This document shows, one piece after another, positions 1 to 64,000 of a stretch of 64,000 nt of DNA. Position numbers and translations under genes: made by a program. This DNA is from Blastocystis sp. Blastoise. Taxonomy: Eukaryota > Protista > Bigyra: Opalinata. Positions within the stretch are counted from its first letter, which is position 1. Every line of letters starts with the position of its first letter. The notes under the pieces are model-generated. The model was not told where the DNA came from, searched no databases, and saw only the letters and a list, made by a program, of their open reading frames with translations. The stretch covers positions 496,001 through 560,000 of the forward strand of contig JBBPEB010000021.1 of the NCBI GenBank assembly GCA_039096225.1, written 5' to 3'.

Positions 1-1083
1 ATATGTATAAAAATGTCTATATATGTTTGGTTATAATAATTTAAAAATAAAGATGAATTCACTAATATAAAAAAAATTGTTAGTCAAATACTAAAAATTT
101 TCGTAAAAATAGCTTTTATTATTTTTTAAATTTTTTTATGACTCACTACTAAAATTACAAGTATTAGCACGTCATGCACTGCACTACTGACATAAGAGTT
201 TTGTATCCCACAACTTCCAGCTTTTAAAAAATAACTCATTTTTGTTGACTCTCTGATCTGTTGACTAACTCGTCTAGAAACTATTGATTCTGACTTAAGA
301 TGTTTGCACGTTACATAATTAACTCTAAAAATGACTTTTTGAGAGACTTTTATTTGATTCTGACGAAAAGCAGTTTTTTTAGAAGTTTTGACATACTTTG
401 TGTATGCGGAACTTTAAGTCATAATAAAATCAAATGAAAAAACTCTTCTAAAACACTTATATCCTCTTATATACAATAAAATATAAATAGACTCAGTTTT
501 GAACGAGAAAAATATTCCCGTAAATATTTTAAAAATGGAAAACTCTGGTCTGACTGCCCATGGAACAAATAGGCTCGGCTCTTTTTTTCACTGTAAAAAA
601 TATATAAATTTTTGACTTTTTGGCTGAATTTTGGTTTCGACCTGTAGAGGTCACTTCATTCAATTTTACACATACTTGTGACTCTGAGAGGGTCTAAACT
701 TTAAACAGATTAACAAAAGGTTTTAAAATATTGACCCCATTATTTGTCGGAATTGCGACTTAAAACAAAAGAAAAACGTTTTGGATATTGTGTGACCTTC
801 TATAAATAAAAAATAATGTCAATACTTTGATAAAATATGCTTAACATGAATTTTAGAGTCTAATAAAAAATCAACTGAAAAAAAGTGTCAAAATTTTGTC
901 AAAAATCACGATTTTTGCCTAAGTCGCTGAAGTCAGTCTCGTTTCATTGGTGGAACAAATTTTGAACCAAAATTAGCCAATTAAATCAATTTAAAAATTA
1001 AAAAGCGCCTCATAGTGTTTTCATTAAATCGTGTTAGAATTCATTCACAAGTAATCTTTATAGTAAACCATATATTACATAGT
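1..1083 (-). mobile_element. Probable 5' portion of a Helitron-related element running off the left edge
   Basis: Non-coding and lacks the host microsatellite introns. The reverse complement of ~940-1083 (ctatgt..aagattact..aatgaaaacactatgaggcgcttttt..taattggctaa..aaaatttgt..ccaat) resembles, in the same order, the sequence from 52061 (tctatgt..aagatact..aatgaaaaacgtattctgacgcgctttt..taattggctaa..aaaatttgtatccaat). Aligned by eye only. Confidence 0.3.
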
Positions 1084-1516
1084 CATAAAAATCTCAAAAC
1101 CATAATAATTTCTTCTTAGAATCAGAAAACATTTTTCAAATTCTATTGTATTTTTTTCATCTCAGCTTTAAAATGTTAATAAATTTTATCTAATCTTATT
1201 AAGAAACATCTTTCAGAGATAAACTGATAAAAAGAAGTCTAATTGAAGTTGCACCATGACGATGCTTATAGCGTTTGATACTTATAATTCTATAAGCAAA
1301 TGTGTATATATATGAGCTACTAAAACCATATATATTAACCTATTCAAAACTGCATACAGTCCAATATTCTAATAATACATGTGACGTCATAAAAATATGA
1401 AAACTTTTATTTCCTGTACTGTAAAAAAGTGAAAAACCGTGGGTGAATAACTAAATTATGAATATTTGATGTGATTTTTTAGAATTATTTTTATTATTTT
1501 GGCCTATCCTATATAA

Positions 1517-3023
1517 ATGAAATTAGAAACATTGGGTTCATTCGTCATAATACTTTGTTGCACATCCGTGGTATTCCTCTTAAAGTCATACATATATCTG
1601 TTTTCCATTAATTATAGTTTACTGCGTTATGTTTTTTCTTATCAATGTCTATCTTCTTCTCAGGAAAAGGTTATATACCCACAAGGTAATTTCAATAGTT
1701 AGATATCACTTTTTACAAAAATATTATACATTTAGTTTTGAAACATCTCGTTCTAGCTTTTCAAATAATCCTTTGATACGCAATAAATATTTAGATCTGC
1801 TTAATGCATCAATGAATTTCATTTATAACATCAAAAACTCAAGTTCATTCGAATTCAAATCAAATAGTAAATATTATTACATTTTCTTTTTAAATATGTG
1901 TTAGATACGTATAACCTTGCGAATAGTCACTTAATAAATCCAGAAAGAAACAGTACAATTGATTTTTCATCGAAATCACAACTTGATTCTGTAGCTACAA
2001 ATAAGGAAGTTATGCTTCTTTTCGTAACAAAAGGATATATAGATTTTGCTTTAATGTTTTATGAATCTAGTATTCTCAAAAATAATATTACTAATTATAT
2101 TTATGTTTGTGGAGACCATGAAATTTTTGAAGTATGTTTTTTATTGGTTTTTTATTATTGTTTGTTAATATTTATTATATTTATTTTATTAATTATATAT
2201 ATATTTATATATTATTTATTATATATATAAATAGATATTAAGAACTCAAGGAATAAATGTGATGATAAGTTCAGAAATAATATCTGATGATAATCATATA
2301 AAATATGGTAGTAAAACATTAAATAAAATAATGGAAAATAGATTAAATACAATGATAGGATTCTTAACTAAAGGTTATTCTATATTAAATTGTGATGTTG
2401 ATATATTATTATTAGATAATCCTTTTCATTATTTTGATCATACTTATGATGCGAATATGTCTGTTGAAGAAGATTTACCTTATAGAAGTATTAATGGAGG
2501 ATTCTTGTATGTAATTATATATAGTTATGTTCATTTATTATTAATTTATTTTATTATTATTAAATTATTTTATTATTATTAATTTTTTTTATTATTATTA
2601 TTTTTTATTATTCATTTATTAATTTTTATTATTATTATTATATGTTATATATTTATTACATAAAGAATGATTATATATATAAATAATAATAATCATAATC
2701 ATAATAGTATATTAAATATATAGTTATTTAAAAGCAGTTCCTAAATCTATTCAGTTTTTAACAAAAGTAATAAGAACAATGAATCAAAATCATGTTGATG
2801 ACCAATTAGCTATTAATTTAGTATTAAAAACAATGATGAAAACAAGTACTAATTATAAATGGGAAGAATTAGATTTATGGAGATATCAAGATGGAAGAAC
2901 TTTCTTTTATTCAAATCAATATATTTTTAATGTTACTCAATGTATATATAGTTATTATTATTGATAGTATTATATATTAATAAAATAAATTATTATTTAA
3001 TAATAATAATAGTCATAATAATA

Positions 3024-3069
<46 letters not shown>

Positions 3070-3698
3070 TATATATATATATATATATAGGTAAAACATG
3101 TATAATGATACATAATAATTGGATATATGGTTATGAAGGAAAGATCTATAGAATGAAAGAATTAGGCATATATACATATAATAAGCAACAATATTATAAT
3201 ACTAATAATCAGAAATATATTACATTTAATTTACGTTTAAATGACTATGATTATCGTATATATATATATATAATTTCATTTTTTAATTATTTTCATTATA
3301 ATTTTAGTATAATTATATTGTTATATTGAAAATATATAATACACATTTAGATAAAAATAATAATTTTTATTATTATAGATAATCAAAGAGATTTATTGCT
3401 TTTAATGTCTATATTAAGTAAGCAATTAAATCGTATATTGATTTTACCTCAGTTTATATTGTTGGATACTGTAAGTCGACAAGAAGAACAACATCTTAAA
3501 TATGGTATTGAATTCAGTTTACATAATAAGGTGTTTACAGATAAAAAGAAGAATTCTAATGAAACTTGTATATATATAGTTATTATTATTATAATTTTAT
3601 TATTGTTATTATTATGCTTATTATATATTTATTCATATTTATTATATATTTGTTATTTATTATATTTATTATATTTATTATATTTATTATATTTATTA

Positions 3699-3785
<87 letters not shown>

Positions 3786-4381
3786 GTATGGGGTTTCACT
3801 AAATCCTATGCTCCTAGGCCATTTGTTCCTGGTACTCCAATATATGGTTATAGATCTATTTCAAAGAAATGTCATAATGATAATATGCATATATTCAAAG
3901 ATCAATATATTTATTCTTCTTTAAGTAGTTTCTTATGTATAAATCATTATAATAAAATAATGAATGACACTTATCGTGAAAGTGTATATATTTATATATC
4001 TATATATTTATATATTTATATATTTATAATTTAACATTTACTTTAACTTTTAGGTTTTTTAATTTATAATTATAATTATTTAACTAAATTTTTAACATTT
4101 ATAACAAATATATATATATATAGACATTTATTCAAAATGAGAATATAGATAATAATACACGATTATTATATTCTTCAACACCTTCTATCTCTATAAAGTC
4201 ATTAAATATATCAATGACTAGCATACAGTCTATATATACTATATTAAATAAAATGAATGATATATTTATAAAATTATCTGATTTATATATACCTTCTTCA
4301 TTATTACAAGAAATACATCAATCAACATTTAATTCATCATTTATATATACAGATATATTCCAATCAAAATGTTTATTATAA
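1517..4381 (+). CDS. Multi-exon nucleotide-diphospho-sugar transferase (GT77-like) glycosyltransferase
   Basis: N-terminal hydrophobic anchor. Exons give ILNCDVDILLLDNPF (DxD), INGGFLY, DDQLAIN and IHNNWIYGYEGKIYRMKELG, typical of this family. GT-AG introns. Exon boundaries approximate. Confidence 0.75.
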
Positions 4382-5049
4382 ATATTTTTTATTTTTATAT
4401 CTATTAATTACTATTTATATATATTATATATAATACTATTATAATTATACCATTTCTATATATATATATATATCTATCTCAATATATATATAATTTATTG
4501 CTATAATAATTTTCATAATCTTAATTTTTATTTCAATTCTTATTTTAAGAATGTTTTTCTATCTAAAATGTTACTATCTTATGTTTTTTAATGCACTCAA
4601 TATTAATATATATATGTATATATGTATATATTCATTTGTGTTTTTAAAAAAATTTAACTTTAATTTTTCGATACTATTTGTATTTTTTATTTGTACTTAT
4701 ATACTAATAATTCTTTCATTTCATAATTTATTTCCAAACAATTTTATTCATTAAATTGTCATACAAGTATTATATATATTTGCTTATATAATATGTATTA
4801 TTTTTTATAATATTATATTTATATTGAATAAAAATAATTTAATATTAAACTCTGTTTTTATTCACATTTTCTTGTTTTTTCTTTATCATTGGTTTTATAT
4901 TCAAAAATAAAAACGAAACTAATTTTATTATTCTTTTTACACATTTTTTTTTACAAAATATAAAAGAAATACAGAAGCAACAAAAAAAGATATAAAAATA
5001 AAAATTGTATGAGTTTTAAAATAATGAATATATTATTTAATATATAATA

Positions 5050-5127
5050 TTATCCAGGAAAGGAATATTCTTGAATAAAACCACTATCTGTTCCTGCATA
5101 TACACTTATTTCTATATATATATAATA

Positions 5128-5162
<35 letters not shown>

Positions 5163-5171
5163 ATAATGATT

Positions 5172-5204
<33 letters not shown>

Positions 5205-5847
5205 CTTCCATCTACAGTATAGCTACATAAGCATGTGACATCATACGTGAGAGGAACTTCTTGCAATAACTCCAATGAAGGTGTGTCAAATAATAATAAT
5301 GAACTGTTTCCTTCTTGAGTCTTTGAAGATATTAATATAAAAATCTTTTCCCCACGGGAAATTAGAGCATGACATAAAATTTCTCCATTCTATATATGTA
5401 TATATATACATATAATAAAAATAAAATAATAATAATAATTTGTAATATATATATATATATACGATAGAATTAGAACCATTGAGTTCTTTCGTATCTAAAT
5501 TATAACATTGGGTTTTTCCATCATTAAGAACAACAATAATATCGCTGGTAGTAGTTCTATTTAATATTATATTATCCTATATATATATATATATATATAT
5601 TGAGAATAACTTTAGTTATATTATATAATATATATATTAAAAAAGTTTCGGCTACATAATAATAATATATATATATATATATATATATAACTATATATAT
5701 AACTATATATATAGTTATATATATATATATAACTATATATATATATACAACAATGGGTATTCCAGAAGCGATTTTGAGTTTTTCAACCATTCCCTCCAAT
5801 TGTTTACGTATAAGAGTTCCATCAGCACATCCTAAGAATAACCTATA

Positions 5848-5878
<31 letters not shown>

Positions 5879-7624
5879 TTCAATTACTATTATTTATAAT
5901 AATAATATTATTATATATATACAGATCATTACATAAACTTTGGCACATAATATCTGTTTGAAATGCCGCTAATTTTTCTTTCTCTTCAAATAATTGTGAA
6001 GTACTATTATAAATATATAATACAACATTACCTATAATTATATGATAATAGCATATATAATAATAAGTATATATATATATATATATAATAATAATAAGTA
6101 TATATATATACCTATTTCATCAGAAATAATAAAAGCTGGTTGTCCGTTATAAGGAATAATATTAATACCTTTAGGGTGATAAGAAAGCTATATAATATAT
6201 TTATAATCATATATACATATATAGTTATATATATATATATATACATTTCTCATACAACTGGTAGAACCATTTTCCAATATAAGTGAATAGATATAAAAAT
6301 CATTTCGATATTTATCATAAACCACTGCTACAAATAACTTACTCTATAGATTAAAATAATAAATATAATAATAATAAATATAATAATAATAAATATATAA
6401 TAATAATAATAATATACATAATAATCATAGTAAATAACTTCACCGTCGATAATAAAATGACTCTGATAGTCAAATGAGGTTGTATGCATCTATATATATA
6501 TATATAATAATAATATAATTATAATAAATATAATTATAATAATAATATAAATATATAAACCTAATAATAATATTAATAAACATAAATATAATAATAAATA
6601 TAATAATAATTATTATTATTATAATATATAATAATAAGTATAAATATACTTGAATACTACGATCCAAGGACGTCGTTAGAAAGCAATTCATATCAGGACA
6701 ATAACATACGCAATTAATAGCACTATCGTGTATTTGCTTTTCTCCTTCGAAATTTAAATATTTTTTTATAGTCATAACATTTACAATATTATTAGGAACA
6801 TTATTATTCATATTATTCATATTATTCATATTCATATTATTCATATTATTATTAGTATTAGTAACAGGAACAATAGATAAATTAGATATATTTGATGGTG
6901 TTGAACGATTTTGTTTATAACCTTGAAGGGTATTATTCTGTTGAAAAAAATTCAATTCATCCTGTGTATAAGTATGTCGAAATCTATAGATATATATATT
7001 AAATAATAAAAAAAAAATATAATAATAATAAAAATAAAAAAACATAATAACAATAGTAAATAAAAAAAAACTTCTTAAAAACAGTTCAATCATAAAAATA
7101 ATATTAAATACTTGCATCCATCACGAAATCTGCATGCACCCAAAATAAAATGATTACAAGGTTTTATAGAAGTATCTGCATTTGGATCTGCTACTAATGC
7201 GACATTAGACGCAACTAGCTGATTTTGAGCTGGTACAGAAGCAGTTTGTAAAGTATTCATCGTTGTGTTTGGTTGTATTATTGTATTCTGAGTATTATTC
7301 TGTGTGTTATCTATTCAATAAACAAAAGATAACAAATAGATATTTGTTATTTACAAAACATACCAGGATAATAAGTGTTGTGACGAGGACGATCGAAACG
7401 ATTTTGATTATGCTGAGTATTTTGTCTTGAGGCTGAATCAAATTGACGAGTATTCTATAAAATAATTAATTATCAACAAAATAAACAAAGAAATGCAATA
7501 CATAGTTTCTTCTATTGGTTCCATTTGTATTTGAACCATTCGTGTTGAATCTATTGCCAGCGTTTCCTTGATTATTACTCAGTTGTTGATTGATTTGATT
7601 AAATATTCTACCTCTGAATGCCAT
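5050..7624 (-). CDS. Multi-exon CCCH zinc finger + WD40 repeat protein
   Basis: N/Q/R-rich N-terminus from ATG 7624. CNHFILGACRFRDGC-RFRH zinc finger split by an intron. WD-type repeat HDSAINCVCYCPDMNCFLTTSLDRSIQ. Ends DSGFIQEYSFPG-TAA at 5050. Confidence 0.72.
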
Positions 7625-8478
7625 TATTTATTCTTTCAAATATGAAGAACTTTTTCTAAATAGTATAAATGATATAGGATATATAATTTCATCAATTAAA
7701 TACTTATTATTCCAAAATTAGAATTTTTTATGTAATGTTTTTTATTTTTTATTTTTATTTTTTATGATTTCCTAGAAATACTTTGGCAATTCTTGAAAAG
7801 AAATTTCCTTCTAAGGATTTTTATGGATATCAACTTGGTTTCTACATAATTCTCATATATTTCCATAAATATTTTATTTCTCAATTTCTGTTGCTAGCAA
7901 TTTGTTTTGTAGAAACTAGTCAATTTCCAAAAATTTGTAAAGAATTTTTACGACTTTTTATATGAATCTATAACTTGCTGAAATGAACTGAAACATTATT
8001 TAGATTTTGTTATTCAAATGAAATAGATGTTCATTCTCTTTATTTTTATTAATTTTTTATGCTGTTATGAAATAATTGTGCCAATTGTTTCGAAAATATA
8101 GCTAATCGTGATATTCATTAAGGGAAAAAGTCATTATCGAGTTATTATATTAGCATTTATTGTTTTATGTTAGATACGGTGTTTTTTACACTTTGAGCAT
8201 ATATTCTCATTCATATTTATTTCAAAAGTAGTTTTATTGGAAAAATAAATTCCAATTTTGTTTAAAAAATAGGATATCTTCTATATTTATGTGTAAGTAA
8301 TAAGTACATTAAGACGTTATTCTTATTTTAAAAATTATATATAGTGTTATTTTATATACAAACCAGATAAATACATTTTTAAAGAATAATTTCAAAACAA
8401 ATAACAAATAACACGGTTAATAATAGACTTTCTAATATATAATAGATGTTTAATAAATAATATATTATTCTTTATTAC

Positions 8479-12285
<3,807 letters not shown>

Positions 12286-12886
12286 TTAAATTAAATCGAT
12301 AATTATTAAAATAAGAAAAATTATTTAATCATGATTTCTTGTTTAATAATAATAGCAAATAGAAATATTTTCGTGAAAATATTGTTTTATAATTCTTTTG
12401 TAGTATTTATTTTAAATAATTCTTCTATTTCAATGACAATAATATCCAGAAACTCTATTGAAGTTATATAAGCAATATTCAAGATTTTTAAAGATGAATG
12501 TATTAGCTTTTATAAAATTAGATATGAAAGCGTGAAGAATTATATAATGAAGACAAAGCATTTATAATATGAATAATTCAGCATATGTTTTGAATCTTAA
12601 ATCCATAATAAATAATAAACTAAATAAACAAAACAAAATGAGGAGTCACACTCTAATAAGTAAAGTTTTAAATTTGAAAAATTGAAAATAAAAATATATA
12701 AATATCTTGTACAAAAGTAAAAAGAAAAGAAAAAATGCTAAAAAGAGAATAAAAGATAAATAAGTATATAAAAAAAAGAAAAAAAGTGAAAGAAAAACTA
12801 TATATATACTATTATTTGAAGAAAGAATATTATGAATTGATATTAATAAATGAATAAATAATTTATATCAAATATATATATATAAA

Positions 12887-14968
12887 TTACACAAAATGAT
12901 CTGTAGGATATTGATATTTATATCCATTATAATCATAATATAATACTTCTCCCTTGGTTATTTTACGTTTTGCAAGAAGTAATAAATGTATTTCACCATT
13001 AATAGCATATCGCATACTGTATACATTCTATAGAATAGATAATATTACATACATATATATCATAAATTAATTTATAGTATATATATAAAATGATTTATAT
13101 ATATATAATTATATATACTTGCTGTTTTTTAGATGATTTTTTATGATTATTAATACCACTAAGATATCTAGCTAAATTACCTTGTTTTTCAGGAATAATA
13201 ACCAGAGATGTTTTAGTATCACTATAAGTATATAGTTATTATTATATATAATTATTATTGAATATTAAAGTAGATATAATATACAATATATTTGAGAAAT
13301 AATATTTTATAATAGACTATATATATATATAGTTATATATATACTCAGTACACACAAGATCCATAATACTATCATTATCACAATGTTCGGCATTCTCTAA
13401 GATTTCTAAAACACCACAATATTCACATATAATGGTATCCTTCTCAATATCTTCATCAGCTTCTACAATATAACTATATATAAGTATAATAATAAGTTTA
13501 ATAATAATTACTATTGTTTATATAATTCTTATTATAATAAAAGTAATAATAAACTAGAAAAACAAATATTATTCTATATATAACCTTGAATTTTATCTTT
13601 TTTAACTATTACTGGTGTACATTGACCCTGTTTCCAAAGGGATTTATATTGATTATATTCTACTAATTCAGAAGGTATCATTTCCTATATATATAATATA
13701 TTATTATATTATATATATATATAATAAAATAATAATTATAATAATATTTTTATTATATGATTCTATTAATAAACAAATTATATATATACTCTAACTTTAG
13801 AAGTATCAATTTTATTACTATTCATATCTTTTGTTATATGTTCAGGATAAACTAATTCATTAGTAAATAAAATATTCTTTTCCATCATAGATGATAATAA
13901 AGATAATAACTGTTTATTTACATTCTTATTATTACTAGATGGTGTAAAACAATGAAAGGTAGGCTATATAATATATAATATATATATATAATTAATTTTT
14001 AAAATATCGAATAATATATAATATATATAATAATTAATTTTTTAAAATATTAAATAAAATATATATAATAAATCAAATATATATAATAAATCAAATATAT
14101 ATAATAAATCAAATATATACCTTAACTTTAGATATTTTTTTTGATTTTGAATCTTTTCGACAAGAACGAACTGTTCGCTTACGTTTATAGCTATAATCTT
14201 CATCACTAGACTCTTCTTCATTTATATCTTCTATGCATCGTTTCTTTCCACAAGTATGATGATCAATGGGTTCAGCATGGAAGAATTCAAAAATTGTAGA
14301 TTGATATTGTTTAGGATTTCTCTTGATCTTGTTTATTTTTTTAATTCTTTCTTTTGTTTCTTTGTCAATTTGAGCACGACATTTATCACAATACCAATCA
14401 TCGGCAGGAATTGAAGGCAAAATGGGTTTCAAACAATAAATATGGAAGCCTCCATTACATTTATCACATAAAACCATATTCTCATCATCATTAGCTACCT
14501 TACAAATCTCACAAGCCATCGTATTGTAAGCAAGTTCACCCAAGTATTCAGATCCACCCATACGAGCAAGCTTTCTAAGATGCTTTACACATACCCCATA
14601 ACTCTTGGGACGATAAATTGAGTATCGGCCAGTAGCTATCTTGTTGTTTTTAGCCATATTACGGAAAATATCACTAGCTGTAGGAGCTCCAAAGCTACTT
14701 ACATACTTGCCAGGATCAATAGCAGTAACGGTAGTACAGGAATGCTCGTCAAACAGTTCTTTGACTTCAGTATAACTATAATTTTAATCAATTATATATC
14801 TATATATCATATAAACATACTTAGAAGAGATTTCTTCAAGAAAAGGTACGTATACAGACATATCTACATAAAATAAAAAAATGTCTTCTCTTCTACCCAT
14901 TACCTCCTTTGTTTTTGGAGGCAACTTTTAGTGTCAATCATTATTTTCGCTCCAAAAGAAAGATTCAT
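12887..14968 (-). CDS. ATXR5/6-like histone H3K27 monomethyltransferase (PHD + PIP box + SET)
   Basis: PHD finger CEIC..CDKCNGGFHIYCL..WYCDKC. PIP box QSTIFEFF. SET motifs GNLARYLSGINN and C-terminal YYDYNGYKYQYPTDHFV. Start approximate. Confidence 0.85.
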
Positions 14969-15141
14969 GATTATTTTCAATAATACAATAGATATTGCTT
15001 TTTTATTCATAATTATACTTTTAGAATTTGAATTTAAAAAACTCATATGATTGGCTAATAAAGATGGATATTGATGACACCTTCTTTTAGAATAATGACG
15101 ATTATTTTGTAAAGAAAACCGAATATTTCCATATTTTTACG

Positions 15142-16438
15142 TAGAGATTTACAAAAAACCGTATATGAATATATCACCGCTTTTTTTTAGAGAAAACCGT
15201 ATATACGGTTTTTTCATTTCTCAGTCAAAATTCCATATTCGGTTTTAAAACCGTATATGAATTTTATTTTACTTATATAAAGTCAAATATTAATTTTTTA
15301 AAATTGTTTTTTGTTTTATAAGTGTTATATCAGGCTTATTCATATATTTAAGTTATTTCTTGATATTCTTTTAGAAATATTTTATTATTAATTAGATTAT
15401 ATAGACAATAAAGAGATTTAAGCTTAATCTAGTCATATTACAAACATATAATAACTGTTTCTGATAATCTCAAGCAAGTTATTGGTAGATTAAACTCTAT
15501 TGATAGTAATCAAATTTTGTCAATTTTGATTGAATCAGTTAGTTGTTCTTATTCAATACTCTAATCTGCGTTTATCAATATAAAATGAAGTAACTTCTTT
15601 TGGAAATACTATGAATCCGTAACTATAACATTTTTTTACATTATCGACTATATTTGACTCTATATTATAAATAATTACATAATATGATATATATCCTCAC
15701 TCATCAATGTGTTCTATTAAATATATGATAATTTCATTGAGATTTATCTGTCATAAAATGAATGATGTTTTTTATTCTCTTAAATACTAGTTATAGCTAT
15801 ATTAAAAGCATGAAATATTTATATAGAGAGATATAAAGTATAAATGAATCATTACTACTATAAATGAGTCAAATAAAAATAGAATCAATGTACAATTAGT
15901 GAAAATGTAATATCAGTTATCATTTATGATATGTAATTATTTATAAAGATGTTGACATGATAGAGCACATTAATCTGAAAGATATTAAAAACATTTCACA
16001 GAATATGTAGTTTTTTAAAGCTCATCAAATGTTGATTATATTAGTTTATTGTGTATTAAATAGCATTTATAGTAAAGGAGAAATATTATAGTATAAAAAA
16101 TATCAAATTAAATAATTAATTGCTTATAAAATAGTACTTATATCATGAGTATTTCAACAATATTAGTTTTTACATATATACATAACATAATTAACATTAT
16201 CATAATATAGTAAACAATAAATTCGAAGATACTTTGTGAACAATGTCAACAAATGGAATTGTTTCTTTTTTTTCTAAGTTTCTTTCTATTACAACTATAA
16301 TTCTTATGAATATACATAATTAATAAACAATAAAAAAAAAACATTAAAAGAGATATAAGTAAAATAAAAAACCGTATATACGGTTTTCTCAAAAAAAAAC
16401 CGGTGATATATTCATATACGGTTTTTTGTAAATCTCTA
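15142..16438. mobile_element. Non-autonomous hAT-type DNA transposon (MITE-like, 1297 bp)
   Basis: ~72-bp near-perfect TIRs beginning TAGAGATTTACAAAAAACCG. Exact 8-bp TSD TTTTTACG at 15134-15141 and 16439-16446. Subterminal AAAACCG repeats. No transposase. Confidence 0.9.
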
Positions 16439-16904
16439 TTTTTACGAATATTTTGAAATGATATTTTTTTTTTGGAATTATAATGAATGTGAGTTTTTTT
16501 TTGATTGTTTTGTTGATTTAATATGTGAAACATAGTAATAAAATAGAAATTAAATAGGATATGCTATCTGAGAAACGTAAAGAATAGAATAGTGATAATT
16601 TAATTGGATAAAGACTCTTTTTATGAATGTCATGATAATTTTTTCTATACTGATATAATTATTTTATTAATATAAACAACGAAATTTTTATGTGTTGAAA
16701 TAAAATCAACTAGATATACATAATTGTGGCAACCTTGAAAAATAATAATAGAGAAATAGGAAAGATATATGGATACACACGGAAATATTACATCTGACGA
16801 TGATATTCAATGAATATGGTATATAGTAAGTAGCGATTGATATAATATAGAATAATATATATAGAATATTTTATACATTTTGATAAAAAAAAGTTAAATA
16901 TTAT

Positions 16905-16946
16905 TTAAGCTTGATTTTCTTGAATACATTGCTATAGAAATAATTG

Positions 16947-17012
<66 letters not shown>

Positions 17013-18012
17013 TATTCCAAAGACAATTAAATATATCTTTACGAACAGTATTAATTTCACGAATATCTTTTTGTAATAAATTCTTTTCAACCTATATATA
17101 TGTTATATATAAATTATATATATATATATATACTTCTTTATTTAGTTTAATATAACCCATATCTGTAATATTATTATAATTATTAACAAGATCATACATA
17201 GCTTGGAAACCTAATAATAATAATAATAATATATAATAATAATAATATATAATAATAATAATAATAATTCCTATCTATACATACTTTTAATAGAAACAAT
17301 ATTATTATCCCAGCGAATAGAGCGAAGCATTTTATTCTGTTTTAAGGAATTAGCCAATAAAATGATATCATCGTCACGATAATCACAATCACTTATATTA
17401 ATAGATACTAAATCTATATATATATATATGATATTATTATTTATATTTAGTTTATAAAATAATAGTATATATATTATTATTATTCTAGTATAGAAAAAAC
17501 TATATATTATATATATATATATATACTGCTTCCTTCTTTAGAGAGAGCTTGAGAGAGACGAACCATCGATATACCTTTATTTCCTGCAATAGAAATGGAA
17601 GATAAACACGGGGATAACTCAATTAATTGAGATAAAGATTCAGATACTATATATATATTTATATATAATAAGAATAATTATGATTATTATTATATATATA
17701 TATATATATTATTATATATATACCCCTTCCTACTTCAACAACCTTGATATTATTATCGATACATAATGTTTTTATATGATTATGAGAACATTTTAAAAGA
17801 GATGTACAAAGCATATCTATATATATATATATATATAATATAAACAAACTATTAAATAAATAATTATATATATATATATACCTAATCCTTGATTATTAAG
17901 ATTACAATTCTTTATATATATATCCTTAAGGTTCATAGAAACAGAGAATAATGATACCAATCGCTGATATAAATCAACTATATATATATATATATATATG
18001 ATATAGAAATTC

Positions 18013-18102
<90 letters not shown>

Positions 18103-18559
18103 TATATAATATATATATACTAGGGAAGTTATTATTGTTAAGACATATAGTAGATTCGGGGACATTTGGATTCAGTAAAACTGACGCTAATACTCCTTCT
18201 ACATATTGAAGACGATTCTATATATATATATATATATATAATTATTATAGTGTATTCTAAGAATCATAGCAAGTGAATACAATAATAATAATAATAATTG
18301 TATTATAAATAATACAGTTAAATAAATATATAATAATAAAAATAATATATGTATATATATACTCTCATATCTCCTAACCCGATCGTATTAATTTTTCCTG
18401 TAGCTATAAATGGATTAACAGAAAGATACGCTGTCTCATCAATTAGATTTCCACTTATATCTATAGAGGATATCTGTATTTCGTCACCTGAAAGAGCTTC
18501 AATGATTGGACTAAAGTATAACGATGCACGTGCCATATCGAGCTGTTTTAATTGAGTAC

Positions 18560-18654
<95 letters not shown>

Positions 18655-20575
18655 TATATATATATATACGGTGTTCGATTAATAAGCCAATTGGCTAAAG
18701 CTTCAGATCCTTCAACATCTATATATATATATATATAATCAATCCAATATATTACATAATTAATGAATTATATTAATATAAATATAAATATATACTAAGA
18801 TTATTTCCACTGACATCCAGTTTTACAAGTGATTTAGTGAGAAGAGGACAAGTAGAGAGAAGTTGGAAGAAACGACAAGAACTACTATATATATATAAAG
18901 AAAATAGATTCATTCATATACTATATATAAATATATCTAGAATAATAAAAATAAACATAATAATGATACTAAATATATCAAAATAGAATAATAATAATAA
19001 TATATATACATACCTAGGGCTCATTTTACAGTCTTCAAGAATAAGGAAATGGAGGGAAGGAAGAGAGGGAATAAGAAGTTCAAGAGTTTCTGTTGTTAAT
19101 ATATTATTCGATATATCTAAATATGTAATACGATTCAACGTATTTTCGGTAAAACCACGGGATAATGATGTAAATGCCTATATATATATATAGTTTCGTT
19201 TTTATGAGATTTTTTAAAGAATAATAATATATATATAATTAAAGAATATAATATTATTAAATTATAATAGTATATAATATAATAAAACATAATATATATA
19301 TAGAATACCTTAGTAGTAGCATTAATACTTCTTAATATAAGTCTAGACATCATACTTGAGTGACTTATTAAACGACCTACACCCTCATATAAAGATTCCC
19401 CCGCGGGAATATTATCGACATATAACTCATGAAACCAACTAAAGTATTTATATATAATAATATACTGAGAAAATGATTATAAAAGAAAATAAAATAAATT
19501 TAATAAAAATATCATAATAAAGAATGAGTATAATAAATATATATATAAACATAATAATAATATCTATATATACTTATCATATTGAAGAGTAGAAATCATA
19601 GCACAACATTGTTTACCATCATATGTTTTTCCTTCTCCATCTAATTTAAATTCACTCATAGCTCTTTCATATATATCTGATAATTCTTCTTCTATTTGAG
19701 TATTAGGAGATATCTCCATATCACTACAAACACATCGATATCTATATATATATAATATAATATAATATTAAAGTTATTTAAAAATCATATATTATAGATA
19801 AATAAAAAAAATAAAAAAAAAATAACGTACATCATAATCATTCCTTGAATATAACGTTTATATTCTTCATCTGTAAATTGAGGTCGTTTACTATTTGTAA
19901 GTCGTTGAAGTAAATCTTGACTTGATGAATTCAACTAAAGTAAATATATTTATATATATCAATAGGATTCATATTGAATCTAGTATACGAAAAAAATAAT
20001 GTTAATAACAATATACAATAAAAGTACATCGTTGATCTTCAGGAAGCATTAAGGAACACTCATTATATTTTTCTACGACAAGACCAACGAAAGAACGATG
20101 ATCCGAAACAGTAAATGCAATTTTCCAATCACCTAATTCAAATGAAATCTATAAAAGACAGTTAAATACGATTATACAATTTATGAATAATACGTATACC
20201 TTGAAATCTTCAGTATAAGTGACATTTGTTAGGTTTAGAAGAGATCCAGAACGTGCAAGCTATTTATTCACATAGAATTATGACTTAGATTATTATAAAA
20301 TACTGTTAAACCTCCAATAAATCCACTTTTGAACGATAATAATCGATAAGGTGTTAATACAATAATTCTTTTTTCTATTTTATCCTTTCGTCTATATGGA
20401 TTCATTAATTATTATTCTCTTAGAGTATGAATATACTTATGAAACTTGTCAATAGGAGCTGCAAAAACAATATTTTCATGAGTTGGTTCTAAAAACTTAA
20501 GAAGCGAATCTATATATTGTATGTATAAGAAATAACCAAATAAATACTTATTTGTGACTTTGAAAGTGTTTCCAT
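16905..20575 (-). CDS. Multi-exon leucine-rich-repeat protein, CARMIL/Acan125-like (N-terminal PH-like region + RI-type LRRs)
   Basis: N-terminus KRIIVLTPYRLLSF and linker STLQYD-WFHELYV. LRRs ITYLDISNN, LVKLDVSGN, ISSIDISGN, LSSISIAGN and LRSIRWDNN. Ends QCIQENQA-TAA. Confidence 0.7.
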
Positions 20576-20869
20576 GATGATTAATTAGAAAAACAATACC
20601 GTATAAGTTTTTAAATATTTAAACAGAAACAAGATATTATTGAAAAAAAGTGGAAAACATGATTTTTATGTATACAAATAAATGACTTGTTTATAAATAA
20701 CAGAAGCAACTGTCTTTCTACCAATAAAATTATTATTCAGATTTTTATTTACTTTATTCATATTTATTTAAAGTAAATAAAGAAATAATATATTTCATTG
20801 TTTCTTCTCCAAGGGAGTATTAGTGGAAAAAAAGAAAAATATATATACTAGTTCAAAATCACTAGTAGG

Positions 20870-21130
20870 CAGGTTTTTGTTTTTGGGAAAGTGGCGCTTA
20901 GCCGACCACAAACAGCCTCTTAAAAAAGCACTGTCTGGCGCTGGAAAAACCTCATTCTGGCGGAAAGGCTATCACCAACTGACGCTTCGGAGACCACTAT
21001 CGCACGGATCATTTGTTTTAAGAAGCAGTTACACAATTATTTTTCGCGCAAACAACACCACTATTTGCCTCTTGACGAACATAAATACGCGAAAGAAAAG
21101 CACATATTTACTCTTATTTAGCGTAAAGTG
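20870..21130. ncRNA. Candidate structured non-coding RNA (unassigned)
   Basis: Local GC/CpG-rich island in an intergenic region with complementary segments (gcctcttaaaa/ttttaagaagc and ttcgcg/cgcgaa). No family motif firmly recognised. Confidence 0.25.
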
Positions 21131-21329
21131 GGTATTAACAATACATTAACAGGGTCTAATCAGTTATTTTAGAAGTCATTTTACAGTTAATTAAGATCCG
21201 TTTTTATTCTCAAAACAACTCATTTTCATCTCAATTGTAGTATAAATAGAATAACAATAAAAAGAACAAAATACAAAAAATAATAGATAAATAATAAATA
21301 AACTAATAAAGAATTTTATATATATTCAG

Positions 21330-21970
21330 TAAATATCCTAGAAAGTTGATTTCTAGCCATTTTGAAAGCTATAAAAAAGTAATTATAGAAATGTTGTTAA
21401 TATAATAATAATAAATAACATACCTTGAACCTTAGCATCGTAAACAAACTCCCTTCCAATTTTACAGCCATTTCAGTAGCCTATAGAATATAATTATAGA
21501 AATGATAAAATAATAATAATAATAAATAGGATACCTTATATAGGCACATCCAGAGACACCTGAATAACAATTTCAAGACCATTTTTGAATGACTATATAC
21601 AAAAAAAAATAAAAATGATAAAAATATAATAATAATAAACAATATACCTTTTACAAAAACAGCCAGAGCCACCTTATCTTCAATTTTCAGACCCTTTTGA
21701 AAGACTATATAAAGATAATAATAAAAATGATAAAAATAATAATATTAATAGATGGCATACGTTGAACACACACATCAAGCACCGATTACACTTCAAGGAT
21801 CACCAGCTAAAATAAGCCAACTTTTAAATCAAGCCATTCCTGTTCAATAGAGCGCCAAAGGTAAAGTTCTAACTTAATCCAAGAAAAAAATTATGCTCAT
21901 TTCCAAGTCGTTTGAGCAATAAACGATGACTATATAATAAGATATATAAATAAATAACATAAAATACCAT
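21330..21970 (-). pseudogene. Small spliced gene remnant with repeated ~57-nt exons
   Basis: ATG-GT at ~21970 and clean GT-AG introns. Paralogous exons (FQKGLKIEDKVALAVFVK / FKNGLEIVIQVSLDVPIK), but stops and frame breaks prevent a continuous ORF. Confidence 0.35.
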
Positions 21971-23958
21971 TATAAGTCAAAAGCAACAACAATACAATTT
22001 TTAGTATATAAAAAAAATATGTGAAAATCTTTTATAAAAAAAATTAAAAATCCAGCCCCAAAATGGAATTTTTAAAGAATTTTGCAACATAAAAACAAAT
22101 TTTAAGTTTACCCCCTTAGTGGTTTCTCCTCTTTTTTTCATGAGAGACTGAATACTAAAAAGTAAACATAGTTCAAATATCACTGCCTATTTATAATTAA
22201 TGATAATGATTTTTATGTCTGTGTTAGTACAAGTGATATTAGGTTACTGAAGCAATAACGACCGATTTTGAACACAATGGAAATCATATTGTGTTTAATT
22301 GTCAAACTTTATTAATTATAAACTGTGTCATTATGATAGTCATGCCATTTGAAACAAGAAAAAAGTTTCTTCTGATGTACTTTTACAAACTGATTTACTA
22401 ATTATTTAAAAATATTTTTTTTAAATAACTATTGATTCTTTTTATTGCTACATACTTGTAGAAATGAATTTATAAAGAATTTATTTAAGATAAATCAATT
22501 TAAGAAATATTAATAGAAATAAAAGTAACAAAGATACTATTATAAAAATATTATTTATAAGGCAAATTAATAGTTATTTAAACGAAAACGTTCATAATGA
22601 ACTAATTAATATGTTTGATAAAAACTACAAGAAATAATAAATGAATAAGAAATAATAATAATAAAAGACAAAAATATATATATGTTTATATAAAAGATAA
22701 TAAAAAGACGAATAGTATAAATAGTAATTGTATATATATAATAGTTGATTCAATTATTTAATTCTCATATAATATGTATTGTTTTGACAAGAAGAGATTG
22801 TAGAAGAATAGATATATGTGTGTATTCTATAAAAATGATGGTAATAATAATAAAATATATATAATCAGTATAAAGAGATAAAGAAGAATGAAAAATTAAT
22901 ATAACGAGAAATAATAATAATTGTATATACCAATAGCTTCAAATGTTTAAATTTCCTTCTTCTATACAGCATATAATCATTGATCTTCATCTTTCTTATT
23001 CTTATTCTTAATAATCTTCTTCTTCCATAAATTAGTTTTTTCCTGTATTATTCTTTCCTTCCCTTTCAATATTGTTTCAATTTGTTTTTATAACAGTAGC
23101 TTCACTTCTTTAATCTTTTTCTTCTTCCTTCATTTCATATCAATTTTCATTTCCTTCATTTTAATTTCTTTTTCATTTTTTTATTTATTTAATTCTTCTT
23201 CTTCTTGAAATTTCCATATATATATGTGATTAAATCCATCTTTAAATAAAAATCTATATGAAGAGAAATTAATTAAATAATTGATTATTATTATTATTTA
23301 AGATATGCATAAACATATGTATATACAACAGATAATATAAAATAATTACTTTTTTTATCGTTGATAGTAAAAATTGATTGATTTTTGCGATTATATTAGA
23401 AATAAGCAAAATAATAACTAGTATTGTAACTGTAAAAAAATTATAATAAAAACTAAAGAAATAAATATAATATATATATGTACTGTATATTTGTTTTGTT
23501 TCTGAAAGTGTTTAAAAACTATAAAATGATTTGGATTATTATATTTACATGTAAGAAGAAAATATAATATTTATTTTAGGAGAATACAACCTATATATGT
23601 AAATTATATATATATATATATAATTTCAGAAAAATAGTTATATTTATATATATATATATATATATATAATAAAAAGAAAACATAATATATTTATATTATA
23701 TATATAAATACTGCTAGAAATAAGTCGTATTTGTTATGTAAAAGTAGAAATAAAATAAATAGTGGAAAAGAAGGAATAATATGTAGATCTTATGCTTTAT
23801 AATATTAATTACAATTTTTATATTCACATATACAAGGAATACGAGAGTACATAGAGTTTTTCATTTTTGTTTTACACTTCTAATAATAGTTCAGAAGACT
23901 CCTTTGATTGTTCTATTGCTTCAATTAAAATACTATATAAAGATTTTTTTATGTATTT

Positions 23959-23998
<40 letters not shown>

Positions 23999-26689
23999 CG
24001 TTTTTTATTTCAATTCTTATGAATTAATTATCAAACTTGATTATCTATGTTATTAAAATCTATTTTTCTTTATATGAATAATAATATTAATAATAAAAAT
24101 AATAGAAATATAATAATAATAATAATAATAATAATATATATACTATAGTCTTTTTCAATTCTAGTATATTTGTTTAAAATGTTATTTATTCATAGAGACA
24201 TCAGTTATACAAAGAAGATGAATTTCATATTCATATATGTTGAAATATTCAAGGTAATTCTGAAACATTGAAAAAAGATACAAATCATACTAGATAAAAG
24301 TATAATAAATAAAATATGTATATTAAGCATAATAATAATCAGTATGATGGTGATATATATTTACAATCGTTTCAAGAATACAACTATTTGAATAATTTCT
24401 TAATTGTGATTTAATGCCTCCAAAAGCATGGTTTCTAACAAATTATATCAATAAAAATAAATATAATAATTGTAACATATATACAGCTTGTTGATCTTCA
24501 ACTAATAGTGTTCATTCAAAGTTATATATATAGAATATTGAAAGCGAGACATAAATATAGAATAATTAAAGTTATTAAGGAGTTATATATACATTAAGAT
24601 TAAATATTAAATATATAATAAAAATGATTATTATAACAATAAATAAAATAAAATAATAATATACATATTATCTATCCATTTATTTCGTTTATTAATAAAT
24701 ATTCTTTAAGATAATAGTTCTCATTATAAACCTCTTTCTGTTAGTAACATTAATTGCGTTTATATATACATAGAATAAGGAATATTTAATAGAGATATAA
24801 GAAGACTGAGAAGACAAAGGATTTATTGAAATATTATATATATAATTACAAAGATTATAATGTGATAAATACAATAATAATATATATACAGTATATAATG
24901 CTATTTTTAACATAATGAATTGAATAGGCTAAGAAAAGAAGTACATTCAGTATATATTATAATACTTATTGAGAGACATTTGTAAACTACAGAATAATAA
25001 AATGAATATAATAAAAGTATAAAAATAATCATAATTATTTGTATATAACTAATATATATTATTTATTATAAATACCATAAGATGATCCAATAATAAACTT
25101 CCTTAAAACTAATTATTTCTGTTAGTTATTTATTAATATACCTATAGAATACTAATAAATAAATGTATATTTATATAGATATAGATTTATTTACCAATGA
25201 CTATCAACTTGACATTCAGCAAGATCACCACTCATATGTACTTTCAGATTTTTAGAACACTATTTAACGAATTAATTTAATATAAAAAAAGAAATATATT
25301 ATATATATTTGACATACATTCACAACGATTTTGAATAATTTGAAGAATCCTTTTATAGTCATTATTTAGAGGAATTAAAAAAAGATGGTAAATAGAATTA
25401 CGGATAATTCACATATAGATACATGTAATAAATCAAATAATGTTTTATATCTCGATTAATATTTTCGAATCTATTTAAACTATATCAAAATGATATAGAC
25501 TAGTTAAAGTTCACTTAACTATCATGAATCCTGCTTGATAACATCATTGCCATTAGTAACATAATATGGAGATCCTTTATTTAAATAATACAACAGAAAT
25601 TAGGCAACAATACGAAGAATGTAAACCATTGAATACTATTTATTAATAATGAAGTATTCATTTCAATTTTAACAATTTATATAATGATTATAAAAACGTA
25701 TATTCTATATATATAATGAAATTGAATAATATAAAAGACAGAAAACTATCGTAAGATGTAGAAGATTATAAATAGGGATAATAAAAGTCGTAAGGTGTAT
25801 TAACAAACGAAAACAGAGTAGTTAAGTATTCATCGCTACGACCTTCATTCCTTTCCAACAAGATTGAATCTGTATAATTTTTATGTTTGTATTTCTTTGA
25901 GGATACACCAACCTAAATAGTTTAAAGAAATAAAACCAGAATAGAAGATACAATGGCAGATAGATAAAGAAAAGAAAAATATGTTATGCTAATATAACAA
26001 ATAATATATGTATAAAAAAAAATTAATAAAGATTTCAGTTAATAATAATCATTACTATTATAAAGCAAATAGGCAAAAAAATTCCCATTGGTCAGTTTTT
26101 GGAAAATGCATTTGATTGGCTACTATATACTCAAGTTTGTGTACACCTCTCCTCTAAACTTACGGGGAGTTAACTTTTGGTTGAAACACAGTTCAATACG
26201 ATATAACATGTAGATTTGCACCGTCTACTTTGTTAAGCTATATTGTTTATAATTAAAAAGTTATTAATAAAAAAACAGAAAACATGATTTTTGAGTCGTT
26301 TTTGATTGGCTCTTTGGGATCATCCCGATAAAAATTGTTGACCAGACAATTGAAAAATAAACATGGGGTAGACTTGATTTTTTCTCAATCCCACAATATA
26401 CGTTATCCGTGTTTATTCTTTATATTTATCTATTTTTTAATACTTTTTCATATTGAACACGTGAGGCCTTAACGGTCAAATTTAGATTGTTAATTTGACA
26501 TGATATTCTGATTCAGGAGGTCAAAAAACCTAGGTGTACCAATTTTGAGCTCCTGAGGACGATTTTTGAGTGATCGATATTTTCTTCGATCTTCTTTAAA
26601 TTGACTAATATTGTATCATAGTAATCAATAGGTCCTCAAACTACTATAGTTAAAACAAAGTCTTAAAATAACGAGTTTAAAAGTGACAA

Positions 26690-28150
26690 TTTTGAAAAAT
26701 GTGAATTAAGTGGTCTTAGAGGACAAGATTCAATACAATGACTTTTATTTAGTAAACTAGAGATAATACTCTATTCTATGTTAAAAGGAGAGTCAAAATT
26801 ATGAAGGTCAAAGTGTATGACCAAATGACAAAATGTGTCTTAAAAAGTAAAAGGGTTTCTATATGTGTTTAGAATCATATATTAAGTCTATTCTATGAAT
26901 AATAGCTTTAAATAAATAGTTTAAGGTTGTCAAATTCAAAAGAATGTGTAAAACATAGTCTTAGACTATGAATAAAAAATTTAGGGATATTAATCAGTGT
27001 ACAGCTGTAGTAGCTCTACAACATATCAAAAGTACAGTTAAAATAATTTTTAGAGAGTGGATGTGTGAAGGGTTGTGACTATTATTTAAAAATTATTTTT
27101 ACTTCAGTTTATGTTAAATCGTGAATTTCGTGCACTATAAAAAAATTGAGTCAAAAAATTAACTCTAAGGGTCTTAAATTTAAAAAAATGTAAAAATGAG
27201 TGACTTAGAGGACGAGATTCAAAATAAGAGTGTTTATTCATTAAACTAGAGTGTATGATCTATATTATGTTAAAAGAAGGGAAGAAAATATGTTGATCAA
27301 AGTGTATGACCAAATGGTAAAGTCTTCTTAATAAGTCTAAAGTGTTGACTAATGTGCTTATAGAGTCATATAAAGTCTACTATGTAAATATTAGCTTTTA
27401 AAAATATGTTTAAGCCTTTCAATTAGTAAAAATATGTTTAAAGTAAGTCATAAAATGAGAATTTTAAGAAACGAGATATTGTTCAGTATACACTAAGAGA
27501 CACTCTACAACATATCAAAAATATAGCAAAAACTATTTTTAGAGAGTGGATGTGTGAAGGGTTGTGAGAGTTATTGAAAAAATATTTTTCACTCAGTTTG
27601 AGCAAAATCGTGTTTTTGGAACACTGTAGAAAAATTAATTTAAAAAATCAACTCTAAGGGTCTTAATTTTTAAAAATGTAAAAATGAGTGACTTAGAGGA
27701 CGAGATTCAAAATTCCCCCTCACTTTCATATAACTAAACCACACACTCTATATTATATCAAAAGGAGGGATGAAAATATTTTGGTCGAAGTAAATGAGCA
27801 AATGCAAAAGGTTTATAAAATGTCTTAAAGTGATGACCAATGTGTAGCTACGGTCATATTAAGTAAAGTGTGTAAATATTAGCATTTAAAAATGAGTTTA
27901 AGTGTGTCAACTTTTCATAATGTGTCAAAAAGGGTCTTTAAGACAGAGATTCAAAACATTTACTTTTATTTAATAAATAGTATGATAAACTCTATACTAT
28001 ATCAAAAGACTGACGGAAACTGTTTTGATACAGTGGATCTTGAATGTGTAAAGTCTCTTTAAAAGTTACTATTTTGAGTTATTTATGTTTAAAATCATTA
28101 TTTGAGACGAATATAAAAATATTAACTTTTTAAATAATGTTTTAGTTGTC
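26690..28150 (+). repeat. About three diverged tandem copies of a ~488-bp unit inside the Helitron
   Basis: Anchor cttagaggac(a/g)agattcaa at ~26715, ~27204 and ~27692. tacaacatatcaaaa at ~27017 and ~27506. agagagtggatgtgtgaagggttgtga twice. Confidence 0.8.
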
Positions 28151-28477
28151 AAAGTTAGAATGAATGCTGACTTTGTTATGATTAAAGCTTTCTAATTCTT
28201 TTAAAAAGTATTAAAATGAGTTAAAATTATTATATTATGCTTATTTAAATGAATTTTATGAATTAAAAATACTTTACACTACTTCACATTGGTACTCATT
28301 TCTAAAGTTATTGACTTTAAAAACTCAAAGAATGTTTTAAACAGTTGTTTAATTATTAATAAATACAAAATATATTTTAAAAACAAATTGTTGTGAAAAA
28401 ATTGACTTAGAAAGTGATTTTAATTAAAAAATAATTTTTTCTCTTTTTTAATTTCTTATTTAAAAAGTCTAAAATAA

Positions 28478-28545
28478 TCTTATATCAGGAATTGAACCTG
28501 ATTACAATCATAAAATAATTGTAACTCTCCATATAGAGTATAAGA
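28478..28545 (-). other. tRNA-like cloverleaf (non-canonical) near the Helitron 3' end
   Basis: Minus strand: tcttata/tataaga acceptor-like stem, ctct/agag D stem, tacaat/attgta stem, tcagg-TTCAATT-cctga T arm. Connectors and anticodon loop are non-standard. Confidence 0.5.
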
Positions 28546-28729
28546 AATTAATATTTAATAAATAATAAATAATATATATAATATATAATATATAATATAT
28601 AATAAATGACTCATATTAAAAACTATATATATATAATATATAAGATAAAAGATAATAAATATTTTTTATATACTCTTTATGCAGCCGCGGTCCGGGGCCG
28701 TTAGGCACTGGACCTGCGGCGTGACCCTA

Positions 28730-29121
<392 letters not shown>

Positions 29122-29402
29122 TTTATATATATATATACACGTTTTCCATAATCAGGATCGGATATAGTCTTTGAGAAACTTGAAGAAATTTCATGAACTA
29201 TTAAATTCATATGTATGACAGTTTTAAAATCTATACATCCATAAGTTATTGCCATAAAATTTGGAGATTTTGTAACCGTATGAAAAACGTCCAAAAGATT
29301 ATTATCACTATCTTTTATATAAGCATATAATTTTCCAGGAGACAAAGCTGCATTTAAGTAATAGTCTACAATTGATAAAGCATTATTTTTATAGCTATAT
29401 AT

Positions 29403-29517
29403 ATTCTTCCGTTCTTCGAACTGCAGAAGGGGGTATGCAAACCCCGCATAGAGTCTGCGCGACGCGCGCAGCCATAAGCGGGGAAGACATCCCCCTTTTT
29501 GTTCTCGACGGAAGAAT
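29403..29517. other. 115-nt GC-rich imperfect hairpin at the left terminus of the virus
   Basis: Nested pairs attcttccgt/acggaagaat, gaac/gttc, aaggggg/ccccctt, ccccgc/gcgggg and ctgcgcg/cgcgcag. Confidence 0.85.
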
Positions 29518-30259
29518 TAATAACATTTCTGAAGTAAAATAACCATGGGAGTGTAGGGTAGTGTGTGTGTGTATTTATTTTTTCCCATGTTTATTTATTT
29601 TTAATTTATTTGTGTTCCGATTCCAACGTGAAACGTAAAGTGATCAAGGAGAAACTCATAGTAATCATAAAAGAAATAAAATACACAGTCCAACCCTCCC
29701 CTTTACAGAGAATATTCATGGAAAATGACTCCATCGTTGGTAAAGTGAGTAAAATAATCACGGGAATACAGAAAGAAATACGAAAAGAAGCACAGAATGT
29801 GCTAAATAAACACACACCCCGACCCTCCCTTTATATAGAGAAAAGATGAAATGGATGGTTCTATCTAAAAAGAAATAATAAAAATAATCACGGGAATATA
29901 TAAAAATAAAAATGTATGTATAGTGATCAATAAATAATATAAAAAGTCATGATAATCATAAAAAAATTTATATAAAAAGAGTAAAGTGATCAAGGTATGT
30001 ATTTATAGTGGGTGAAAGAAAAGCTGGTGGTGGTGTGGTCTTGTAAAAAGATGTACCCACCACCACGACTATAACGAGAGACTTTTGGAAACAAGGGTGA
30101 CCGTTATGGAAATAGGATGCGTCATCGTGAATTGTCCAATCAAATTGCTTAAAATTGTAAAAATGAGGGATTTTGGAACACAAAAACACAATTATAATAG
30201 GGAAACTGGGGAAACTAATTGTGTTCCAGTGGTTTTAGGTGGCGGCATGTATATCAATT

Positions 30260-30297
30260 TTCTAGAACATTCTAGAACATTCTCGAAACTTCTAGAA
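30260..30297. promoter_or_regulatory. Heat shock element array (8 nGAAn units)
   Basis: TTCtaGAAcaTTCtaGAAcaTTCtcGAAacTTCtaGAA, 45 bp upstream of ATG 30343. Confidence 0.8.
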
Positions 30298-30342
30298 TAA
30301 TAAATTGTATTATGCGTTTTTTATATTTTTATACTATATATT

Positions 30343-30510
30343 ATGGATTCTCCAAAGCAATTTGCTCCATATTATAAAGAAGGTACTTGGAAACCTTATG
30401 GAAATTTTGAAGTTGATGAATTAAGTGATAGTGATTCTGAAGTGGATACTATTCAAACTGAAAGTGAAGATGATTATGAAGATTATATAAAAAATTTTAT
30501 TGATTTTTAA
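30343..30510 (+). CDS. 55-aa acidic viral protein (below ORF-track cutoff)
   Basis: MDSPKQFAPYYKEGTWKPYGNFEVDELSDSDSEVDYIQTESEDDYEDYIKNFIDF. Preceded by an HSE array and followed by a ttgtttagtt 3' motif. Confidence 0.65.
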   Translation: MDSPKQFAPYYKEGTWKPYGNFEVDELSDSDSEVDTIQTESEDDYEDYIKNFIDF

Positions 30511-30611
30511 ATTAATTTTTATTAATAACAAAACAAATTGTTTAGTTTTTTGATAAAATATTAAAAAAAAAAAATAAATGTTTAAACAACAAATTTTATG
30601 AATAAATTTAA

Positions 30612-31733
30612 TTAATAAATCTTTTTTTTGCTTGCCTCCTTTAATTCTTTTGTCCATTTCTTTGGCGTTTTTGACGGTTTAATATCTGGTTTTGGTAATA
30701 AAGGTATATCCACTCTATTAACTTTATAATGATTATTTCCATTTTCAAAAAAATCTTTAGAATAGGCCAAATTCGTCATAGTATTAAACAATGGAAATGT
30801 AACTTCATCATTTTCAATATTTTGCAGATCATTTTGATAATTTTGTGTTAACTTATTTTGATATTTTTTAATTTCAGGATTTAGTTTTACTTTATTATGA
30901 ATACGAACATTATCAGTATTTGTTGTATGTGCAAAAGGGTAATATCTGTCTGCTAAAATATTTTTAGAATTTTTCGCATCTGGATCTTCCCACCATTGTA
31001 CGTCATAAGCATCATCTCTATTCTTTCTTGCTTGATTCGCCATTTCTCTTATTGCATATGTATCATCTTCTAGACTTTTTTTAAACCATTCTTTCATATT
31101 ATTAAATGTTTCTGCACCTTTATCAACTATTTTATTAACACCGTTAGTAATATTCTGAACACCACCAGTTAATCTATCAGCAACATGGTATACATCACCA
31201 ACGGCATTAAAAACATTAGAAAATAAATTACCACCTTTAGAATATAAATAACCTTCATGATCCTTTCTATTAAAATCTATTGCGTCTTCAATTGTGTTAA
31301 AATTTAATAATTTTGAATAAGTTTCATAACCATCAATATTATTACGTTTCATATAAGGTAAAACATAATCATGAGCATATATAAGTTTTCTTGTAAAATT
31401 CTTGGGAATTCTACCATCAGGTAACAGACCAGATCCTTCATCAATTGGTTCAGTCTCTTCGTATTCTTCGTATGAATTCTTTATAATATCGGGTCTATTT
31501 AATTTTAGAAATGAATAGAGTGGTTTCAGTGTAGCATTGTTAACCATATTACTTTCTATTCGCTTAACAGCAGCTAAAGAATTAGGAGCAATAGAATAAT
31601 TAATTGGATGACGTTCTTCTCCATCAGGAATAGATCCTGGAACAATATAATTTCGATATTCATGACCAGTAGCACGATGATTTACGCCTACTAATCCTTT
31701 ATTTGAAACATTTAAACGAGCACTTTGTATCAT
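30612..31733 (-). CDS. Viral hypothetical protein, 373 aa, probable virion/core protein
   Basis: Intact intronless ORF. EGSG-L and KGG-N candidate protease sites, the latter followed by amphipathic LFSNVFNAVGDVYHVADRL. Basic C-terminus. Confidence 0.8.
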   Translation of the reverse strand: MIQSARLNVSNKGLVGVNHRATGHEYRNYIVPGSIPDGEERHPINYSIAPNSLAAVKRIESNMVNNATLKPLYSFLKLNRPDIIKNSYEEYEETEPIDEGSGLLPDGRIPKNFTRKLIYAHDYVLPYMKRNNIDGYETYSKLLNFNTIEDAIDFNRKDHEGYLYSKGGNLFSNVFNAVGDVYHVADRLTGGVQNITNGVNKIVDKGAETFNNMKEWFKKSLEDDTYAIREMANQARKNRDDAYDVQWWEDPDAKNSKNILADRYYPFAHTTNTDNVRIHNKVKLNPEIKKYQNKLTQNYQNDLQNIENDEVTFPLFNTMTNLAYSKDFFENGNNHYKVNRVDIPLLPKPDIKPSKTPKKWTKELKEASKKKIY

Positions 31734-31845
31734 TTTATAAAATAATTATATTTTTTAAACAAAACAAAATAAAATATTGTATAATAAATTATTAATTACA
31801 AGATAATATATAAGAAATATAGATATATAATGTAAGGTATGCTAG

Positions 31846-32640
31846 TTATTTATTTTTTAAATAATCATCAAGAGGAATTGCTTCTCCATCTACATCAATA
31901 AATACTGTATTCTTAGTATATATTAATCTCTTATCACCAAAAGCATCACTATTAGTACAATTTAGTAATCCTGATTTAATATAATAATCGAATTCAAATT
32001 CACCATAAGACGCTTTCTTGTACTTATTTCTGTTTTTATCTTTGTATACTTTATCAGCTACCTTGAAATCTCTCACTGGTTGTGGGGGTGTTTCAGTTTC
32101 TTTTTCAGTTTCAGGTTTAGTTTCAGGCTTAGTTTCAGGCTCTTTAGATGGTTTCTTTTCGGGTTCAGGTTTAGGTTCTGGTTTGGGTTGTTCTTCAGTG
32201 AAATTAGAATTCATGGATTCTGGTTGTGGTTTCACTGTATAGTCTTCATTAGGATTTCTTACAGTATGAATAAGTTTTTCATATTGATAGTTATTAGGAT
32301 TACTAGCATCATACCATATCTTACTTGTAGTAGGAATACCATAATTCGTTTGCCATTGAGATAACATGGATGTATATCTATTGGTATCACCATTAGCTTT
32401 AGCTGAATTCATAGTAGCTATAAACATATCTTCAGGTGATTGACCATGATTTCTTAATGCTTGAACTGCCATTGAGCTATACATAGATCCTTGTGCATTA
32501 GGATCATGTGCTAATGGTTGTACAGGTTGTTCATCTTGACAAATATATGAATTGGGTAACCATGGATCCCAAGATTGTTTTTTCTGATTTCTTGATAAAA
32601 TATCATAGAGAGTTACACTATCTCCTAAATTACTTTGCAT
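31846..32640 (-). CDS. Viral hypothetical protein, 264 aa, with PEPK/ETKP linker
   Basis: Intact ORF with its own 3' motif at 31758-31767. No recognisable domain. Confidence 0.8.
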   Translation of the reverse strand: MQSNLGDSVTLYDILSRNQKKQSWDPWLPNSYICQDEQPVQPLAHDPNAQGSMYSSMAVQALRNHGQSPEDMFIATMNSAKANGDTNRYTSMLSQWQTNYGIPTTSKIWYDASNPNNYQYEKLIHTVRNPNEDYTVKPQPESMNSNFTEEQPKPEPKPEPEKKPSKEPETKPETKPETEKETETPPQPVRDFKVADKVYKDKNRNKYKKASYGEFEFDYYIKSGLLNCTNSDAFGDKRLIYTKNTVFIDVDGEAIPLDDYLKNK

Positions 32641-32717
32641 TATTTATTGTATTAATTTAAAAAATAATTATATAACAAAACAAATAATTAATTATGAAAT
32701 AATAAAAGTTAAAATAA

Positions 32718-33755
32718 TTAATTTAAATGGAATTTTTTTAAGAAGAATTGAACAAGATTAATAATTAAATTAGTAGTAGTATCAAAGGATGTAGAGTTGA
32801 CAAGAGCACCACCACAACGTTCAGCATTCTCTTTTGTAACACCACTTCCACCAGGATTTTTAAAGTAGTTATCAGCAGTTTCTTTACGTTTCTTATCATC
32901 ATCAGTAGTAATCATATTATAAGCGAAATCAATAGGGATACCAAGAGAAGGATAATAGTATTTTAATGCATTCACTACAATAGGAACAATCGTTTTAATA
33001 GTTTTAATAGCAGTATTAGCAATAATAGAATGCTTTTGTTTTGGATCCATAGGATATTCTTTATCGATAACGACATTAACAATATCACGTACAGACACAT
33101 GCTCATCATTTTTAGGTAATCGTTCTTTAATATCTTGTAATTTCTTCTTATTAGACTTTACATTACTAGAACGAATAGACTTCTTAGCAATAATTTTTAT
33201 TTGAGGAGTTACGAATTTACTTGTTTTCTTTTCTTTTTCTCGGTGACTCCCATGTTCTTTACGATGTTTCTGATGCCTTCTATGTATACCTTGACCAAAT
33301 ATATCATCATAATTTTCATCTTCAAGATTTGCATTATTATAATCTTTATCATCATCAGCCATCATTTTTCTTGTTATTCTCTTTGGTTGATAAGTATCAT
33401 CATCGTTATATAATTCATCATCTCTATTAGCATCTTCAATATGTTCTTCAAATTGTCTTTTCTTTTCTTCTTTTGCTTTTTCTTGACGTTTTTGTTCTTT
33501 ACGTTTCTGATAATAATTATATCCAGCAAATGCTCCTAATGTACCTAAAATAGGTAATGCAGTATAGACACCATTTTTAAAGTCAGCCCAATCAGCATCT
33601 CTAGTTTGTTGTCTAACAATTTCTTCAAAACCAGTTCCTCCATATCTTACATAACGTTTATGATAAAGATCACGTCTATTTGATTTTGGTGGTGATCCTC
33701 CAAATAATCGTGGATCACAATTTTGTTTTAAATATCTTTTTGTAATTGAACTCAT
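32718..33755 (-). CDS. Viral hypothetical protein, 345 aa, probable processed core protein
   Basis: Intact ORF with several GG/GxG sites (LFGGS, YGGTGF, FGQGI, PGGSGV, CGGAL), basic patches and a hydrophobic segment (ALPILGTLGAFAGY). Confidence 0.8.
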   Translation of the reverse strand: MSSITKRYLKQNCDPRLFGGSPPKSNRRDLYHKRYVRYGGTGFEEIVRQQTRDADWADFKNGVYTALPILGTLGAFAGYNYYQKRKEQKRQEKAKEEKKRQFEEHIEDANRDDELYNDDDTYQPKRITRKMMADDDKDYNNANLEDENYDDIFGQGIHRRHQKHRKEHGSHREKEKKTSKFVTPQIKIIAKKSIRSSNVKSNKKKLQDIKERLPKNDEHVSVRDIVNVVIDKEYPMDPKQKHSIIANTAIKTIKTIVPIVVNALKYYYPSLGIPIDFAYNMITTDDDKKRKETADNYFKNPGGSGVTKENAERCGGALVNSTSFDTTTNLIINLVQFFLKKFHLN

Positions 33756-33808
33756 AACAAAACAATAAAATAATTATGGTTTATATGACAAATTAAAATA
33801 TAAAAAAA

Positions 33809-34846
33809 TTAATGAAAAGATGGATAACCAGAATAATGTTTTTTATTTAAATAAGGATTAAAAATGCGTCGTTGACTATCTTGTATGATTTGATCTTGTA
33901 TGATTTGTAAGATGGATTCTTTAGGTTTATCTTTTTCATCTCGTTCAATACCTTTCAATGAGACTTCTTCTTCAACAGGTAAAAACTTCTTCATTTTCTT
34001 TTCATATGTAGATATATGTTCATTAGGACGTTTAATACCACTACCTGATACTTCACCTTGTTCTTCTCGTTTCTCTTTTTCACTATCTTCTTCTGTCCAT
34101 TTCCTTTTCTTTACCATCTTATATACATTCTGTTTACTACCACAATCAGGATTAGTCCATATTGTTAAATCATCACTACCTTGTTTTAACATAAAGAATT
34201 GATGTGGATCATTCATTAATTCTTCATCTGTAAGAATTTCATTTAGATTCGATGGCATAATCTTTAATTTATCTGGTAAGAATCCAGGATCACGTTTTAA
34301 GATTTGACTATTAATAAAGAAATGAGATACTTGACTTAATATAGATTGATTGGTAACATCTGTATGACTTTGAAGACATATAATAGCATTCTGTTTATAA
34401 TGACGACCTTTAGATAATATAGATACAATCAATTGTTTGGTTTGTCTAGATAATGGATAGATATCATCCAATACAATGAAATTATGTTCTGGTAATTTAT
34501 ATGTATTGACTAATTCATCAACAGTTTTAATCTTTTTAAATTTATCATCTACAGAATCATACCATTTATAATCAATTCCAGCATGTTCACAAATATCTTG
34601 AAAGGATGTATAACATTCATTCTTATTGGATGCATCAGGACAAATTACTGTGACTTGTTTATATTTATTTTTAAGATCCATAGAACATAAGAGGTTCACA
34701 GTTAAGAAAGATTTTCCTGAGAATGTTCTTGCAATAATCAATATGAATTTTGATTCATATGTTTTATGATGTGATTTTCCATATTTAAATTCTAAGACTC
34801 CACATCCTTTACGTGTTTCTTTTAATGGATTTATTTTATTCACCAT
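33809..34846 (-). CDS. A32/FtsK-HerA-type genome packaging ATPase
   Basis: Walker A ILIIARTFSGKS, Walker B FIVLDDI, GRH motif (SKGRHYKQN) and IICLQS. Confidence 0.9.
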   Translation of the reverse strand: MVNKINPLKETRKGCGVLEFKYGKSHHKTYESKFILIIARTFSGKSFLTVNLLCSMDLKNKYKQVTVICPDASNKNECYTSFQDICEHAGIDYKWYDSVDDKFKKIKTVDELVNTYKLPEHNFIVLDDIYPLSRQTKQLIVSILSKGRHYKQNAIICLQSHTDVTNQSILSQVSHFFINSQILKRDPGFLPDKLKIMPSNLNEILTDEELMNDPHQFFMLKQGSDDLTIWTNPDCGSKQNVYKMVKKRKWTEEDSEKEKREEQGEVSGSGIKRPNEHISTYEKKMKKFLPVEEEVSLKGIERDEKDKPKESILQIIQDQIIQDSQRRIFNPYLNKKHYSGYPSFH

Positions 34847-34915
34847 TTTATATGATTTTAATCAACAAAACAAAAAAATAATTAATGATAAGTTAAAGAT
34901 AAATAAATGATTTTA

Positions 34916-35587
34916 TTAAGATGCAGTAAAGTATATATAAAGATTTGTATTTGATAAATCAATTGGATTATTTAATTGATCATATACTTCCCATTGGATA
35001 TCTGTATATTTACCATCAATACATGGAATAGATAAATCACTGAGAGCAAATGTATTATCAAATCCTTGTTTAGCATATAAAGGAATAGAAATCAAATCAT
35101 TATCTTTATTAATAATATCACAATACACACGTAACATATAGATCTTATACCATGAAATATTATTGGATATATATTCATCAGTAAATACGATTGTATCACC
35201 CGGTGAAAAGTATGGTGATTTAATGCCTAAGTATTTAAATAGTCCAGAACTAAGACCACATTCAAACCAATGATTTGATTTAAAAGTTTTAGTTTCTTTA
35301 TTATAGCTGAAACCATAAGGTTCTCCTTCAACATAGGATTTCATTTTTTTTCCAATTTCATATAATTGATCTAAAAAATCTTCTAAAGTATAATTTCCAG
35401 CTGGAAATGTATATCTACCAGCATTATCATAAAACTGAATATTGAATTCAGGAATATTAATGATATCACTTGTATTCACTAATGTATTGATATGAGTAAT
35501 ATTTTTACCTACTAAATCCAAAGTATAATTGAATTGTTCATGACAGATTTGACTTGTAATTTTACTTAGATGAGATATTGATGTCAT
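34916..35587 (-). CDS. Minor capsid (penton-like) protein, 223 aa
   Basis: FPAGNYTLEDF, LFKYLG, LRVYCDII and IQWEVYDQLNNPIDL fit the Polinton/PLV penton pattern. Located between the ATPase and MCP. Confidence 0.7.
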   Translation of the reverse strand: MTSISHLSKITSQICHEQFNYTLDLVGKNITHINTLVNTSDIINIPEFNIQFYDNAGRYTFPAGNYTLEDFLDQLYEIGKKMKSYVEGEPYGFSYNKETKTFKSNHWFECGLSSGLFKYLGIKSPYFSPGDTIVFTDEYISNNISWYKIYMLRVYCDIINKDNDLISIPLYAKQGFDNTFALSDLSIPCIDGKYTDIQWEVYDQLNNPIDLSNTNLYIYFTAS

Positions 35588-35683
35588 TTTTATTAAATAA
35601 ATTAATTATGTATTGATAAACAAAACAATATTTTTAAGATTAATATAAAGTTGATACAAATAAGAAAATATTATATAATTAAA

Positions 35684-36907
35684 TTAATTGGTTGCACCAT
35701 CTCTAACAAATTTAACAAATATAAAATGAGCATATAAAGTATAAGTACCACTAGTAATATTTGCACCATTATATTCAGTTAATAAGGAGATATTAACTTC
35801 ACAACCACTACGAGTATTGACATCAACAACACTTGAAATAGGGAATATATAAATAGGTTGTTCATACCACTTTTCACCATTCAAAGGAGATTGAGGATGA
35901 CTATTACATCTCCAAGTATTATAAAGCATAGCATTAGGAATAATTTGTGATGGATTCGTTGTTTTATATGTAGTAGGGAAATCCGTCTTAGGTAAGATAT
36001 TTTGACCACCAATTTGGAATTGACACATCTTCAATAATTCAGTCTTAATAGGAATCATACTCTTCTCTTGAGTTGTAAAATATAGCATACAGTAATCAGG
36101 TACGAAAACAACACTTCTATTGGATAAGAATTGTTGTGGAGTTGGTTTACCTGCTGTTGAGAATGTTTCTGAATAAACAGGTGTAGTAAATGCAGATATT
36201 TGACAATTATTAGGAATACATTTAATCAAAGCACGTGGATCATTACCAAAATTAATATCATAAATTTGTTGAAGATGAATATAAACACGATCAAATGTTA
36301 ATGCAGTGATTTTAGTGGTTCCAGTAAATAGATTCTTTAAATAATTTGTAACGAATTGCATCTTCAAAGATTTTACTTTAATAGCACAATCAAATGTACC
36401 AAGACCAGTAATAAGAGATAAAGGAATAATAACTTGAGCTTTAGTAGAACTTTGCATTCCAGCAATACTACTTAAGGTTGTATTATATAAGCATTCTGTC
36501 ATACTATACATAGATTTATCAATTTCATCTTTACTTAATTCTTTAATAGTAACAAATTTTCTTGCTTTACTGGATTCAATAGAAGATTCAGAATAATTAA
36601 TAAGAATATCTTGACCCGTAGGAGATACAAACGTAAGATCTGTAGTAATTTTATCAATAATACTATAGATATTAGAATGTTGTACAACAGAACTAGTTGT
36701 AGCTGCATTTGTTGTAATATTGAAATTCAGTTCTAAGAATGAATTACTGAAATCAATAAAAGGACTATCAACTGAATTATATAAGAATTCAAATGGATAA
36801 GGTTGATTTAATAAATCTTGACTAGTAGAAACTAGAATAGGAATTTGTACAGGTTTAATAGTTTGATTTGCCTTTGAAGGTAAGAATTGTCTTGGGAATC
36901 CTTCCAT
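35684..36907 (-). CDS. Major capsid protein (double jelly-roll) paralog 1, 407 aa
   Basis: Beta-rich. N-terminal FIDFSNSFLELNFNI..NIYSIIDKI, then IPL and VPDYCMLYF..FQIGGQNILP, matching the DJR MCP pattern. Gene context supports it. Confidence 0.75.
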   Translation of the reverse strand: MEGFPRQFLPSKANQTIKPVQIPILVSTSQDLLNQPYPFEFLYNSVDSPFIDFSNSFLELNFNITTNAATTSSVVQHSNIYSIIDKITTDLTFVSPTGQDILINYSESSIESSKARKFVTIKELSKDEIDKSMYSMTECLYNTTLSSIAGMQSSTKAQVIIPLSLITGLGTFDCAIKVKSLKMQFVTNYLKNLFTGTTKITALTFDRVYIHLQQIYDINFGNDPRALIKCIPNNCQISAFTTPVYSETFSTAGKPTPQQFLSNRSVVFVPDYCMLYFTTQEKSMIPIKTELLKMCQFQIGGQNILPKTDFPTTYKTTNPSQIIPNAMLYNTWRCNSHPQSPLNGEKWYEQPIYIFPISSVVDVNTRSGCEVNISLLTEYNGANITSGTYTLYAHFIFVKFVRDGATN

Positions 36908-37080
36908 TTTAATAATTATTGTTTATGTATTTTTTAACAAAATAAAAATAAAATAATAATAATATTTTATAATTATAAAATTATTTGAAATTCATAACAA
37001 AACAAATGATTGGAATATAGAATAGAATAGAATTAATTAAACAAGTTAACGTTAAGAATAGTAAGTAAGAAATATTAAAT

Positions 37081-38553
37081 TTAAATATCACGTACACTAC
37101 GTACAGCAATCATATGTAATGTATAAGGATGCTTCTCATTTAGTTCAGTATTAATATGTTTATAAATACCAGCATGAGAAGCAACGGCATAAGAAGCACC
37201 AGTGTCAGGTGTCCATATTTTAGTAGTTTCATTATATGTACATGTATATCCATCAGGAACAGTAGATGAATCAGCATGACCATATTCAATATCATGGACA
37301 TCTAGATTACAATCAAAATTCATTTCTATACCACTATCTGATTGGATATTCATTAATGCTTTAGTTGGAATAATATAAATAGGATGTTTAATCCATTCAT
37401 CATATTTAAGAATAGTTTCAGGATTTGAATTATCAGCCCATAAACAATATAGATTTTTATTAGGACAAGATAAACTAGCAGTTTCTTCATTATTGAAGAC
37501 ATGACCTTTAGTAGTAAGATTATGATAATACATTTGAGTAGGGAATTCAGTTTGAGGGAACATTTGAACATCACCAATCAAACAACTTTGATATTTAGGC
37601 CATACAGATGGACTTGCTACATTACTAATAGTTGTTGAACTATACCCATTTGTAAACCAGTATAATATATATTCAGGTATAAATGGTAAAGCTCTATTGA
37701 TATTGAAATGATCACTAGTTATTCTTGTATTTTGATAATCGACTTGAATACATGTAGGTATAGTTTTATATAATTCATTCGTTTGGAATTGAATATCTTT
37801 ATAAGTCATTAAATTCATAGTAGCTGATTCCAATTCAAATGTCTTAAACCATTTTTCATCAGTTAGATGTAACCATTGTGTTGATAATTTAGCACCACCA
37901 TTCTTGAAATAAATACTCATATTATTATCAATTAAGGATTCAATTGTACTCGTTCTAAATAGCATATTGAAATGTTTAGTTAATATTAAAGAATCTCCAT
38001 CAACACCTAAACCACTAATGAGATATAAAGGAATAGCAATATGAATAGATTCATTTGGATGTGCACGTATATAACGAATAGAATTCAATTCATAAGTATC
38101 TGCAGATAAATCTTCACCATACATAGATTTTTCTAAATCATTCTTACTGATATCTTTTAATAAAATCATTTTACGACCACGTGAAGCATGTGTACAGTTT
38201 TCTTCATATTTCAAAGCACGATCAGATCCATCAGGTAAAGTATAAACCATTTCAACATCAGTGGAATCAATAATAGAATAAATATTAGCTTTTTGAACTA
38301 ATTGATCCAAGAAATATTGACATAATTGATCATAGGTGAAACTAACAGAAGTACCTGTTTCATCTAAATAAACAGAAACTGGTCCAGCTTTATCTGTGAC
38401 AGTTGCCTTGACAGTAAGATCCAAATAGGATTGATTGAAATTGATATAAGTGTTATCCACATTAGTCCAATGATATTGAAAGATATAAGGACTTGATAGA
38501 ATATCAGTATCACTTTGAATAGGAATATTATCTTTAATTCTTAAGATTCTCAT
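37081..38553 (-). CDS. Major capsid protein paralog 2, 490 aa
   Basis: Colinear similarity to 35684-36907 (NIYSIID, KSMY, IPLxLIxGLG, PxTxFPT, PIYIxP), with insertions. Confidence 0.75.
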   Translation of the reverse strand: MRILRIKDNIPIQSDTDILSSPYIFQYHWTNVDNTYINFNQSYLDLTVKATVTDKAGPVSVYLDETGTSVSFTYDQLCQYFLDQLVQKANIYSIIDSTDVEMVYTLPDGSDRALKYEENCTHASRGRKMILLKDISKNDLEKSMYGEDLSADTYELNSIRYIRAHPNESIHIAIPLYLISGLGVDGDSLILTKHFNMLFRTSTIESLIDNNMSIYFKNGGAKLSTQWLHLTDEKWFKTFELESATMNLMTYKDIQFQTNELYKTIPTCIQVDYQNTRITSDHFNINRALPFIPEYILYWFTNGYSSTTISNVASPSVWPKYQSCLIGDVQMFPQTEFPTQMYYHNLTTKGHVFNNEETASLSCPNKNLYCLWADNSNPETILKYDEWIKHPIYIIPTKALMNIQSDSGIEMNFDCNLDVHDIEYGHADSSTVPDGYTCTYNETTKIWTPDTGASYAVASHAGIYKHINTELNEKHPYTLHMIAVRSVRDI

Positions 38554-38628
38554 TTTTTTTTTTAATAAAAAAATATTAATAAATAAAATAAAATTAATAT
38601 AAATTATTATTTAATAAATTAGAAAAAT

Positions 38629-41064
38629 ATGGAACTTGATGATGATAATTATGAAGAACAGACTTCATTAGAAGAGAAGGATACTCGTATTAAAACACAT
38701 GTAGTCCCTATTGATGTTCGTTGTATTGATAATCAATTCAATATACATTTATCGAATTCTATTGATATCACTAAAAATATCATTTCTTATATTGATCTTA
38801 ATTTAATTGGTAGTGAAAGTGTGCCTCTATTTGATACTTTCACAAAAACACAAATATTCAAATATATAAATACTCGTGTCAATGGTAATAGTTCCGTATA
38901 TACAATCACTTTAGATCAGAAAAATTATTCAATTCCACAATTATTAGAACTATGTCATTTTGATGTATGTGATAGACCAGTAATAAAAGATTCTCCTGAT
39001 ATTGATCCCACTGTCAAAATTAATGAAGCCCCAACAATAACCATTGATAGAGATGATTGGTATTGTGAAATTACAATTTATAATAAAAGACGTGGTTTTT
39101 ACTTTCCAAAAGGTACTTATACGGATATAGAGTTTTGGTGGATAGCTGTATGTTGTGTATCAGCTAAATGGGGTGATAAATTTAATCGTTTAATGATGAG
39201 ATATGATGATGATACTATAACCATATATCGACCTCAATTAACTTCTTATAATGTTCCTGTTACATCAACAGGAATCTATGAATTGAATGAATTCTTTACT
39301 GATGGTGTGAGTGATCATTCAAGTTATATTGTTCCAACACAAGGTTCTAATGGAATTATGAAATGTGTATTAGCTGATGAACATAAATTTTATTTCCAAT
39401 GGTCAAGTAATAATATACTCAGTTTAGAAAAACAATTATTCACTGGCTTATTTGAAGATTCAGAAACATTGACATATACTTCACTTCAAGAGGAAATTAC
39501 ATTAAATAGAATTAAAAGAACAGTCTTTGTGGAAGATGGATATAATACAATGATTGTTCGACAATTGAGTGGTTATGATGGTGTTCATGAAACTACATTC
39601 ACTGTTCCTCCTGGAAATTACACAGAAAACAAATTCTATGAATTATTAGAAAGTTCAATCAATAATACAATTTATACGGATTATTTAAGTATATCCAAAG
39701 ATACTCAGACTATGGACAATAAGGATGGATATATAATATATTTATCTTGTAAAGGTACTGATTCTACGTCATTCACATTTACAGCTACAGATATAGAGCA
39801 CTCCTTATTTAAGTATCGTGGTGCTCTACATAATATACGTCCTGATTTAGTTTATGATGAACAAGGATGTTTTGCTTGGTATGTATCTTATGGTAAACAA
39901 TTAATACCAGACAAAATAGCTGATTTGAATACACTTGATTTAGATGGTAATTATAAGTGTTATACTGATAGTTATCATATAGATTTCTCTCAAGCTCAAG
40001 AATTAGGTGAAATCTTAGGTTATAATAAATTAGGTCATGATGAAATTATTAATTATGGTATTCATAATATTGATAGTAGTCGTCCAAAAGGAATGTTAAT
40101 AGCTCAATCGAATATAGTAGATAATAGTCAGAATTCTTTATATTCATTCAATGTGAATAATTATAAAGGCAATAATGAATTTCATGATATTATGAATATT
40201 AATGTGTCTCCTTATTTGAATACAATACAAGATATTATTATACGATATACTGATAAAAATAAACAATATGTGAATTTCAATGATAATTGTATTTTAAGAG
40301 GATTCTTAGAATTCTCAGATACAGTCGATACGATTCAACCAAGTGAAACTATTAAGAAATTATGTTTGAATTGTCAAACAGCAGACACACAATTCTATGC
40401 TGAATATCCTACATTGAATATCCAAAATAAGATCTTAAAAGATATTATTATTCAAAATGATACAGATACAATCCAAGCAAATGCATCTAAATTATGTACT
40501 GGATATATAAATGGATCATATTATCCTACATTTAGTTTTCCTTTATCTGATAAATATGTTACTTATAGTAATATAAATTCTCCAATCACAATTGATCATA
40601 ATATAGATTTAAGATTTGATGAATTATTCAAAGGAAATATAATTTGTAATATATGTGAACCGAATGGTAGTGATATACGTTTCAAAGCTTATGATGAAGT
40701 ATATTGTGATTTTAGTACGAGTAAGAATTTAATTTATGAATTGAAGAAAACCAATGTGTATGGTTATCAATACTTAACGAATATACAAATTATATCAGTG
40801 TATGGTCAATCCACTGATTACTTATATCCTATTTCATTAAGATGTTTTACTAATGAATATGAGAATAATATTCATGTTATTGATACTACAAATCTACCTT
40901 ATTACTATTCGAATGGTATTAAATATGAAGGTATATCAAATAAGATCAATAAGAATGTTTATTATTGTAATCGTAAATTATTAAAGTTATTGCCTCATGA
41001 TAATATGTTCTTTATAACATGTGATTATCCTTGTGTTGTTTTATTAACTATCTCTTATATATAA
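38629..41064 (+). CDS. Large penton/spike-like protein, 811 aa
   Basis: Shares motifs with the 223-aa penton: LDQKNYS, FPKGTYT, VPPGNYT, ILG, LIAQSNIV and IIIRYTDKNKQYVNF. Extra beta-rich C-terminal region. Confidence 0.65.
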   Translation: MELDDDNYEEQTSLEEKDTRIKTHVVPIDVRCIDNQFNIHLSNSIDITKNIISYIDLNLIGSESVPLFDTFTKTQIFKYINTRVNGNSSVYTITLDQKNYSIPQLLELCHFDVCDRPVIKDSPDIDPTVKINEAPTITIDRDDWYCEITIYNKRRGFYFPKGTYTDIEFWWIAVCCVSAKWGDKFNRLMMRYDDDTITIYRPQLTSYNVPVTSTGIYELNEFFTDGVSDHSSYIVPTQGSNGIMKCVLADEHKFYFQWSSNNILSLEKQLFTGLFEDSETLTYTSLQEEITLNRIKRTVFVEDGYNTMIVRQLSGYDGVHETTFTVPPGNYTENKFYELLESSINNTIYTDYLSISKDTQTMDNKDGYIIYLSCKGTDSTSFTFTATDIEHSLFKYRGALHNIRPDLVYDEQGCFAWYVSYGKQLIPDKIADLNTLDLDGNYKCYTDSYHIDFSQAQELGEILGYNKLGHDEIINYGIHNIDSSRPKGMLIAQSNIVDNSQNSLYSFNVNNYKGNNEFHDIMNINVSPYLNTIQDIIIRYTDKNKQYVNFNDNCILRGFLEFSDTVDTIQPSETIKKLCLNCQTADTQFYAEYPTLNIQNKILKDIIIQNDTDTIQANASKLCTGYINGSYYPTFSFPLSDKYVTYSNINSPITIDHNIDLRFDELFKGNIICNICEPNGSDIRFKAYDEVYCDFSTSKNLIYELKKTNVYGYQYLTNIQIISVYGQSTDYLYPISLRCFTNEYENNIHVIDTTNLPYYYSNGIKYEGISNKINKNVYYCNRKLLKLLPHDNMFFITCDYPCVVLLTISYI

Positions 41065-41133
41065 ATATTTTAATTCATTTCATTTAAATTAAAAAATGTT
41101 TTGTTATATTATTCATTTAAAAATTATTAAAAA

Positions 41134-41556
41134 ATGGAGCCTAAATCTGTATCTGAATCCTTACATTCTTTATCAAGTACAAGTTCAACAAGTTCAGATA
41201 GTTCAACAACAACCACATTATCCGAAGAAGAAATAGAAAAGAAAAATACTTTATTAGAATTTATTATAAAAGCTATAAAATGTTTATTTGAGAAATCAAC
41301 TGAATTCTTTCAATTAATTGTTAAAAATATAGATATTCATTGTAATTGTTGTAATCCACAAACAAAGAAAGTCTATTATAAGACAATGAAAATACAACAA
41401 ACGATTATAGAAGAAGAAGTCAAACATATATCAGAAGTCTTGAATGAATTAGAAGAAATTGATTCTAATCAAAATGAATCAATACAAGAATTAGCTGTTC
41501 AATTAATGAAATTAAATATAAGTGTTGATTCTATTGTTCAATCTCTTCATTTATAA
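41134..41556 (+). CDS. Viral hypothetical protein, 140 aa (S/T-rich N-terminus, CxCC, coiled coil)
   Basis: Intact ORF followed by TTGTTTTGTT at 41591-41600. Confidence 0.75.
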   Translation: MEPKSVSESLHSLSSTSSTSSDSSTTTTLSEEEIEKKNTLLEFIIKAIKCLFEKSTEFFQLIVKNIDIHCNCCNPQTKKVYYKTMKIQQTIIEEEVKHISEVLNELEEIDSNQNESIQELAVQLMKLNISVDSIVQSLHL

Positions 41557-41635
41557 TTCTATGAAATGTTATAAAATATTAATAATAAATTTGTTTTGTT
41601 TATAAATAATTTAATTTTAACATTTAATACAAGTA

Positions 41636-43432
41636 ATGCAATCAACAGGTTATTCAGATAAAGATTGTGAAGAATTCTTTACAAATTGTATAGATCAATT
41701 ATTACATTGGAAGAAAATACAATTATCAACAAGTATAAATTGGAAGAAATGGATCAAAACAATATGTAAGAAATTTCGTAATGAAGAACGAATTCAAATA
41801 GATGATATGGAAGAACCATTCTTTTGTGTAGAAGTGTTAACAGATCCATTTCAATTTCAAAATGTTATGCAACATACACAAACAGAAGCTCCTGGACAAC
41901 AAGGTGGATTATCCAATACTACAGTAGCTAATTATATGCAAATGATTACATATATAATGAAGAATATATCTATTTGTACAGATGATGAAGATATCATTAA
42001 TTATAAAGCATTTACTCCACAAAATATAAAGAAATGGGAACATTTATGGGGTTCTTTACAAATTGATGCTACTTATTCAAGACATTATGAAATCACTCAG
42101 AAAATTATTAATTGTGAAGCTGATTGGGGAGAAATCATTAATATCACCAAAAAGAATTATTTAGAGAATCCTAATGATTTATATTATGTGAATAGTTATT
42201 TATTAGTTTTAACTTATGATACATTATGTGCTCGTAATGATTATAATGATTGTGTAATCTATACTCGTGGTCAACAAATTCCTTTATCCTTAAGAAGAAC
42301 AACCAATTATATTGATTTAAATACTTTGACTATTCATGTGAATGATACAAAGAATCGATTTGAAATTGGTAAGAATGAATATCCTACTTATCAATATTTA
42401 TCAGAAGAATATTTGAATGTCTTAGCTAGATCCTTACGTTTATTTCCAAGACATTATTTATTTGTTACTGAGAATGGTGGTAAAGTACGTGATTTGAAAT
42501 TTGGTGATGAATATATAAAACCCCATTTAGGCTGGATTTATAAAACACAACAGAATAATTCTTTAATTAATGGTTGTGATATTATAAGACATTTATTTGC
42601 TCAATATTATTATAGATTATCAAGAGAAGCACAATTCCAACATAATGATTCAGAACACGAATCTAAAGGTGTAGAACTCTTTGAAAATTCGATTATGAAG
42701 ATGTTACATAGTCAATCAACACATATGGAAAATTATATATCTCCTTATTTATCTTCTCATTCAACTAAATTGCAAGATTTAGATAATAAAACAAGAACAT
42801 TTCATATTGATATGAATAATATTACTTATACAAGAGAAATTAATCAATTGAATAAATTATTATTTTTATGTAAACGATTTAATGATCGTATAGAACAATA
42901 TGAAGAAGACTATGAAGATGTATTTGGTAAAGAGAATTTCAATATGAAATCAGAATCCATATTAAGTAGTCTAGAACAATATTCATCAGATAATGATACT
43001 ATAATGATTACATTAAGATATTATAAAGATCTATTAAAGCATCATTATCCAGATAAAACAGATTTAGAAAATGAATTACCTGTAGGATGTTCATTAGAAT
43101 CTGAAGAAGTTCCAGAGAATTCTAGAGATCGTTATAATCGTTTTATACGTAATAAACAATTATTACCTGATCATTTACATAATAATACAACGGATTCAGA
43201 ATTAACGAATACTCAAGCATCTCTTATGCAACAGAATACTCAAGATGAAAACTCTACACCTATAGTTATGAATAATTCAGATACTTATGCATTACGTAGT
43301 CTTTCTACTATGCCTCCTTTAGAACCTATTCATCGTGGTCATGGTTTATTGAAAAAACATAAAAGTAATGCATTCTTTAAAGTCAAAGTCCCTAAAAAAC
43401 ATTTTCATGGAATACAATTTAAATTTTATTAA
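41636..43432 (+). CDS. Tyrosine recombinase / integrase
   Basis: Catalytic residues in order: R (LCARND), K (NDTKN), xxxR-H (DIIRHLFA), H (MLHS) and Y (THMENY). N-terminal core-binding-like helix (LSNTTVANY). Confidence 0.8.
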   Translation: MQSTGYSDKDCEEFFTNCIDQLLHWKKIQLSTSINWKKWIKTICKKFRNEERIQIDDMEEPFFCVEVLTDPFQFQNVMQHTQTEAPGQQGGLSNTTVANYMQMITYIMKNISICTDDEDIINYKAFTPQNIKKWEHLWGSLQIDATYSRHYEITQKIINCEADWGEIINITKKNYLENPNDLYYVNSYLLVLTYDTLCARNDYNDCVIYTRGQQIPLSLRRTTNYIDLNTLTIHVNDTKNRFEIGKNEYPTYQYLSEEYLNVLARSLRLFPRHYLFVTENGGKVRDLKFGDEYIKPHLGWIYKTQQNNSLINGCDIIRHLFAQYYYRLSREAQFQHNDSEHESKGVELFENSIMKMLHSQSTHMENYISPYLSSHSTKLQDLDNKTRTFHIDMNNITYTREINQLNKLLFLCKRFNDRIEQYEEDYEDVFGKENFNMKSESILSSLEQYSSDNDTIMITLRYYKDLLKHHYPDKTDLENELPVGCSLESEEVPENSRDRYNRFIRNKQLLPDHLHNNTTDSELTNTQASLMQQNTQDENSTPIVMNNSDTYALRSLSTMPPLEPIHRGHGLLKKHKSNAFFKVKVPKKHFHGIQFKFY

Positions 43433-43552
43433 TTTTAAAACAAAACAACTTTTTATAGTAAAAAATAAATATATATTTAATTTGGTATAGCATATAAAGT
43501 ATTATCTATTAAAATTCGTTTTGTTGATGACGTATTATGATATTGATCTTCA

Positions 43553-46480
43553 CTATAAACAATTTCTTCTTTTTTTAGATAAACAATTGGATAAACAGAA
43601 TAAATCTGTATCTACACATTCATTATAAGTATTATCAATCATTAAACCACAAATACCAATAGCATTCCCTCCCTTATAAAAATTTGAAGTATGTTTTCTA
43701 TGAATATTCACAATATCTATAGAATTAAATGTATCTTTACTACTTAAACAACCAAATAAAGCATTTGTAAATTTATCTAAATCTTTCTTAATCGTAAATT
43801 GATTATTATTATTCACTTTCTTATAACTATTAAAAATATCTTCAATAGTAACTACATTCAAATAATAAGGATCTATAGTAATATGGTTATCAACAAAAGA
43901 TTTCAAATCATATCCTTCTGTACTACGATCAAAGAATCGTTTCTTACATTCACTTATATGATATTCATTATCTAATTCATGCATATCTAATTGCATACTA
44001 GAATAGAAATAATTACTTACTAGATAACTAAAGATAATTGAACGATTCTGATAGAATTTATCAGATAAAGTATAATCCATTTCATAATGATTTGGTTTCA
44101 ATCTCTTTTCTACTGTCTGTTTACGTTTCGGTAAATTATGATCTACATAATCTTCATATAAATTAGCATTACCAGGAGGGAAATAACGACAACATGATGG
44201 TAAGAAACAAACTCTTCTTTCAATAGGACCAGCATTCACAGCAGTAGGTTGGATATTACTTGTCATAAATAAAGTACCTGTGAAATGAACTTTTGTAAAT
44301 ATATTACTGAATAATTTACGAGCACTAGCACCTTCTTTCTTTTCTGCTATTTCTTTAAAGACTTTAGAAGAGAATGGATTAAATGTTTTCTTTCTACCAG
44401 TAACATCTTCTTCTATTAATTCATTCATATAATACATTGTTTTATTAGACATATCTACAATCTTAGGAGCTATAGATGTTTCTTCTAAATTATCTGGATT
44501 TACTATAATACATTGATTACTACCTACAATACGAGAAATTAAATCAGTTGTTATTGTTTTACCATTACTACCTGTACTACCATATAATATATAAGAAACT
44601 GTTTTCTGAGTATTGACATAGAAAGCAGTGGTTAGGATACGTAACATAATACTTTCATATTTCTTATCGAATTCACAATATCTTGCAATATGTTGTTCAA
44701 ATAATTGGATAATATCTTTCTGTTCATTATTAATATTCCAACTTACATTAAATTCAGTATCAATTAATAAATCTTCAAATACCATATCTTCTTTATGATA
44801 TGGTTGGATATAATATTGTCTAGGATCTTCTTCTGTAGATTCTTTTGGATATAAATAACCAAGTTGTGTATAGATAACACGTTCTTTATGAACCATATAC
44901 GTATCTAAATATTCTTTATAAGATTTACCATAAGTCTTCAAATAACGATTCAACCATTCTTTATAATGATATTCATTAGTAACAGAAGCAGACATTATTT
45001 TATCAACTATTTTTTGATGTTGTTCATTCTCTTTGGAATATAATCTTGATAATTTGAATTTCTCTACAATCGATTTCATAAATGTAGTTATTTTGGTTTC
45101 AAAAAAATTAATATCATAATTATTCTTACAACGTCTTAAGATATTATATTCATCAAATGTATATAAGATAAAATTATCTTTATCTAATATAATAGAAACA
45201 ATTTCATTAAATTCTAATAATTGAAATAACATAACTAATGTTTGTGAATCTACAAGATTAAAGGATTGAATACATTCTAAAATAGACATAAATATGAAAT
45301 CATTATCATCATCTTTATTAAATAATTTATTATCCATTAATATCTTCAAAATATAATTATTCGATAAATGAGTAGGATCAACTTGTATATGATTCCATGT
45401 AGATTCAATTACATCATCACTTCGATCATGACCATAACGTAATGAATAATTTTTAAATAATTCTAATCCTCTTGTTGTATTACAAATCTGTTTTGCTGCA
45501 CAACATAATTTATACCAAGTATTATGGGATTCAAAATAATTCATATCTTCAATAGAACCAATCAATAATAAATATCGTTCTAATAAAGCTTCTTTAGATG
45601 CTGTAGTATCCAATATAGTATCTGTAGAAATCAACATAGGAATATCTTTAATATCTTGTATAGAACATAATATAGTACGTGAACAATTATTTAATCTTGC
45701 ATAATAACGTTTATAACGTGAATATTGTTTTAATTTATAAAAGATAATAGGATTAATAATATCACTTATAATATCATCTTCATTCTTATAATTCAATAAT
45801 GTTTTGAAATAATAATGTTCATCGATTTCATCATCTATTTTCTTCCATGTTTTATTGGTATATTCTTCGTATAATTTATAAGTAGATGGAGAATTATCTT
45901 TACTACAACCAAGAAACATACAACCATTATTCTTTCTTGGTTTACCAATAACATTATAATCAATGAATTCTTTTATATCTAAATTATTCATTTTACATAA
46001 ATCAACCAATTTGGTATTCAGAATCATACTATTATATAAGAAAAATAAATAATCACCATTTACAAACCAATTTGTATATATGTGAATTCCCCATGAATAA
46101 TGTATTTCATTATGAACTGTCTTCTTATTCACTTCTTTCTTTGTATACAGAAGCGAAATAAATTCTTGATTATAATAATGAATACAATGATTACATATTT
46201 CTTCAATAAATTCATGAATAAATGAATCTGTTAGAAAAGAAAAATCATTTGATATTTGGTGATAATCTAAATCAAACCATAATCTTCTATAATTAGTTGA
46301 TGTATTACAAGGAGTACAATCAATATAATGTAGTAATTCTTTTGGATTTTGATAATTAGTAAATAGACTTTTATAAAATGGTAATGGATTTGGTATAATA
46401 ATTTCACTATGATTATCTTTTGAATTATCATGATTAAAGGAACCAAAAGTATAAACAAAATGAATTTGTGAATTTTCCAT
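43553..46480 (-). CDS. AEP primase + PriCT-2 + D5-like SF3 helicase, 975 aa from the first ATG
   Basis: AEP motifs LWFDLD, GIHIY and FID. PriCT-2-like HNTWYKL..GLELFKNYS..TWNHI. SF3 GSTGSNGKT, YYMNE, LFMTSN and IERR. The track start 46528 is TTG; the first ATG is 46480. Confidence 0.9.
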   Translation of the reverse strand: MENSQIHFVYTFGSFNHDNSKDNHSEIIIPNPLPFYKSLFTNYQNPKELLHYIDCTPCNTSTNYRRLWFDLDYHQISNDFSFLTDSFIHEFIEEICNHCIHYYNQEFISLLYTKKEVNKKTVHNEIHYSWGIHIYTNWFVNGDYLFFLYNSMILNTKLVDLCKMNNLDIKEFIDYNVIGKPRKNNGCMFLGCSKDNSPSTYKLYEEYTNKTWKKIDDEIDEHYYFKTLLNYKNEDDIISDIINPIIFYKLKQYSRYKRYYARLNNCSRTILCSIQDIKDIPMLISTDTILDTTASKEALLERYLLLIGSIEDMNYFESHNTWYKLCCAAKQICNTTRGLELFKNYSLRYGHDRSDDVIESTWNHIQVDPTHLSNNYILKILMDNKLFNKDDDNDFIFMSILECIQSFNLVDSQTLVMLFQLLEFNEIVSIILDKDNFILYTFDEYNILRRCKNNYDINFFETKITTFMKSIVEKFKLSRLYSKENEQHQKIVDKIMSASVTNEYHYKEWLNRYLKTYGKSYKEYLDTYMVHKERVIYTQLGYLYPKESTEEDPRQYYIQPYHKEDMVFEDLLIDTEFNVSWNINNEQKDIIQLFEQHIARYCEFDKKYESIMLRILTTAFYVNTQKTVSYILYGSTGSNGKTITTDLISRIVGSNQCIIVNPDNLEETSIAPKIVDMSNKTMYYMNELIEEDVTGRKKTFNPFSSKVFKEIAEKKEGASARKLFSNIFTKVHFTGTLFMTSNIQPTAVNAGPIERRVCFLPSCCRYFPPGNANLYEDYVDHNLPKRKQTVEKRLKPNHYEMDYTLSDKFYQNRSIIFSYLVSNYFYSSMQLDMHELDNEYHISECKKRFFDRSTEGYDLKSFVDNHITIDPYYLNVVTIEDIFNSYKKVNNNNQFTIKKDLDKFTNALFGCLSSKDTFNSIDIVNIHRKHTSNFYKGGNAIGICGLMIDNTYNECVDTDLFCLSNCLSKKRRNCL

Positions 46481-46566
46481 GATTATTTGACTTATAAATA
46501 ATGAAAATAAATATGGTATAAAATTCAAAACAAATAATATATTAAAGATTCTAGAAGTCAGTTTTG

Positions 46567-46604
46567 GAAGCTTCTAGAACATTCTAGAACATTCTAGAAC
46601 ATTC
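46567..46604. promoter_or_regulatory. Heat shock element array (8 units), proximal to the primase-helicase
   Basis: GAAgcTTCtaGAAcaTTCtaGAAcaTTCtaGAAcaTTC, plus an extra TTCtaGAA at 46549-46556. Confidence 0.8.
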
Positions 46605-46638
46605 TATAATAGTAAATATTACTTTATATTTTTAAATG

Positions 46639-46686
46639 TTCTAGAACCTTCTAGAACCTTCTAGAACCTTCTAGAACCTTCTAGAA
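46639..46686. promoter_or_regulatory. Heat shock element array (10 units), distal to the primase-helicase
   Basis: (TTCtaGAAcc)4 followed by TTCtaGAA. Confidence 0.8.
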
Positions 46687-46796
46687 CATCATTTTTATAC
46701 TTTAGTGTTTTAAATGTATATACAATAAACAAAACAATTTTCAATGATTTTTTACAAGTTTATAAGTAAAAATAGAAAAATAAACAAGAAAAATAA

Positions 46797-47420
46797 TTAA
46801 ATTTCAATTGGTTCTTGACTATTAATATATGTACATGAATGAGGCCATCCATTCTTATCATATAAAATACCATCCCAGAAATACATTTGTTTTGAAGGAT
46901 CTCTTTTAATCTTGTTAATACTCTTAGCATGAACAACTTCATAAGAATAAACTTTACCTTTTTCATCATAGAGAAATCCATCTTCCATATGGAATTTCAT
47001 AATATCAAAATCATCATCTTGAGAATTCGAATGTTCTTTAGAATCTTCAGAACATAAAATAGTAGTTCTATCACTTTCTAAAAGATCTTCAGTATTGATA
47101 ATATCTTGAATATCTTGTTCTTCATTAAGTTGTTGAGTATAAATATCAGCAGCGAATTCTTCATAATCTTCAAGACCTTTAATAACCGCGTTTATACGTT
47201 TTAAAGCTGATCTATAGTTTTCGACTTCGAAAGAAGCAAGACGTTCTTTAGATTTTGCAATACCCAATAGATTCTTTTCTCTATTCAATTGAGACTGATG
47301 TAAATCAATATCACGAAGAACATTCTTATGAACTTCAACAGCCTTCTTAGAATTCTTTAGAAGTTCCATACGAACAGTTTGAAGACATTTACGGGAATCA
47401 GCAGAAAGATTAAATTGCAT
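46797..47420 (-). CDS. Viral hypothetical coiled-coil protein, 207 aa from the first ATG
   Basis: Long heptad region, acidic middle and small beta-rich C-terminus. 3' motif at 46728-46737. Confidence 0.75.
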   Translation of the reverse strand: MQFNLSADSRKCLQTVRMELLKNSKKAVEVHKNVLRDIDLHQSQLNREKNLLGIAKSKERLASFEVENYRSALKRINAVIKGLEDYEEFAADIYTQQLNEEQDIQDIINTEDLLESDRTTILCSEDSKEHSNSQDDDFDIMKFHMEDGFLYDEKGKVYSYEVVHAKSINKIKRDPSKQMYFWDGILYDKNGWPHSCTYINSQEPIEI

Positions 47421-47531
47421 TATAATCGCGAATATCGTTACAGAGAGAAAATTTGTATTTATCAAAATGAAATAAATAATACATTTAAATGGAATATTAA
47501 ATATTCTAGGAGACAGTGTAGAATCTCTATG

Positions 47532-47705
47532 GAATGTTCTAGAAGGTTCATTTGATTGGCTAATTTTGTCGACTTAGCATTTAGTATTTGTGTTTCGATG
47601 ACGAACATAGTCGGCATCTGTAATCTGATTGGATAAAAAAATTAGTAAAACACAATTAGACGATGACGACGATGTGTCATACGAAATAAGTTATTTTATT
47701 GGCTT
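47532..47705. promoter_or_regulatory. Bidirectional promoter with an HSE (4 units) and three reverse CCAAT boxes
   Basis: GAAtgTTCtaGAAggTTC at 47532-47549. ATTGG at ~47555, ~47628 and ~47698, between divergent ATGs 47420 and 47819. Confidence 0.65.
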
Positions 47706-47818
47706 ATTTTCCAGCTGGAAGCAATAGGCTTTTGTTAGCAACTGAAATGAAGAACTGTACACTAAAAATAGTATATTTAATATATTGTATAAAAATACTT
47801 TTGAAGGTTTAAATAATC

Positions 47819-48346
47819 ATGGAAATTCCTGATAGTCTTTCTGCCAGTTTATCCCCTTTCGGTCAAGCCATGATATCCCCCTTGTTGAATCCATTTGAAA
47901 ATAGTGTTTCTGCAAATCCTATGGCTTTACCCAATGATAATGATTTCTGTTTTAATTCGCGTGACGAAATCATGTTTGAAGATCCACCTCAAGAAATTCA
48001 TCCAATCAATGATGTTTACGTATCTAAAAATCCAGATAGATATCATTCGGTTAACAATCAACCAATACAATTTCAAGATCAAGTAAATACAAATCCTAAT
48101 AAGCAAGCATTATTATTTACAAATGAGGAGTTAACAAATATATCCAGTCAATTCGAATCTTTATTTCAAACTATGGAAACGGCTGATAATATATTAAATA
48201 GTATTTATTGTACTGTTGATCATTTAAAAACAAAGATTGAAAGTCAGAAACAAGATTTAAAACAGATTCATGATGATTCTAAAGAAATTGTTTCATTATT
48301 ATCCGAATATTCTATTCCTTCTATGTCTGAAATATTTGATCATTAA
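47819..48346 (+). CDS. Viral hypothetical protein, 175 aa (acidic/disordered N-terminus, C-terminal coiled coil)
   Basis: Intact ORF followed by TTGTTTTGTT at 48369-48378. Confidence 0.8.
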   Translation: MEIPDSLSASLSPFGQAMISPLLNPFENSVSANPMALPNDNDFCFNSRDEIMFEDPPQEIHPINDVYVSKNPDRYHSVNNQPIQFQDQVNTNPNKQALLFTNEELTNISSQFESLFQTMETADNILNSIYCTVDHLKTKIESQKQDLKQIHDDSKEIVSLLSEYSIPSMSEIFDH

Positions 48347-48436
48347 TTTATTTATTTAATTAATTATTTTGTTTTGTTTATTTTTTTTTTAAATTAATTA
48401 CACAAAGTTTAAATGGAGAATAGAATAGTTTCAAAT

Positions 48437-48544
48437 AGAATTCTTGAATGGTCTAATGGATCTATTAAAGAAATATGTAACCACAGTATCATGGTTCGAT
48501 TCCGTTAAAATGTTTCCATTAGATTATTCAAGTGTTCTTTTTTT
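48437..48544 (+). ncRNA. Putative RNA polymerase III small RNA, VA-RNA/EBER-like architecture
   Basis: A box TGGTCTAATGG 48449-48459, B box GGTTCGATTCC 48493-48503, terminal stem 48437-48460/48515-48538 with G-U pairs, T7 terminator 48538-48544. Confidence 0.72.
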
Positions 48545-48590
48545 CTAGAACCTTCTCGAACATTCTAGAACCTTCTCGAACCTTCTCGAA
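48543..48590. promoter_or_regulatory. Heat shock element array (10 units) upstream of the SSB gene
   Basis: TTCtaGAAccTTCtcGAAcaTTCtaGAAccTTCtcGAAccTTCtcGAA, ending 76 bp before ATG 48667. Confidence 0.8.
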
Positions 48591-48666
48591 CATTGATTCA
48601 TTTGAAAAGAATATCTAAATATATTAGTATTAAAATACTTATATTTTTACTAAATACTTAACTAAA

Positions 48667-49260
48667 ATGTCTTCAACTGAATTTAAGAAACCTGCTATTC
48701 TTGATACTTCTAACTTTAATTTACAATGGGATGACACCAAAGAAAATGCTGTTCTTTTAAATAATAATCATCGTGTATGTATTTCTACTGATGCTACACC
48801 ATGTTTATTTGGTTATATTGTTACACGTGATAAATGGACTTTATTAACAATTGAAGATGATAATCAAGTATTCTTAACTGCTTATAAAGAACTTTATCGT
48901 AAATTATGTGAATTATGTCCTGATGGTGATATTGTTAATTTTGTACGTATGGATAATGGTAAATATAAGATTACAATTAAAGTACCTATTAATGCATCGA
49001 AGAATGTTACTATTGATATTACTGATAAAAGAGATAAGAAGATTAATATCGGTAAAGATCCTAAGTTAACTTACGAAGAAATACGTGAAAAGTATATTCC
49101 ACCAAATACGTTATGTAAAGTATTATTTACAATACATGGTATTCATCGTTATAATAACAAGTATTATATTGGTTTATATGCTCGTTCTATTAAAGTCATC
49201 GATAAATCTACGAAGAATACTAATAGTAATGATACTATTATTGATTTAACTAATTTATAA
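48667..49260 (+). CDS. Probable OB-fold single-stranded DNA-binding protein
   Basis: C-terminal IPPNTLCKVLFTIHGIHRYNNKYYIGLYARSIKV plus a short acidic tail resembles T7 gp2.5/NCLDV-type SSBs. Replication-gene context. Confidence 0.6.
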   Translation: MSSTEFKKPAILDTSNFNLQWDDTKENAVLLNNNHRVCISTDATPCLFGYIVTRDKWTLLTIEDDNQVFLTAYKELYRKLCELCPDGDIVNFVRMDNGKYKITIKVPINASKNVTIDITDKRDKKINIGKDPKLTYEEIREKYIPPNTLCKVLFTIHGIHRYNNKYYIGLYARSIKVIDKSTKNTNSNDTIIDLTNL

Positions 49261-49335
49261 ATTTTTAATGTTAAATTTATTTTTTATTAATATATTTGTT
49301 TTGTTTATAAATAATTTTATAATTGAAATAAAAAA

Positions 49336-50964
49336 ATGCAAAGTTGTATATTAGGAATGCCAAGTCCTGGTACTTTTGGTATGAATTTAATTTCAACTGG
49401 AAAAGAATATAGGCGATATAATACACAACCATTACATAAAATGGATCAATATAATCCAATATTTCATGAAATAGGTCCAAATTCATCTATGCCTGTGTCT
49501 ACTTTAGAAAGTAAAGAAATACATGATGGTAAAGAAGATGATTATGTAGATCGTTCTAAAACATTTGGTAAAGATGCTGTTCCACAAGGAAATGGTGCTT
49601 TAATTCGTGCTAGAGCAGCAGGTAAAGGTGTAATGAAAGCAGCTGGTCCAGAAGAAGATAAAATAGATGGTGAAGATCGTCAATATAAAGTATTAAATCC
49701 TTGTAAACCAAGACGTAAATCTGGTAGAGGAATTATTCCAAATAAATCAGAAATCAATAAATTAGAGAATAATCAAGGTTCTGGTATTGGTGATGCAATT
49801 AAAAATAAAGTAAAAGATATGTATCAACGAAATGTATTAGATATAAGAGATGCTATTGTAGATAAAAAAGCTAATAGAAAAGCTCGTGATGCATTAGCTA
49901 TTTTAGCTCAATATGTTGGTGATGGTCATCATGATCTTGATGATGAATTCAAAAGATTCTATGAACATAAAATTAAACGTGGTGGAAAGATTCCTATATC
50001 TGTTGCTTCAGCAATTATGAATGCAATTAAAAATAAGAAAATGATTAAGAATCCAAAATTAAGAAGAATGTTAAGACCTTCAATTATACCAAAATATATA
50101 GATTTAGATTCAGCTCAAAGTGGTGATGGTATATTAAGAGTTAAAAGAGGTGGTGGATTCTGGGATGGAGTTATGAATTATGCACCAGCTCTTTTAGGTG
50201 TAGTTGATAAAGGTATGGATTCTTTTGCTAAAGGTAGAAAAGCTTATTATGATACACATTTGGCACAACAGTCAAGTGAATTAAATGATATGGAATTTGA
50301 AATGGAAAAATTAAAACGTCAACAAGCATTAAATGAAATGAAAAAACAAATAGGTTCAGGAAATACTATAAATAAGATGTTTGAAGGATATTATGATGTA
50401 GCTGATGAAATGCAAGATGCTCTTGATGAAGATGATAGATTACATCCACAACCCGTTGTTCAACCTCCACCACCTCCACAACAACAAGTTGTTAGACCTC
50501 CTCAACCTCAACCTCCTCAACCTTATAAGCCAATGTCTCGTGATGAACAAAGTTATTATTATAAGATTTATGGTTTCCCTCAAAATGATAAGGAGAAAGT
50601 CGATAGAAAATGGAAAGAAGATGAAAGGGATAAACGAATAGCTGCAAGAAGAGCTAAACGTAGAGGTTATGGTGGTCGAGTTAAATTAAGTAAAGAAGAA
50701 TTCTTAGAACGAATGAGAAGAGGAAAAGAAGCTAAAAAGAAAAAAGGTGGTGATTTACCTCCATTAGTAACAGCTTATACAGATTTTGTAATACCTGCAC
50801 AAGTAGAACAAAGGAAACGTAAAGTAGTTAAAAATGATTTAAAACAATTACAAATTATAAAACAGAAAATGGATAATAATGAAATATTAGATAGAGGTGA
50901 GCAAATGTTTTGGAAAGAAAAGAAGTATATGTTATCAAAAAACTCAGGGGAGGGGATCTGGTAA
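49336..50964 (+). CDS. Basic core polyprotein precursor, 542 aa, with many GxG/GG cleavage sites
   Basis: At least 10 motifs (QGNGA, AGKGV, SGRGI, QGSGI, RGGK, SGDGI, RGGGF, IGSGN, YGGR, KGGD, SGEGI). K/R-rich with a P/Q-rich linker. Confidence 0.8.
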   Translation: MQSCILGMPSPGTFGMNLISTGKEYRRYNTQPLHKMDQYNPIFHEIGPNSSMPVSTLESKEIHDGKEDDYVDRSKTFGKDAVPQGNGALIRARAAGKGVMKAAGPEEDKIDGEDRQYKVLNPCKPRRKSGRGIIPNKSEINKLENNQGSGIGDAIKNKVKDMYQRNVLDIRDAIVDKKANRKARDALAILAQYVGDGHHDLDDEFKRFYEHKIKRGGKIPISVASAIMNAIKNKKMIKNPKLRRMLRPSIIPKYIDLDSAQSGDGILRVKRGGGFWDGVMNYAPALLGVVDKGMDSFAKGRKAYYDTHLAQQSSELNDMEFEMEKLKRQQALNEMKKQIGSGNTINKMFEGYYDVADEMQDALDEDDRLHPQPVVQPPPPPQQQVVRPPQPQPPQPYKPMSRDEQSYYYKIYGFPQNDKEKVDRKWKEDERDKRIAARRAKRRGYGGRVKLSKEEFLERMRRGKEAKKKKGGDLPPLVTAYTDFVIPAQVEQRKRKVVKNDLKQLQIIKQKMDNNEILDRGEQMFWKEKKYMLSKNSGEGIW

Positions 50965-51058
50965 AGAGTAAAGATGAAAAACTTATTCAAAATTCAATGA
51001 ATTGTGATAATCCTATTATATCTGATAAAACTCGTCATGTTACTCCTAGATCCCCTGA
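50937..51058 (+). promoter_or_regulatory. -1 programmed ribosomal frameshift signal
   Basis: In-phase slippery heptamer A AAA AAC 50937-50943, a 7-nt spacer, then aggggatct 50951-50959 complementary to agatcccct 51048-51056. The downstream ORF is in the -1 frame. Confidence 0.72.
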
Positions 51059-51530
51059 TAATTTCAAACAAACTCTATCTCAATATTGTAATATACCAAA
51101 TTCTCTAATATCTCAATTATATAATTATGCTTATTTAAATAAACCTACCTCATCTGTTGCTTGTGATCGTGCTGAAAATGTTATGAAACAATTAAATAAA
51201 ACAAATTCTCAATCTTATAATTATTATAATAGTTATGATGATTTTGAACAAAATATAGATCAAGATCAAACTAAATTTAATATGATCTTCCATGAAAGTC
51301 CTAGTGATCCTTATAATGGTCATTTTGAAGCTGTTATTTATAATGGTAATAAAAATATAGAACACTATTCATCATTAGGAAATAAACCTACTTTTTCAAA
51401 ATCATTTATTCAAAATCATAATATTCAATATAATCCTATTCAACACCAAAAAACTACAAGTAATGCAAATGGTTGCTTTTATTATTCTTTACTTTATTTA
51501 CTTTCTAATGGAAATCTTATGCCTTGTTAA
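50943..51530 (+). CDS. Adenain/Ulp1-like (clan CE) maturation cysteine protease, probably made as a frameshift fusion
   Basis: NGHFEAV (His), IEHYSSLG (the usual FDS/FEP-x-G strand), QHQ (oxyanion Gln) and NGCFYYSLLYL (Cys). The track start 50910 is TTG; the first ATG is 50997. Confidence 0.75.
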   Translation, partial: LRGGDLVKSKDEKLIQNSMNCDNPIISDKTRHVTPRSPDNFKQTLSQYCNIPNSLISQLYNYAYLNKPTSSVACDRAENVMKQLNKTNSQSYNYYNSYDDFEQNIDQDQTKFNMIFHESPSDPYNGHFEAVIYNGNKNIEHYSSLGNKPTFSKSFIQNHNIQYNPIQHQKTTSNANGCFYYSLLYLLSNGNLMPC

Positions 51531-51534
51531 AACA

Positions 51535-51552
51535 TTCTAGAATATTCTAGAA
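51535..51552. promoter_or_regulatory. Heat shock element (4 units)
   Basis: TTCtaGAAtaTTCtaGAA upstream of ATG 51617. Confidence 0.7.
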
Positions 51553-51616
51553 TCTTTAATTTATTATATTAATATTTTGTATAATTAATTTGTTTTGTTT
51601 ATTATTTAATACTATA

Positions 51617-51772
51617 ATGACAAAGAAACGATTTGGCAATTACTACTTAGATCGTAGTGCAGAAATTTTAGAGAATGTAAATGAAATACTGTCAGTTATT
51701 GAAATTGTTCTTATTATTATATATATTTTACTTTACTTTTATATGTCCAAGAAACGTTCTAGAACATTCTAG
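51617..51772 (+). CDS. 51-aa single-pass membrane protein
   Basis: MTKKRFGNYYLDRSAEILENVNE-ILSVIEIVLIIIYILLYFYM-SKKRSRTF. HSE upstream and 3' motif at 51843-51852. Confidence 0.55.
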   Translation: MTKKRFGNYYLDRSAEILENVNEILSVIEIVLIIIYILLYFYMSKKRSRTF

Positions 51773-51779
51773 AACATTC
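51757..51779. promoter_or_regulatory. Heat shock element (5 units)
   Basis: TTCtaGAAcaTTCtaGAAcaTTC upstream of ATG 51875. Confidence 0.7.
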
Positions 51780-51874
51780 ATTTTGAACTGGCTCTATTTG
51801 TAGAATCTTTAATTTATTATATTAGTATTTTATATAATTAATTTGTTTTGTTTAATCATTGGTTAATTTAAATA

Positions 51875-52009
51875 ATGAACAAGAAATATCTTAGTTATTC
51901 TTATTTTTGTCGTGTGATGAAGAATCTAAAAGAAGAAGGAATTAAATCTAAAAAGAATGAAATAGCAAATCTATTAGAACAATTTCTTATATATAAAAGG
52001 GATAAGTAA
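51875..52009 (+). CDS. 44-aa basic protein (below ORF-track cutoff)
   Basis: MNKKYLSYSYFCRVMKNLKEEGIKSKKNEIANLLEQFLIYKRDK, with an HSE upstream. Confidence 0.5.
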   Translation: MNKKYLSYSYFCRVMKNLKEEGIKSKKNEIANLLEQFLIYKRDK

Positions 52010-54605
52010 GCACAAAATTGTACTGATATAAATGGACCGATTACTTTTTTGTGTTACGTATCTATGTTACACTGATAACAGAGTAAGATACTAAATGAAA
52101 AACGTATTCTGACGCGCTTTTAAAATTTTCAAAAATTCCACGTCTAAGGGCCTAAAACGGTCAGACAAAAAAAAAATTAACGGAAATGCCCCAAATAATT
52201 GGCTAAAATTCAAAATTAAAATTTGTATCCAATAAACATATTTCGTACATAAAATTCCTATTTATTTTTCATTTTCTCAGAAATTTTTTCATTTTTTACA
52301 TTTTTCTACTTAAAAATTTCTTTTTATATTTTGTAAAATTTATTTTTTATAAATTTCATTTTTAAGTTATATTTTTCTTTATGATGTACTTTATATTTGT
52401 CATTAAATATTAATATAATTTATTTTAAATGCATAACATTTCTCGCCACATGTATAAACGATTTTTAAACTTTAAAAAGACAATTAGACAAGAATCCTTT
52501 TTTTAAGAGACTTTAATTGATTGAGATTAACTTATATACATAAAATAACCTGAGTAATGATAATATATAAAGCTTTTAAAAAAATTGATCCACAAAGTAT
52601 TGAGATATCGGACACATTCTCTTTTGACTCCTTTGAATTTTAATGAAAACTATCTGGATCATCATGATAACTCATGAAACCATCCTAAAAGTCATTAAAA
52701 CCTGTTTTTGACATGTTGAAAAATTGACAAAAAACTTCAATCGCGCGTTCTGTCAACATTTTTTATTTTATTAATTTTTAAACGTTACAGGATTTATCTT
52801 ATGAGTTTATATTCATAAATTATTTGAACACATTTTTAAAATAAAAAGGTCGAAGAGATATCGAAATCATTTCACTCTTAATAAAGAAATTTTGACTTAA
52901 TATTTGTAGTTTAGATAAAATTCGCCACTCATTGAACCCATCAGGTTTCTTTTAAGACAAGAATGAGTGGATATATGTTTGGTTGACCCTCATAAAATCA
53001 AATTCTGATTTTATATATGAATACAGTGACCTCTACCATACACAAATATATCATTATTGCATGTTTATGACAACAAAGTTGGTGTATCGGCAGATTTCGA
53101 CCCCATTAATTTCGACTTATGACTTTATATTTGGTGTAAGGATGCCCAATAAGATACATTATGATATTTTATGTCTTTAAAGGCTTTTTAAAAAAGGTCA
53201 CAAAAAGTTAATTGCGACTTTGTACCAAAAAAAGTCGTCCTAACACACTTTTTAAAAGTCATATTAATAGTTATTATACTATTACATAAATATATAAAGT
53301 CAAAATATAAAATATCGTTGGGTCTCGGTGTCAAAAATGAAAAAGAAATTTTGCGTTTTCTCAAAAATTTTATTTTTGATGTTTCAACTAAGGTCAATTT
53401 CGACCATTATTATTATGTTTTTATTATTTATTTTTGTCATATTTAATACTATATGTGTCTATCTTATAAAATATATGAAAACTTTATAATATTATATTAT
53501 ATTAAAAGTTAAAATAAGATAAAAAAAAAGAGGTCTTGACAGAATTATCTACATTATTTTTTAAGTCAAACACATGAAGATTATGGACTTAATTCATAAT
53601 TAATATTATATTTCTACATAATAATATTATAAATGTTTTATTATTATGCTAATTTTTATAAAATAATACTTTTTGCAAACTGATATAGATGTAATTGTTT
53701 TACAATCTTAATTAAAAAGGTTCAAATTTTTTTATAGTGATCAATAATCTTATTAATCTCTGTTTGAAACACATAAGAAGATGAGCTAACAATAAAAATG
53801 AAAAAGAATATTTTAAAACTTTCAGTATTTTTCTTTTCTTTTCTTTTTTTTATTGTACTGTATTTAGAAATAGATTTAAATACATTTAGCAAGTCATTTC
53901 ATGAACAGAATTAAAAGCGCCAATTGTAGAATGTCTAATTAATGAATTATTAACTGATTGAAAGAATGATTGCCTAATTGTGAACAAAGAAACTTTAGCT
54001 GATTTTAGAGTGATATAAGAAAGGGTTACTTAAAACTACTATGCTATTTCTACGTTCAACATATTAATATATTGGTAACAACCAAATCATTCTTTATTTT
54101 AATAATTCCTTCTGTAAGTTTATTTTCATTTTTGTCTTTATCGTGTTTTTATTAATTAATTTATATATGTATAGAGAGTAGATGATAAATATAATAAATT
54201 ATATTTGGTAATGATACAATGTAAATGGGTAAACTAATGATACAGGGGATAATGTATAACTTTTTTATTAGGTATGCTATTACTCATCTTAAGAATTGAC
54301 TGTTACAACTATGCTATCCAAAGAAAGAAAAGAAAGAAAAGAAATGTAGCTGGAAGTTATAAATAAATGGTTGGTTATTATGAAAAAAATGATATGAAGA
54401 TTCCGTTTTTAAAAGTTCACCATTCATTTTTTGATATGTAAATTCACCACAAAATATCTTTGATGTCATGTATATATTTATATTATAATATATTATTTCT
54501 TTTATTATGTATATCTTTTTGATTTATTAAACCATTTGTTTTAATATACCTTTTATATATATAGAAGGTGCTTTTTGCTAAATCTTTCAGTATTGTTTAA
54601 GTACT

Positions 54606-57662
<3,057 letters not shown>

Positions 57663-57933
57663 GGAGTTTTTTGTTTTTTGCTTATAAGCATTTTATTGTT
57701 TTGTATTGTTTTATTTCTTTTTTTCTTTGTTATATTTTATTTTGTTTAGTTAAATATATTATTTTTAAAAATTATTAAAAAGTAAAATATCTAAATATAT
57801 ATGTTTACAAATATCTATATTATTTAATTAATTAAATCTTATATATAATACTATAGGAAACAAAAGAAAGCGATTTAATTCTCTTAAAAGAAGAGATATA
57901 TTTGGAAATTTTATTAATTCACAAAATTCAAAA

Positions 57934-60900
57934 ATGAAAAATAATCAAGTATTAAACGAAAATCAAAATGATTTTAATCAACACAATTCGTTATTAAATA
58001 ACAATAATTCTTTAAATAATGAAGAAATAGTAACTGAACAACACCCAATACAACTAAACAATATAGAAACTATATCTGCTTCTTCTTCTATTCCAAGTGT
58101 TACTTCAACTCAAAGTAATAATAATAATCTAATTGAAGCATCAATTAATGAAATCAATTTTATTGAATCAGATTTAAATAATAATACAAATTTAAATAAT
58201 GGAATTATATATGAAACTTTAATAAATGAAACAGATTTTATTGAAACTGACATAAATAATAACAACAATGAAAATATGTCTCAATCAATAGTTGATGATA
58301 GTTTTAATTCTACTTTTGTTTTTGAAAATAATGAAACAAATAATAATACACAACCTATAATATTAAATAATCCTGTAACTCCTTTACATAATCAACACAA
58401 TAATGATATACTTTCAGATAATAATAATAGTATCAATAATAATCATATTCCATCTATACATAATACACCAAATTCTAATACAAATAATCAAATAGTATCT
58501 CCTTCTACTTCTCTCATTATAACACCTCCTAGATTATCTCCTCTTGATTCAAGAATAATTAGTTCTTCTTCTTCTTCTCATAATAATAATAATAATTCTA
58601 TTATTCCTCCTCTGCCAAGATCATCGATATTAGATATATTAAATTATTATCAAATATCTCCTATTCAAAATCCTAATAATAATAATTTATTATCAACAAA
58701 TATAAATAATCATAGAAGAAGAATTAGTTTTGATTCTTCTACTTCAGATGATGATACAAGTTCAGATAATGATTTCACACCTATTATTCCTCCTAATACT
58801 ATTAATAATCCTATTTTGCAAATAGAACCAATAAATACTACAAATAATAATGATATAGATATAGATAATCAAAATGAAAATAATAATGAAGAAAATAATA
58901 GCAATATTCCAATTGTAATAAGATTTGAAAACTGTGAAGCATGTATTAAATTAAGTATGTTTAATATTATATCATTATATTATTATAATTCTTTATGATA
59001 ATAAAACTATTATTATATTATGTATAGGAAATGGAGAACAAATAATAGAAGAGAATGAAAGAGATATTCATAGAAATAATATATATGAATATTATAATAT
59101 AGGTAAAATGAATCATGTTTGTATTCATTGTGAAGCTCTTCATTTTGAAGCAGAAAAAACAAATTATAAGATTACAAAATATTCTACATATAAAAAATAT
59201 ATTAATTTAATTAATGATTCAAGAATACAATTTGAATACTATGAAGGAGATCATGATTATATCATTACAAGAAATTCAAATTATACAATGTGTTGTAATA
59301 ATGGGAAAGTGAAAGTAGAATCACCTATAAATCTTCCAAATGAATTATTAAATCAATTAAAGAGTCAGACACCAAATAATAAATTATTTAGAAATGAGAT
59401 AAGAAGATATAATAATGCTTTTGCTTTTGCTTCTATGTCATGTTCTAATGTAGTAACAAGAATGAATGGTCCAGGACCATATTTTTATAGAGTTCATGGT
59501 AATGTATATCATTCTATGAGTGATTTATATCCTTCTGATAATTCTCCTCCTTCTTTTAATCAAATATATATTTATGATGAAGAAGAAGCTCTTCATATTC
59601 GAAATGGAAATAGTATGTTTTCAGAATTATCTTCTGATTTATTATTAAGTATTGATTCTATGATAAGAAATAATAATAAAATATATGAATCTTTTAAAAC
59701 ATTACATGAACAAGTAACAGAATCAAGAAGAATAAATAATACTACTTATTCACAAGTAAATTTAAAATTACAATTTAAAATAAGTAATTATGATGATAGA
59801 AGAAGATTTAATGCTCCTACTACAACAAATGAAATAGCTATGATTATACCAAAACAAAATGATGAAGGTTTACCAAATATTAATCTTTCATGTTATCCAA
59901 GAAGAAGAAGAAATAATAGTAATAATGAAATTGAAAATGAAAATGAAAATAATAATGAAAATATATCAGAACAACAAATAACAAATCTTAGTTATAATAA
60001 TCCTTTTTGTGATCCATTAATATATCCATTAATGTTTCCTTATGGATTACCATTATGGAGTTTAGAATCTACTTCTAATATTATACGTAATTCTGAATTA
60101 CATTTAAATCGTCAAAATAATAATAATAATAATAGAAATATTTCTACAACAACTAATAATAATAATAATAATAATGAGAATGAAATAATAGAAGAAGTAG
60201 AAAATGAATTAAATAATAGAAATAATTATAGAATAAATAGTAATCATATAGAGAATAATGATAGTAATGGAGATGATTCAAAATCGATGAGAATTATTCC
60301 AATTTTTAGAAATAGATCAGAAAGAGGATTTCCATTAGATATTTTAGGAAATGAATTTTATACTATACCTACTATTTCATTAAGAGAATTTTATTCTTAT
60401 TTATTATATACAAGACATCCTAATCATAAGAATTATTTATTATTATTTGAAAAATTATTATTACAATTTATGGTTGATGCAGCTACAAAAATAGAATATT
60501 CAAGATTATTATTTATAGCAAATAATCAAACAAAATTAAGATCAGAGAAATATTCTGTATTTAGAGATACAGTGAATGAGATGATACGAAATGGATTTAG
60601 TGATGAATATATAAGAAGTAGAATGGGAAAAGCAGTTATTATTCCATCAAGTTTTGTAGGTGGTCCTCGATATATGAAGAATTCTTACTTAGAAACAATG
60701 GCTATTGTAAGAGCTTATGGTAAACCAGATTTATTTATAACCATGACTTGCAATCCAAATTGGCCAGAAATCTTAGAATCATTAGAAGAAGGTCAACAAC
60801 CTTGGATGAGACCTGATATAGTAGATAGAGTATTTTATATAAAATTGAAAATCTTAACTCATTTGATAACAAACTTTAAAGTATTTGGAGAAGTAAAATG

Positions 60901-63889
60901 TTTATGTTATTCAATAGAATATCAGAAGAGAGGAATGCCTCATGCACATATTTTAATTACTTTAGAGAATGAATATAAATTAAGAACTCCTGAAGATATA
61001 GATTCCTATATATGTGCAGAAATTCCTGATCCTATAAAGAATCCAAGATTATATGAAATTATTACTTCAATGAATATGCATGGTCCTCATACAAGAACAT
61101 CTCAATGTATGAAAGAAATAAATGGTCAACAATATTGTTCAAAGAAATTTCCAAAAGAATATAGAAATGAAACTACAATAAATGAAGATGGATATCCAAA
61201 TTATAGAAGAAGAGATAATGGTAGAGTATATGTAATAGGTAGGCAATCAAATGTAAATAATACTTTAGATAATAGATGGGTAGTTCCATATAATCCATAT
61301 TTATCATTAAGAATAGGTTGTCATATTAATGTAGAAGTATGTTCTTCAGTAAGAAGTCCTAAATATATATTTAAATATGCTTTTAAAGGACATGATTCTA
61401 TTAATGCAGAAATAGAAAGAGAAGATACTAATAATAATACTAATAATAATAATTCAATTAATTCAAATAGAAATGAAATAGAAATACCAAATGAAATGAA
61501 ATCTTATTTAAAAGGAAGATATTTATCAGCTCCTGAAGCTATGTGGAGAATATATGGATTTCCAATAAAATATTGTAATGTGAGTGTAATTACTTTAGAT
61601 ATTCATGATGAGAATGATAGAACTATATATTATGTAGAAGGAGATGAAGAAAGAGCTTTAGATAGAATAATGAATCAAGATACAATGTTAACAGCATATT
61701 TTAAAATGAATGATTTATATATAAATGAAGAATCAAGAGGAACAATGGATGAACCCTCTATTTTAACTTATATAGAATTTCCTAAATATTATACATATGA
61801 TTCAAAATTAAAGAAATGGAATCATAGAAGAAGAAATAATAAAGTAATAGGAAGACTTCCTTATATGGATCCTACAAATGATAATTTATTTTGTTTAAGA
61901 ATACTTTTATTACATGTAAGTCGTCCATTAAGTTTTGATGATTTAAAATGTTATGAAGGCCAAATATATAATACATATAGAGAATCCTGTATAGCAAGAG
62001 GATTATTAGTAGATGATACAGAATATTATGATATTCTTGCAAATGAAGTAATAGATGCTACTCCTTGGCAATTAAGACAATTATTTGGTTTACTTTGTTC
62101 TTATTATCCTATTACTGATCCATTATCTATTTGGAATACTTATAGGAATGATATGATAGATGATTTCTTTCATCAATATATAAATGAATATATAAGTATA
62201 GATAGACAAGATGCATATGTATTAGATTCAGAAGATAATGAAGTGAATAGAATAATAGAAGAATATTGTATACCTAGAGCATTAAATCATATAAGAAGTG
62301 TTATAGATACAAATAAACATAATGGAGGATATCAAAGTACTAATTTACCACAATTTGATAATAATACTAATATGATAGATTATGAATCTGAAGGAATTAA
62401 TTTTGAAGAAGATCATAGAATAGCCGAAAGAAATATAAGTTTATTGAATGAAGGACAAAGAAGAGTATATGAATCAATAATGGAATCAGTGAATAATAAT
62501 GAACCTCATAGAAATAATATGTTTTTTATAGATGGACCAGGAGGAACTGGAAAAACATTTCTTTATAATACAATAATTAAATCAATAAGAAATAATATAG
62601 ATGATGTGATAGCAGTTGCATGGACAGGTATTGCAGCTACTTTATTATGTGGAGGAAAAACATCTCATTCACAATTTGGATTACCTTTTGAATTAAATGA
62701 ATCTTCTTCTTCTTCTATTTCAAGAGGATCTCCAAGAGCAGAACAAATTAAGAAATGTAAAATAATAATATGGGATGAAGCTCCTATGGCTTCTAAATAT
62801 GCTTTAAAAGTAGTTGATCGATTATTAAGATTCTTATATAATGATGAGATAGATATTCCATTTGCAGGTAAAACAATAGTATTAGGTGGAGATTTTAGAC
62901 AATGTTTACCAGTAGTAGCTCATGGAAAAGAAGCTGATATTGTTCCTTTATGTATTAAATATTTAGATATTTGGAATGAATTTAATCAATTTCAATTGAC
63001 AGAAAATATGAGAGCAAATGCAAATGAAATAGAATTTAAAGAATTCTTATTGAAGATAGGAAATGGTGAGAGATGTAATAATGAATTAAGATTATTATCA
63101 AAAGATAAAGTACATATTCCAAGAGAATGCATTTGTGATGAGAATATAGGTGAAGAGATATTTCATGAATTTATTAATGATTCAAATACAGATATATATA
63201 GACAGAAATTAGCTTCAAATTGTATATTATGTGCAACAAATGAACAAGCATATTTAATTAATGAAAGAATTCAAAATATGATAAGATCAAGTTCTCATCA
63301 TTATTATAGTCATGATGAATTAGCAGAAGAAGTAGAAGATATAGATGAAAGAGATGCTTATAGTACAGAATATTTAAATAGTTTAATTCCTCAAGGATGT
63401 CCACCTCATGATTTAGAATTGAAAAGAGGTTCAGTTATTATGTTATTAAGAAATTTAGATATAAAGAGAGGATTATGTAATGGAACGAGATTAGTAGTAT
63501 TAGATACAAAACCAAATGTAATAAGAAGTCAATTATTAGTAAGAACTGATAATATGTTAGAAGGACAAGATATAGTATTGATTCCAAGAATTAAATTTAT
63601 AGTAGATGATAGTGATTTACCATGTAAGTTAAGTAGAAAACAATTTCCTGTCAGATTAGCTTTTGCTATGACTATTAATAAATCACAAGGTCAAACATTT
63701 CAAAATGTAGGTATTTATTTAGAAAGACCTGTATTTAGTCATGGTCAATTATATGTTGCTTTAAGTAGAGTACGTTCTTTTCACGGTATAAAAATGTTTA
63801 TAAAGAATGATAATATTAATCAAGGTCAATTAATCAGAAATAGTAATGAATGGTATACTAAAAATTGTGTATTTAATGGAGTATTATAA
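57934..63889 (+). CDS. Helitron RepHel transposase (HUH Rep + PIF1 helicase), spliced
   Basis: Intron 58955-59027 joins the two track ORFs in frame. Rep motifs PDLFITMTCN, EYQKRGMPHAH and KYIFKY. PIF1 motifs DGPGGTGKT, WDEAPM, GDFRQ, TINKSQGQT and HGQLYVALSR. Confidence 0.95.
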
Positions 63890-64000
63890 TTTATTTTTGT
63901 TGTTGTATTTTGTTATATGTTTTTTTCGATTTTCTAATTTTTCTAATTTTTCTTATTGTTTATGAATACTTTTTGTTAATTTTCAATTTTAAATTGTATA

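Follow-up and report, generated by a model that had tools for sequence, protein, structure and literature searches.

The block between positions 29403 and 52060 of the analysed stretch of DNA (64,000 nucleotides, hereafter the window) is probably one integrated copy of a multi-copy Blastocystis polinton-like virus (PLV), which would be expressed in the host nucleus and whose replication genes are likely to be switched on by the host heat-shock factor (HSF). Its ORFs have their best protein matches, at 99%, in Blastocystis sp. 'Blastoise', and this host is described as strain Rus-B, a Russian tortoise isolate with 23% GC (PMC10690189). GC content of the element is 0.268, as compared to 0.210 and 0.221 in its flanks. 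The element, about 22.6 kb long and 84% coding, contains 16 ORFs of 140-975 aa (standard code), spanning 30612-51530, and three small ORFs (Table 1). All 17 ORFs checked start with ATG, and they stop at TAA in 16 cases and at TAG in one.

Positions 29403 and 52060 are proposed as plausible ends of the element. A palindrome proposed as the left end occurs once in the window, and as a DNA hairpin it has a calculated energy of -32.6 kcal/mol (z-score -6.6), equalled by none of 200 shuffles. In the adjoining control region GTAAAGTGATCAAGG is found twice exactly and as two variants, and AATAATCACGGGAATA-like motifs two to three times. Neither terminal inverted repeats (TIRs) nor long direct or att repeats were found within the window, and there was no Pfam match to pPolB or rve in 36 ORFs (16 from the element and 20 non-repetitive flank ORFs of at least 90 aa). 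Thus, the absence of pPolB, rve and TIRs, noted in the original prediction, holds inside the window, and the broader proposal of a provirus from a divergent polinton-like or virophage-like lineage, with a tyrosine recombinase and no polymerase of its own, is supported by the folds of a double jelly-roll (DJR) major capsid protein (MCP) and of a tyrosine recombinase (YR), and by an SF3 helicase domain.

Table 1. Features of the element, in window coordinates (HSE, heat-shock element)
Position	Strand	Feature	Details
29403..29516		GC-rich imperfect palindrome	about 113 nt; proposed left end
29517..30255		Non-coding control region	short repeated motifs; no ORF of 80 aa or more
30260..30297		HSE array	8 alternating TTC/GAA pentamers; 46 nt upstream of small acidic ORF
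30343..30510	+	Small acidic ORF	55 aa
30527..51852		16 copies of GTTTTGTT, mostly TTTGTTTTGTT	oriented with upstream ORF; predicted poly(A) downstream elements
30612..31733	-	373-aa ORF	no function assigned
31846..32640	-	264-aa ORF	Pro/Glu/Lys/Thr-rich repeat
32718..33755	-	345-aa ORF	highly charged; single hydrophobic helix-like stretch
33809..34846	-	Predicted genome-packaging P-loop ATPase	345 aa; PHROG match, Walker motifs
34916..35587	-	Candidate penton (minor capsid) protein	223 aa; ESM Atlas neighbours
35684..36907	-	MCP-B, second MCP paralogue	407 aa; BLASTP to MCP-A
37081..38553	-	MCP-A, DJR major capsid protein	490 aa; fold match
38629..41064	+	811-aa ORF	candidate virion or spike protein
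41134..41556	+	140-aa ORF	
41636..43432	+	Cre/Xer-like YR	598 aa; catalytic core residues 1-390, then low-confidence tail
43478..46480	-	AEP-like primase and P4/D5-type SF3 helicase fusion	window-copy frame stops at 43553 (975 aa)
46567..46686		Two HSE arrays	8 and 10 pentamers; 87-206 nt upstream of primase-helicase start
46797..47420	-	207-aa ORF	
47421..47818		Divergent promoter region	4-pentamer HSE at 47532-47549; three ATTGG (CCAAT-box-like) sites; no GTTTTGTT
47819..48346	+	175-aa ORF	
48543..48590		HSE array	10 pentamers; 77 nt upstream of 197-aa ORF
48667..49260	+	197-aa ORF	'SSB' of the original prediction
49336..50964	+	542-aa ORF	basic, Gly-Gly-rich; candidate core or minor virion protein
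50997..51530	+	Candidate adenain-like (Peptidase C5) cysteine protease	177 aa; ESM Atlas
51535-51552, 51757-51779		Two short HSE arrays	each within a duplicated ~57-nt unit before a small ORF
51617..52009	+	Two small right-end ORFs (51617-51772, 51875-52009)	51 aa (hydrophobic stretch) and 44 aa

Gene content of the element

Two paralogous DJR capsid proteins are encoded by the element, as recognised by fold or by sequence. The AF2 model of MCP-A (pLDDT 75.4, pTM 0.77) passed the fold test for the suspected double jelly-roll: Foldseek returned 178 PDB matches at E≤0.001, with the MCPs of SGIV, Sputnik, PBCV-1, PRD1 and mavirus at the top, and VIA Z-scores over residues 1-490 reached 20.2 for faustovirus, 19.7 for PBCV-1, 18.7 for mavirus and 18.5 for Sputnik. 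In BFVD, the structure was matched best by an uncharacterised protein of a 'MELD virus sp.' (E 3.5e-17; by target length, TM 0.66). MCP-B was linked to MCP-A by BLASTP (E 2e-39, 28% identity across most of the MCP-B length).

A complete morphogenesis module had been claimed for this locus; its MCP is confirmed by fold, and the remaining three components are leads. The candidate penton protein gave no Pfam match, and its ESM Atlas feature neighbours, at 0.96-0.97, include DUF5901 (NCLDV) and Sputnik V18/19 clusters. The putative packaging ATPase matched phrog_2666 'terminase large subunit' (1.2e-10) and has Walker A and Walker B motifs, at residues 39 and 123 respectively; in Pfam, DEAD (2.8e-4) and FtsK_SpoIIIE (0.051) were both below cut-off. 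For the possible adenain-like protease, lacking a Pfam match and a PDB sequence match, ESM Atlas indicated viral clusters at 0.96, 0.95 and 0.94, with PF00770 (Peptidase_C5) on 13-62% of their members, and a His...Gln...Cys order was read by eye.

The recombinase assignment was borne out by a model of a two-domain Cre/Xer-type fold, of low confidence (pLDDT 59.7), which VIA aligned to Cre with a Z-score of 10.4 over 287 residues; Xer and phage integrases scored 9.3-9.8 (XerA 9.8, XerD 9.8, XerH 9.3). In Foldseek, XerA was the top match at E 0.032, and none reached E 0.001. Residues R200, K239, R318, H358 and Y367 are invariant across 11 sequences, and the canonical His of the HxxR box was not evident. 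Because the element encodes a tyrosine recombinase, we infer that integration and excision would proceed through a circle.

By sequence matching, the primase-helicase has a P4/D5-type helicase domain (phrog_1156, 2.3e-9; TIGR01613, 1.1e-8), and DUF5906 was detected in five of six family members. From the AEP-PriCT2-SF3 architecture originally proposed, the SF3 helicase domain stands, PriCT-2 is a lead (PriCT_2 in one of the six members, E 0.042), and AEP motifs were read by eye only. This gene also contradicts the description of the element as 'intact' and 'all uninterrupted', as in the window copy it carries a C-terminal frameshift: the frame encodes 975 aa versus 1000 aa in 12 of the 14 other copies listed, and its last ~32 codons, down to about 43478, lie in another frame.

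Among the other ORFs, the supposed SSB is unsupported, with no match in Pfam or PHROGs and NCBIfam noise only. The 373-aa and 811-aa ORFs were both without a family match in Pfam, PHROGs and NCBIfam; the former is a singleton cluster at 90% identity and has its N-terminal ~66 aa in common with the 542-aa ORF (BLASTP E 2e-6), and the latter was not MCP-like by hhalign. Clusters of the 811-aa ORF (in the genome) and of the 542-aa ORF have 12 members each. Weak PHROG matches of the 345-aa ORF at 32718..33755 lie near residues 68-114, and the exact sequences of the 55-, 51- and 44-aa ORFs are absent from the protein collection.

Regulatory sequences and the proposed mode of expression

HSEs are defined as unbroken alternating nTTCn/nGAAn pentamers, and the TTCTAGAA arrays of the element, each of 4 to 10 units, keep this alternation without a break. 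Matches to the HSE trimer consensus fall inside the element in 35 of 38 cases, in seven clusters (shuffle mean 0.65), as do all 17 matches to TTCTAGAANNTTCTAGAA in the 64-kb window (0.11 expected). The arrays stand only before the primase-helicase gene, the 197-aa ORF, the divergent 207/175 pair and the small terminal ORFs, the duplicated units at the right end being 95% identical; none occurs in the 13 kb of structural and YR genes. Placed as they are before the replication genes, the arrays suggest that the element is likely to be woken by stress of the host and not by a giant virus acting as helper.

One could also consider the TTCTAGAA arrays as replication-origin iterons, or as operators of a DNA-binding protein encoded by the element. 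Like iterons, they are tandem, palindromic and 10-nt periodic, and the biggest pair flanks the start of the primase-helicase gene. The motif is, moreover, missing from the host flanks, and therefore the window gives no evidence of its use by the host. We regard this explanation as doubtful, although it deserves attention: the unbroken pentamer alternation conforms to the definition of HSE, and the seven arrays are spread over six gene starts, unlike a single origin-like cluster.

The second signal, GTTTTGTT, occurs at 20 sites in the window, 16 of them in the element, where all are intergenic and located 24-107 nt past a stop codon. The intergenic count of 16 contrasts with a shuffle mean of 0.32, and no site was found in 19,023 coding nt. 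The motif follows 15 of the 19 ORFs within 110 nt, also where a block of co-directional genes ends (after 373, YR, primase-helicase and 175), and is missing from both divergent promoter regions (MCP-A/811 and 207/175). In human-subtype Blastocystis, 96% of 2,419 genes are reported to have TGTTTGTT 4 nt after the poly(A) site (PMC4159000), and we predict that GTTTTGTT is a poly(A) downstream element close to the Blastocystis one. As the genome paper describes, for the tortoise isolates, no downstream motif that is enriched at host genes (PMC12129017), reading of GTTTTGTT by the host 3'-end machinery is a prediction.

At 11 of the 16 sites the next ATG is no more than 36 nt away, and GTTTTGTT might therefore act instead as a promoter or transcription-start motif of the element's own, serving the downstream genes; in the duplicated right-end units it is indeed placed between HSE and ATG. 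Such a role appears unlikely, as the motif also follows four genes (373, YR, primase-helicase, 175) with no nearby co-directional gene, is not found upstream of the first genes of either divergent pair, and resembles the published Blastocystis downstream element (PMC4159000).

With HSE arrays at some genes and the Blastocystis-like GTTTTGTT after nearly every ORF, the signals suggest expression by host Pol II. Nuclear transcription by host Pol II or III had been envisaged, and nothing points to the Pol III part. In the cycle that we propose, host HSF, activated by stress, would have Pol II transcribe the early (replication) genes, and the primase-helicase would then bring in a host DNA polymerase for copying of the genome. 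An icosahedral capsid could be built and filled by the products of the structural genes (both MCPs, the candidate penton, the packaging ATPase and the protease). All mRNAs would be cleaved and receive their poly(A) tails at a GU-rich downstream element resembling the one described for Blastocystis, and the recombinase might put the circular form into the chromosome, often beside a resident copy.

Copies, relatives and known systems

The element is not a lone provirus, as at least 19 gene copies, with a protein identity of about 99%, are spread over 13 contigs. Clusters at 90% identity comprise 15 distinct sequences of MCP-A, 21 of YR, 19 of primase-helicase and 11 of ATPase, from contigs that have 13 different lengths. 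Compared with the window copy, MCP-A is 90.0-99.8% identical (at least 98.8% in 11 of 14), YR 97.8-99.8%, primase-helicase 98.8-99.6% and ATPase 96.5-99.7%; the remaining genes are 93.5-99.6% identical. By locus tag, some copies adjoin one another (7610-7620 with 7624-7633; 3901-3911 with 3916 onward), and four are on one contig. The idea that the lineage is possibly still active is better supported because of these near-identical gene copies, mostly at 97-99.8% protein identity. In all, 163 YR homologues were recorded, and relatives in ENA/Logan form clusters of 343, 83, 52, 38, 33 and 12 members, at 43-49% identity, recurring in many assemblies; their longest contigs, of 21.8-25.9 kb, correspond to about one unit. 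A profile search with the MCP in 1.84 billion representatives retrieved 13 proteins, all family-internal, and no match was found in IMG/VR and JGI metagenomes.

The frameshift in the window copy, truncated genes in some other copies (YR of 125, 534 and 585 aa, ATPase of 255 aa, 811-aa gene of 740 aa) and the adjoining of many copies would also fit an endogenous viral element that is dead or domesticated, no longer forms particles and owes its copies to segmental duplication or recombination. This is quite improbable in view of full-length ORFs in most copies (YR in 11 of 14 and primase-helicase in 12 of 14 other entries listed, ATPase in nine of ten, 811-aa gene in ten of 11), of the ~99% identity between copies on 13 contigs, and of the 43-49% identical relatives in many assemblies, with contigs ending near unit length.

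The closest parallels to the PLV that we propose are offered by Aquintoviricetes-type PLVs (PgVV/Gezel and TsV groups), alike in size (~22 kb), DJR MCP, candidate penton, packaging ATPase and cysteine protease. They are likewise described as having YR in place of rve, primase-helicase in place of pPolB, and many integrated copies in a protist genome (10.64898/2026.06.19.733378, PMC10120064). On the other hand, the host here is no alga but an anaerobic gut stramenopile, and the Blastocystis element differs in its two MCP paralogues, HSE arrays and host-like 3' motif; catalogued PLVs show no sequence-level link to it. Trimcap PLVs, compared by description, resemble it in their stramenopile host and in that each genome has more than a single gene for a DJR MCP; they are reported to carry three divergent MCP genes and are linked to marine MAST stramenopiles (10.64898/2026.06.19.733378), while two MCPs were found here, the 811-aa neighbour not being MCP-like. 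The Blastocystis MELD virus (Starrett et al. 2021) shares the host genus, and its virion proteins too are described as unrecognisable from primary sequence (PMC8502044); it differs in having adintovirus-like PolB and integrase, neither of which is present in the window element.

A virophage-like element, silent until giant-virus infection and then transcribed and replicated in the giant-virus factory, is highly improbable, for although the MCP-A model matches the Sputnik and mavirus MCPs (Z 18.5-18.7) as well as those of NCLDV, and the set of YR, primase-helicase, MCP, penton, ATPase and protease is common to many virophages and PLVs (10.64898/2026.06.19.733378), the regulatory signals found are of host type (HSE arrays, CCAAT-like boxes, Blastocystis-like poly(A) downstream motif), and a gut giant-virus survey reports no gene flux between egoviruses, one virus group only, and Blastocystis (10.1101/2024.03.23.586382). 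Sputnik and mavirus share with our element the DJR fold and a small genome coding for an integrase, and Sputnik also the V18/19 cluster among the candidate-penton neighbours; they differ from it, as the Blastocystis element has no known helper virus and its regulatory signals look host-type. Mavirus has rve and pPolB.

In the titles and abstract openings of the literature searched, we found no report of HSEs in polinton, PLV or virophage promoters. A mobile element that ties its activation to stress via host heat-shock factor is ONSEN/Copia78 of Arabidopsis, a heat-activated LTR retrotransposon with HSEs in its promoter; in this respect it is similar to the Blastocystis element, which is, however, a capsid-encoding DNA virus.

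Gene content of the element and predicted folds of its proteins

The 22.6-kb element is most likely a temperate polinton-like virus (PLV). This interpretation, already put forward in the original prediction, is supported by our analysis, and the observations behind it were confirmed in part. The element differs from its surroundings in GC content (26.8% vs 21.0% in the left flank and 22.1% in the right one, with the shift at about 29.4 and 52.1 kb), and open reading frames occupy 84% of its DNA. Sixteen ORFs encode proteins of 140-975 aa and are arranged in four co-directional blocks; three further ORFs are small. An ATG start was present in all 17 ORFs checked, 16 of which end with TAA and one with TAG. 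A ciliate or other variant code is unneeded, since every ORF of the element is open in the standard code and most are TAA-ended. Genes of host-like appearance, split by introns, lie in the flanks and encode a glycosyltransferase, a WD40 protein, an AAA ATPase and a PHD finger protein.

Coordinates of the element, selected ORFs and flanking features in the window
Feature	Position	Strand	Remarks
Two tandem repeat units	27014-27930		about 488 nt each, 71-82% identity
(AAT)n microsatellite	28700-29150		near-perfect, about 450 nt
Exon-like open frame	29160-29400	-	adjoins left end of the element
ATGAAAAACGT	29280 and 52095		11-nt match between the end regions
Element	29403-52060		ends putative
25-nt piece of the tandem repeats	30149		88% identity, non-coding region
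373-aa ORF	30612-31733	-	
MCP-A	37081-38553	-	490 aa, predicted fold and structure matches
811-aa ORF	38629-41064	+	
207-aa ORF	46797-47420	-	divergent pair with 175-aa ORF
175-aa ORF	47819-48346	+	divergent pair with 207-aa ORF
542-aa ORF	49336-50964	+	
AT-rich repeat block	54800-56000		
Asn-rich ORF	57832-58998		beside the Helitron ORF
Helitron Rep/helicase ORF	58955-63889	+	1644 aa, apparently intact

The model of MCP-A, built from an alignment of 14 sequences (pLDDT 75.4, pTM 0.77), yielded 178 PDB matches at E<=0.001 in Foldseek, with the major capsid proteins (MCPs) of Singapore grouper iridovirus, Sputnik, PBCV-1, PRD1 and mavirus on top. With VIA-align, alignments spanning residues 1-490 scored Z 20.2 (faustovirus), 19.7 (PBCV-1), 18.7 (mavirus) and 18.5 (Sputnik). 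Judged by this predicted fold, MCP-A is a double jelly-roll (DJR) major capsid protein; the closest predicted viral structure belongs to 'MELD virus sp.', an uncharacterised protein (E 3.5e-17). The neighbouring ORF, MCP-B (407 aa), is paralogous to MCP-A (E 2e-39, 28% identity), therefore the element has two MCP genes. The 811-aa ORF was considered as a third MCP and as a penton multimer; both proposals were rejected, as hhalign assigned the former a probability of 0.3%, and BLASTP against the 223-aa ORF gave short motif matches only (E 0.16).

A complete morphogenesis module had been claimed for the element. Its MCP component stands on the DJR fold, and counterparts of the other PLV components, a single jelly-roll penton protein, an FtsK/HerA (A32-like) packaging ATPase and an adenain/Ulp1-like maturation protease, remain candidates. 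Language-model neighbours of the 223-aa penton candidate are viral clusters at 0.96-0.97, the Sputnik V18/19 cluster among them. The 345-aa ATPase candidate matches phrog_2666 (1.2e-10) and bears Walker A and B motifs; Pfam FtsK_SpoIIIE reached only 0.051, and nothing meaningful emerged from a PDB sequence search, the best match being ORC5 at E 0.23. For the 177-aa protease candidate, neither Pfam nor PDB sequences gave a match, and the language-model neighbours (0.94-0.96) are viral clusters in which 13-62% of members carry Peptidase_C5.

None of the 16 ORFs had a Pfam match at or above the gathering score, including the 598-aa ORF of the putative tyrosine recombinase (YR) and seven further ORFs. 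PF00589 was touched by only two of the 11 YR family members (best E 0.048), and the YR profile found nothing meaningful among PDB sequences. With the YR model, which is weak (pLDDT 59.7), the best Foldseek match was XerA at E 0.032, and none was obtained at E 0.001. A structure search independent of Foldseek placed Cre first (Z 10.4, 287 residues aligned, model residues 13-381), with XerA, XerD, XerH and a mycobacteriophage integrase likewise ranking ahead of type IB topoisomerases and lambda integrase. All seven top-ranked chains came from Cre, Xer or phage integrases; the matches covered the core-binding as well as the catalytic domain, and N-terminal integrase domains aligned with residues 1-150. 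As candidates for the catalytic set R-K-H-R-H/W-Y of tyrosine recombinases, R200, K239, R318, H358 and Y367 do not vary among the 11 aligned sequences, in which the HxxR histidine is not evident at the sequence level. We thus take the 598-aa ORF as a tyrosine recombinase of predicted two-domain fold, in agreement with its original assignment.

The 975-aa ORF had been described as an AEP-PriCT2-SF3 protein. The SF3 helicase part holds, as P4/D5-type models were matched in three libraries (phrog_1156 at 2.3e-9; TIGR01613 at 1.1e-8, which is below the NCBI cut-off; DUF5906 in five of six family members). The putative AEP motifs DxD, GIH and D, at residues 68-180, were read by eye, and PriCT-2 was found in one of the six family members (E 0.042); PDB sequence searches returned nothing meaningful. 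The former label of the 197-aa ORF, 'SSB', found no support from any family in Pfam, PHROGs or NCBIfam. The 373-aa and 542-aa ORFs, located near opposite ends of the element, have a common, conserved N-terminus of about 66 aa (E 2e-6).

Sequence motifs upstream and downstream of the genes

A heat-shock element (HSE) consists of at least three contiguous alternating nGAAn/nTTCn pentamers. Seven arrays of TTCTAGAAC, repeating every 10 nt, occur in the element; each is an unbroken run of 4-10 alternating nTTCn/nGAAn pentamers, and thus an HSE by this definition. All 17 matches to a two-unit pattern fell inside the element (0.11 expected), as did 35 of the 38 matches to a three-pentamer consensus (shuffle mean 0.65). 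The clusters are positioned 46-270 nt upstream of a small acidic ORF, the primase-helicase, the divergent 207-aa/175-aa pair, the 197-aa ORF and two small right-end ORFs; three ATTGG boxes are also present in the divergent region. No HSE array was detected in the 13 kb of structural genes and recombinase. It is rather unlikely, in our opinion, that these periodic arrays serve as iterons instead of HSEs. As HSEs placed before replication genes, they predict induction by heat or stress, and would provide a concrete and testable switch. A search of the literature on heat-shock elements in polintons and PLVs revealed, by titles and the beginnings of abstracts, nothing pointing to PLVs wired in this way.

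The second motif, GTTTTGTT (usually TTTGTTTTGTT), occurs at 20 sites in the window, 16 of them in the element. All 16 are intergenic (shuffle mean 0.32), in the sense orientation of the upstream ORF and 24-107 nt past its stop codon, and none lies in the 19 kb of coding sequence. Counted by gene, 15 of the 19 ORFs have TGTTTTGTT in sense orientation no further than 110 nt after the stop codon. A promoter function of GTTTTGTT, in place of a role as poly(A) signal, might be proposed for such intergenic sites; we find it unlikely, because each block ends with a gene that is followed by the motif, and both divergent promoter regions lack it, which fits a 3'-end signal better. In human-subtype Blastocystis the GU-rich octamer TGTTTGTT, located four nt downstream of the cleavage site, directs polyadenylation in 96% of 2,419 genes, according to the available part of that report (PMC4159000). 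In tortoise isolates, the accessible portion of another study describes no such motif as enriched at host genes (PMC12129017). The viral motif bears on an open point of Blastocystis biology: the tortoise-clade host reportedly has no conserved poly(A) downstream element, and its virus apparently keeps one.

Copies, relatives and a proposed life cycle

The element, presented earlier as an intact provirus, is a real block and one of many copies. Clustering at 90% identity gave 15 distinct sequences for MCP-A, 21 for YR, 19 for the primase-helicase, 11 for the ATPase, 12 for the 811-aa ORF, 10 for the 223-aa ORF, nine for MCP-B and 12 for the 542-aa ORF, all from the Blastocystis sp. Blastoise assembly and distributed over contigs of 13 different lengths. 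The 373-aa protein, on the other hand, is alone in its cluster, and its gene may be variable. The closest matches of the MCP, YR and primase-helicase ORFs are Blastoise 'hypothetical proteins' (99% identity); other copies are mostly 97-99.8% identical to that in the window, and the majority are full length. A table in the genome paper identifies Blastoise with strain Rus-B, which came from a Russian tortoise, and the genome measures 33 Mb at 23% GC (PMC10690189); in the accessible text of that paper viruses appear only in the introduction and in one reference title. About 20 copies of 22.6 kb would make up an estimated 1-1.5% of this genome.

By locus tags on other contigs of the assembly (WA158_007610-7633, 003901-39xx, 003341-3364 and 003485-3511), copies frequently adjoin one another, with one inverted pair, at least one tandem pair and four copies on one contig. 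From this arrangement, new copies may have inserted within or next to older residents, which would explain the adjoining pairs. Further paralogues in the same genome show 34-49% identity. Divergent MCP paralogues, 29-51% identical to MCP-A or MCP-B (WA158_005805, 006917, 008446, 005820, 003043 and 002975), show that further lineages of the same virus family, older or distinct, are integrated in the Blastoise genome.

The MCP profile matched only 13 proteins among 1.84 billion representatives, all of them family-internal, and IMG/VR and JGI metagenomes contained no relatives of MCP, YR or primase-helicase. There are 163 YR homologues, and related clusters, drawn from ENA/Logan assemblies, reach up to 343 members, the longest contigs measuring 21.8-25.9 kb, or about one unit. 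Judging from these sequences, the family outside this genome is narrow yet abundant, with many relatives in other assemblies.

Not every gene of the window copy is uninterrupted, as had been supposed: the primase-helicase is frameshifted and ends 25 codons before the 1000-aa form found in 12 of the 14 other copies listed. Its lost C-terminal part can still be read in a different frame, and GTTTTGTT lies about 30 nt past the stop of the unshifted frame. Although such damage is what a dead element would show, we consider it improbable that the element is dead.

The analysis itself shows the folds of capsid protein and recombinase, a helicase domain, the number of copies and the two motifs; the following cycle is inferred. 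Under stress, host heat-shock factor (HSF) and Pol II would turn on the replication genes, and the primase-helicase might recruit a host polymerase. The two MCPs and the penton would form a capsid, to be filled by the ATPase and matured by the protease; mRNAs would terminate at the GU-rich element, and the recombinase would insert a circular genome. Dependence on a giant virus appears improbable. A broader proposal, possible but tentative, is that of a family of temperate, helper-independent capsid viruses of Blastocystis, with about 20 proviruses per genome, host HSF as the induction switch, and free unit-length (about 22-26 kb) genomes recurring in many gut-type assemblies. If true, Blastocystis, the most common eukaryote in human and animal guts, would have its first inducible virus-host system. 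The element could also be mined for promoters, terminators and a recombinase with which to build genetic tools for Blastocystis, which is hard to transform.

Known viruses, element ends and flanking sequences

Polintons/Mavericks sensu stricto have pPolB, rve and terminal inverted repeats. The reported lack of these features holds within the window: no Pfam match to pPolB or rve was found in its 36 ORFs, and the two end regions, as putatively delimited, share no inverted match. Thus, the element does not qualify as a Polinton sensu stricto. Judged by published descriptions, in the parts available, its gene set, with penton, ATPase and protease as candidates, is that of PLVs with YR and primase-helicase (10.64898/2026.06.19.733378, PMC10120064). 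Kinship to an established PLV group was sought for MCP and ATPase, and profile and pattern searches returned family-internal proteins only. Trimcap PLVs of marine stramenopiles are described as having three divergent MCP genes (10.64898/2026.06.19.733378, section 7), whereas two were seen here, the 811-aa ORF not being MCP-like.

Described Blastocystis virology is scant, and the literature searched reports only the MELD virus, which, in the available part of its description (PMC8502044), has PolB and an integrase and thus differs from the element. The latter looks like a second Blastocystis virus lineage, unrelated in appearance to the MELD virus. No description of its lineage was found in literature on Blastocystis together with polinton, polinton-like or tyrosine recombinase. 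A 2023 survey of endogenous viruses in protists included ten Blastocystis assemblies among its genomes, and the name occurs nowhere else in the searched portions of its text and supplement (PMC10120064).

A comparison of the end regions for terminal inverted repeats or att-like direct repeats gave only the 11-nt match ATGAAAAACGT, which was rejected as being of chance-level size. BLASTN of the end regions gave only HSE arrays and AT-rich matches, and Rfam and tRNA scans of the window gave nothing; insertion into a tRNA gene is thus not seen. The proposed left end opens with a unique, GC-rich palindrome of 113 nt (z -6.6), and the adjoining 740 nt are non-coding and contain short repeated motifs.

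Directly left of the element lies the microsatellite, a source of spurious poly-Ile/Leu/Asn ORFs, preceded by the tandem repeats, a piece of which recurs in the non-coding region of the element. No matching continuation of the exon-like frame was found right of the element. The AT-rich block on that side is composed of degenerate 10-nt-periodic and about 80-, 150- and 300-nt repeats with many inverted pairs. The Helitron ORF (Helitron_like_N 7.7e-58, PIF1 4.2e-61), situated right of the provirus at a distance of about 6 kb, belongs to a separate mobile element.

Follow-up and report, generated by a model that had tools for sequence, protein, structure and literature searches.

A provirus of Blastocystis sp. 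Blastoise, Polinton-like by its genes and a predicted capsid fold, carries seven arrays of perfect inverted nGAAn units. We read them, with a probability of about 55%, as binding sites of the host heat shock factor (HSF) at the promoters of the viral replication module, through which heat or misfolding stress would raise the primase-helicase and the single-stranded DNA-binding protein (SSB). Long runs of heat shock elements (HSEs) precede replication but not capsid genes, which suggests that host stress likely switches the replication genes on. Positions refer to the window, the whole 64,000-nt stretch of DNA analysed. The arrays, to which no strand is assigned, are as follows.

30260..30297: 8 units, 45 nt to the ATG of a 55-aa ORF
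46567..46604: 8 units, 86 nt to the primase-helicase ATG
46639..46686: 10 units, 158 nt to the primase-helicase ATG
47532..47549: 4 units, in a divergent promoter region with ATGs at 111 and 269 nt
48543..48590: 10 units, 76 nt to the SSB-like ATG
51535..51552: 4 units, 4 nt 3' of the protease stop
51757..51779: 5 units, overlapping the 3' end of a 51-aa ORF (51617-51772)

An earlier note had claimed these seven arrays, of 8, 8, 10, 4, 10, 4 and 5 units, and all were reproduced; GAA and TTC are indeed invariant across them, and the spacer bases variable. The distances of ~45-200 bp to the next gene that it gave hold for most arrays (45-158), but one gene of the divergent pair starts 269 nt away. 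The ATGs of two tiny ORFs lie 64 and 95 nt past the arrays at 51535 and 51757. The array at 51535 is the start of a duplicated ~85-nt cassette, which links the last two arrays.

The seven arrays are far beyond chance, and four of them have 8-10 units. When the 24.3 kb element was simulated 900 times with Markov models (300 runs for each of orders 1, 2 and 4), arrays of at least 4 units appeared at a mean of 0.007-0.027 per run, with 5 units in 1/900 and 6 units in 0/900. All seven arrays lie clear of the element's 16 ORFs of at least 140 aa, which together with the 55-aa ORF cover 87% of the span. Perfect 3-unit matches occur elsewhere in the window at 5063, 23202 and 29185, about the chance expectation, and a one-mismatch scan for four units yielded a sole extra site at 29175. 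The earlier statement that no array precedes the capsid, ATPase, core and candidate penton genes stands.

The arrays could also be neutral, a palindromic decamer having multiplied locally by slippage and duplication in intergenic DNA that is AT-rich; we consider this origin very improbable. The cassette joining the last two arrays would fit such an origin, as would the simple repeats of the host DNA and the similar order of 10-bp-period arrays among viral contigs, where 68 loci have the array pattern versus 35 and 25 for control patterns. However, spacers vary while GAA/TTC never do, and host microsatellites are absent from the element. Moreover, the element packs seven arrays into 22 kb, whereas 596 Gb of prokaryotic DNA contain 8-unit arrays as 40 single-locus cases, of which only 2 have another array close by.

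The element spans ~22-25 kb. Its assignment to Polinton-like viruses (PLVs) in the earlier note is upheld by a double jelly-roll capsid protein, an ATPase-like P-loop protein, a primase-helicase, a likely tyrosine recombinase and an SSB-like gene. The genes without an array upstream are listed here.

30612..33755, minus strand: three ORFs (373, 264 and 345 aa) with no assigned function
33809..34846, minus strand: packaging ATPase-like P-loop protein (phrog_2666, E 1e-10)
34916..35587, minus strand: candidate penton, from position and motif
35684..36907, minus strand: major capsid protein, double jelly-roll by predicted fold
37081..38553, minus strand: second capsid-protein paralogue, 490 aa (probability 99.96, 31% identity)
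38629..41064, plus strand: likely minor virion protein, 811 aa
41134..41556, plus strand: 140-aa ORF with no assigned function
41636..43432, plus strand: likely tyrosine recombinase (Atlas 0.90-0.92 and motifs)
49336..50964, plus strand: basic core-like ORF, 542 aa
50997..51530, plus strand: likely cysteine protease, from His/Gln/Cys motifs seen by eye

The model of the major capsid protein (pLDDT 75, pTM 0.74) has the Sputnik MCP as top PDB match (E 6e-12), and its fold also matches PBCV-1, mavirus and PRD1; among viral proteins the closest fold belongs to one from 'MELD virus sp.' (TM 0.64, 14% identity). The ATPase-like protein has Walker and GRH motifs and an FtsK match at E 0.05, with no Pox_A32 hit. 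The motif at 34916-35587 is one that we take to be a penton motif, and those of the 811-aa protein are presumably penton-like. Neither the penton candidate nor the likely cysteine protease has a database match.

By the published definition, PLVs have a helicase-type replication gene and a tyrosine recombinase instead of pPolB and an RVE integrase, and this combination is found here, with a likely tyrosine recombinase. The element is also integrated, multi-copy and within the PLV size range of about 15-30 kb. No protein-primed PolB or RVE integrase was found among its ORFs, so that it is not a strict Polinton/Maverick. There are ~20 near-identical copies, annotated as Blastocystis and with mostly full-length proteins (each gene's cluster has 16-21 members at 94-100% identity, from contigs of 0.5-2.2 Mb). 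Relatives in public assemblies share 43-63% identity, and no related locus was confirmed in viral contigs, metagenome contigs, prokaryotic genomes or phages. A search of sequencing runs returned four, two of which hold 0.40 and 0.06 of the words, a result that bears on neither expression nor habitat. No terminal inverted repeat was found at the element ends, and a 15-bp direct repeat at 29919/53733 was rejected as marking them because it lies within chance, 17 of 300 simulations giving 15 or more. The region 26000-58000 has no Rfam match. Host DNA is abundant in simple repeats, and the element is without host microsatellites.

The genes associated with arrays are the following.

43553..46480, minus strand: primase fused to SF3 helicase, 975 aa, two arrays upstream
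46797..47420, minus strand: 207-aa ORF with no assigned function, 4-unit array upstream
47819..48346, plus strand: 175-aa ORF with an acidic N-part and a coiled-coil-like C-part
48667..49260, plus strand: likely single-stranded DNA-binding protein (0.95 to Nucleocytoviricota DUF5871/DUF2738 clusters)
30343..30510, plus strand: candidate acidic 55-aa ORF, followed by a 3' motif (see below) with one mismatch
51617..51772, plus strand: candidate 51-aa ORF with a hydrophobic stretch, followed by the exact 3' motif
51875..52009, plus strand: candidate basic 44-aa ORF, array upstream

Arrays stand at six separate gene starts across 21 kb, and five are upstream of four consecutive genes, including the primase-helicase and the SSB. 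As proposed earlier, they precede recognised replication genes (2/2) and not recognised or likely virion/packaging genes (0/6), a difference whose Fisher p of 0.036 overstates independence, since the genes are clustered. The primase-helicase has 1000 aa in most copies and differs at its C-terminal end in this one. It matches phrog_1156 (E 2e-9), with DUF5906 and PriCT_2 weakly matched in relatives. DUF2738 presumably has an SSB role; the structure model of the SSB-like protein has a pLDDT of 35. No relatives of the 175-aa ORF were found beyond its own copies, and an HSBP1-like reading of it was dropped, as Pfam gives no support. No support was found for an HMG-box or ribbon-helix-helix in the 44-aa ORF.

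The host HSF that the earlier proposal calls for is present at the genus level: 2-3 HSF-type proteins (IPR000232) occur in each of 8/8 Blastocystis strains (PMC12129017 Table S5). An HSE consists of three or more contiguous inverted nGAAn units, and stable HSF binding needs three; the arrays have 4-10. In Drosophila the unit used in vivo is AGAAn, and less than 15% of good HSE motifs are HSF-bound in Drosophila cells (PMC2936546). AGAAn makes up 41/49 of the array units, the fifth base being free to vary, and A precedes GAA in ~43% of cases in the element as a whole. The element arrays thus appear to fit the HSF-preferred form, with the limit that these are not 49 independent observations, because a 10-bp unit is common to all seven arrays and was probably spread by duplication. 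Among the 40 prokaryotic arrays, AGAAn accounts for 91/408 units. Arrays with at least 80% AGAAn number 5/7 in the element versus 2/40 in prokaryotes.

The 40 prokaryotic loci also place the pattern in organisms without HSF. Arrays of the same pattern also lie inside phage genes, so that the pattern by itself is no proof of HSF; in IMG/VR, 5/13 tested array-containing ORFs have Lin1244_N, which we take to be the domain at the N-terminus of replication initiators in phages. A scan of viral contigs for an array with a TATA box was ill-sized and missed known CRESS cases, its 4 loci all lying within one long phage-like ORF. The Lin1244_N matches lend some weight to a reading that we find quite unlikely, in which the palindromic 10-bp unit serves as iterons or operators for a protein of the virus, be it the primase-helicase, the recombinase or a small repressor, and the HSE likeness is convergent. 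The pair at 46567-46686, whose arrays flank an AT-rich 34-nt spacer and fold as a long inverted repeat (z -9.3), has a layout like that of an origin, and the array ahead of the small basic 44-aa ORF is placed as autoregulation would need. However, iterons typically cluster at one origin, and the arrangement of clustered repeats, AT-rich stretch and initiator matches this pair but not the other five arrays, which take the set to six gene starts, away from the candidate element ends. Any two HSE runs fold, since the unit is palindromic, and single-strand folding is no common property of the array regions (z of -9.3, -3.6 and +0.4 for three of them). The AGAAn bias is absent from prokaryotic and phage arrays, and the ORFs associated with arrays showed no domain for sequence-specific DNA binding.

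If host HSF is what binds, its trimers would load cooperatively onto the arrays of 8-10 units, bringing in host RNA polymerase II. The primase-helicase and SSB would then amplify viral DNA together with host DNA polymerase; no DNA polymerase was recognised in the element. The array-less recombinase and virion genes would be turned on in a second step, possibly set by two uncharacterised array-driven proteins. To call this an analogue of SOS prophage induction, as was done before, goes beyond the evidence, as the recombinase gene has no array. It is conceivable, and we suggest it only tentatively, that the Blastocystis provirus family uses the heat-shock response as a helper-free counterpart of that switch, stress waking the ~20 copies to excision and particles, and that HSE-fronted promoters recur in PLVs, CRESS viruses and Mavericks.

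The array-less recombinase gene would also suit a role of the arrays as a strong early promoter of an incoming or active virus, bound by basal HSF or by HSF that this infection or a co-infecting virus has activated, with no stress switch for silent copies. HSF1 is activated by several viruses upon infection, and yeast Hsf1 is reported to drive basal transcription too (PMC10551698). Where reactivation of PLVs and provirophages is known, giant viruses set it off, and that of mavirus is stated to be independent of host stress responses. We nevertheless hold this role unlikely: 8-10 contiguous units exceed the three required for stable binding, the ~20 copies, most of whose proteins are full-length, point to integration under regulation, and the sole known gut giant-virus group showed no gene flux with Blastocystis.

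HSF-driven mobile DNA is already known from ONSEN, Helitrons, HIV and EBV. Caenorhabditis Helitron1_CE and Helitron7_CB have tandem overlapping HSEs (14 and 85) before their own Rep-Helicase gene and are heat-induced (PMC6927752). They are, however, rolling-circle transposons with no virion genes, and their induction was established by ChIP and RNA-seq, while here it is proposed from sequence. ONSEN has a heat response element bound by host HSF and forms extrachromosomal DNA after heat (PMC3907296), but it is an LTR retroelement with one promoter, whereas in the Blastocystis element, a DNA virus, six gene starts have arrays. At the HIV-1 LTR, EBV Qp and KSHV/EBV lytic promoters, HSF1/HSF2 use viral promoters and latency is affected (PMC9157408, PMC12366260); these are animal viruses with HSF as one input of many, and the accessible parts of these sources mention no long perfect arrays.

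HSEs in PLVs or virophages did not come up in our literature search, in agreement with the earlier note. Tetraselmis endogenous PLVs (bioRxiv 10.1101/2025.10.09.676808) share the gene pair of D5 helicase-primase and tyrosine recombinase. Like mavirus and EMALEs, they are small integrated dsDNA viruses able to reactivate, but all of these are reactivated by giant viruses, EMALEs through giant-virus late promoter motifs, whereas the promoter words of the Blastocystis element are of host type. The reactivation cases that we consulted depend on a helper. In Blastocystis, which can be cultured and carries ~20 near-identical copies, the sequence would single out one host trigger. The Blastocystis hominis MELD virus, found in Blastocystis data sets, resembles the element in being a midsize dsDNA virus whose virion genes are divergent, but it has PolB and a retroviral-type integrase, unlike the primase-SF3 helicase and likely tyrosine recombinase found here (PMC8502044). 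[quoted passage not shown]

Further signals in the element are apparently of host type, namely CCAAT-box-like words at 47553, 47626 and 47696, beside the array 47532-47549, and a GU-rich 3' motif. No clear TATA box was found at a fixed distance. The 3' motif follows 15/19 ORFs and is likely a 3'-end signal.

30527..51852, no strand assigned: TGTTTTGTT, 15 copies, each 23-105 nt past a stop codon in sense orientation

The element occupies about 30.3-52.0 kb of the window as a dense run of uninterrupted ORFs, in which microsatellites, abundant in the flanks, are nearly absent. Its ends were not located within the window.

Assigned proteins of the element
33809-34846, minus strand: 345-aa P-loop ATPase
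35684-36907, minus strand: 407-aa double jelly-roll capsid protein (predicted fold, pLDDT 75)
37081-38553, minus strand: 490-aa capsid paralogue, adjacent to the 407-aa protein (pair 35684-38553) and 31% identical to it
41636-43432, plus strand: 598-aa likely tyrosine recombinase
43553-46480, minus strand: 975-aa primase-SF3 helicase
48667-49260, plus strand: 197-aa protein resembling Nucleocytoviricota DUF5871/DUF2738 clusters

The best PDB match of the 407-aa fold is Sputnik MCP (E 6e-12) and its best viral model match is a MELD virus protein (TM 0.64). The longer, 490-aa capsid type has relatives of its own (capsid-relative entries P0175-P0177). We take the DUF5871/DUF2738 clusters to denote an SSB role; the penton and protease labels of other ORFs are our tentative assignments by motif. 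Among the element's ORFs we recognised neither a DNA nor an RNA polymerase. The gene set fits the definition of Polinton-like viruses (PLVs) in the available text of bioRxiv 10.64898/2026.06.19.733378, in line with the earlier note's classification. The Blastocystis MELD virus on record is a different virus, with PolB and integrase among the genes described in the available text (PMC8502044). On the left, close to the provirus, we observed a GC-rich branched hairpin (29395-29510, z -4.3), a candidate terminal or origin structure, and a degenerate 5-unit nGAAn site at 29175.

The nearest named proteins are hypothetical proteins of 'Blastocystis sp. Blastoise', on contigs of 0.5-2.2 Mb. Clusters comprise 19 members for the primase, 21 for the recombinase and 16 for the 175-aa ORF, 94-100% identical to the window copy among the matches listed; the primase has 1000 aa in most copies and 975 aa in this one. 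Three further capsid clusters named Blastocystis sp. Blastoise are 48-51% identical, and relatives in public assemblies (contigs up to 27 kb) reach 55-63% for the capsid and 43-45% for the primase.

Direct scanning of the window recovered seven arrays of alternating GAA/TTC at 5-bp phase, at 30260-30297 (8 units), 46567-46604 (8), 46639-46686 (10), 47532-47549 (4), 48543-48590 (10), 51535-51552 (4) and 51757-51779 (5): exactly those claimed earlier, with identical unit numbers. Three more nGAAn matches, of 3 units, lie elsewhere in the window. When the element was simulated 900 times with Markov models, each run gave on average 0.007-0.027 arrays of at least 4 units, against the seven observed; the longest simulated array had 5 units and appeared once, and four real arrays have 8 or more. 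That the arrays are neutral repeats seems to us very improbable.

None of the 16 element ORFs of at least 140 aa is overlapped by an array; together with a 55-aa ORF they fill 87% of the element's span. A 51-aa ORF ends inside one array, and another array lies 4 nt past the protease stop. The next ATG follows an array at 45-269 nt, so the previously claimed spacing of ~45-200 bp stands at its lower end and falls short at its upper one. Four of the 16 large ORFs, adjoining one another, have an array at most 300 nt upstream, and both recognised replication genes are among them; as the note had maintained for virion genes, none of the six virion or packaging genes does (p 0.036, the genes not being independent). 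The recombinase gene is also without an upstream array, a point against a heat-shock switch that favours an unlikely alternative, in which HSF would drive an early promoter, either basally or upon infection, and not a latency switch.

Heat-shock factor (HSF) targets inverted nGAAn repeats, three units being enough (PMC9157408, PMC12366260); in Drosophila the in vivo unit is AGAAN, and, as a point against the HSF reading, less than 15% of strong heat shock element (HSE) motifs are occupied in fly cells (PMC2936546). AGAAn, with a variable fifth base, makes up 41 of the 49 array units, which are built on one common decamer and hence not independent; the element's background of A before GAA is about 43%, arrays counted in. 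Prokaryotes, which lack HSF, served as the control: a scan of 596 Gb of their genomes for 8-unit arrays yielded 40 loci. There, 91 of 408 pentamers begin with A, at least 80% AGAAn is reached by 2/40 arrays versus 5/7 in the element, and a second array lies within 1.5 kb at 2/40 loci. For a host HSF, whose presence remained to be confirmed, there is evidence at genus level: each of eight Blastocystis strains has 2-3 HSF-type DNA-binding proteins (PMC12129017 Table S5).

Three CCAAT-box-like words (47553, 47626, 47696), out of 22 matches window-wide (counts only), are found no more than 150 nt from the 4-unit array in the divergent promoter region. Of the 19 viral ORFs, 15 have TGTTTTGTT 23-105 nt past their stop codon (window 30527-51852), in sense orientation every time, with 1.1 expected and 3 occurrences in the remaining 40 kb. 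The word is similar to the downstream element of Blastocystis genes (core TGTTGTT), for which PMC12129017 saw no enrichment in its AT-rich strains; it could be a 3' signal peculiar to the virus or a relic of an earlier host lineage. Together with the HSF-type evidence and the gene placement, these words and TGTTTTGTT suggest that the host's machinery transcribes the element, and thereby make control by HSF plausible.

The arrays are real and, judging from sequence, an HSF mechanism is likely. In the reading we prefer, with a probability of roughly 0.55, stress-activated host HSF would bind the arrays and turn on the primase-helicase, the SSB and two proteins of unassigned role; viral DNA would then be amplified by a host polymerase, and the recombinase and virion genes would come on indirectly. 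It is rather doubtful that the arrays are instead operators or iterons for viral proteins. In favour of that reading, the pair ahead of the primase encloses an AT-rich spacer and can form a long hairpin (z -9.3), though the array region of the SSB gene shows no such folding (z +0.4).

Arrays of 6 units occur in IMG/VR at 68 and 29 loci in the two phases (46 distinct contexts), many within phage ORFs. Lin1244_N was found in 5 of the 13 array-bearing phage ORFs scanned, which suggests iterons and lends the operator or iteron reading some support; arrays inside such genes are likely iterons. Lin1244_N phage genes with 6-7-unit arrays in coding sequence are L010:3339-4532, L031:3398-4438 and L063:3482-4534. 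With two control patterns the counts in viral contigs were 35 and 25 loci, so the nGAAn pattern is not strongly favoured across viruses overall.

The 46 contexts include four CRESS-type viruses (L053, L068, L089, L099) and one likely PLV (L077). In L053 and L068 an array lies about 100 nt upstream of Rep, with a TATA word in between; a 5-6-unit array with a TATA word and then a start codon downstream is seen at L053:1484-1610, L053:4545-4671, L068:998-1136 and L089:315-453. The array sites of these three contigs are candidate heat-shock promoters in ssDNA viruses, CRESS iterons being the alternative reading. At L077:4001-4249 (IMGVR_UViG_3300042563_003165), a 6-unit array is followed by a TATA word and by a 59-aa ORF that resembles an HMG box (E 0.13 at best). 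CRESS loci are three of the four contexts richest in AGAAn. Matches to CRESS/PLV proteins occur in 5/46 array versus 0/49 control contexts (p 0.024, in a post hoc test with queries drawn from the positive set), and in 2/33 versus 0/49 at the same phase. A wider pattern of HSE-type arrays across CRESS viruses and the PLV is weakly suggested.

HSF-driven mobile DNA is already established, in ONSEN (PMC3907296), in Caenorhabditis Helitrons with HSE runs upstream of Rep-Helicase (PMC6927752), and in HIV and herpesviruses (PMC9157408, PMC12366260). According to the available text of bioRxiv 10.1101/2025.10.09.676808, endogenous PLVs and virophages depend on a giant virus for their reactivation. The literature searched, largely open-access, yielded no report of HSEs in PLVs or virophages, nor do the available texts of bioRxiv 10.64898/2026.10.09.758095 and 10.1101/2024.03.23.586382, PMC8947103, PMC5447177 and PMC3681718 mention HSEs. 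A term search of the main text of PMC12129017 returned no description of the element's virus.

The flanking DNA holds a Helitron Rep-helicase at 57934-63889 (Pfam PIF1 and Helitron_like_N), upstream of which direct scanning detected no nGAAn array of at least 3 units. Degenerate repeats of ~490 bp at 26600-28730 end in a GC-rich stretch and CTAG immediately before a (TAA)130 tract; by this signature, we presume them to be a Helitron 3' end. A satellite at 54800-56330 has a conserved core of ~35 bp with variable TA tracts in between.

What the first reader, a model, noticed from the sequence alone, without database searches (positions are those of the whole stretch)
48437..48544. VA-RNA-like Pol III hairpin RNA gene inside the virus
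Seen: A box TGGTCTAATGG and B box GGTTCGATTCC start 44 nt apart (tRNA spacing), but there is no cloverleaf. Instead 48437-48460 pairs with 48515-48538 (agaat-cttgaatggtctaatgga / tccattagattattcaag-gttct) with three G-U wobbles. There is an apical aacca/tggtt stem, and the stem ends in a T7 run. G-U pairs point to RNA-level structure. Known: adenovirus VA RNAs and EBV EBERs have an internal A/B promoter, a terminal stem and an oligo-U end, and VA RNA antagonises PKR and saturates Dicer/exportin-5. Adenoviruses are thought to derive from Polinton-like ancestors. Inference: a ~105-nt decoy or pre-miRNA-like RNA. The TFIIIC site could also insulate the adjacent HSE array.
Basis: partly seen in the sequence, partly recalled or inferred. 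Interest (0 to 1): 0.85.

Follow-up and report, generated by a model that had tools for sequence, protein, structure and literature searches.

The report
Gut-protist virus hairpin RNA gene
A virus-like element integrated in a gut protist (likely Blastocystis) carries a 108-base hairpin with the start and stop signals of RNA polymerase III, so it likely makes a small RNA that would be cut by, and tie up, the host's RNA-silencing enzymes, although no such RNA has yet been seen.

Summary
Window 48437-48544 has a 23-pair terminal stem (z -7.1), an A box at +13, a B box 44 nt further on, no internal T4 and a T7 run at the stem's end. It is the only A+B box pair in the window. It lies between two genes of a Polinton-like element (double-jelly-roll capsid fold; best named homologs from Blastocystis) and is neither a tRNA nor an Rfam family member. 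The layout matches adenovirus VA RNA, but it is not one: 108 versus about 160 nt, 29% GC, no GGGU-ACCC, unstructured middle. The closest named host strain has Pol III, Piwi, PAZ and RNase III domains, but no RdRP or Exportin-5 C-terminal domain. Best reading (about 0.45): a convergent Pol III hairpin RNA that is a Dicer/Argonaute substrate and decoy; that it is a Pol III gene at all, about 0.7. Not shown: transcription, homologs, covariation, targets. The insulator idea has no support. This scan noted similar Pol III hairpins earlier in animal Polintons (four unchecked notes); three literature searches found none described for Polinton-like viruses or virophages.

The parts
48437..48544 (+). 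Candidate Pol III type-2 gene for a hairpin RNA of about 105 nt
   Evidence: Fold z -7.08; only A+B pair in the window; no internal T4; transcription untested
48437..48460 (+). 5' arm of the terminal stem; predicted start at A48437, which follows a pyrimidine
   Evidence: the start site is inferred
48449..48459 (+). A box, at +13 inside the 5' arm
   Evidence: 8-20 nt is the usual distance from the start (PMC4267658 passage)
48479..48496 (+). Predicted 5-bp apical stem with 8-nt loop; takes up the first 4 nt of the B box
   Evidence: pair probability 0.93-0.99; inner region not above shuffles
48493..48503 (+). B box, intragenic, 44 nt after the A box
   Evidence: only strict B box in the window; 0 of 500 shuffles
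48515..48538 (+). 3' arm of the terminal stem
48538..48544 (+). T7 run, predicted Pol III terminator
   Evidence: one of 8 T>=7 runs on the + strand of the element; a T>=5 run starts within 2 nt of a given position 1.5% of the time
48543..48592 (.). Heat-shock-element-like array (nGAAnnTTCn repeats) abutting the terminator, ahead of ORF197
   Evidence: HSF binding untested; the HSE motif is recalled
48370..48378 (+). TGTTTTGTT gene-end motif that likely closes the ORF175 mRNA upstream of the hairpin
   Evidence: 15 copies in the element, 14 of them just 3' of a listed ORF on its sense strand; 3 in 41 kb of flank; resembles the Blastocystis poly(A) motif TGTTTGTT (PMC5608401 passages)
47819..48346 (+). 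Upstream viral ORF, 175 aa, function not identified
   Evidence: one homolog cluster of 16 sequences, 98% identical, named Blastocystis sp. Blastoise
48667..49260 (+). Downstream viral ORF, 197 aa, possibly a single-stranded-DNA-binding protein
   Evidence: Atlas look-alikes at 0.94-0.95 in Nucleocytoviricota clusters, DUF5871 15-18% and DUF2738 10-13% of members, recognition score below the tool's line, so a lead only; the SSB label for DUF2738 is recalled; one contig of run X1 covers 48664-49231
35684..36907 (-). Major capsid protein, double jelly-roll; fixes the element as Polinton-like/virophage-like
   Evidence: AlphaFold model pLDDT 71; best Foldseek hit Sputnik capsid 3j26, E 5.5e-12; 87 homologs
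29300..52300 (.). Approximate extent of the integrated Polinton-like element (ends not determined)
   Evidence: ORF-dense, higher-GC block; ATPase-like and primase-like ORFs; no terminal inverted repeat found

Best explanation
This is a 108-base hairpin with an internal A box, B box and T7 run, lying between two genes of an integrated Polinton-like virus, and it is likely a Pol III gene whose predicted RNA of about 105 nt would be cut by the host's Dicer-like enzyme and act mainly as a decoy for RNA silencing. Steps: (shown) boxes, stem, terminator and intergenic position. (Inferred) TFIIIC and TFIIIB recruit Pol III, which starts near A48437 and stops in the T run, giving a 5'-triphosphate RNA with a 23-bp closing stem and a short 3' U tail. 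(Inferred, by analogy to adenovirus mivaRNAs) Dicer cuts about 22 bp from the stem base, and the precursor and products, made from up to about 19 element copies, occupy a small Dicer/Argonaute system that lacks RdRP amplification, which would shield viral mRNAs when the element is induced. It arose convergently and is not a VA RNA homolog.
For: Stem z -7.08, the longest non-HSE stem in the element. Only A+B pair in 64 kb; strict pair in 0 of 2000 shuffles. A box at +13, T7 exactly at the stem end, no internal T4. Lies 3' of the motif that ends ORF175 and 5' of the HSE array and ORF197, so it is probably outside both mRNAs. Same box placement as VA RNA, whose terminal stem Dicer cuts into 21-23-nt RNAs (PMC7589676 passages). 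Closest named strain (column Rus-B, also called Blastoise): Piwi 2, PAZ 3, RNase III 2, dsRBD 1, RdRP 0, La 2, with Pol III subunits, Brf1, the TFIIIB B'' subunit and TFIIIC tauA domains present (PMC10690189 supplement file 7 rows). The stem length equals one Dicer product. Neither arm has an antisense site in the window better than shuffles (57, 13 and 62 of 100 shuffles as good), which fits a decoy better than a guide against the virus's own genes. The capsid cluster was seen on 19 contigs.
Against: No transcript was seen. No homolog was retrieved, so conservation and covariation are untested. The B-block-binding TFIIIC domain (IPR007309) is 0 in the closest named strain and in 7 of 8 Blastocystis strains; it is also 0 in Cafeteria, so it may be a detection failure. 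The Exportin-5 C-terminal domain is 0 in all 8 strains. Whether the RNase III proteins are Dicers, and whether Blastocystis RNAi is antiviral, is unknown to me. A loose A+B pair arises in 16.6% of shuffles, and 44% of 101-nt windows lack T4. The G-U evidence has p = 1/8. Host mRNA targets could not be searched, as no genome was held.
Confidence: 0.45

Rival explanations
1. Pol III pre-miRNA: the same transcript is diced, but one arm is a true guide that silences a host mRNA or another mobile element, like bovine leukaemia virus Pol III miRNAs.
For: Near-perfect 23-bp stem with the A box in the 5' arm, as in BLV pre-miRNAs (PMC4267658 passages); 7 of the 11 weak Rfam hits are miRNA precursor models, all far below their gathering scores, so shape only; Piwi and PAZ domains in the host genus.
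Against: No target in the 64-kb window above shuffles. The 5' arm is constrained by the A box. In BLV the B box lies beyond the terminator; here it is inside a 54-nt middle part.
Confidence: 0.18
2. Pol III RNA that decoys something other than Dicer: La, exportin-t, a stress eIF2-alpha kinase, or the heat-shock/Pol II machinery as SINE B2 RNA does (B2 biology recalled).
For: La and Exportin-T domains are present in the closest named strain; the gene abuts an HSE-like array; a T-arm-like fold of the B box is possible at 4 kcal/mol above the optimum.
Against: The inner region has no significant structure; there is no cloverleaf; the only strong feature is a Dicer-length stem.
Confidence: 0.13
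3. DNA-level element: the boxes bind TFIIIC as a tDNA-like barrier or nucleosome-free site next to the HSE array, and any RNA is incidental.
For: The B box lies about 40 nt from a 50-nt HSE-like array; an earlier unchecked scan note read similar Polinton units this way (e1-8072744).
Against: Only 1 of 7 HSE arrays has a B box within 150 nt; a barrier needs neither a 23-bp stem nor a terminator in register; DNA folding is weak and equal on both strands (-15.1 and -14.9).
Confidence: 0.12
4. Functionless relic: a captured host tRNA or tRNA-derived SINE that decayed, with a local inverted duplication of its 5' end.
For: Exact tRNA spacing (33 nt between the boxes, as in 39 of 208 tRNAs carrying the same boxes); a 4-bp T-stem remnant is possible.
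Against: Outside the boxes identity to those 208 mostly prokaryotic or phage tRNAs averages 15 and peaks at 24 of 52 nt; both boxes are intact while the acceptor, D and anticodon arms are gone, which points to selection on the promoter. Host tRNAs and SINEs were not available for comparison.
Confidence: 0.1
5. Chance coincidence in AT-rich DNA, or a stem derived from palindromic HSE repeats.
For: HSE arrays form stems as long or stronger; loose box pairs are common in shuffles.
Against: The arms are not HSE repeats apart from one TTCnnGAA unit; rough joint chance about 1e-5.
Confidence: 0.02

Closest known systems
Adenovirus VA RNA I/II and their mivaRNAs (PMC7589676, passages read)
   Same: Intragenic box A in the terminal stem, box B in the apical stem, oligo-U end, terminal stem of Dicer-product length; carried by a virus with a double-jelly-roll capsid.
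   Different: 108 versus about 160 nt; 29% GC; no GGGU-ACCC central domain; 5-bp instead of a long stable apical stem; no Rfam VA match; host has no detected Exportin-5 C-terminal domain and, from recall, no PKR.
Bovine leukaemia virus Pol III pre-miRNAs (PMC4267658, passages read); foamy virus Pol III miRNAs (PMC3993851, search listing only)
   Same: Compact type-2 Pol III gene whose primary transcript is the hairpin, A box in the 5' arm 10-20 nt from the start, poly-T at the hairpin's 3' end.
   Different: BLV B boxes lie beyond the terminator; here the B box is inside a 54-nt middle part. A DNA virus-like element of a protist, a single gene, no target known.
EBV EBERs, vault RNAs, MHV68 TMERs, tRNA-derived SINEs (recalled, not read)
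   Same: A/B-box Pol III small RNAs, several with paired ends.
   Different: No Rfam match at E up to 10; no cloverleaf as in TMERs; 'vault' has 0 rows in the host domain table.
MELD/Polinton-like viruses of Blastocystis hominis (PMC8502044, passages read)
   Same: Mid-size DNA virus elements in the same host genus with divergent virion proteins.
   Different: Those carry PolB and integrase genes; none was identified here (primase-like ORF; weak tyrosine-recombinase lead). That paper has 0 mentions of VA RNA or polymerase III.

Membership tests
Adenovirus VA RNA | Intragenic box A in terminal stem and box B in apical stem | tested here: met
   feature from PMC7589676
Adenovirus VA RNA | Oligo-U Pol III terminator at the 3' end | tested here: met
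   T7 at 48538-48544
Adenovirus VA RNA | GGGU-ACCC tetranucleotide stem in a central domain | tested here: not met
   neither tetranucleotide is present; inner region not above shuffles
Adenovirus VA RNA | About 160 nt with a long stable apical stem; Rfam family match | tested here: not met
   108 nt, 5-bp apical stem; no VA hit among 11 matches at E up to 10
Adenovirus VA RNA | Pol III transcription, PKR binding, Dicer cleavage | not testable with these tools
   only contigs were available, no raw reads
BLV-type Pol III pre-miRNA | A box in the 5' arm and terminator at the hairpin's end | tested here: met
BLV-type Pol III pre-miRNA | B box downstream of the terminator | tested here: not met
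   the B box is intragenic
BLV-type Pol III pre-miRNA | Discrete ~22-nt products with targets | tested here: inconclusive
   no target in the window above shuffles; host transcriptome and small-RNA reads not available
tRNA gene | Cloverleaf with acceptor, D, anticodon and T arms | tested here: not met
   ARAGORN 0; no Rfam tRNA hit; forced T-arm costs 4 kcal/mol
tRNA-derived SINE | Dispersed host copies, tail, target-site duplication | not testable with these tools
   no genome held; single copy in the window
Polinton-like virus / virophage (the carrier) | Double-jelly-roll major capsid protein | tested here: met
Polinton-like virus / virophage (the carrier) | Packaging ATPase and replication gene | tested here: inconclusive
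   P-loop ATPase-like ORF (PHROG terminase large subunit E 1.2e-10) and primase-like ORF (E 2.3e-9); not assigned to the A32 or D5 families by a call

The most novel reading that the evidence does not exclude
Polinton-like viruses of protists encode their own Pol III hairpin RNAs as suppressors of host RNA silencing: a VA-RNA-type counter-defence outside animals that arose repeatedly across the Polinton-adenovirus lineage, here coupled to the heat-shock-driven reactivation of a multicopy provirus in the commonest gut eukaryote genus.
Probability: 0.3. Interest if true: 0.8.

Novelty: new variant of a known kind. Interest (0 to 1): 0.52.

Why it matters
If transcribed, it would extend viral Pol III hairpin RNAs, so far studied in viruses of vertebrates, to an endogenous Polinton-like virus of a stramenopile. 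It would give a direct handle on whether Blastocystis's small RdRP-less Dicer/Argonaute system is antiviral, and show that the VA-RNA layout can arise by convergence without PKR. It would also be a natural, compact Pol III hairpin cassette for a protist with few genetic tools. The host genus grows in culture and the element is multicopy, so the test is cheap.

Tried and rejected
Homolog hunts all failed, so covariation could not be counted. The capsid alignment found no relative among 158 viral and 34 prokaryote-genome candidate stretches, the ATPase none among 10. The arm-pair pattern gave 15 viral loci, 0 with a B box among the matches printed; the 3' arm gave 30 prokaryote loci, 0 with the boxes; the HSE pattern gave 1 unrelated locus. 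Expression: of 4 runs laid on 48392-49250, 1 contig of X1 covered the downstream ORF from about 11 nt before its ATG, and none covered the hairpin. Giant-virus/virophage 'hairpin rule' mRNA end (recalled): rejected, since the loop is 54 nt, other genes lack such stems and genes end with TGTTTTGTT. DNA cruciform or origin: weak symmetric DNA fold. Upstream TTTAAA at about -28 and CAA at -5: seen but uninformative in AT-rich DNA. Bacterial promoter and terminator scan: not applicable. PDB sequence search of the 975-aa ORF: 0 hits. Earlier-finding look-ups by sequence and relatives: nothing. Literature: 0 papers for Polinton-like + polymerase III + non-coding RNA, 0 for virophage + RNA polymerase III + B box, 2 off-topic listings for Polinton + virophage + tRNA genes + small RNA; searches for Blastocystis RNAi gave no paper on the topic.

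Full report
Observation. The sequence at 48437-48544 is as described. It folds at -34.2 kcal/mol, z -7.08, with 0 of 200 shuffles as stable. The terminal stem has 23 pairs, three of them G-U, and one U-U mismatch; 21 of the 23 pairs have probability 0.99 or more, the other two 0.75 and 0.93. Of 26 ungapped stems of 17 or more pairs in the 23-kb element it is the longest, tied only by a heat-shock-element palindrome. By energy alone, the HSE arrays and two GC-rich hairpins near the left end score as well or better. The A box starts at 48449 (+13) and the B box at 48493. This is the only A+B pair in the window; a strict B box appeared in 0 of 500 and a strict pair in 0 of 2000 shuffles, but a loose pair in 16.6%. 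The T7 run starts at the last paired base and there is no earlier T4. A rough independence estimate for boxes and terminator falling in register on any long stem is 1e-5. The wobble argument is weak (p = 1/8), and the inner 54 nt, apical stem included, fold no better than shuffles.

Carrier and host. The hairpin lies in a gene-dense block of about 23 kb in an AT-rich eukaryotic window. ORF 35684-36907 folds as a double jelly-roll, with Sputnik's capsid as best match. An ATPase-like and a primase-like ORF are present, and a recombinase lead is weak. The best named homologs of the capsid (93%), ORF175 (98%) and ORF197 (91% over 66% of its length) are from Blastocystis sp. Blastoise, so the host is inferred to be Blastocystis. 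The capsid cluster was seen on 19 contigs, in line with an earlier unchecked note of about 20 copies. No terminal inverted repeats were found.

Position. TGTTTTGTT occurs 15 times in the element, 14 of them just 3' of a listed ORF on its sense strand, against 3 in 41 kb of flank. It resembles the Blastocystis polyadenylation motif (PMC5608401 passages). One copy at 48370 closes ORF175; the HSE-like array and ORF197 follow the terminator. The hairpin is therefore probably in neither mRNA (inferred). One contig of run X1 covers ORF197 from about 11 nt before its ATG; contigs cannot show starts, and no run informs on the hairpin.

What it is not. Not a tRNA; outside the boxes it matches 208 tRNAs that share them at 15 of 52 nt on average. 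Not an Rfam family: 11 weak hits, 7 to miRNA precursors, all far below gathering scores. Not a VA RNA: of the conserved elements listed in PMC7589676 (passages) it has box A in the terminal stem, box B in the apical stem and the U tract, but lacks GGGU-ACCC, the length and the long apical stem. It differs from BLV pre-miRNA genes, whose B box lies beyond the terminator (PMC4267658 passages).

Host machinery. In the InterPro table of PMC10690189 (supplement file 7, matching rows read; strain name), the closest named strain has Piwi 2, PAZ 3, RNase III 2, dsRBD 1, La 2, Pol III subunits, Brf1, the TFIIIB B'' subunit and TFIIIC tauA domains. It has RdRP 0 and Exportin-5 C-terminal domain 0, as do all 8 strains. 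The B-block-binding TFIIIC domain is detected in only 1 of 8 strains and not in Cafeteria; this counts against the reading unless it is a detection failure. There are no RIG-I or oligoadenylate rows; PKR was not directly testable and its restriction to vertebrates is recalled. The main text has 0 hits for RNAi and tRNA and does not describe these viruses under 'virus' or 'viral'.

Mechanism. Shown: boxes, stem, terminator, position. Inferred: Pol III makes a triphosphorylated RNA of about 105 nt with a 23-bp closing stem and U tail (about 0.7). Inferred by analogy: Dicer cuts the stem as it does the VA terminal stem, and precursor and products titrate a small, unamplified silencing system (0.45 overall). 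Neither arm has an antisense site in the window beyond shuffles, which argues against self-regulation of viral genes; host targets could not be searched. Rivals: guide for a host mRNA (0.18), decoy for another RNA-binding protein (0.13), DNA-level TFIIIC site (0.12; 1 of 7 HSE arrays has a B box nearby), relic (0.10), chance (0.02).

Limits.

Novelty. Viral Pol III hairpin RNAs are a known kind. Three searches found no report for Polinton-like viruses or virophages (the library lacks most subscription papers). This scan holds four unchecked notes of A/B-box hairpins in animal Polintons, one of which prefers a DNA-level role; they are leads, not support. Verdict: a real and well-formed candidate gene, a new variant of a known kind, function untested; interest 0.52.

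Noticed in passing
window 30527-51852 (15 sites): TGTTTTGTT follows 14 of the 16 viral ORFs of 140 aa or more on the sense strand. It is a one-base-longer form of the polyadenylation motif of human-associated Blastocystis, yet PMC10690189 reports no such enrichment in tortoise-associated strains, the lineage of the closest named homologs. The virus may keep an ancestral or foreign 3'-end signal.
   Followed up: partly
window 29410-29510: GC-rich 101-nt hairpin (-48.5 kcal/mol), strong on both strands, at the element's apparent left end; candidate origin or attachment site.
   Followed up: no
window 30015-30075: Second GC-rich hairpin (-23.1 kcal/mol) in the non-coding left end.
   Followed up: no
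   Followed up: partly
window 37020 and 48418: GAATAGAATAG direct repeats lie 20 nt upstream of the hairpin and in the gap before the capsid gene; a third copy lies in the host flank at 16582.
   Followed up: no
   Followed up: no
window 50997-51530: 177-aa ORF with His and Cys motifs that recall an adenain-type maturation protease (by eye; no Pfam or PHROG support).
   Followed up: no
window 59108-63889: Intact 1593-aa Helitron Rep-helicase ORF in the right flank.
   Followed up: no
window 26667-28027 and 54795-56400: A degenerate repeat of about 244 nt period left of the element and an AT-rich repeat array of about 80 nt period right of it.
   Followed up: no
proteins P0003-P0088: More than 80 capsid homologs at 55-63% identity in metagenome assemblies show that this element family is widespread; three further capsid clusters at 48-51% are named from the same Blastocystis strain.
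   Followed up: no

What the first reader, a model, noticed from the sequence alone, without database searches (positions are those of the whole stretch)
49336..51530. Gag-Pro-like -1 ribosomal frameshift fusing the core polyprotein to the maturation protease in a dsDNA virus
Seen: the 542-aa ORF ends tcA AAA AAC tca ggg gag ggg atc tgg TAA, and the protease ORF is in the -1 frame and open across this site. Seven nt after the heptamer, aggggatct (50951-50959) can pair with agatcccct (51048-51056); tcagggga/tcccctga is an alternative register. The shifted product reads ..MLSKN-LRGG/DLVKSK.., so an (M/I/L)xGG cleavage consensus comes immediately after the shift and would release the protease. 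The other large viral ORFs each have their own TGTTTTGTT-type 3' motif, but these two share one (51590), implying one mRNA. Known: A AAA AAC is the MMTV gag-pro slippery site, and adenain cleaves (M/I/L)xGG/x. Inference: a ~731-aa fusion fixes protease:core stoichiometry and packages the protease.
Basis: partly seen in the sequence, partly recalled or inferred. Interest (0 to 1): 0.9.

Follow-up and report, generated by a model that had tools for sequence, protein, structure and literature searches.

The report
Frameshift joins virus core and protease
In a DNA virus integrated many times in the genome of a gut protist, the protease gene overlaps the end of a likely core-protein gene one base out of frame, behind a classic slippery sequence and a predicted RNA hairpin, so some ribosomes likely slip back one base and make a fused core-protease protein, a retrovirus-like trick rarely reported in DNA viruses of eukaryotes.

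Summary
Observation confirmed. The 542-aa ORF ends A_AAA_AAC + 6 codons + TAA; the protease frame is -1 and open for 195 codons from the heptamer; a 17-bp predicted stem starts 7 nt later. The locus lies in a ~22-kb Polinton-like/MELD-type element; NCBI names its near-identical copies Blastocystis sp. Blastoise. All 21 of 21 copies of the ORF end identically. Of 23 in-frame slippery heptamers in the element this one ranks first for -1 ORF length and for downstream structure. Residues between the shift and the first ATG are conserved in homologues, that ATG has the poorest context of 16 ORFs, and one metagenomic relative encodes core and protease as one continuous protein with a GG site at the same junction. 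Best reading: programmed -1 ribosomal frameshift giving a minor 731-aa core-protease precursor (about 0.75). Not shown: no DNA of relatives could be fetched, so heptamer conservation and covariation are untested; no reads cover the site; a host-type splice donor 12 nt upstream keeps splicing open. A 2024 preprint already predicted capsid-protease frameshift fusions in adintoviruses; a core-protease case was not found in print.

The parts
49336..50964 (+). 542-aa basic, GG/GxG-rich ORF, inferred virion core polyprotein (0 frame)
   Evidence: K+R 19%, 5 GG and 5 GxG-hydrophobic sites; 21 near-identical copies; no Pfam hit; core role is inference
50937..50943 (+). slippery heptamer A_AAA_AAC in 0-frame register
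   Evidence: only A_AAA_AAC among 23 in-frame heptamers of the element
50944..50950 (+). 7-nt spacer
   Evidence: 5-9 nt typical (PMC3542737)
50951..50971 (+). 5' arm of predicted stimulatory stem (11 bp + 4-nt bulge containing the 0-frame stop TAA 50962-64 + 6 bp)
51040..51056 (+). 3' arm of predicted stimulatory stem
50943..51530 (+). -1 frame: CE-clan (adenain/Ulp1-like) cysteine protease, 195 codons from the shift site; His 51321, Gln 51441, Cys 51474
   Evidence: fold matches
50943..50954 (+). first four -1-frame codons, LRGG: candidate self-cleavage site that would release a 191-aa, 22-kDa protease
   Evidence: GG at the same place in P0018 and P0034; cleavage untested
50997..50999 (+). 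first ATG of the protease frame; weak context, inside the predicted hairpin
   Evidence: T at -3, 33% GC upstream; 15 of 15 other ORFs have A/G at -3 and 0-22% GC
50925..50930 (+). GTATAT, host-type splice donor look-alike (rival mechanism)
51591..51599 (+). TGTTTTGTT 3'-end motif, the only one for the two ORFs
   Evidence: resembles the Blastocystis polyadenylation motif TGTTTGTT (PMC4159000)
49297..49305 (+). 3'-end motif of the preceding ORF (48667-49260), bounding the unit on the 5' side

Best explanation
The two ORFs likely share one mRNA on which a programmed -1 ribosomal frameshift at A_AAA_AAC (50937-50943), likely stimulated by the predicted long hairpin 7 nt downstream, would divert a minority of ribosomes from the stop of the 62-kDa likely core polyprotein into the protease frame, giving a predicted 731-aa (84-kDa) core-protease precursor. 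Shown in the sequence: heptamer, register, spacer, complementary arms, overlap, single 3' motif, catalytic His/Gln/Cys. Inferred: single transcript; tandem tRNA slippage; co-assembly of the fusion with unshifted core protein; release of the 22-kDa protease at the GG right after the shift; processing of the GG/GxG sites of this and two other basic ORFs. The shift would set the protease:core ratio and deliver the protease into the particle, as gag-pro does in betaretroviruses; the relative with a continuous core-protease protein would be the 1:1 version of the same design.
For: (1) Site stands out: of 23 in-frame X_XXY_YYZ heptamers in 6,237 codon positions of 16 element ORFs it ranks 1st for -1 ORF length (195 vs at most 13 codons) and 1st for downstream folding energy (-31.2 vs -24.7 next). 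(2) The 11-nt arm finds such a partner in 3 of 20,000 shuffles. (3) The 9 codons at the site are the most unusual synonymous choices of 6,141 windows, in both frames, including the rare AAC (4% of Asn codons) that completes the heptamer. (4) 21 of 21 distinct copies end with the same last 14 residues while residues 15-58 from the end vary. (5) The -1-frame stretch before ATG 50997 is conserved: 7/18 identities to P0018, 9/18 to P0034, 5-6/13 to P0001/5/8; 0-44 of 100,000 shuffles score as high. (6) P0018 (ENA) and P0002 (Logan) run from a homologous core region (E 6e-12) straight into the protease with GG at the junction; P0035/39/40 are annotated as full 533-aa core+protease proteins. (7) In a 61%-identical short-read lineage 15 of 15 members are called as separate proteases of 115-190 aa, on contigs up to 24 kb, so a split exists outside this assembly. 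(8) ATG 50997 has the poorest context of 16 ORFs and is Leu in P0034. (9) No 3' motif separates the ORFs.
Against: No DNA of any diverged relative was obtained (9 collection scans empty: and tblastn), so conservation of heptamer, frame offset and stem is untested. The 21 copies come from one assembly and are 85-99% identical for the representatives scored, so they are not independent. A canonical heptamer of some kind would fall in this overlap by chance with p about 0.06, and any dual-coding overlap distorts codon use. The Met at 50997 is kept in P0001's cluster and in P0018. A host-type donor GTATAT lies 12 nt upstream with three in-frame acceptors, and two gene models of another family (P0034, P0038) appear to join core and protease by predicted splicing. 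P0035/39/40 are eukaryotic gene models whose DNA I could not see, so their continuity is not verified. Distant relatives (P0036; P0037 cluster, 27 members) are short stand-alone proteases with their own Met. The acidic third catalytic residue is not obvious (YSS where distant relatives have YSD/FDC).
Confidence: 0.75

Rival explanations
1. Alternative splicing from the GTATAT donor at 50925 removes the stop or shifts the frame and joins the core ORF to the protease in a minority of transcripts.
For: GTATAT matches the commonest host donor (GTATATA in 7 of 10 introns read by eye from two host genes in the window); acceptors at 50947 (23 nt), 50968 (44 nt) and 51049 (125 nt) all give stop-free joins. 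P0034 and P0038 look like intron-bridged models of a sister family.
Against: Those 10 host introns are 71-284 nt and 1-13% GC, 9 of 10 end TAG; the 23- and 44-nt candidates are too short and the 125-nt one is 31% GC and deletes conserved coding residues. GTATAT occurs 11 times in 18.9 kb of unspliced-looking viral ORFs. 21 of 21 copies were annotated ending at the stop. P0034 and P0038 use different joins and run on past the protease end, as ab initio errors do. Splicing does not explain heptamer, spacer and stem.
Confidence: 0.08
2. The protease is made separately, from ATG 50997 or a near-cognate codon (CTG 50958), on its own 5'-shortened transcript or by re-initiation after the stop.
For: Met is conserved at that position in two relative clusters; relatives are gene-called from there or from 13 codons upstream; distant MELD-type proteases are stand-alone.
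Against: T at -3 and GC-rich, paired leader, unlike 15 of 15 other ORFs; Leu in P0034; residues upstream of the ATG and the GG site are conserved; heptamer and stem left unexplained.
Confidence: 0.07
3. RNA polymerase slips on the A6 run and adds a base, so the frame change is made at transcription.
For: An A run lies exactly at the junction.
Against: The run is only six A; known cases use longer runs (recalled); a downstream stem at ribosomal spacing is not needed for it.
Confidence: 0.04
4. The split is a systematic homopolymer or polishing error, or an inherited lesion, in a gene that is really one ORF as in the relative P0018.
For: A6 and G4 runs at the junction; polishing of multi-copy viral inserts can create false frameshifts (PMC10120064); a continuous relative exists; no reads checked (one search gave no cover).
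Against: 21 of 21 copies on different contigs agree although they differ nearby; a short-read lineage is split too; rare GC-rich codons and a 17-bp stem would be pointless in a plain ORF; catalytic residues intact.
Confidence: 0.06

Closest known systems
Betaretrovirus (MMTV) gag-pro -1 frameshift
   Same: Structural polyprotein upstream, maturation protease in the -1 frame, heptamer plus 3' RNA structure; fixed ratio and packaging logic (PMC3542737; PMC8310308: 23% for MMTV; A_AAA_AAC among the most shift-prone heptamers, PMC5009743; that it is MMTV's own gag-pro site is recalled).
   Different: Here a dsDNA element of a protist, a CE-clan cysteine protease rather than a dimeric aspartic protease, no pol frame, and a predicted long bulged hairpin rather than a compact pseudoknot.
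Predicted Penton isoforms and Hexon-Adenain ('Hexain') -1 frameshift fusions of adintoviruses (Buck et al. 2024, PMC11071296)
   Same: -1 slippery site predicted to fuse a virion protein to an adenain-type protease in a Polinton-like virus.
   Different: One sentence from KnotInFrame, upstream partner is the major capsid protein, animal adintoviruses with PolB and rve integrase; no in-frame relative or conservation argument in the section read. Here the partner is the likely core polyprotein.
MELD / Polinton-like viruses of Blastocystis and other protists (PMC8502044; PMC10120064)
   Same: 15-30 kb endogenous element with packaging ATPase, primase-helicase, cysteine protease; top fold hit of the protease is a MELD virus protease (E 9.5e-5).
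   Different: The Blastocystis hominis MELD described has PolB and rve integrase; this one has a primase-helicase and a likely tyrosine recombinase; no frameshift is mentioned for them in the passages read.
ASFV pS273R / poxvirus I7 / adenain core-protein maturation
   Same: CE-clan protease (VIA Z 5.7, rmsd 4.5, 134 aligned to pS273R) and Gly-Gly-type sites in basic core precursors (cleavage rules recalled).
   Different: Those proteases are separate genes; here the protease is tethered to a substrate.

Membership tests
Eukaryotic programmed -1 ribosomal frameshift signal | X_XXY_YYZ heptamer in 0-frame register | tested here: met
   A_AAA_AAC 50937-43; definition from PMC3542737
Eukaryotic programmed -1 ribosomal frameshift signal | Stimulatory structure 5-9 nt downstream | tested here: met
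   7-nt spacer, 17-bp predicted stem, z -2.67; prediction only
Eukaryotic programmed -1 ribosomal frameshift signal | Open, conserved -1 ORF across the site | tested here: met
   195 codons; pre-ATG residues conserved
Eukaryotic programmed -1 ribosomal frameshift signal | Heptamer and stem conserved or covarying in diverged relatives | not testable with these tools
   no related DNA locus retrieved
Eukaryotic programmed -1 ribosomal frameshift signal | Transframe product made from an unaltered mRNA | not testable with these tools
   needs reporter, ribosome profiling or mass spectrometry
CE-clan cysteine protease (adenain/Ulp1/I7/pS273R) | His, oxyanion Gln and Cys in that order, invariant | tested here: met
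   G-H, Q, C invariant in 7 of 7 aligned sequences
CE-clan cysteine protease (adenain/Ulp1/I7/pS273R) | Acidic third residue of the triad | tested here: inconclusive
   close family has YSSLG where distant members have YSDSLG/FDCSFG; a Glu two after the His is conserved in the close family
CE-clan cysteine protease (adenain/Ulp1/I7/pS273R) | CE-clan fold | tested here: met
   model of homologue P0001, pLDDT 65.6; BFVD best hit MELD protease E 9.5e-5; PDB top rows are CE clan but none at E<=0.001, best Z 5.8, rmsd 4.4, 126 aligned: modest support
Adenain substrate specificity | (M/I/L)xGG sites in the precursor (consensus recalled) | tested here: not met
   0 of 5 GG sites in the 542-aa ORF fit; LRGG after the shift and one site each in two other ORFs do
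Polinton-like / MELD virus | Double jelly-roll major capsid protein | tested here: inconclusive
   two paralogous 407/490-aa candidates (28% identity); single-sequence fold failed, pLDDT 30; no family hit
Polinton-like / MELD virus | Packaging ATPase and primase-helicase or PolB | tested here: met
   33809-34846 P-loop ATPase (phrog_2666 E 1e-10), 43553-46480 primase family (phrog_1156 E 2e-9); ATPase subtype not resolved
Polinton-like / MELD virus | Integrase (tyrosine recombinase or rve) and dispersed genomic copies | tested here: inconclusive
   about 20 copies on many contigs; 41636-43432 resembles a tyrosine recombinase only by eye, from a recalled motif; no profile hit
Polinton-like / MELD virus | Terminal inverted repeats | tested here: inconclusive
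   the 25 longest of 1,101 inverted pairs listed were all satellite DNA; ends not defined
Retroviral Gag-Pro | Gag domains, aspartic protease, pol/RT | tested here: not met
   no such Pfam hit in 24 ORFs; protease is a cysteine protease; likeness is functional only

The most novel reading that the evidence does not exclude
A eukaryotic dsDNA virus lineage has independently arrived at the retroviral Gag-Pro design: a programmed -1 frameshift doses and packages a self-releasing maturation protease on its core polyprotein, and sister lineages show the evolutionary series stand-alone protease, obligate in-frame fusion, frameshift-tuned fusion.
Probability: 0.6. Interest if true: 0.82.

Novelty: new variant of a known kind. 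Interest (0 to 1): 0.7.

Why it matters
Programmed frameshifting is described as rare in DNA viruses of eukaryotes (PMC8310308 section 10; PMC3542737). A functional site here would be a clear case in the Polinton-like viruses, would show how these viruses can get their maturation protease into the particle at a set ratio, and would be a convergent Gag-Pro. It also explains an annotation gap: the protease of this ~20-copy family was not found as its own record, so similar hidden fusions may be missed in other endogenous viruses. The cassette is about 130 nt and can be tested in a standard reporter.

Tried and rejected
No own genome is held. Scans for related DNA found nothing: viral contigs 5 of 5, metagenome contigs 2 of 2, genome contigs 1 of 1, phage records. 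Run search listed one run with 0.10 of the words, no RNA holder on record; its contigs do not cover 50709-51019 and table 8 was cut: no information on indel or expression. Region search for further core homologues returned only the host's own copies. Rfam: only a miRNA-precursor model far below its cut-off. PDB sequence search: nothing meaningful. Capsid candidate fold failed. Protein atlas unanswered in 4 of 4 tries; the wide structure search was never run. Pseudoknot: best loop-downstream helix is 9 AU/GU-rich pairs ending 36 nt past the stem, not accepted; no pseudoknot-aware folding was run. The sigma-70 scan is not meaningful for a eukaryote. Earlier scan notes: four look-ups empty; the fifth (105) gave only phage protease/cargo analogues, not used.

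Full report
Setting. The finding lies in a gene-dense, intron-free-looking block of about 22 kb (30.2-52 kb, about 27% GC) inside an AT-rich eukaryotic contig with intron-rich host genes on the left and a Helitron on the right. The block encodes a P-loop ATPase and a primase-family protein, two paralogous capsid-sized proteins (fold unresolved), a likely tyrosine recombinase (by eye only) and three basic, Gly-Gly-rich ORFs. NCBI holds about 20 near-identical copies of these ORFs on many contigs, named Blastocystis sp. Blastoise. This fits an endogenous Polinton-like/MELD-type virus of a gut protist as described in PMC10120064 and PMC8502044 (passages read); capsid fold, integrase type and termini are not established.

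Observation. The heptamer A_AAA_AAC is in register six codons before the stop; the -1 frame is open for 195 codons; the product would be 731 aa. The stem begins 7 nt later and is longer than noted: 11 bp, a 4-nt bulge that contains the 0-frame stop, then 6 bp, mostly with pair probabilities above 0.9; z -2.67, 0 of 200 shuffles. It ranks only 17-20 of 4,338 windows by raw energy, the strongest being palindromic repeats elsewhere. No convincing pseudoknot (simple helix search only).

More than chance. Among 23 in-frame canonical heptamers in 6,237 codon positions this site is first for -1 ORF length and first for downstream stability. The 11-nt arm finds an equally good partner in 3 of 20,000 shuffles and in 2 of 216 windows of the element, which follow from the site itself on the two strands. 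Synonymous codon choice over the site is the most unusual of 6,141 windows in either frame. Caveats: the site was picked for these features, some canonical heptamer would fall in an 18-codon overlap with p about 0.06, and dual coding alone skews codons.

The downstream ORF. His, Gln and Cys are invariant in 7 of 7 aligned homologues. A model of the 61%-identical homologue P0001 (pLDDT 65.6) matches a MELD virus protease (E 9.5e-5) and, weakly, CE-clan proteases in the PDB (no E<=0.001; best Z 5.8). The usual acidic residue is not evident.

Is the protease reached from upstream? Three lines say yes. First, the 13-18 residues between the shift and ATG 50997 are conserved in the five homologous sequences tested (0-44 of 100,000 shuffles; three of the five are from one cluster). 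Second, ATG 50997 has T at -3 and a 33% GC leader, whereas 15 of 15 other ORFs have a purine at -3 and 0-22% GC, and P0034 has Leu there; against this, Met is kept in two other clusters. Third, relatives fuse the two: P0018 and P0002 (ENA and Logan) run from a region homologous to core residues 240-504 through a GG site into the protease, and P0035/39/40 are annotated as 533-aa proteins with a homologous core N-terminus (E 7e-22) and the protease at the C-terminus; the last three are gene models whose DNA I did not see. In contrast all 21 copies of this family end at the same stop, 15 of 15 members of P0001's cluster are called as separate proteases, and P0034/P0038 join the two halves at different points, as a gene finder does when bridging a split (inference). 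Distant relatives are short stand-alone proteases. Finally, a TGTTTTGTT motif follows 15 of 17 ORFs tested, close to the TGTTTGTT polyadenylation motif of Blastocystis (PMC4159000, passages), and none lies between the two ORFs, which fits one mRNA.

Mechanism. Most likely a minority of ribosomes pause at the stem with tRNA-Lys and tRNA-Asn on AAA AAC, slip back one base and continue into the protease; most stop six codons later. The fusion would assemble with unshifted core protein and be cut at the GG four residues after the shift, freeing a 191-aa protease for the five GG and five GxG sites of the core ORF and those of two other basic ORFs. The sites do not follow the recalled adenain consensus: 0 of 5 GG sites in the 542-aa ORF do. 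All steps after the sequence anatomy are inference.

Rivals. Splicing: a GTATAT donor at 50925 matches the commonest host donor and has three in-frame acceptors, but 10 of 10 host introns read by eye are 71-284 nt and at most 13% GC, unlike the candidates; PMC10690189 (passages and section 8) says tortoise-clade introns are longer than 30 nt. Separate initiation, polymerase slippage and a systematic assembly error (a known hazard for multi-copy viral inserts) are each less likely but not excluded, because no reads cover the site and no related DNA was found.

Comparison and novelty. It works like betaretroviral gag-pro (PMC3542737, PMC5009743, PMC8310308; passages) but is not a retroelement. 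Frameshifting is called rare in eukaryotic DNA viruses (PMC8310308 section 10). PMC11071296 (passages and section 16) already predicts -1 Penton isoforms and Hexon-Adenain fusions in adintoviruses, so the idea of a frameshift-fused adenain is in print as a hypothesis; a core-protease case backed by a continuous relative was not found in nine searches, supplements unread. PMC8537868 (passages) and the egovirus preprint (passages) added nothing on this point. Verdict: real feature, probable programmed -1 frameshift (0.75), new variant of a known kind, interest 0.7.

Noticed in passing
window 30260-30297, 46567-46604, 46639-46686, 47532-47549, 48543-48590, 51535-51552, 51757-51779: Perfect alternating nTTCn/nGAAn arrays of 4-10 units, matching the recalled heat-shock-element consensus, occur only inside the element (at most 3 units elsewhere in the window), upstream of the primase-helicase, the SSB-like ORF and small ORFs. 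The provirus may be switched on by the host heat-shock factor.
   Followed up: partly
window 30535-51852, after nearly every element ORF: The element uses a strict TGTTTTGTT 3' motif (15 copies in 22 kb, 5 of either form in the 28 kb host part), although PMC10690189 reports no enrichment of the related downstream element in tortoise-clade Blastocystis genes. It may be a one-base variant that was missed, or a virus-specific 3'-end signal.
   Followed up: partly
window 35684-36907 and 37081-38553 (-): Two adjacent paralogous capsid-sized proteins, 28% identical: a likely duplicated major capsid protein; fold not resolved.
   Followed up: partly
window 30612-31733 (-) and 49336-49530 (+): The 373-aa ORF shares its N-terminal ~65 residues with the 542-aa ORF (32% identity, E 2e-6): paralogous core-like precursors, only one of them tied to the protease.
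   Followed up: no
proteins P0034/P0038 and P0035/39/40: The same host assembly holds at least two further, diverged families of this element, with apparently different core-protease junctions.
   Followed up: partly
window 48667-49260 (+): 197-aa ORF that by eye resembles a viral single-stranded-DNA-binding protein (recalled motif); no profile hit.
   Followed up: no
window 59108-63889 (+): Intact 1,593-aa Helitron Rep/Pif1 helicase ORF, preceded by a satellite-like repeat block at about 54.8-56.5 kb.
   Followed up: no
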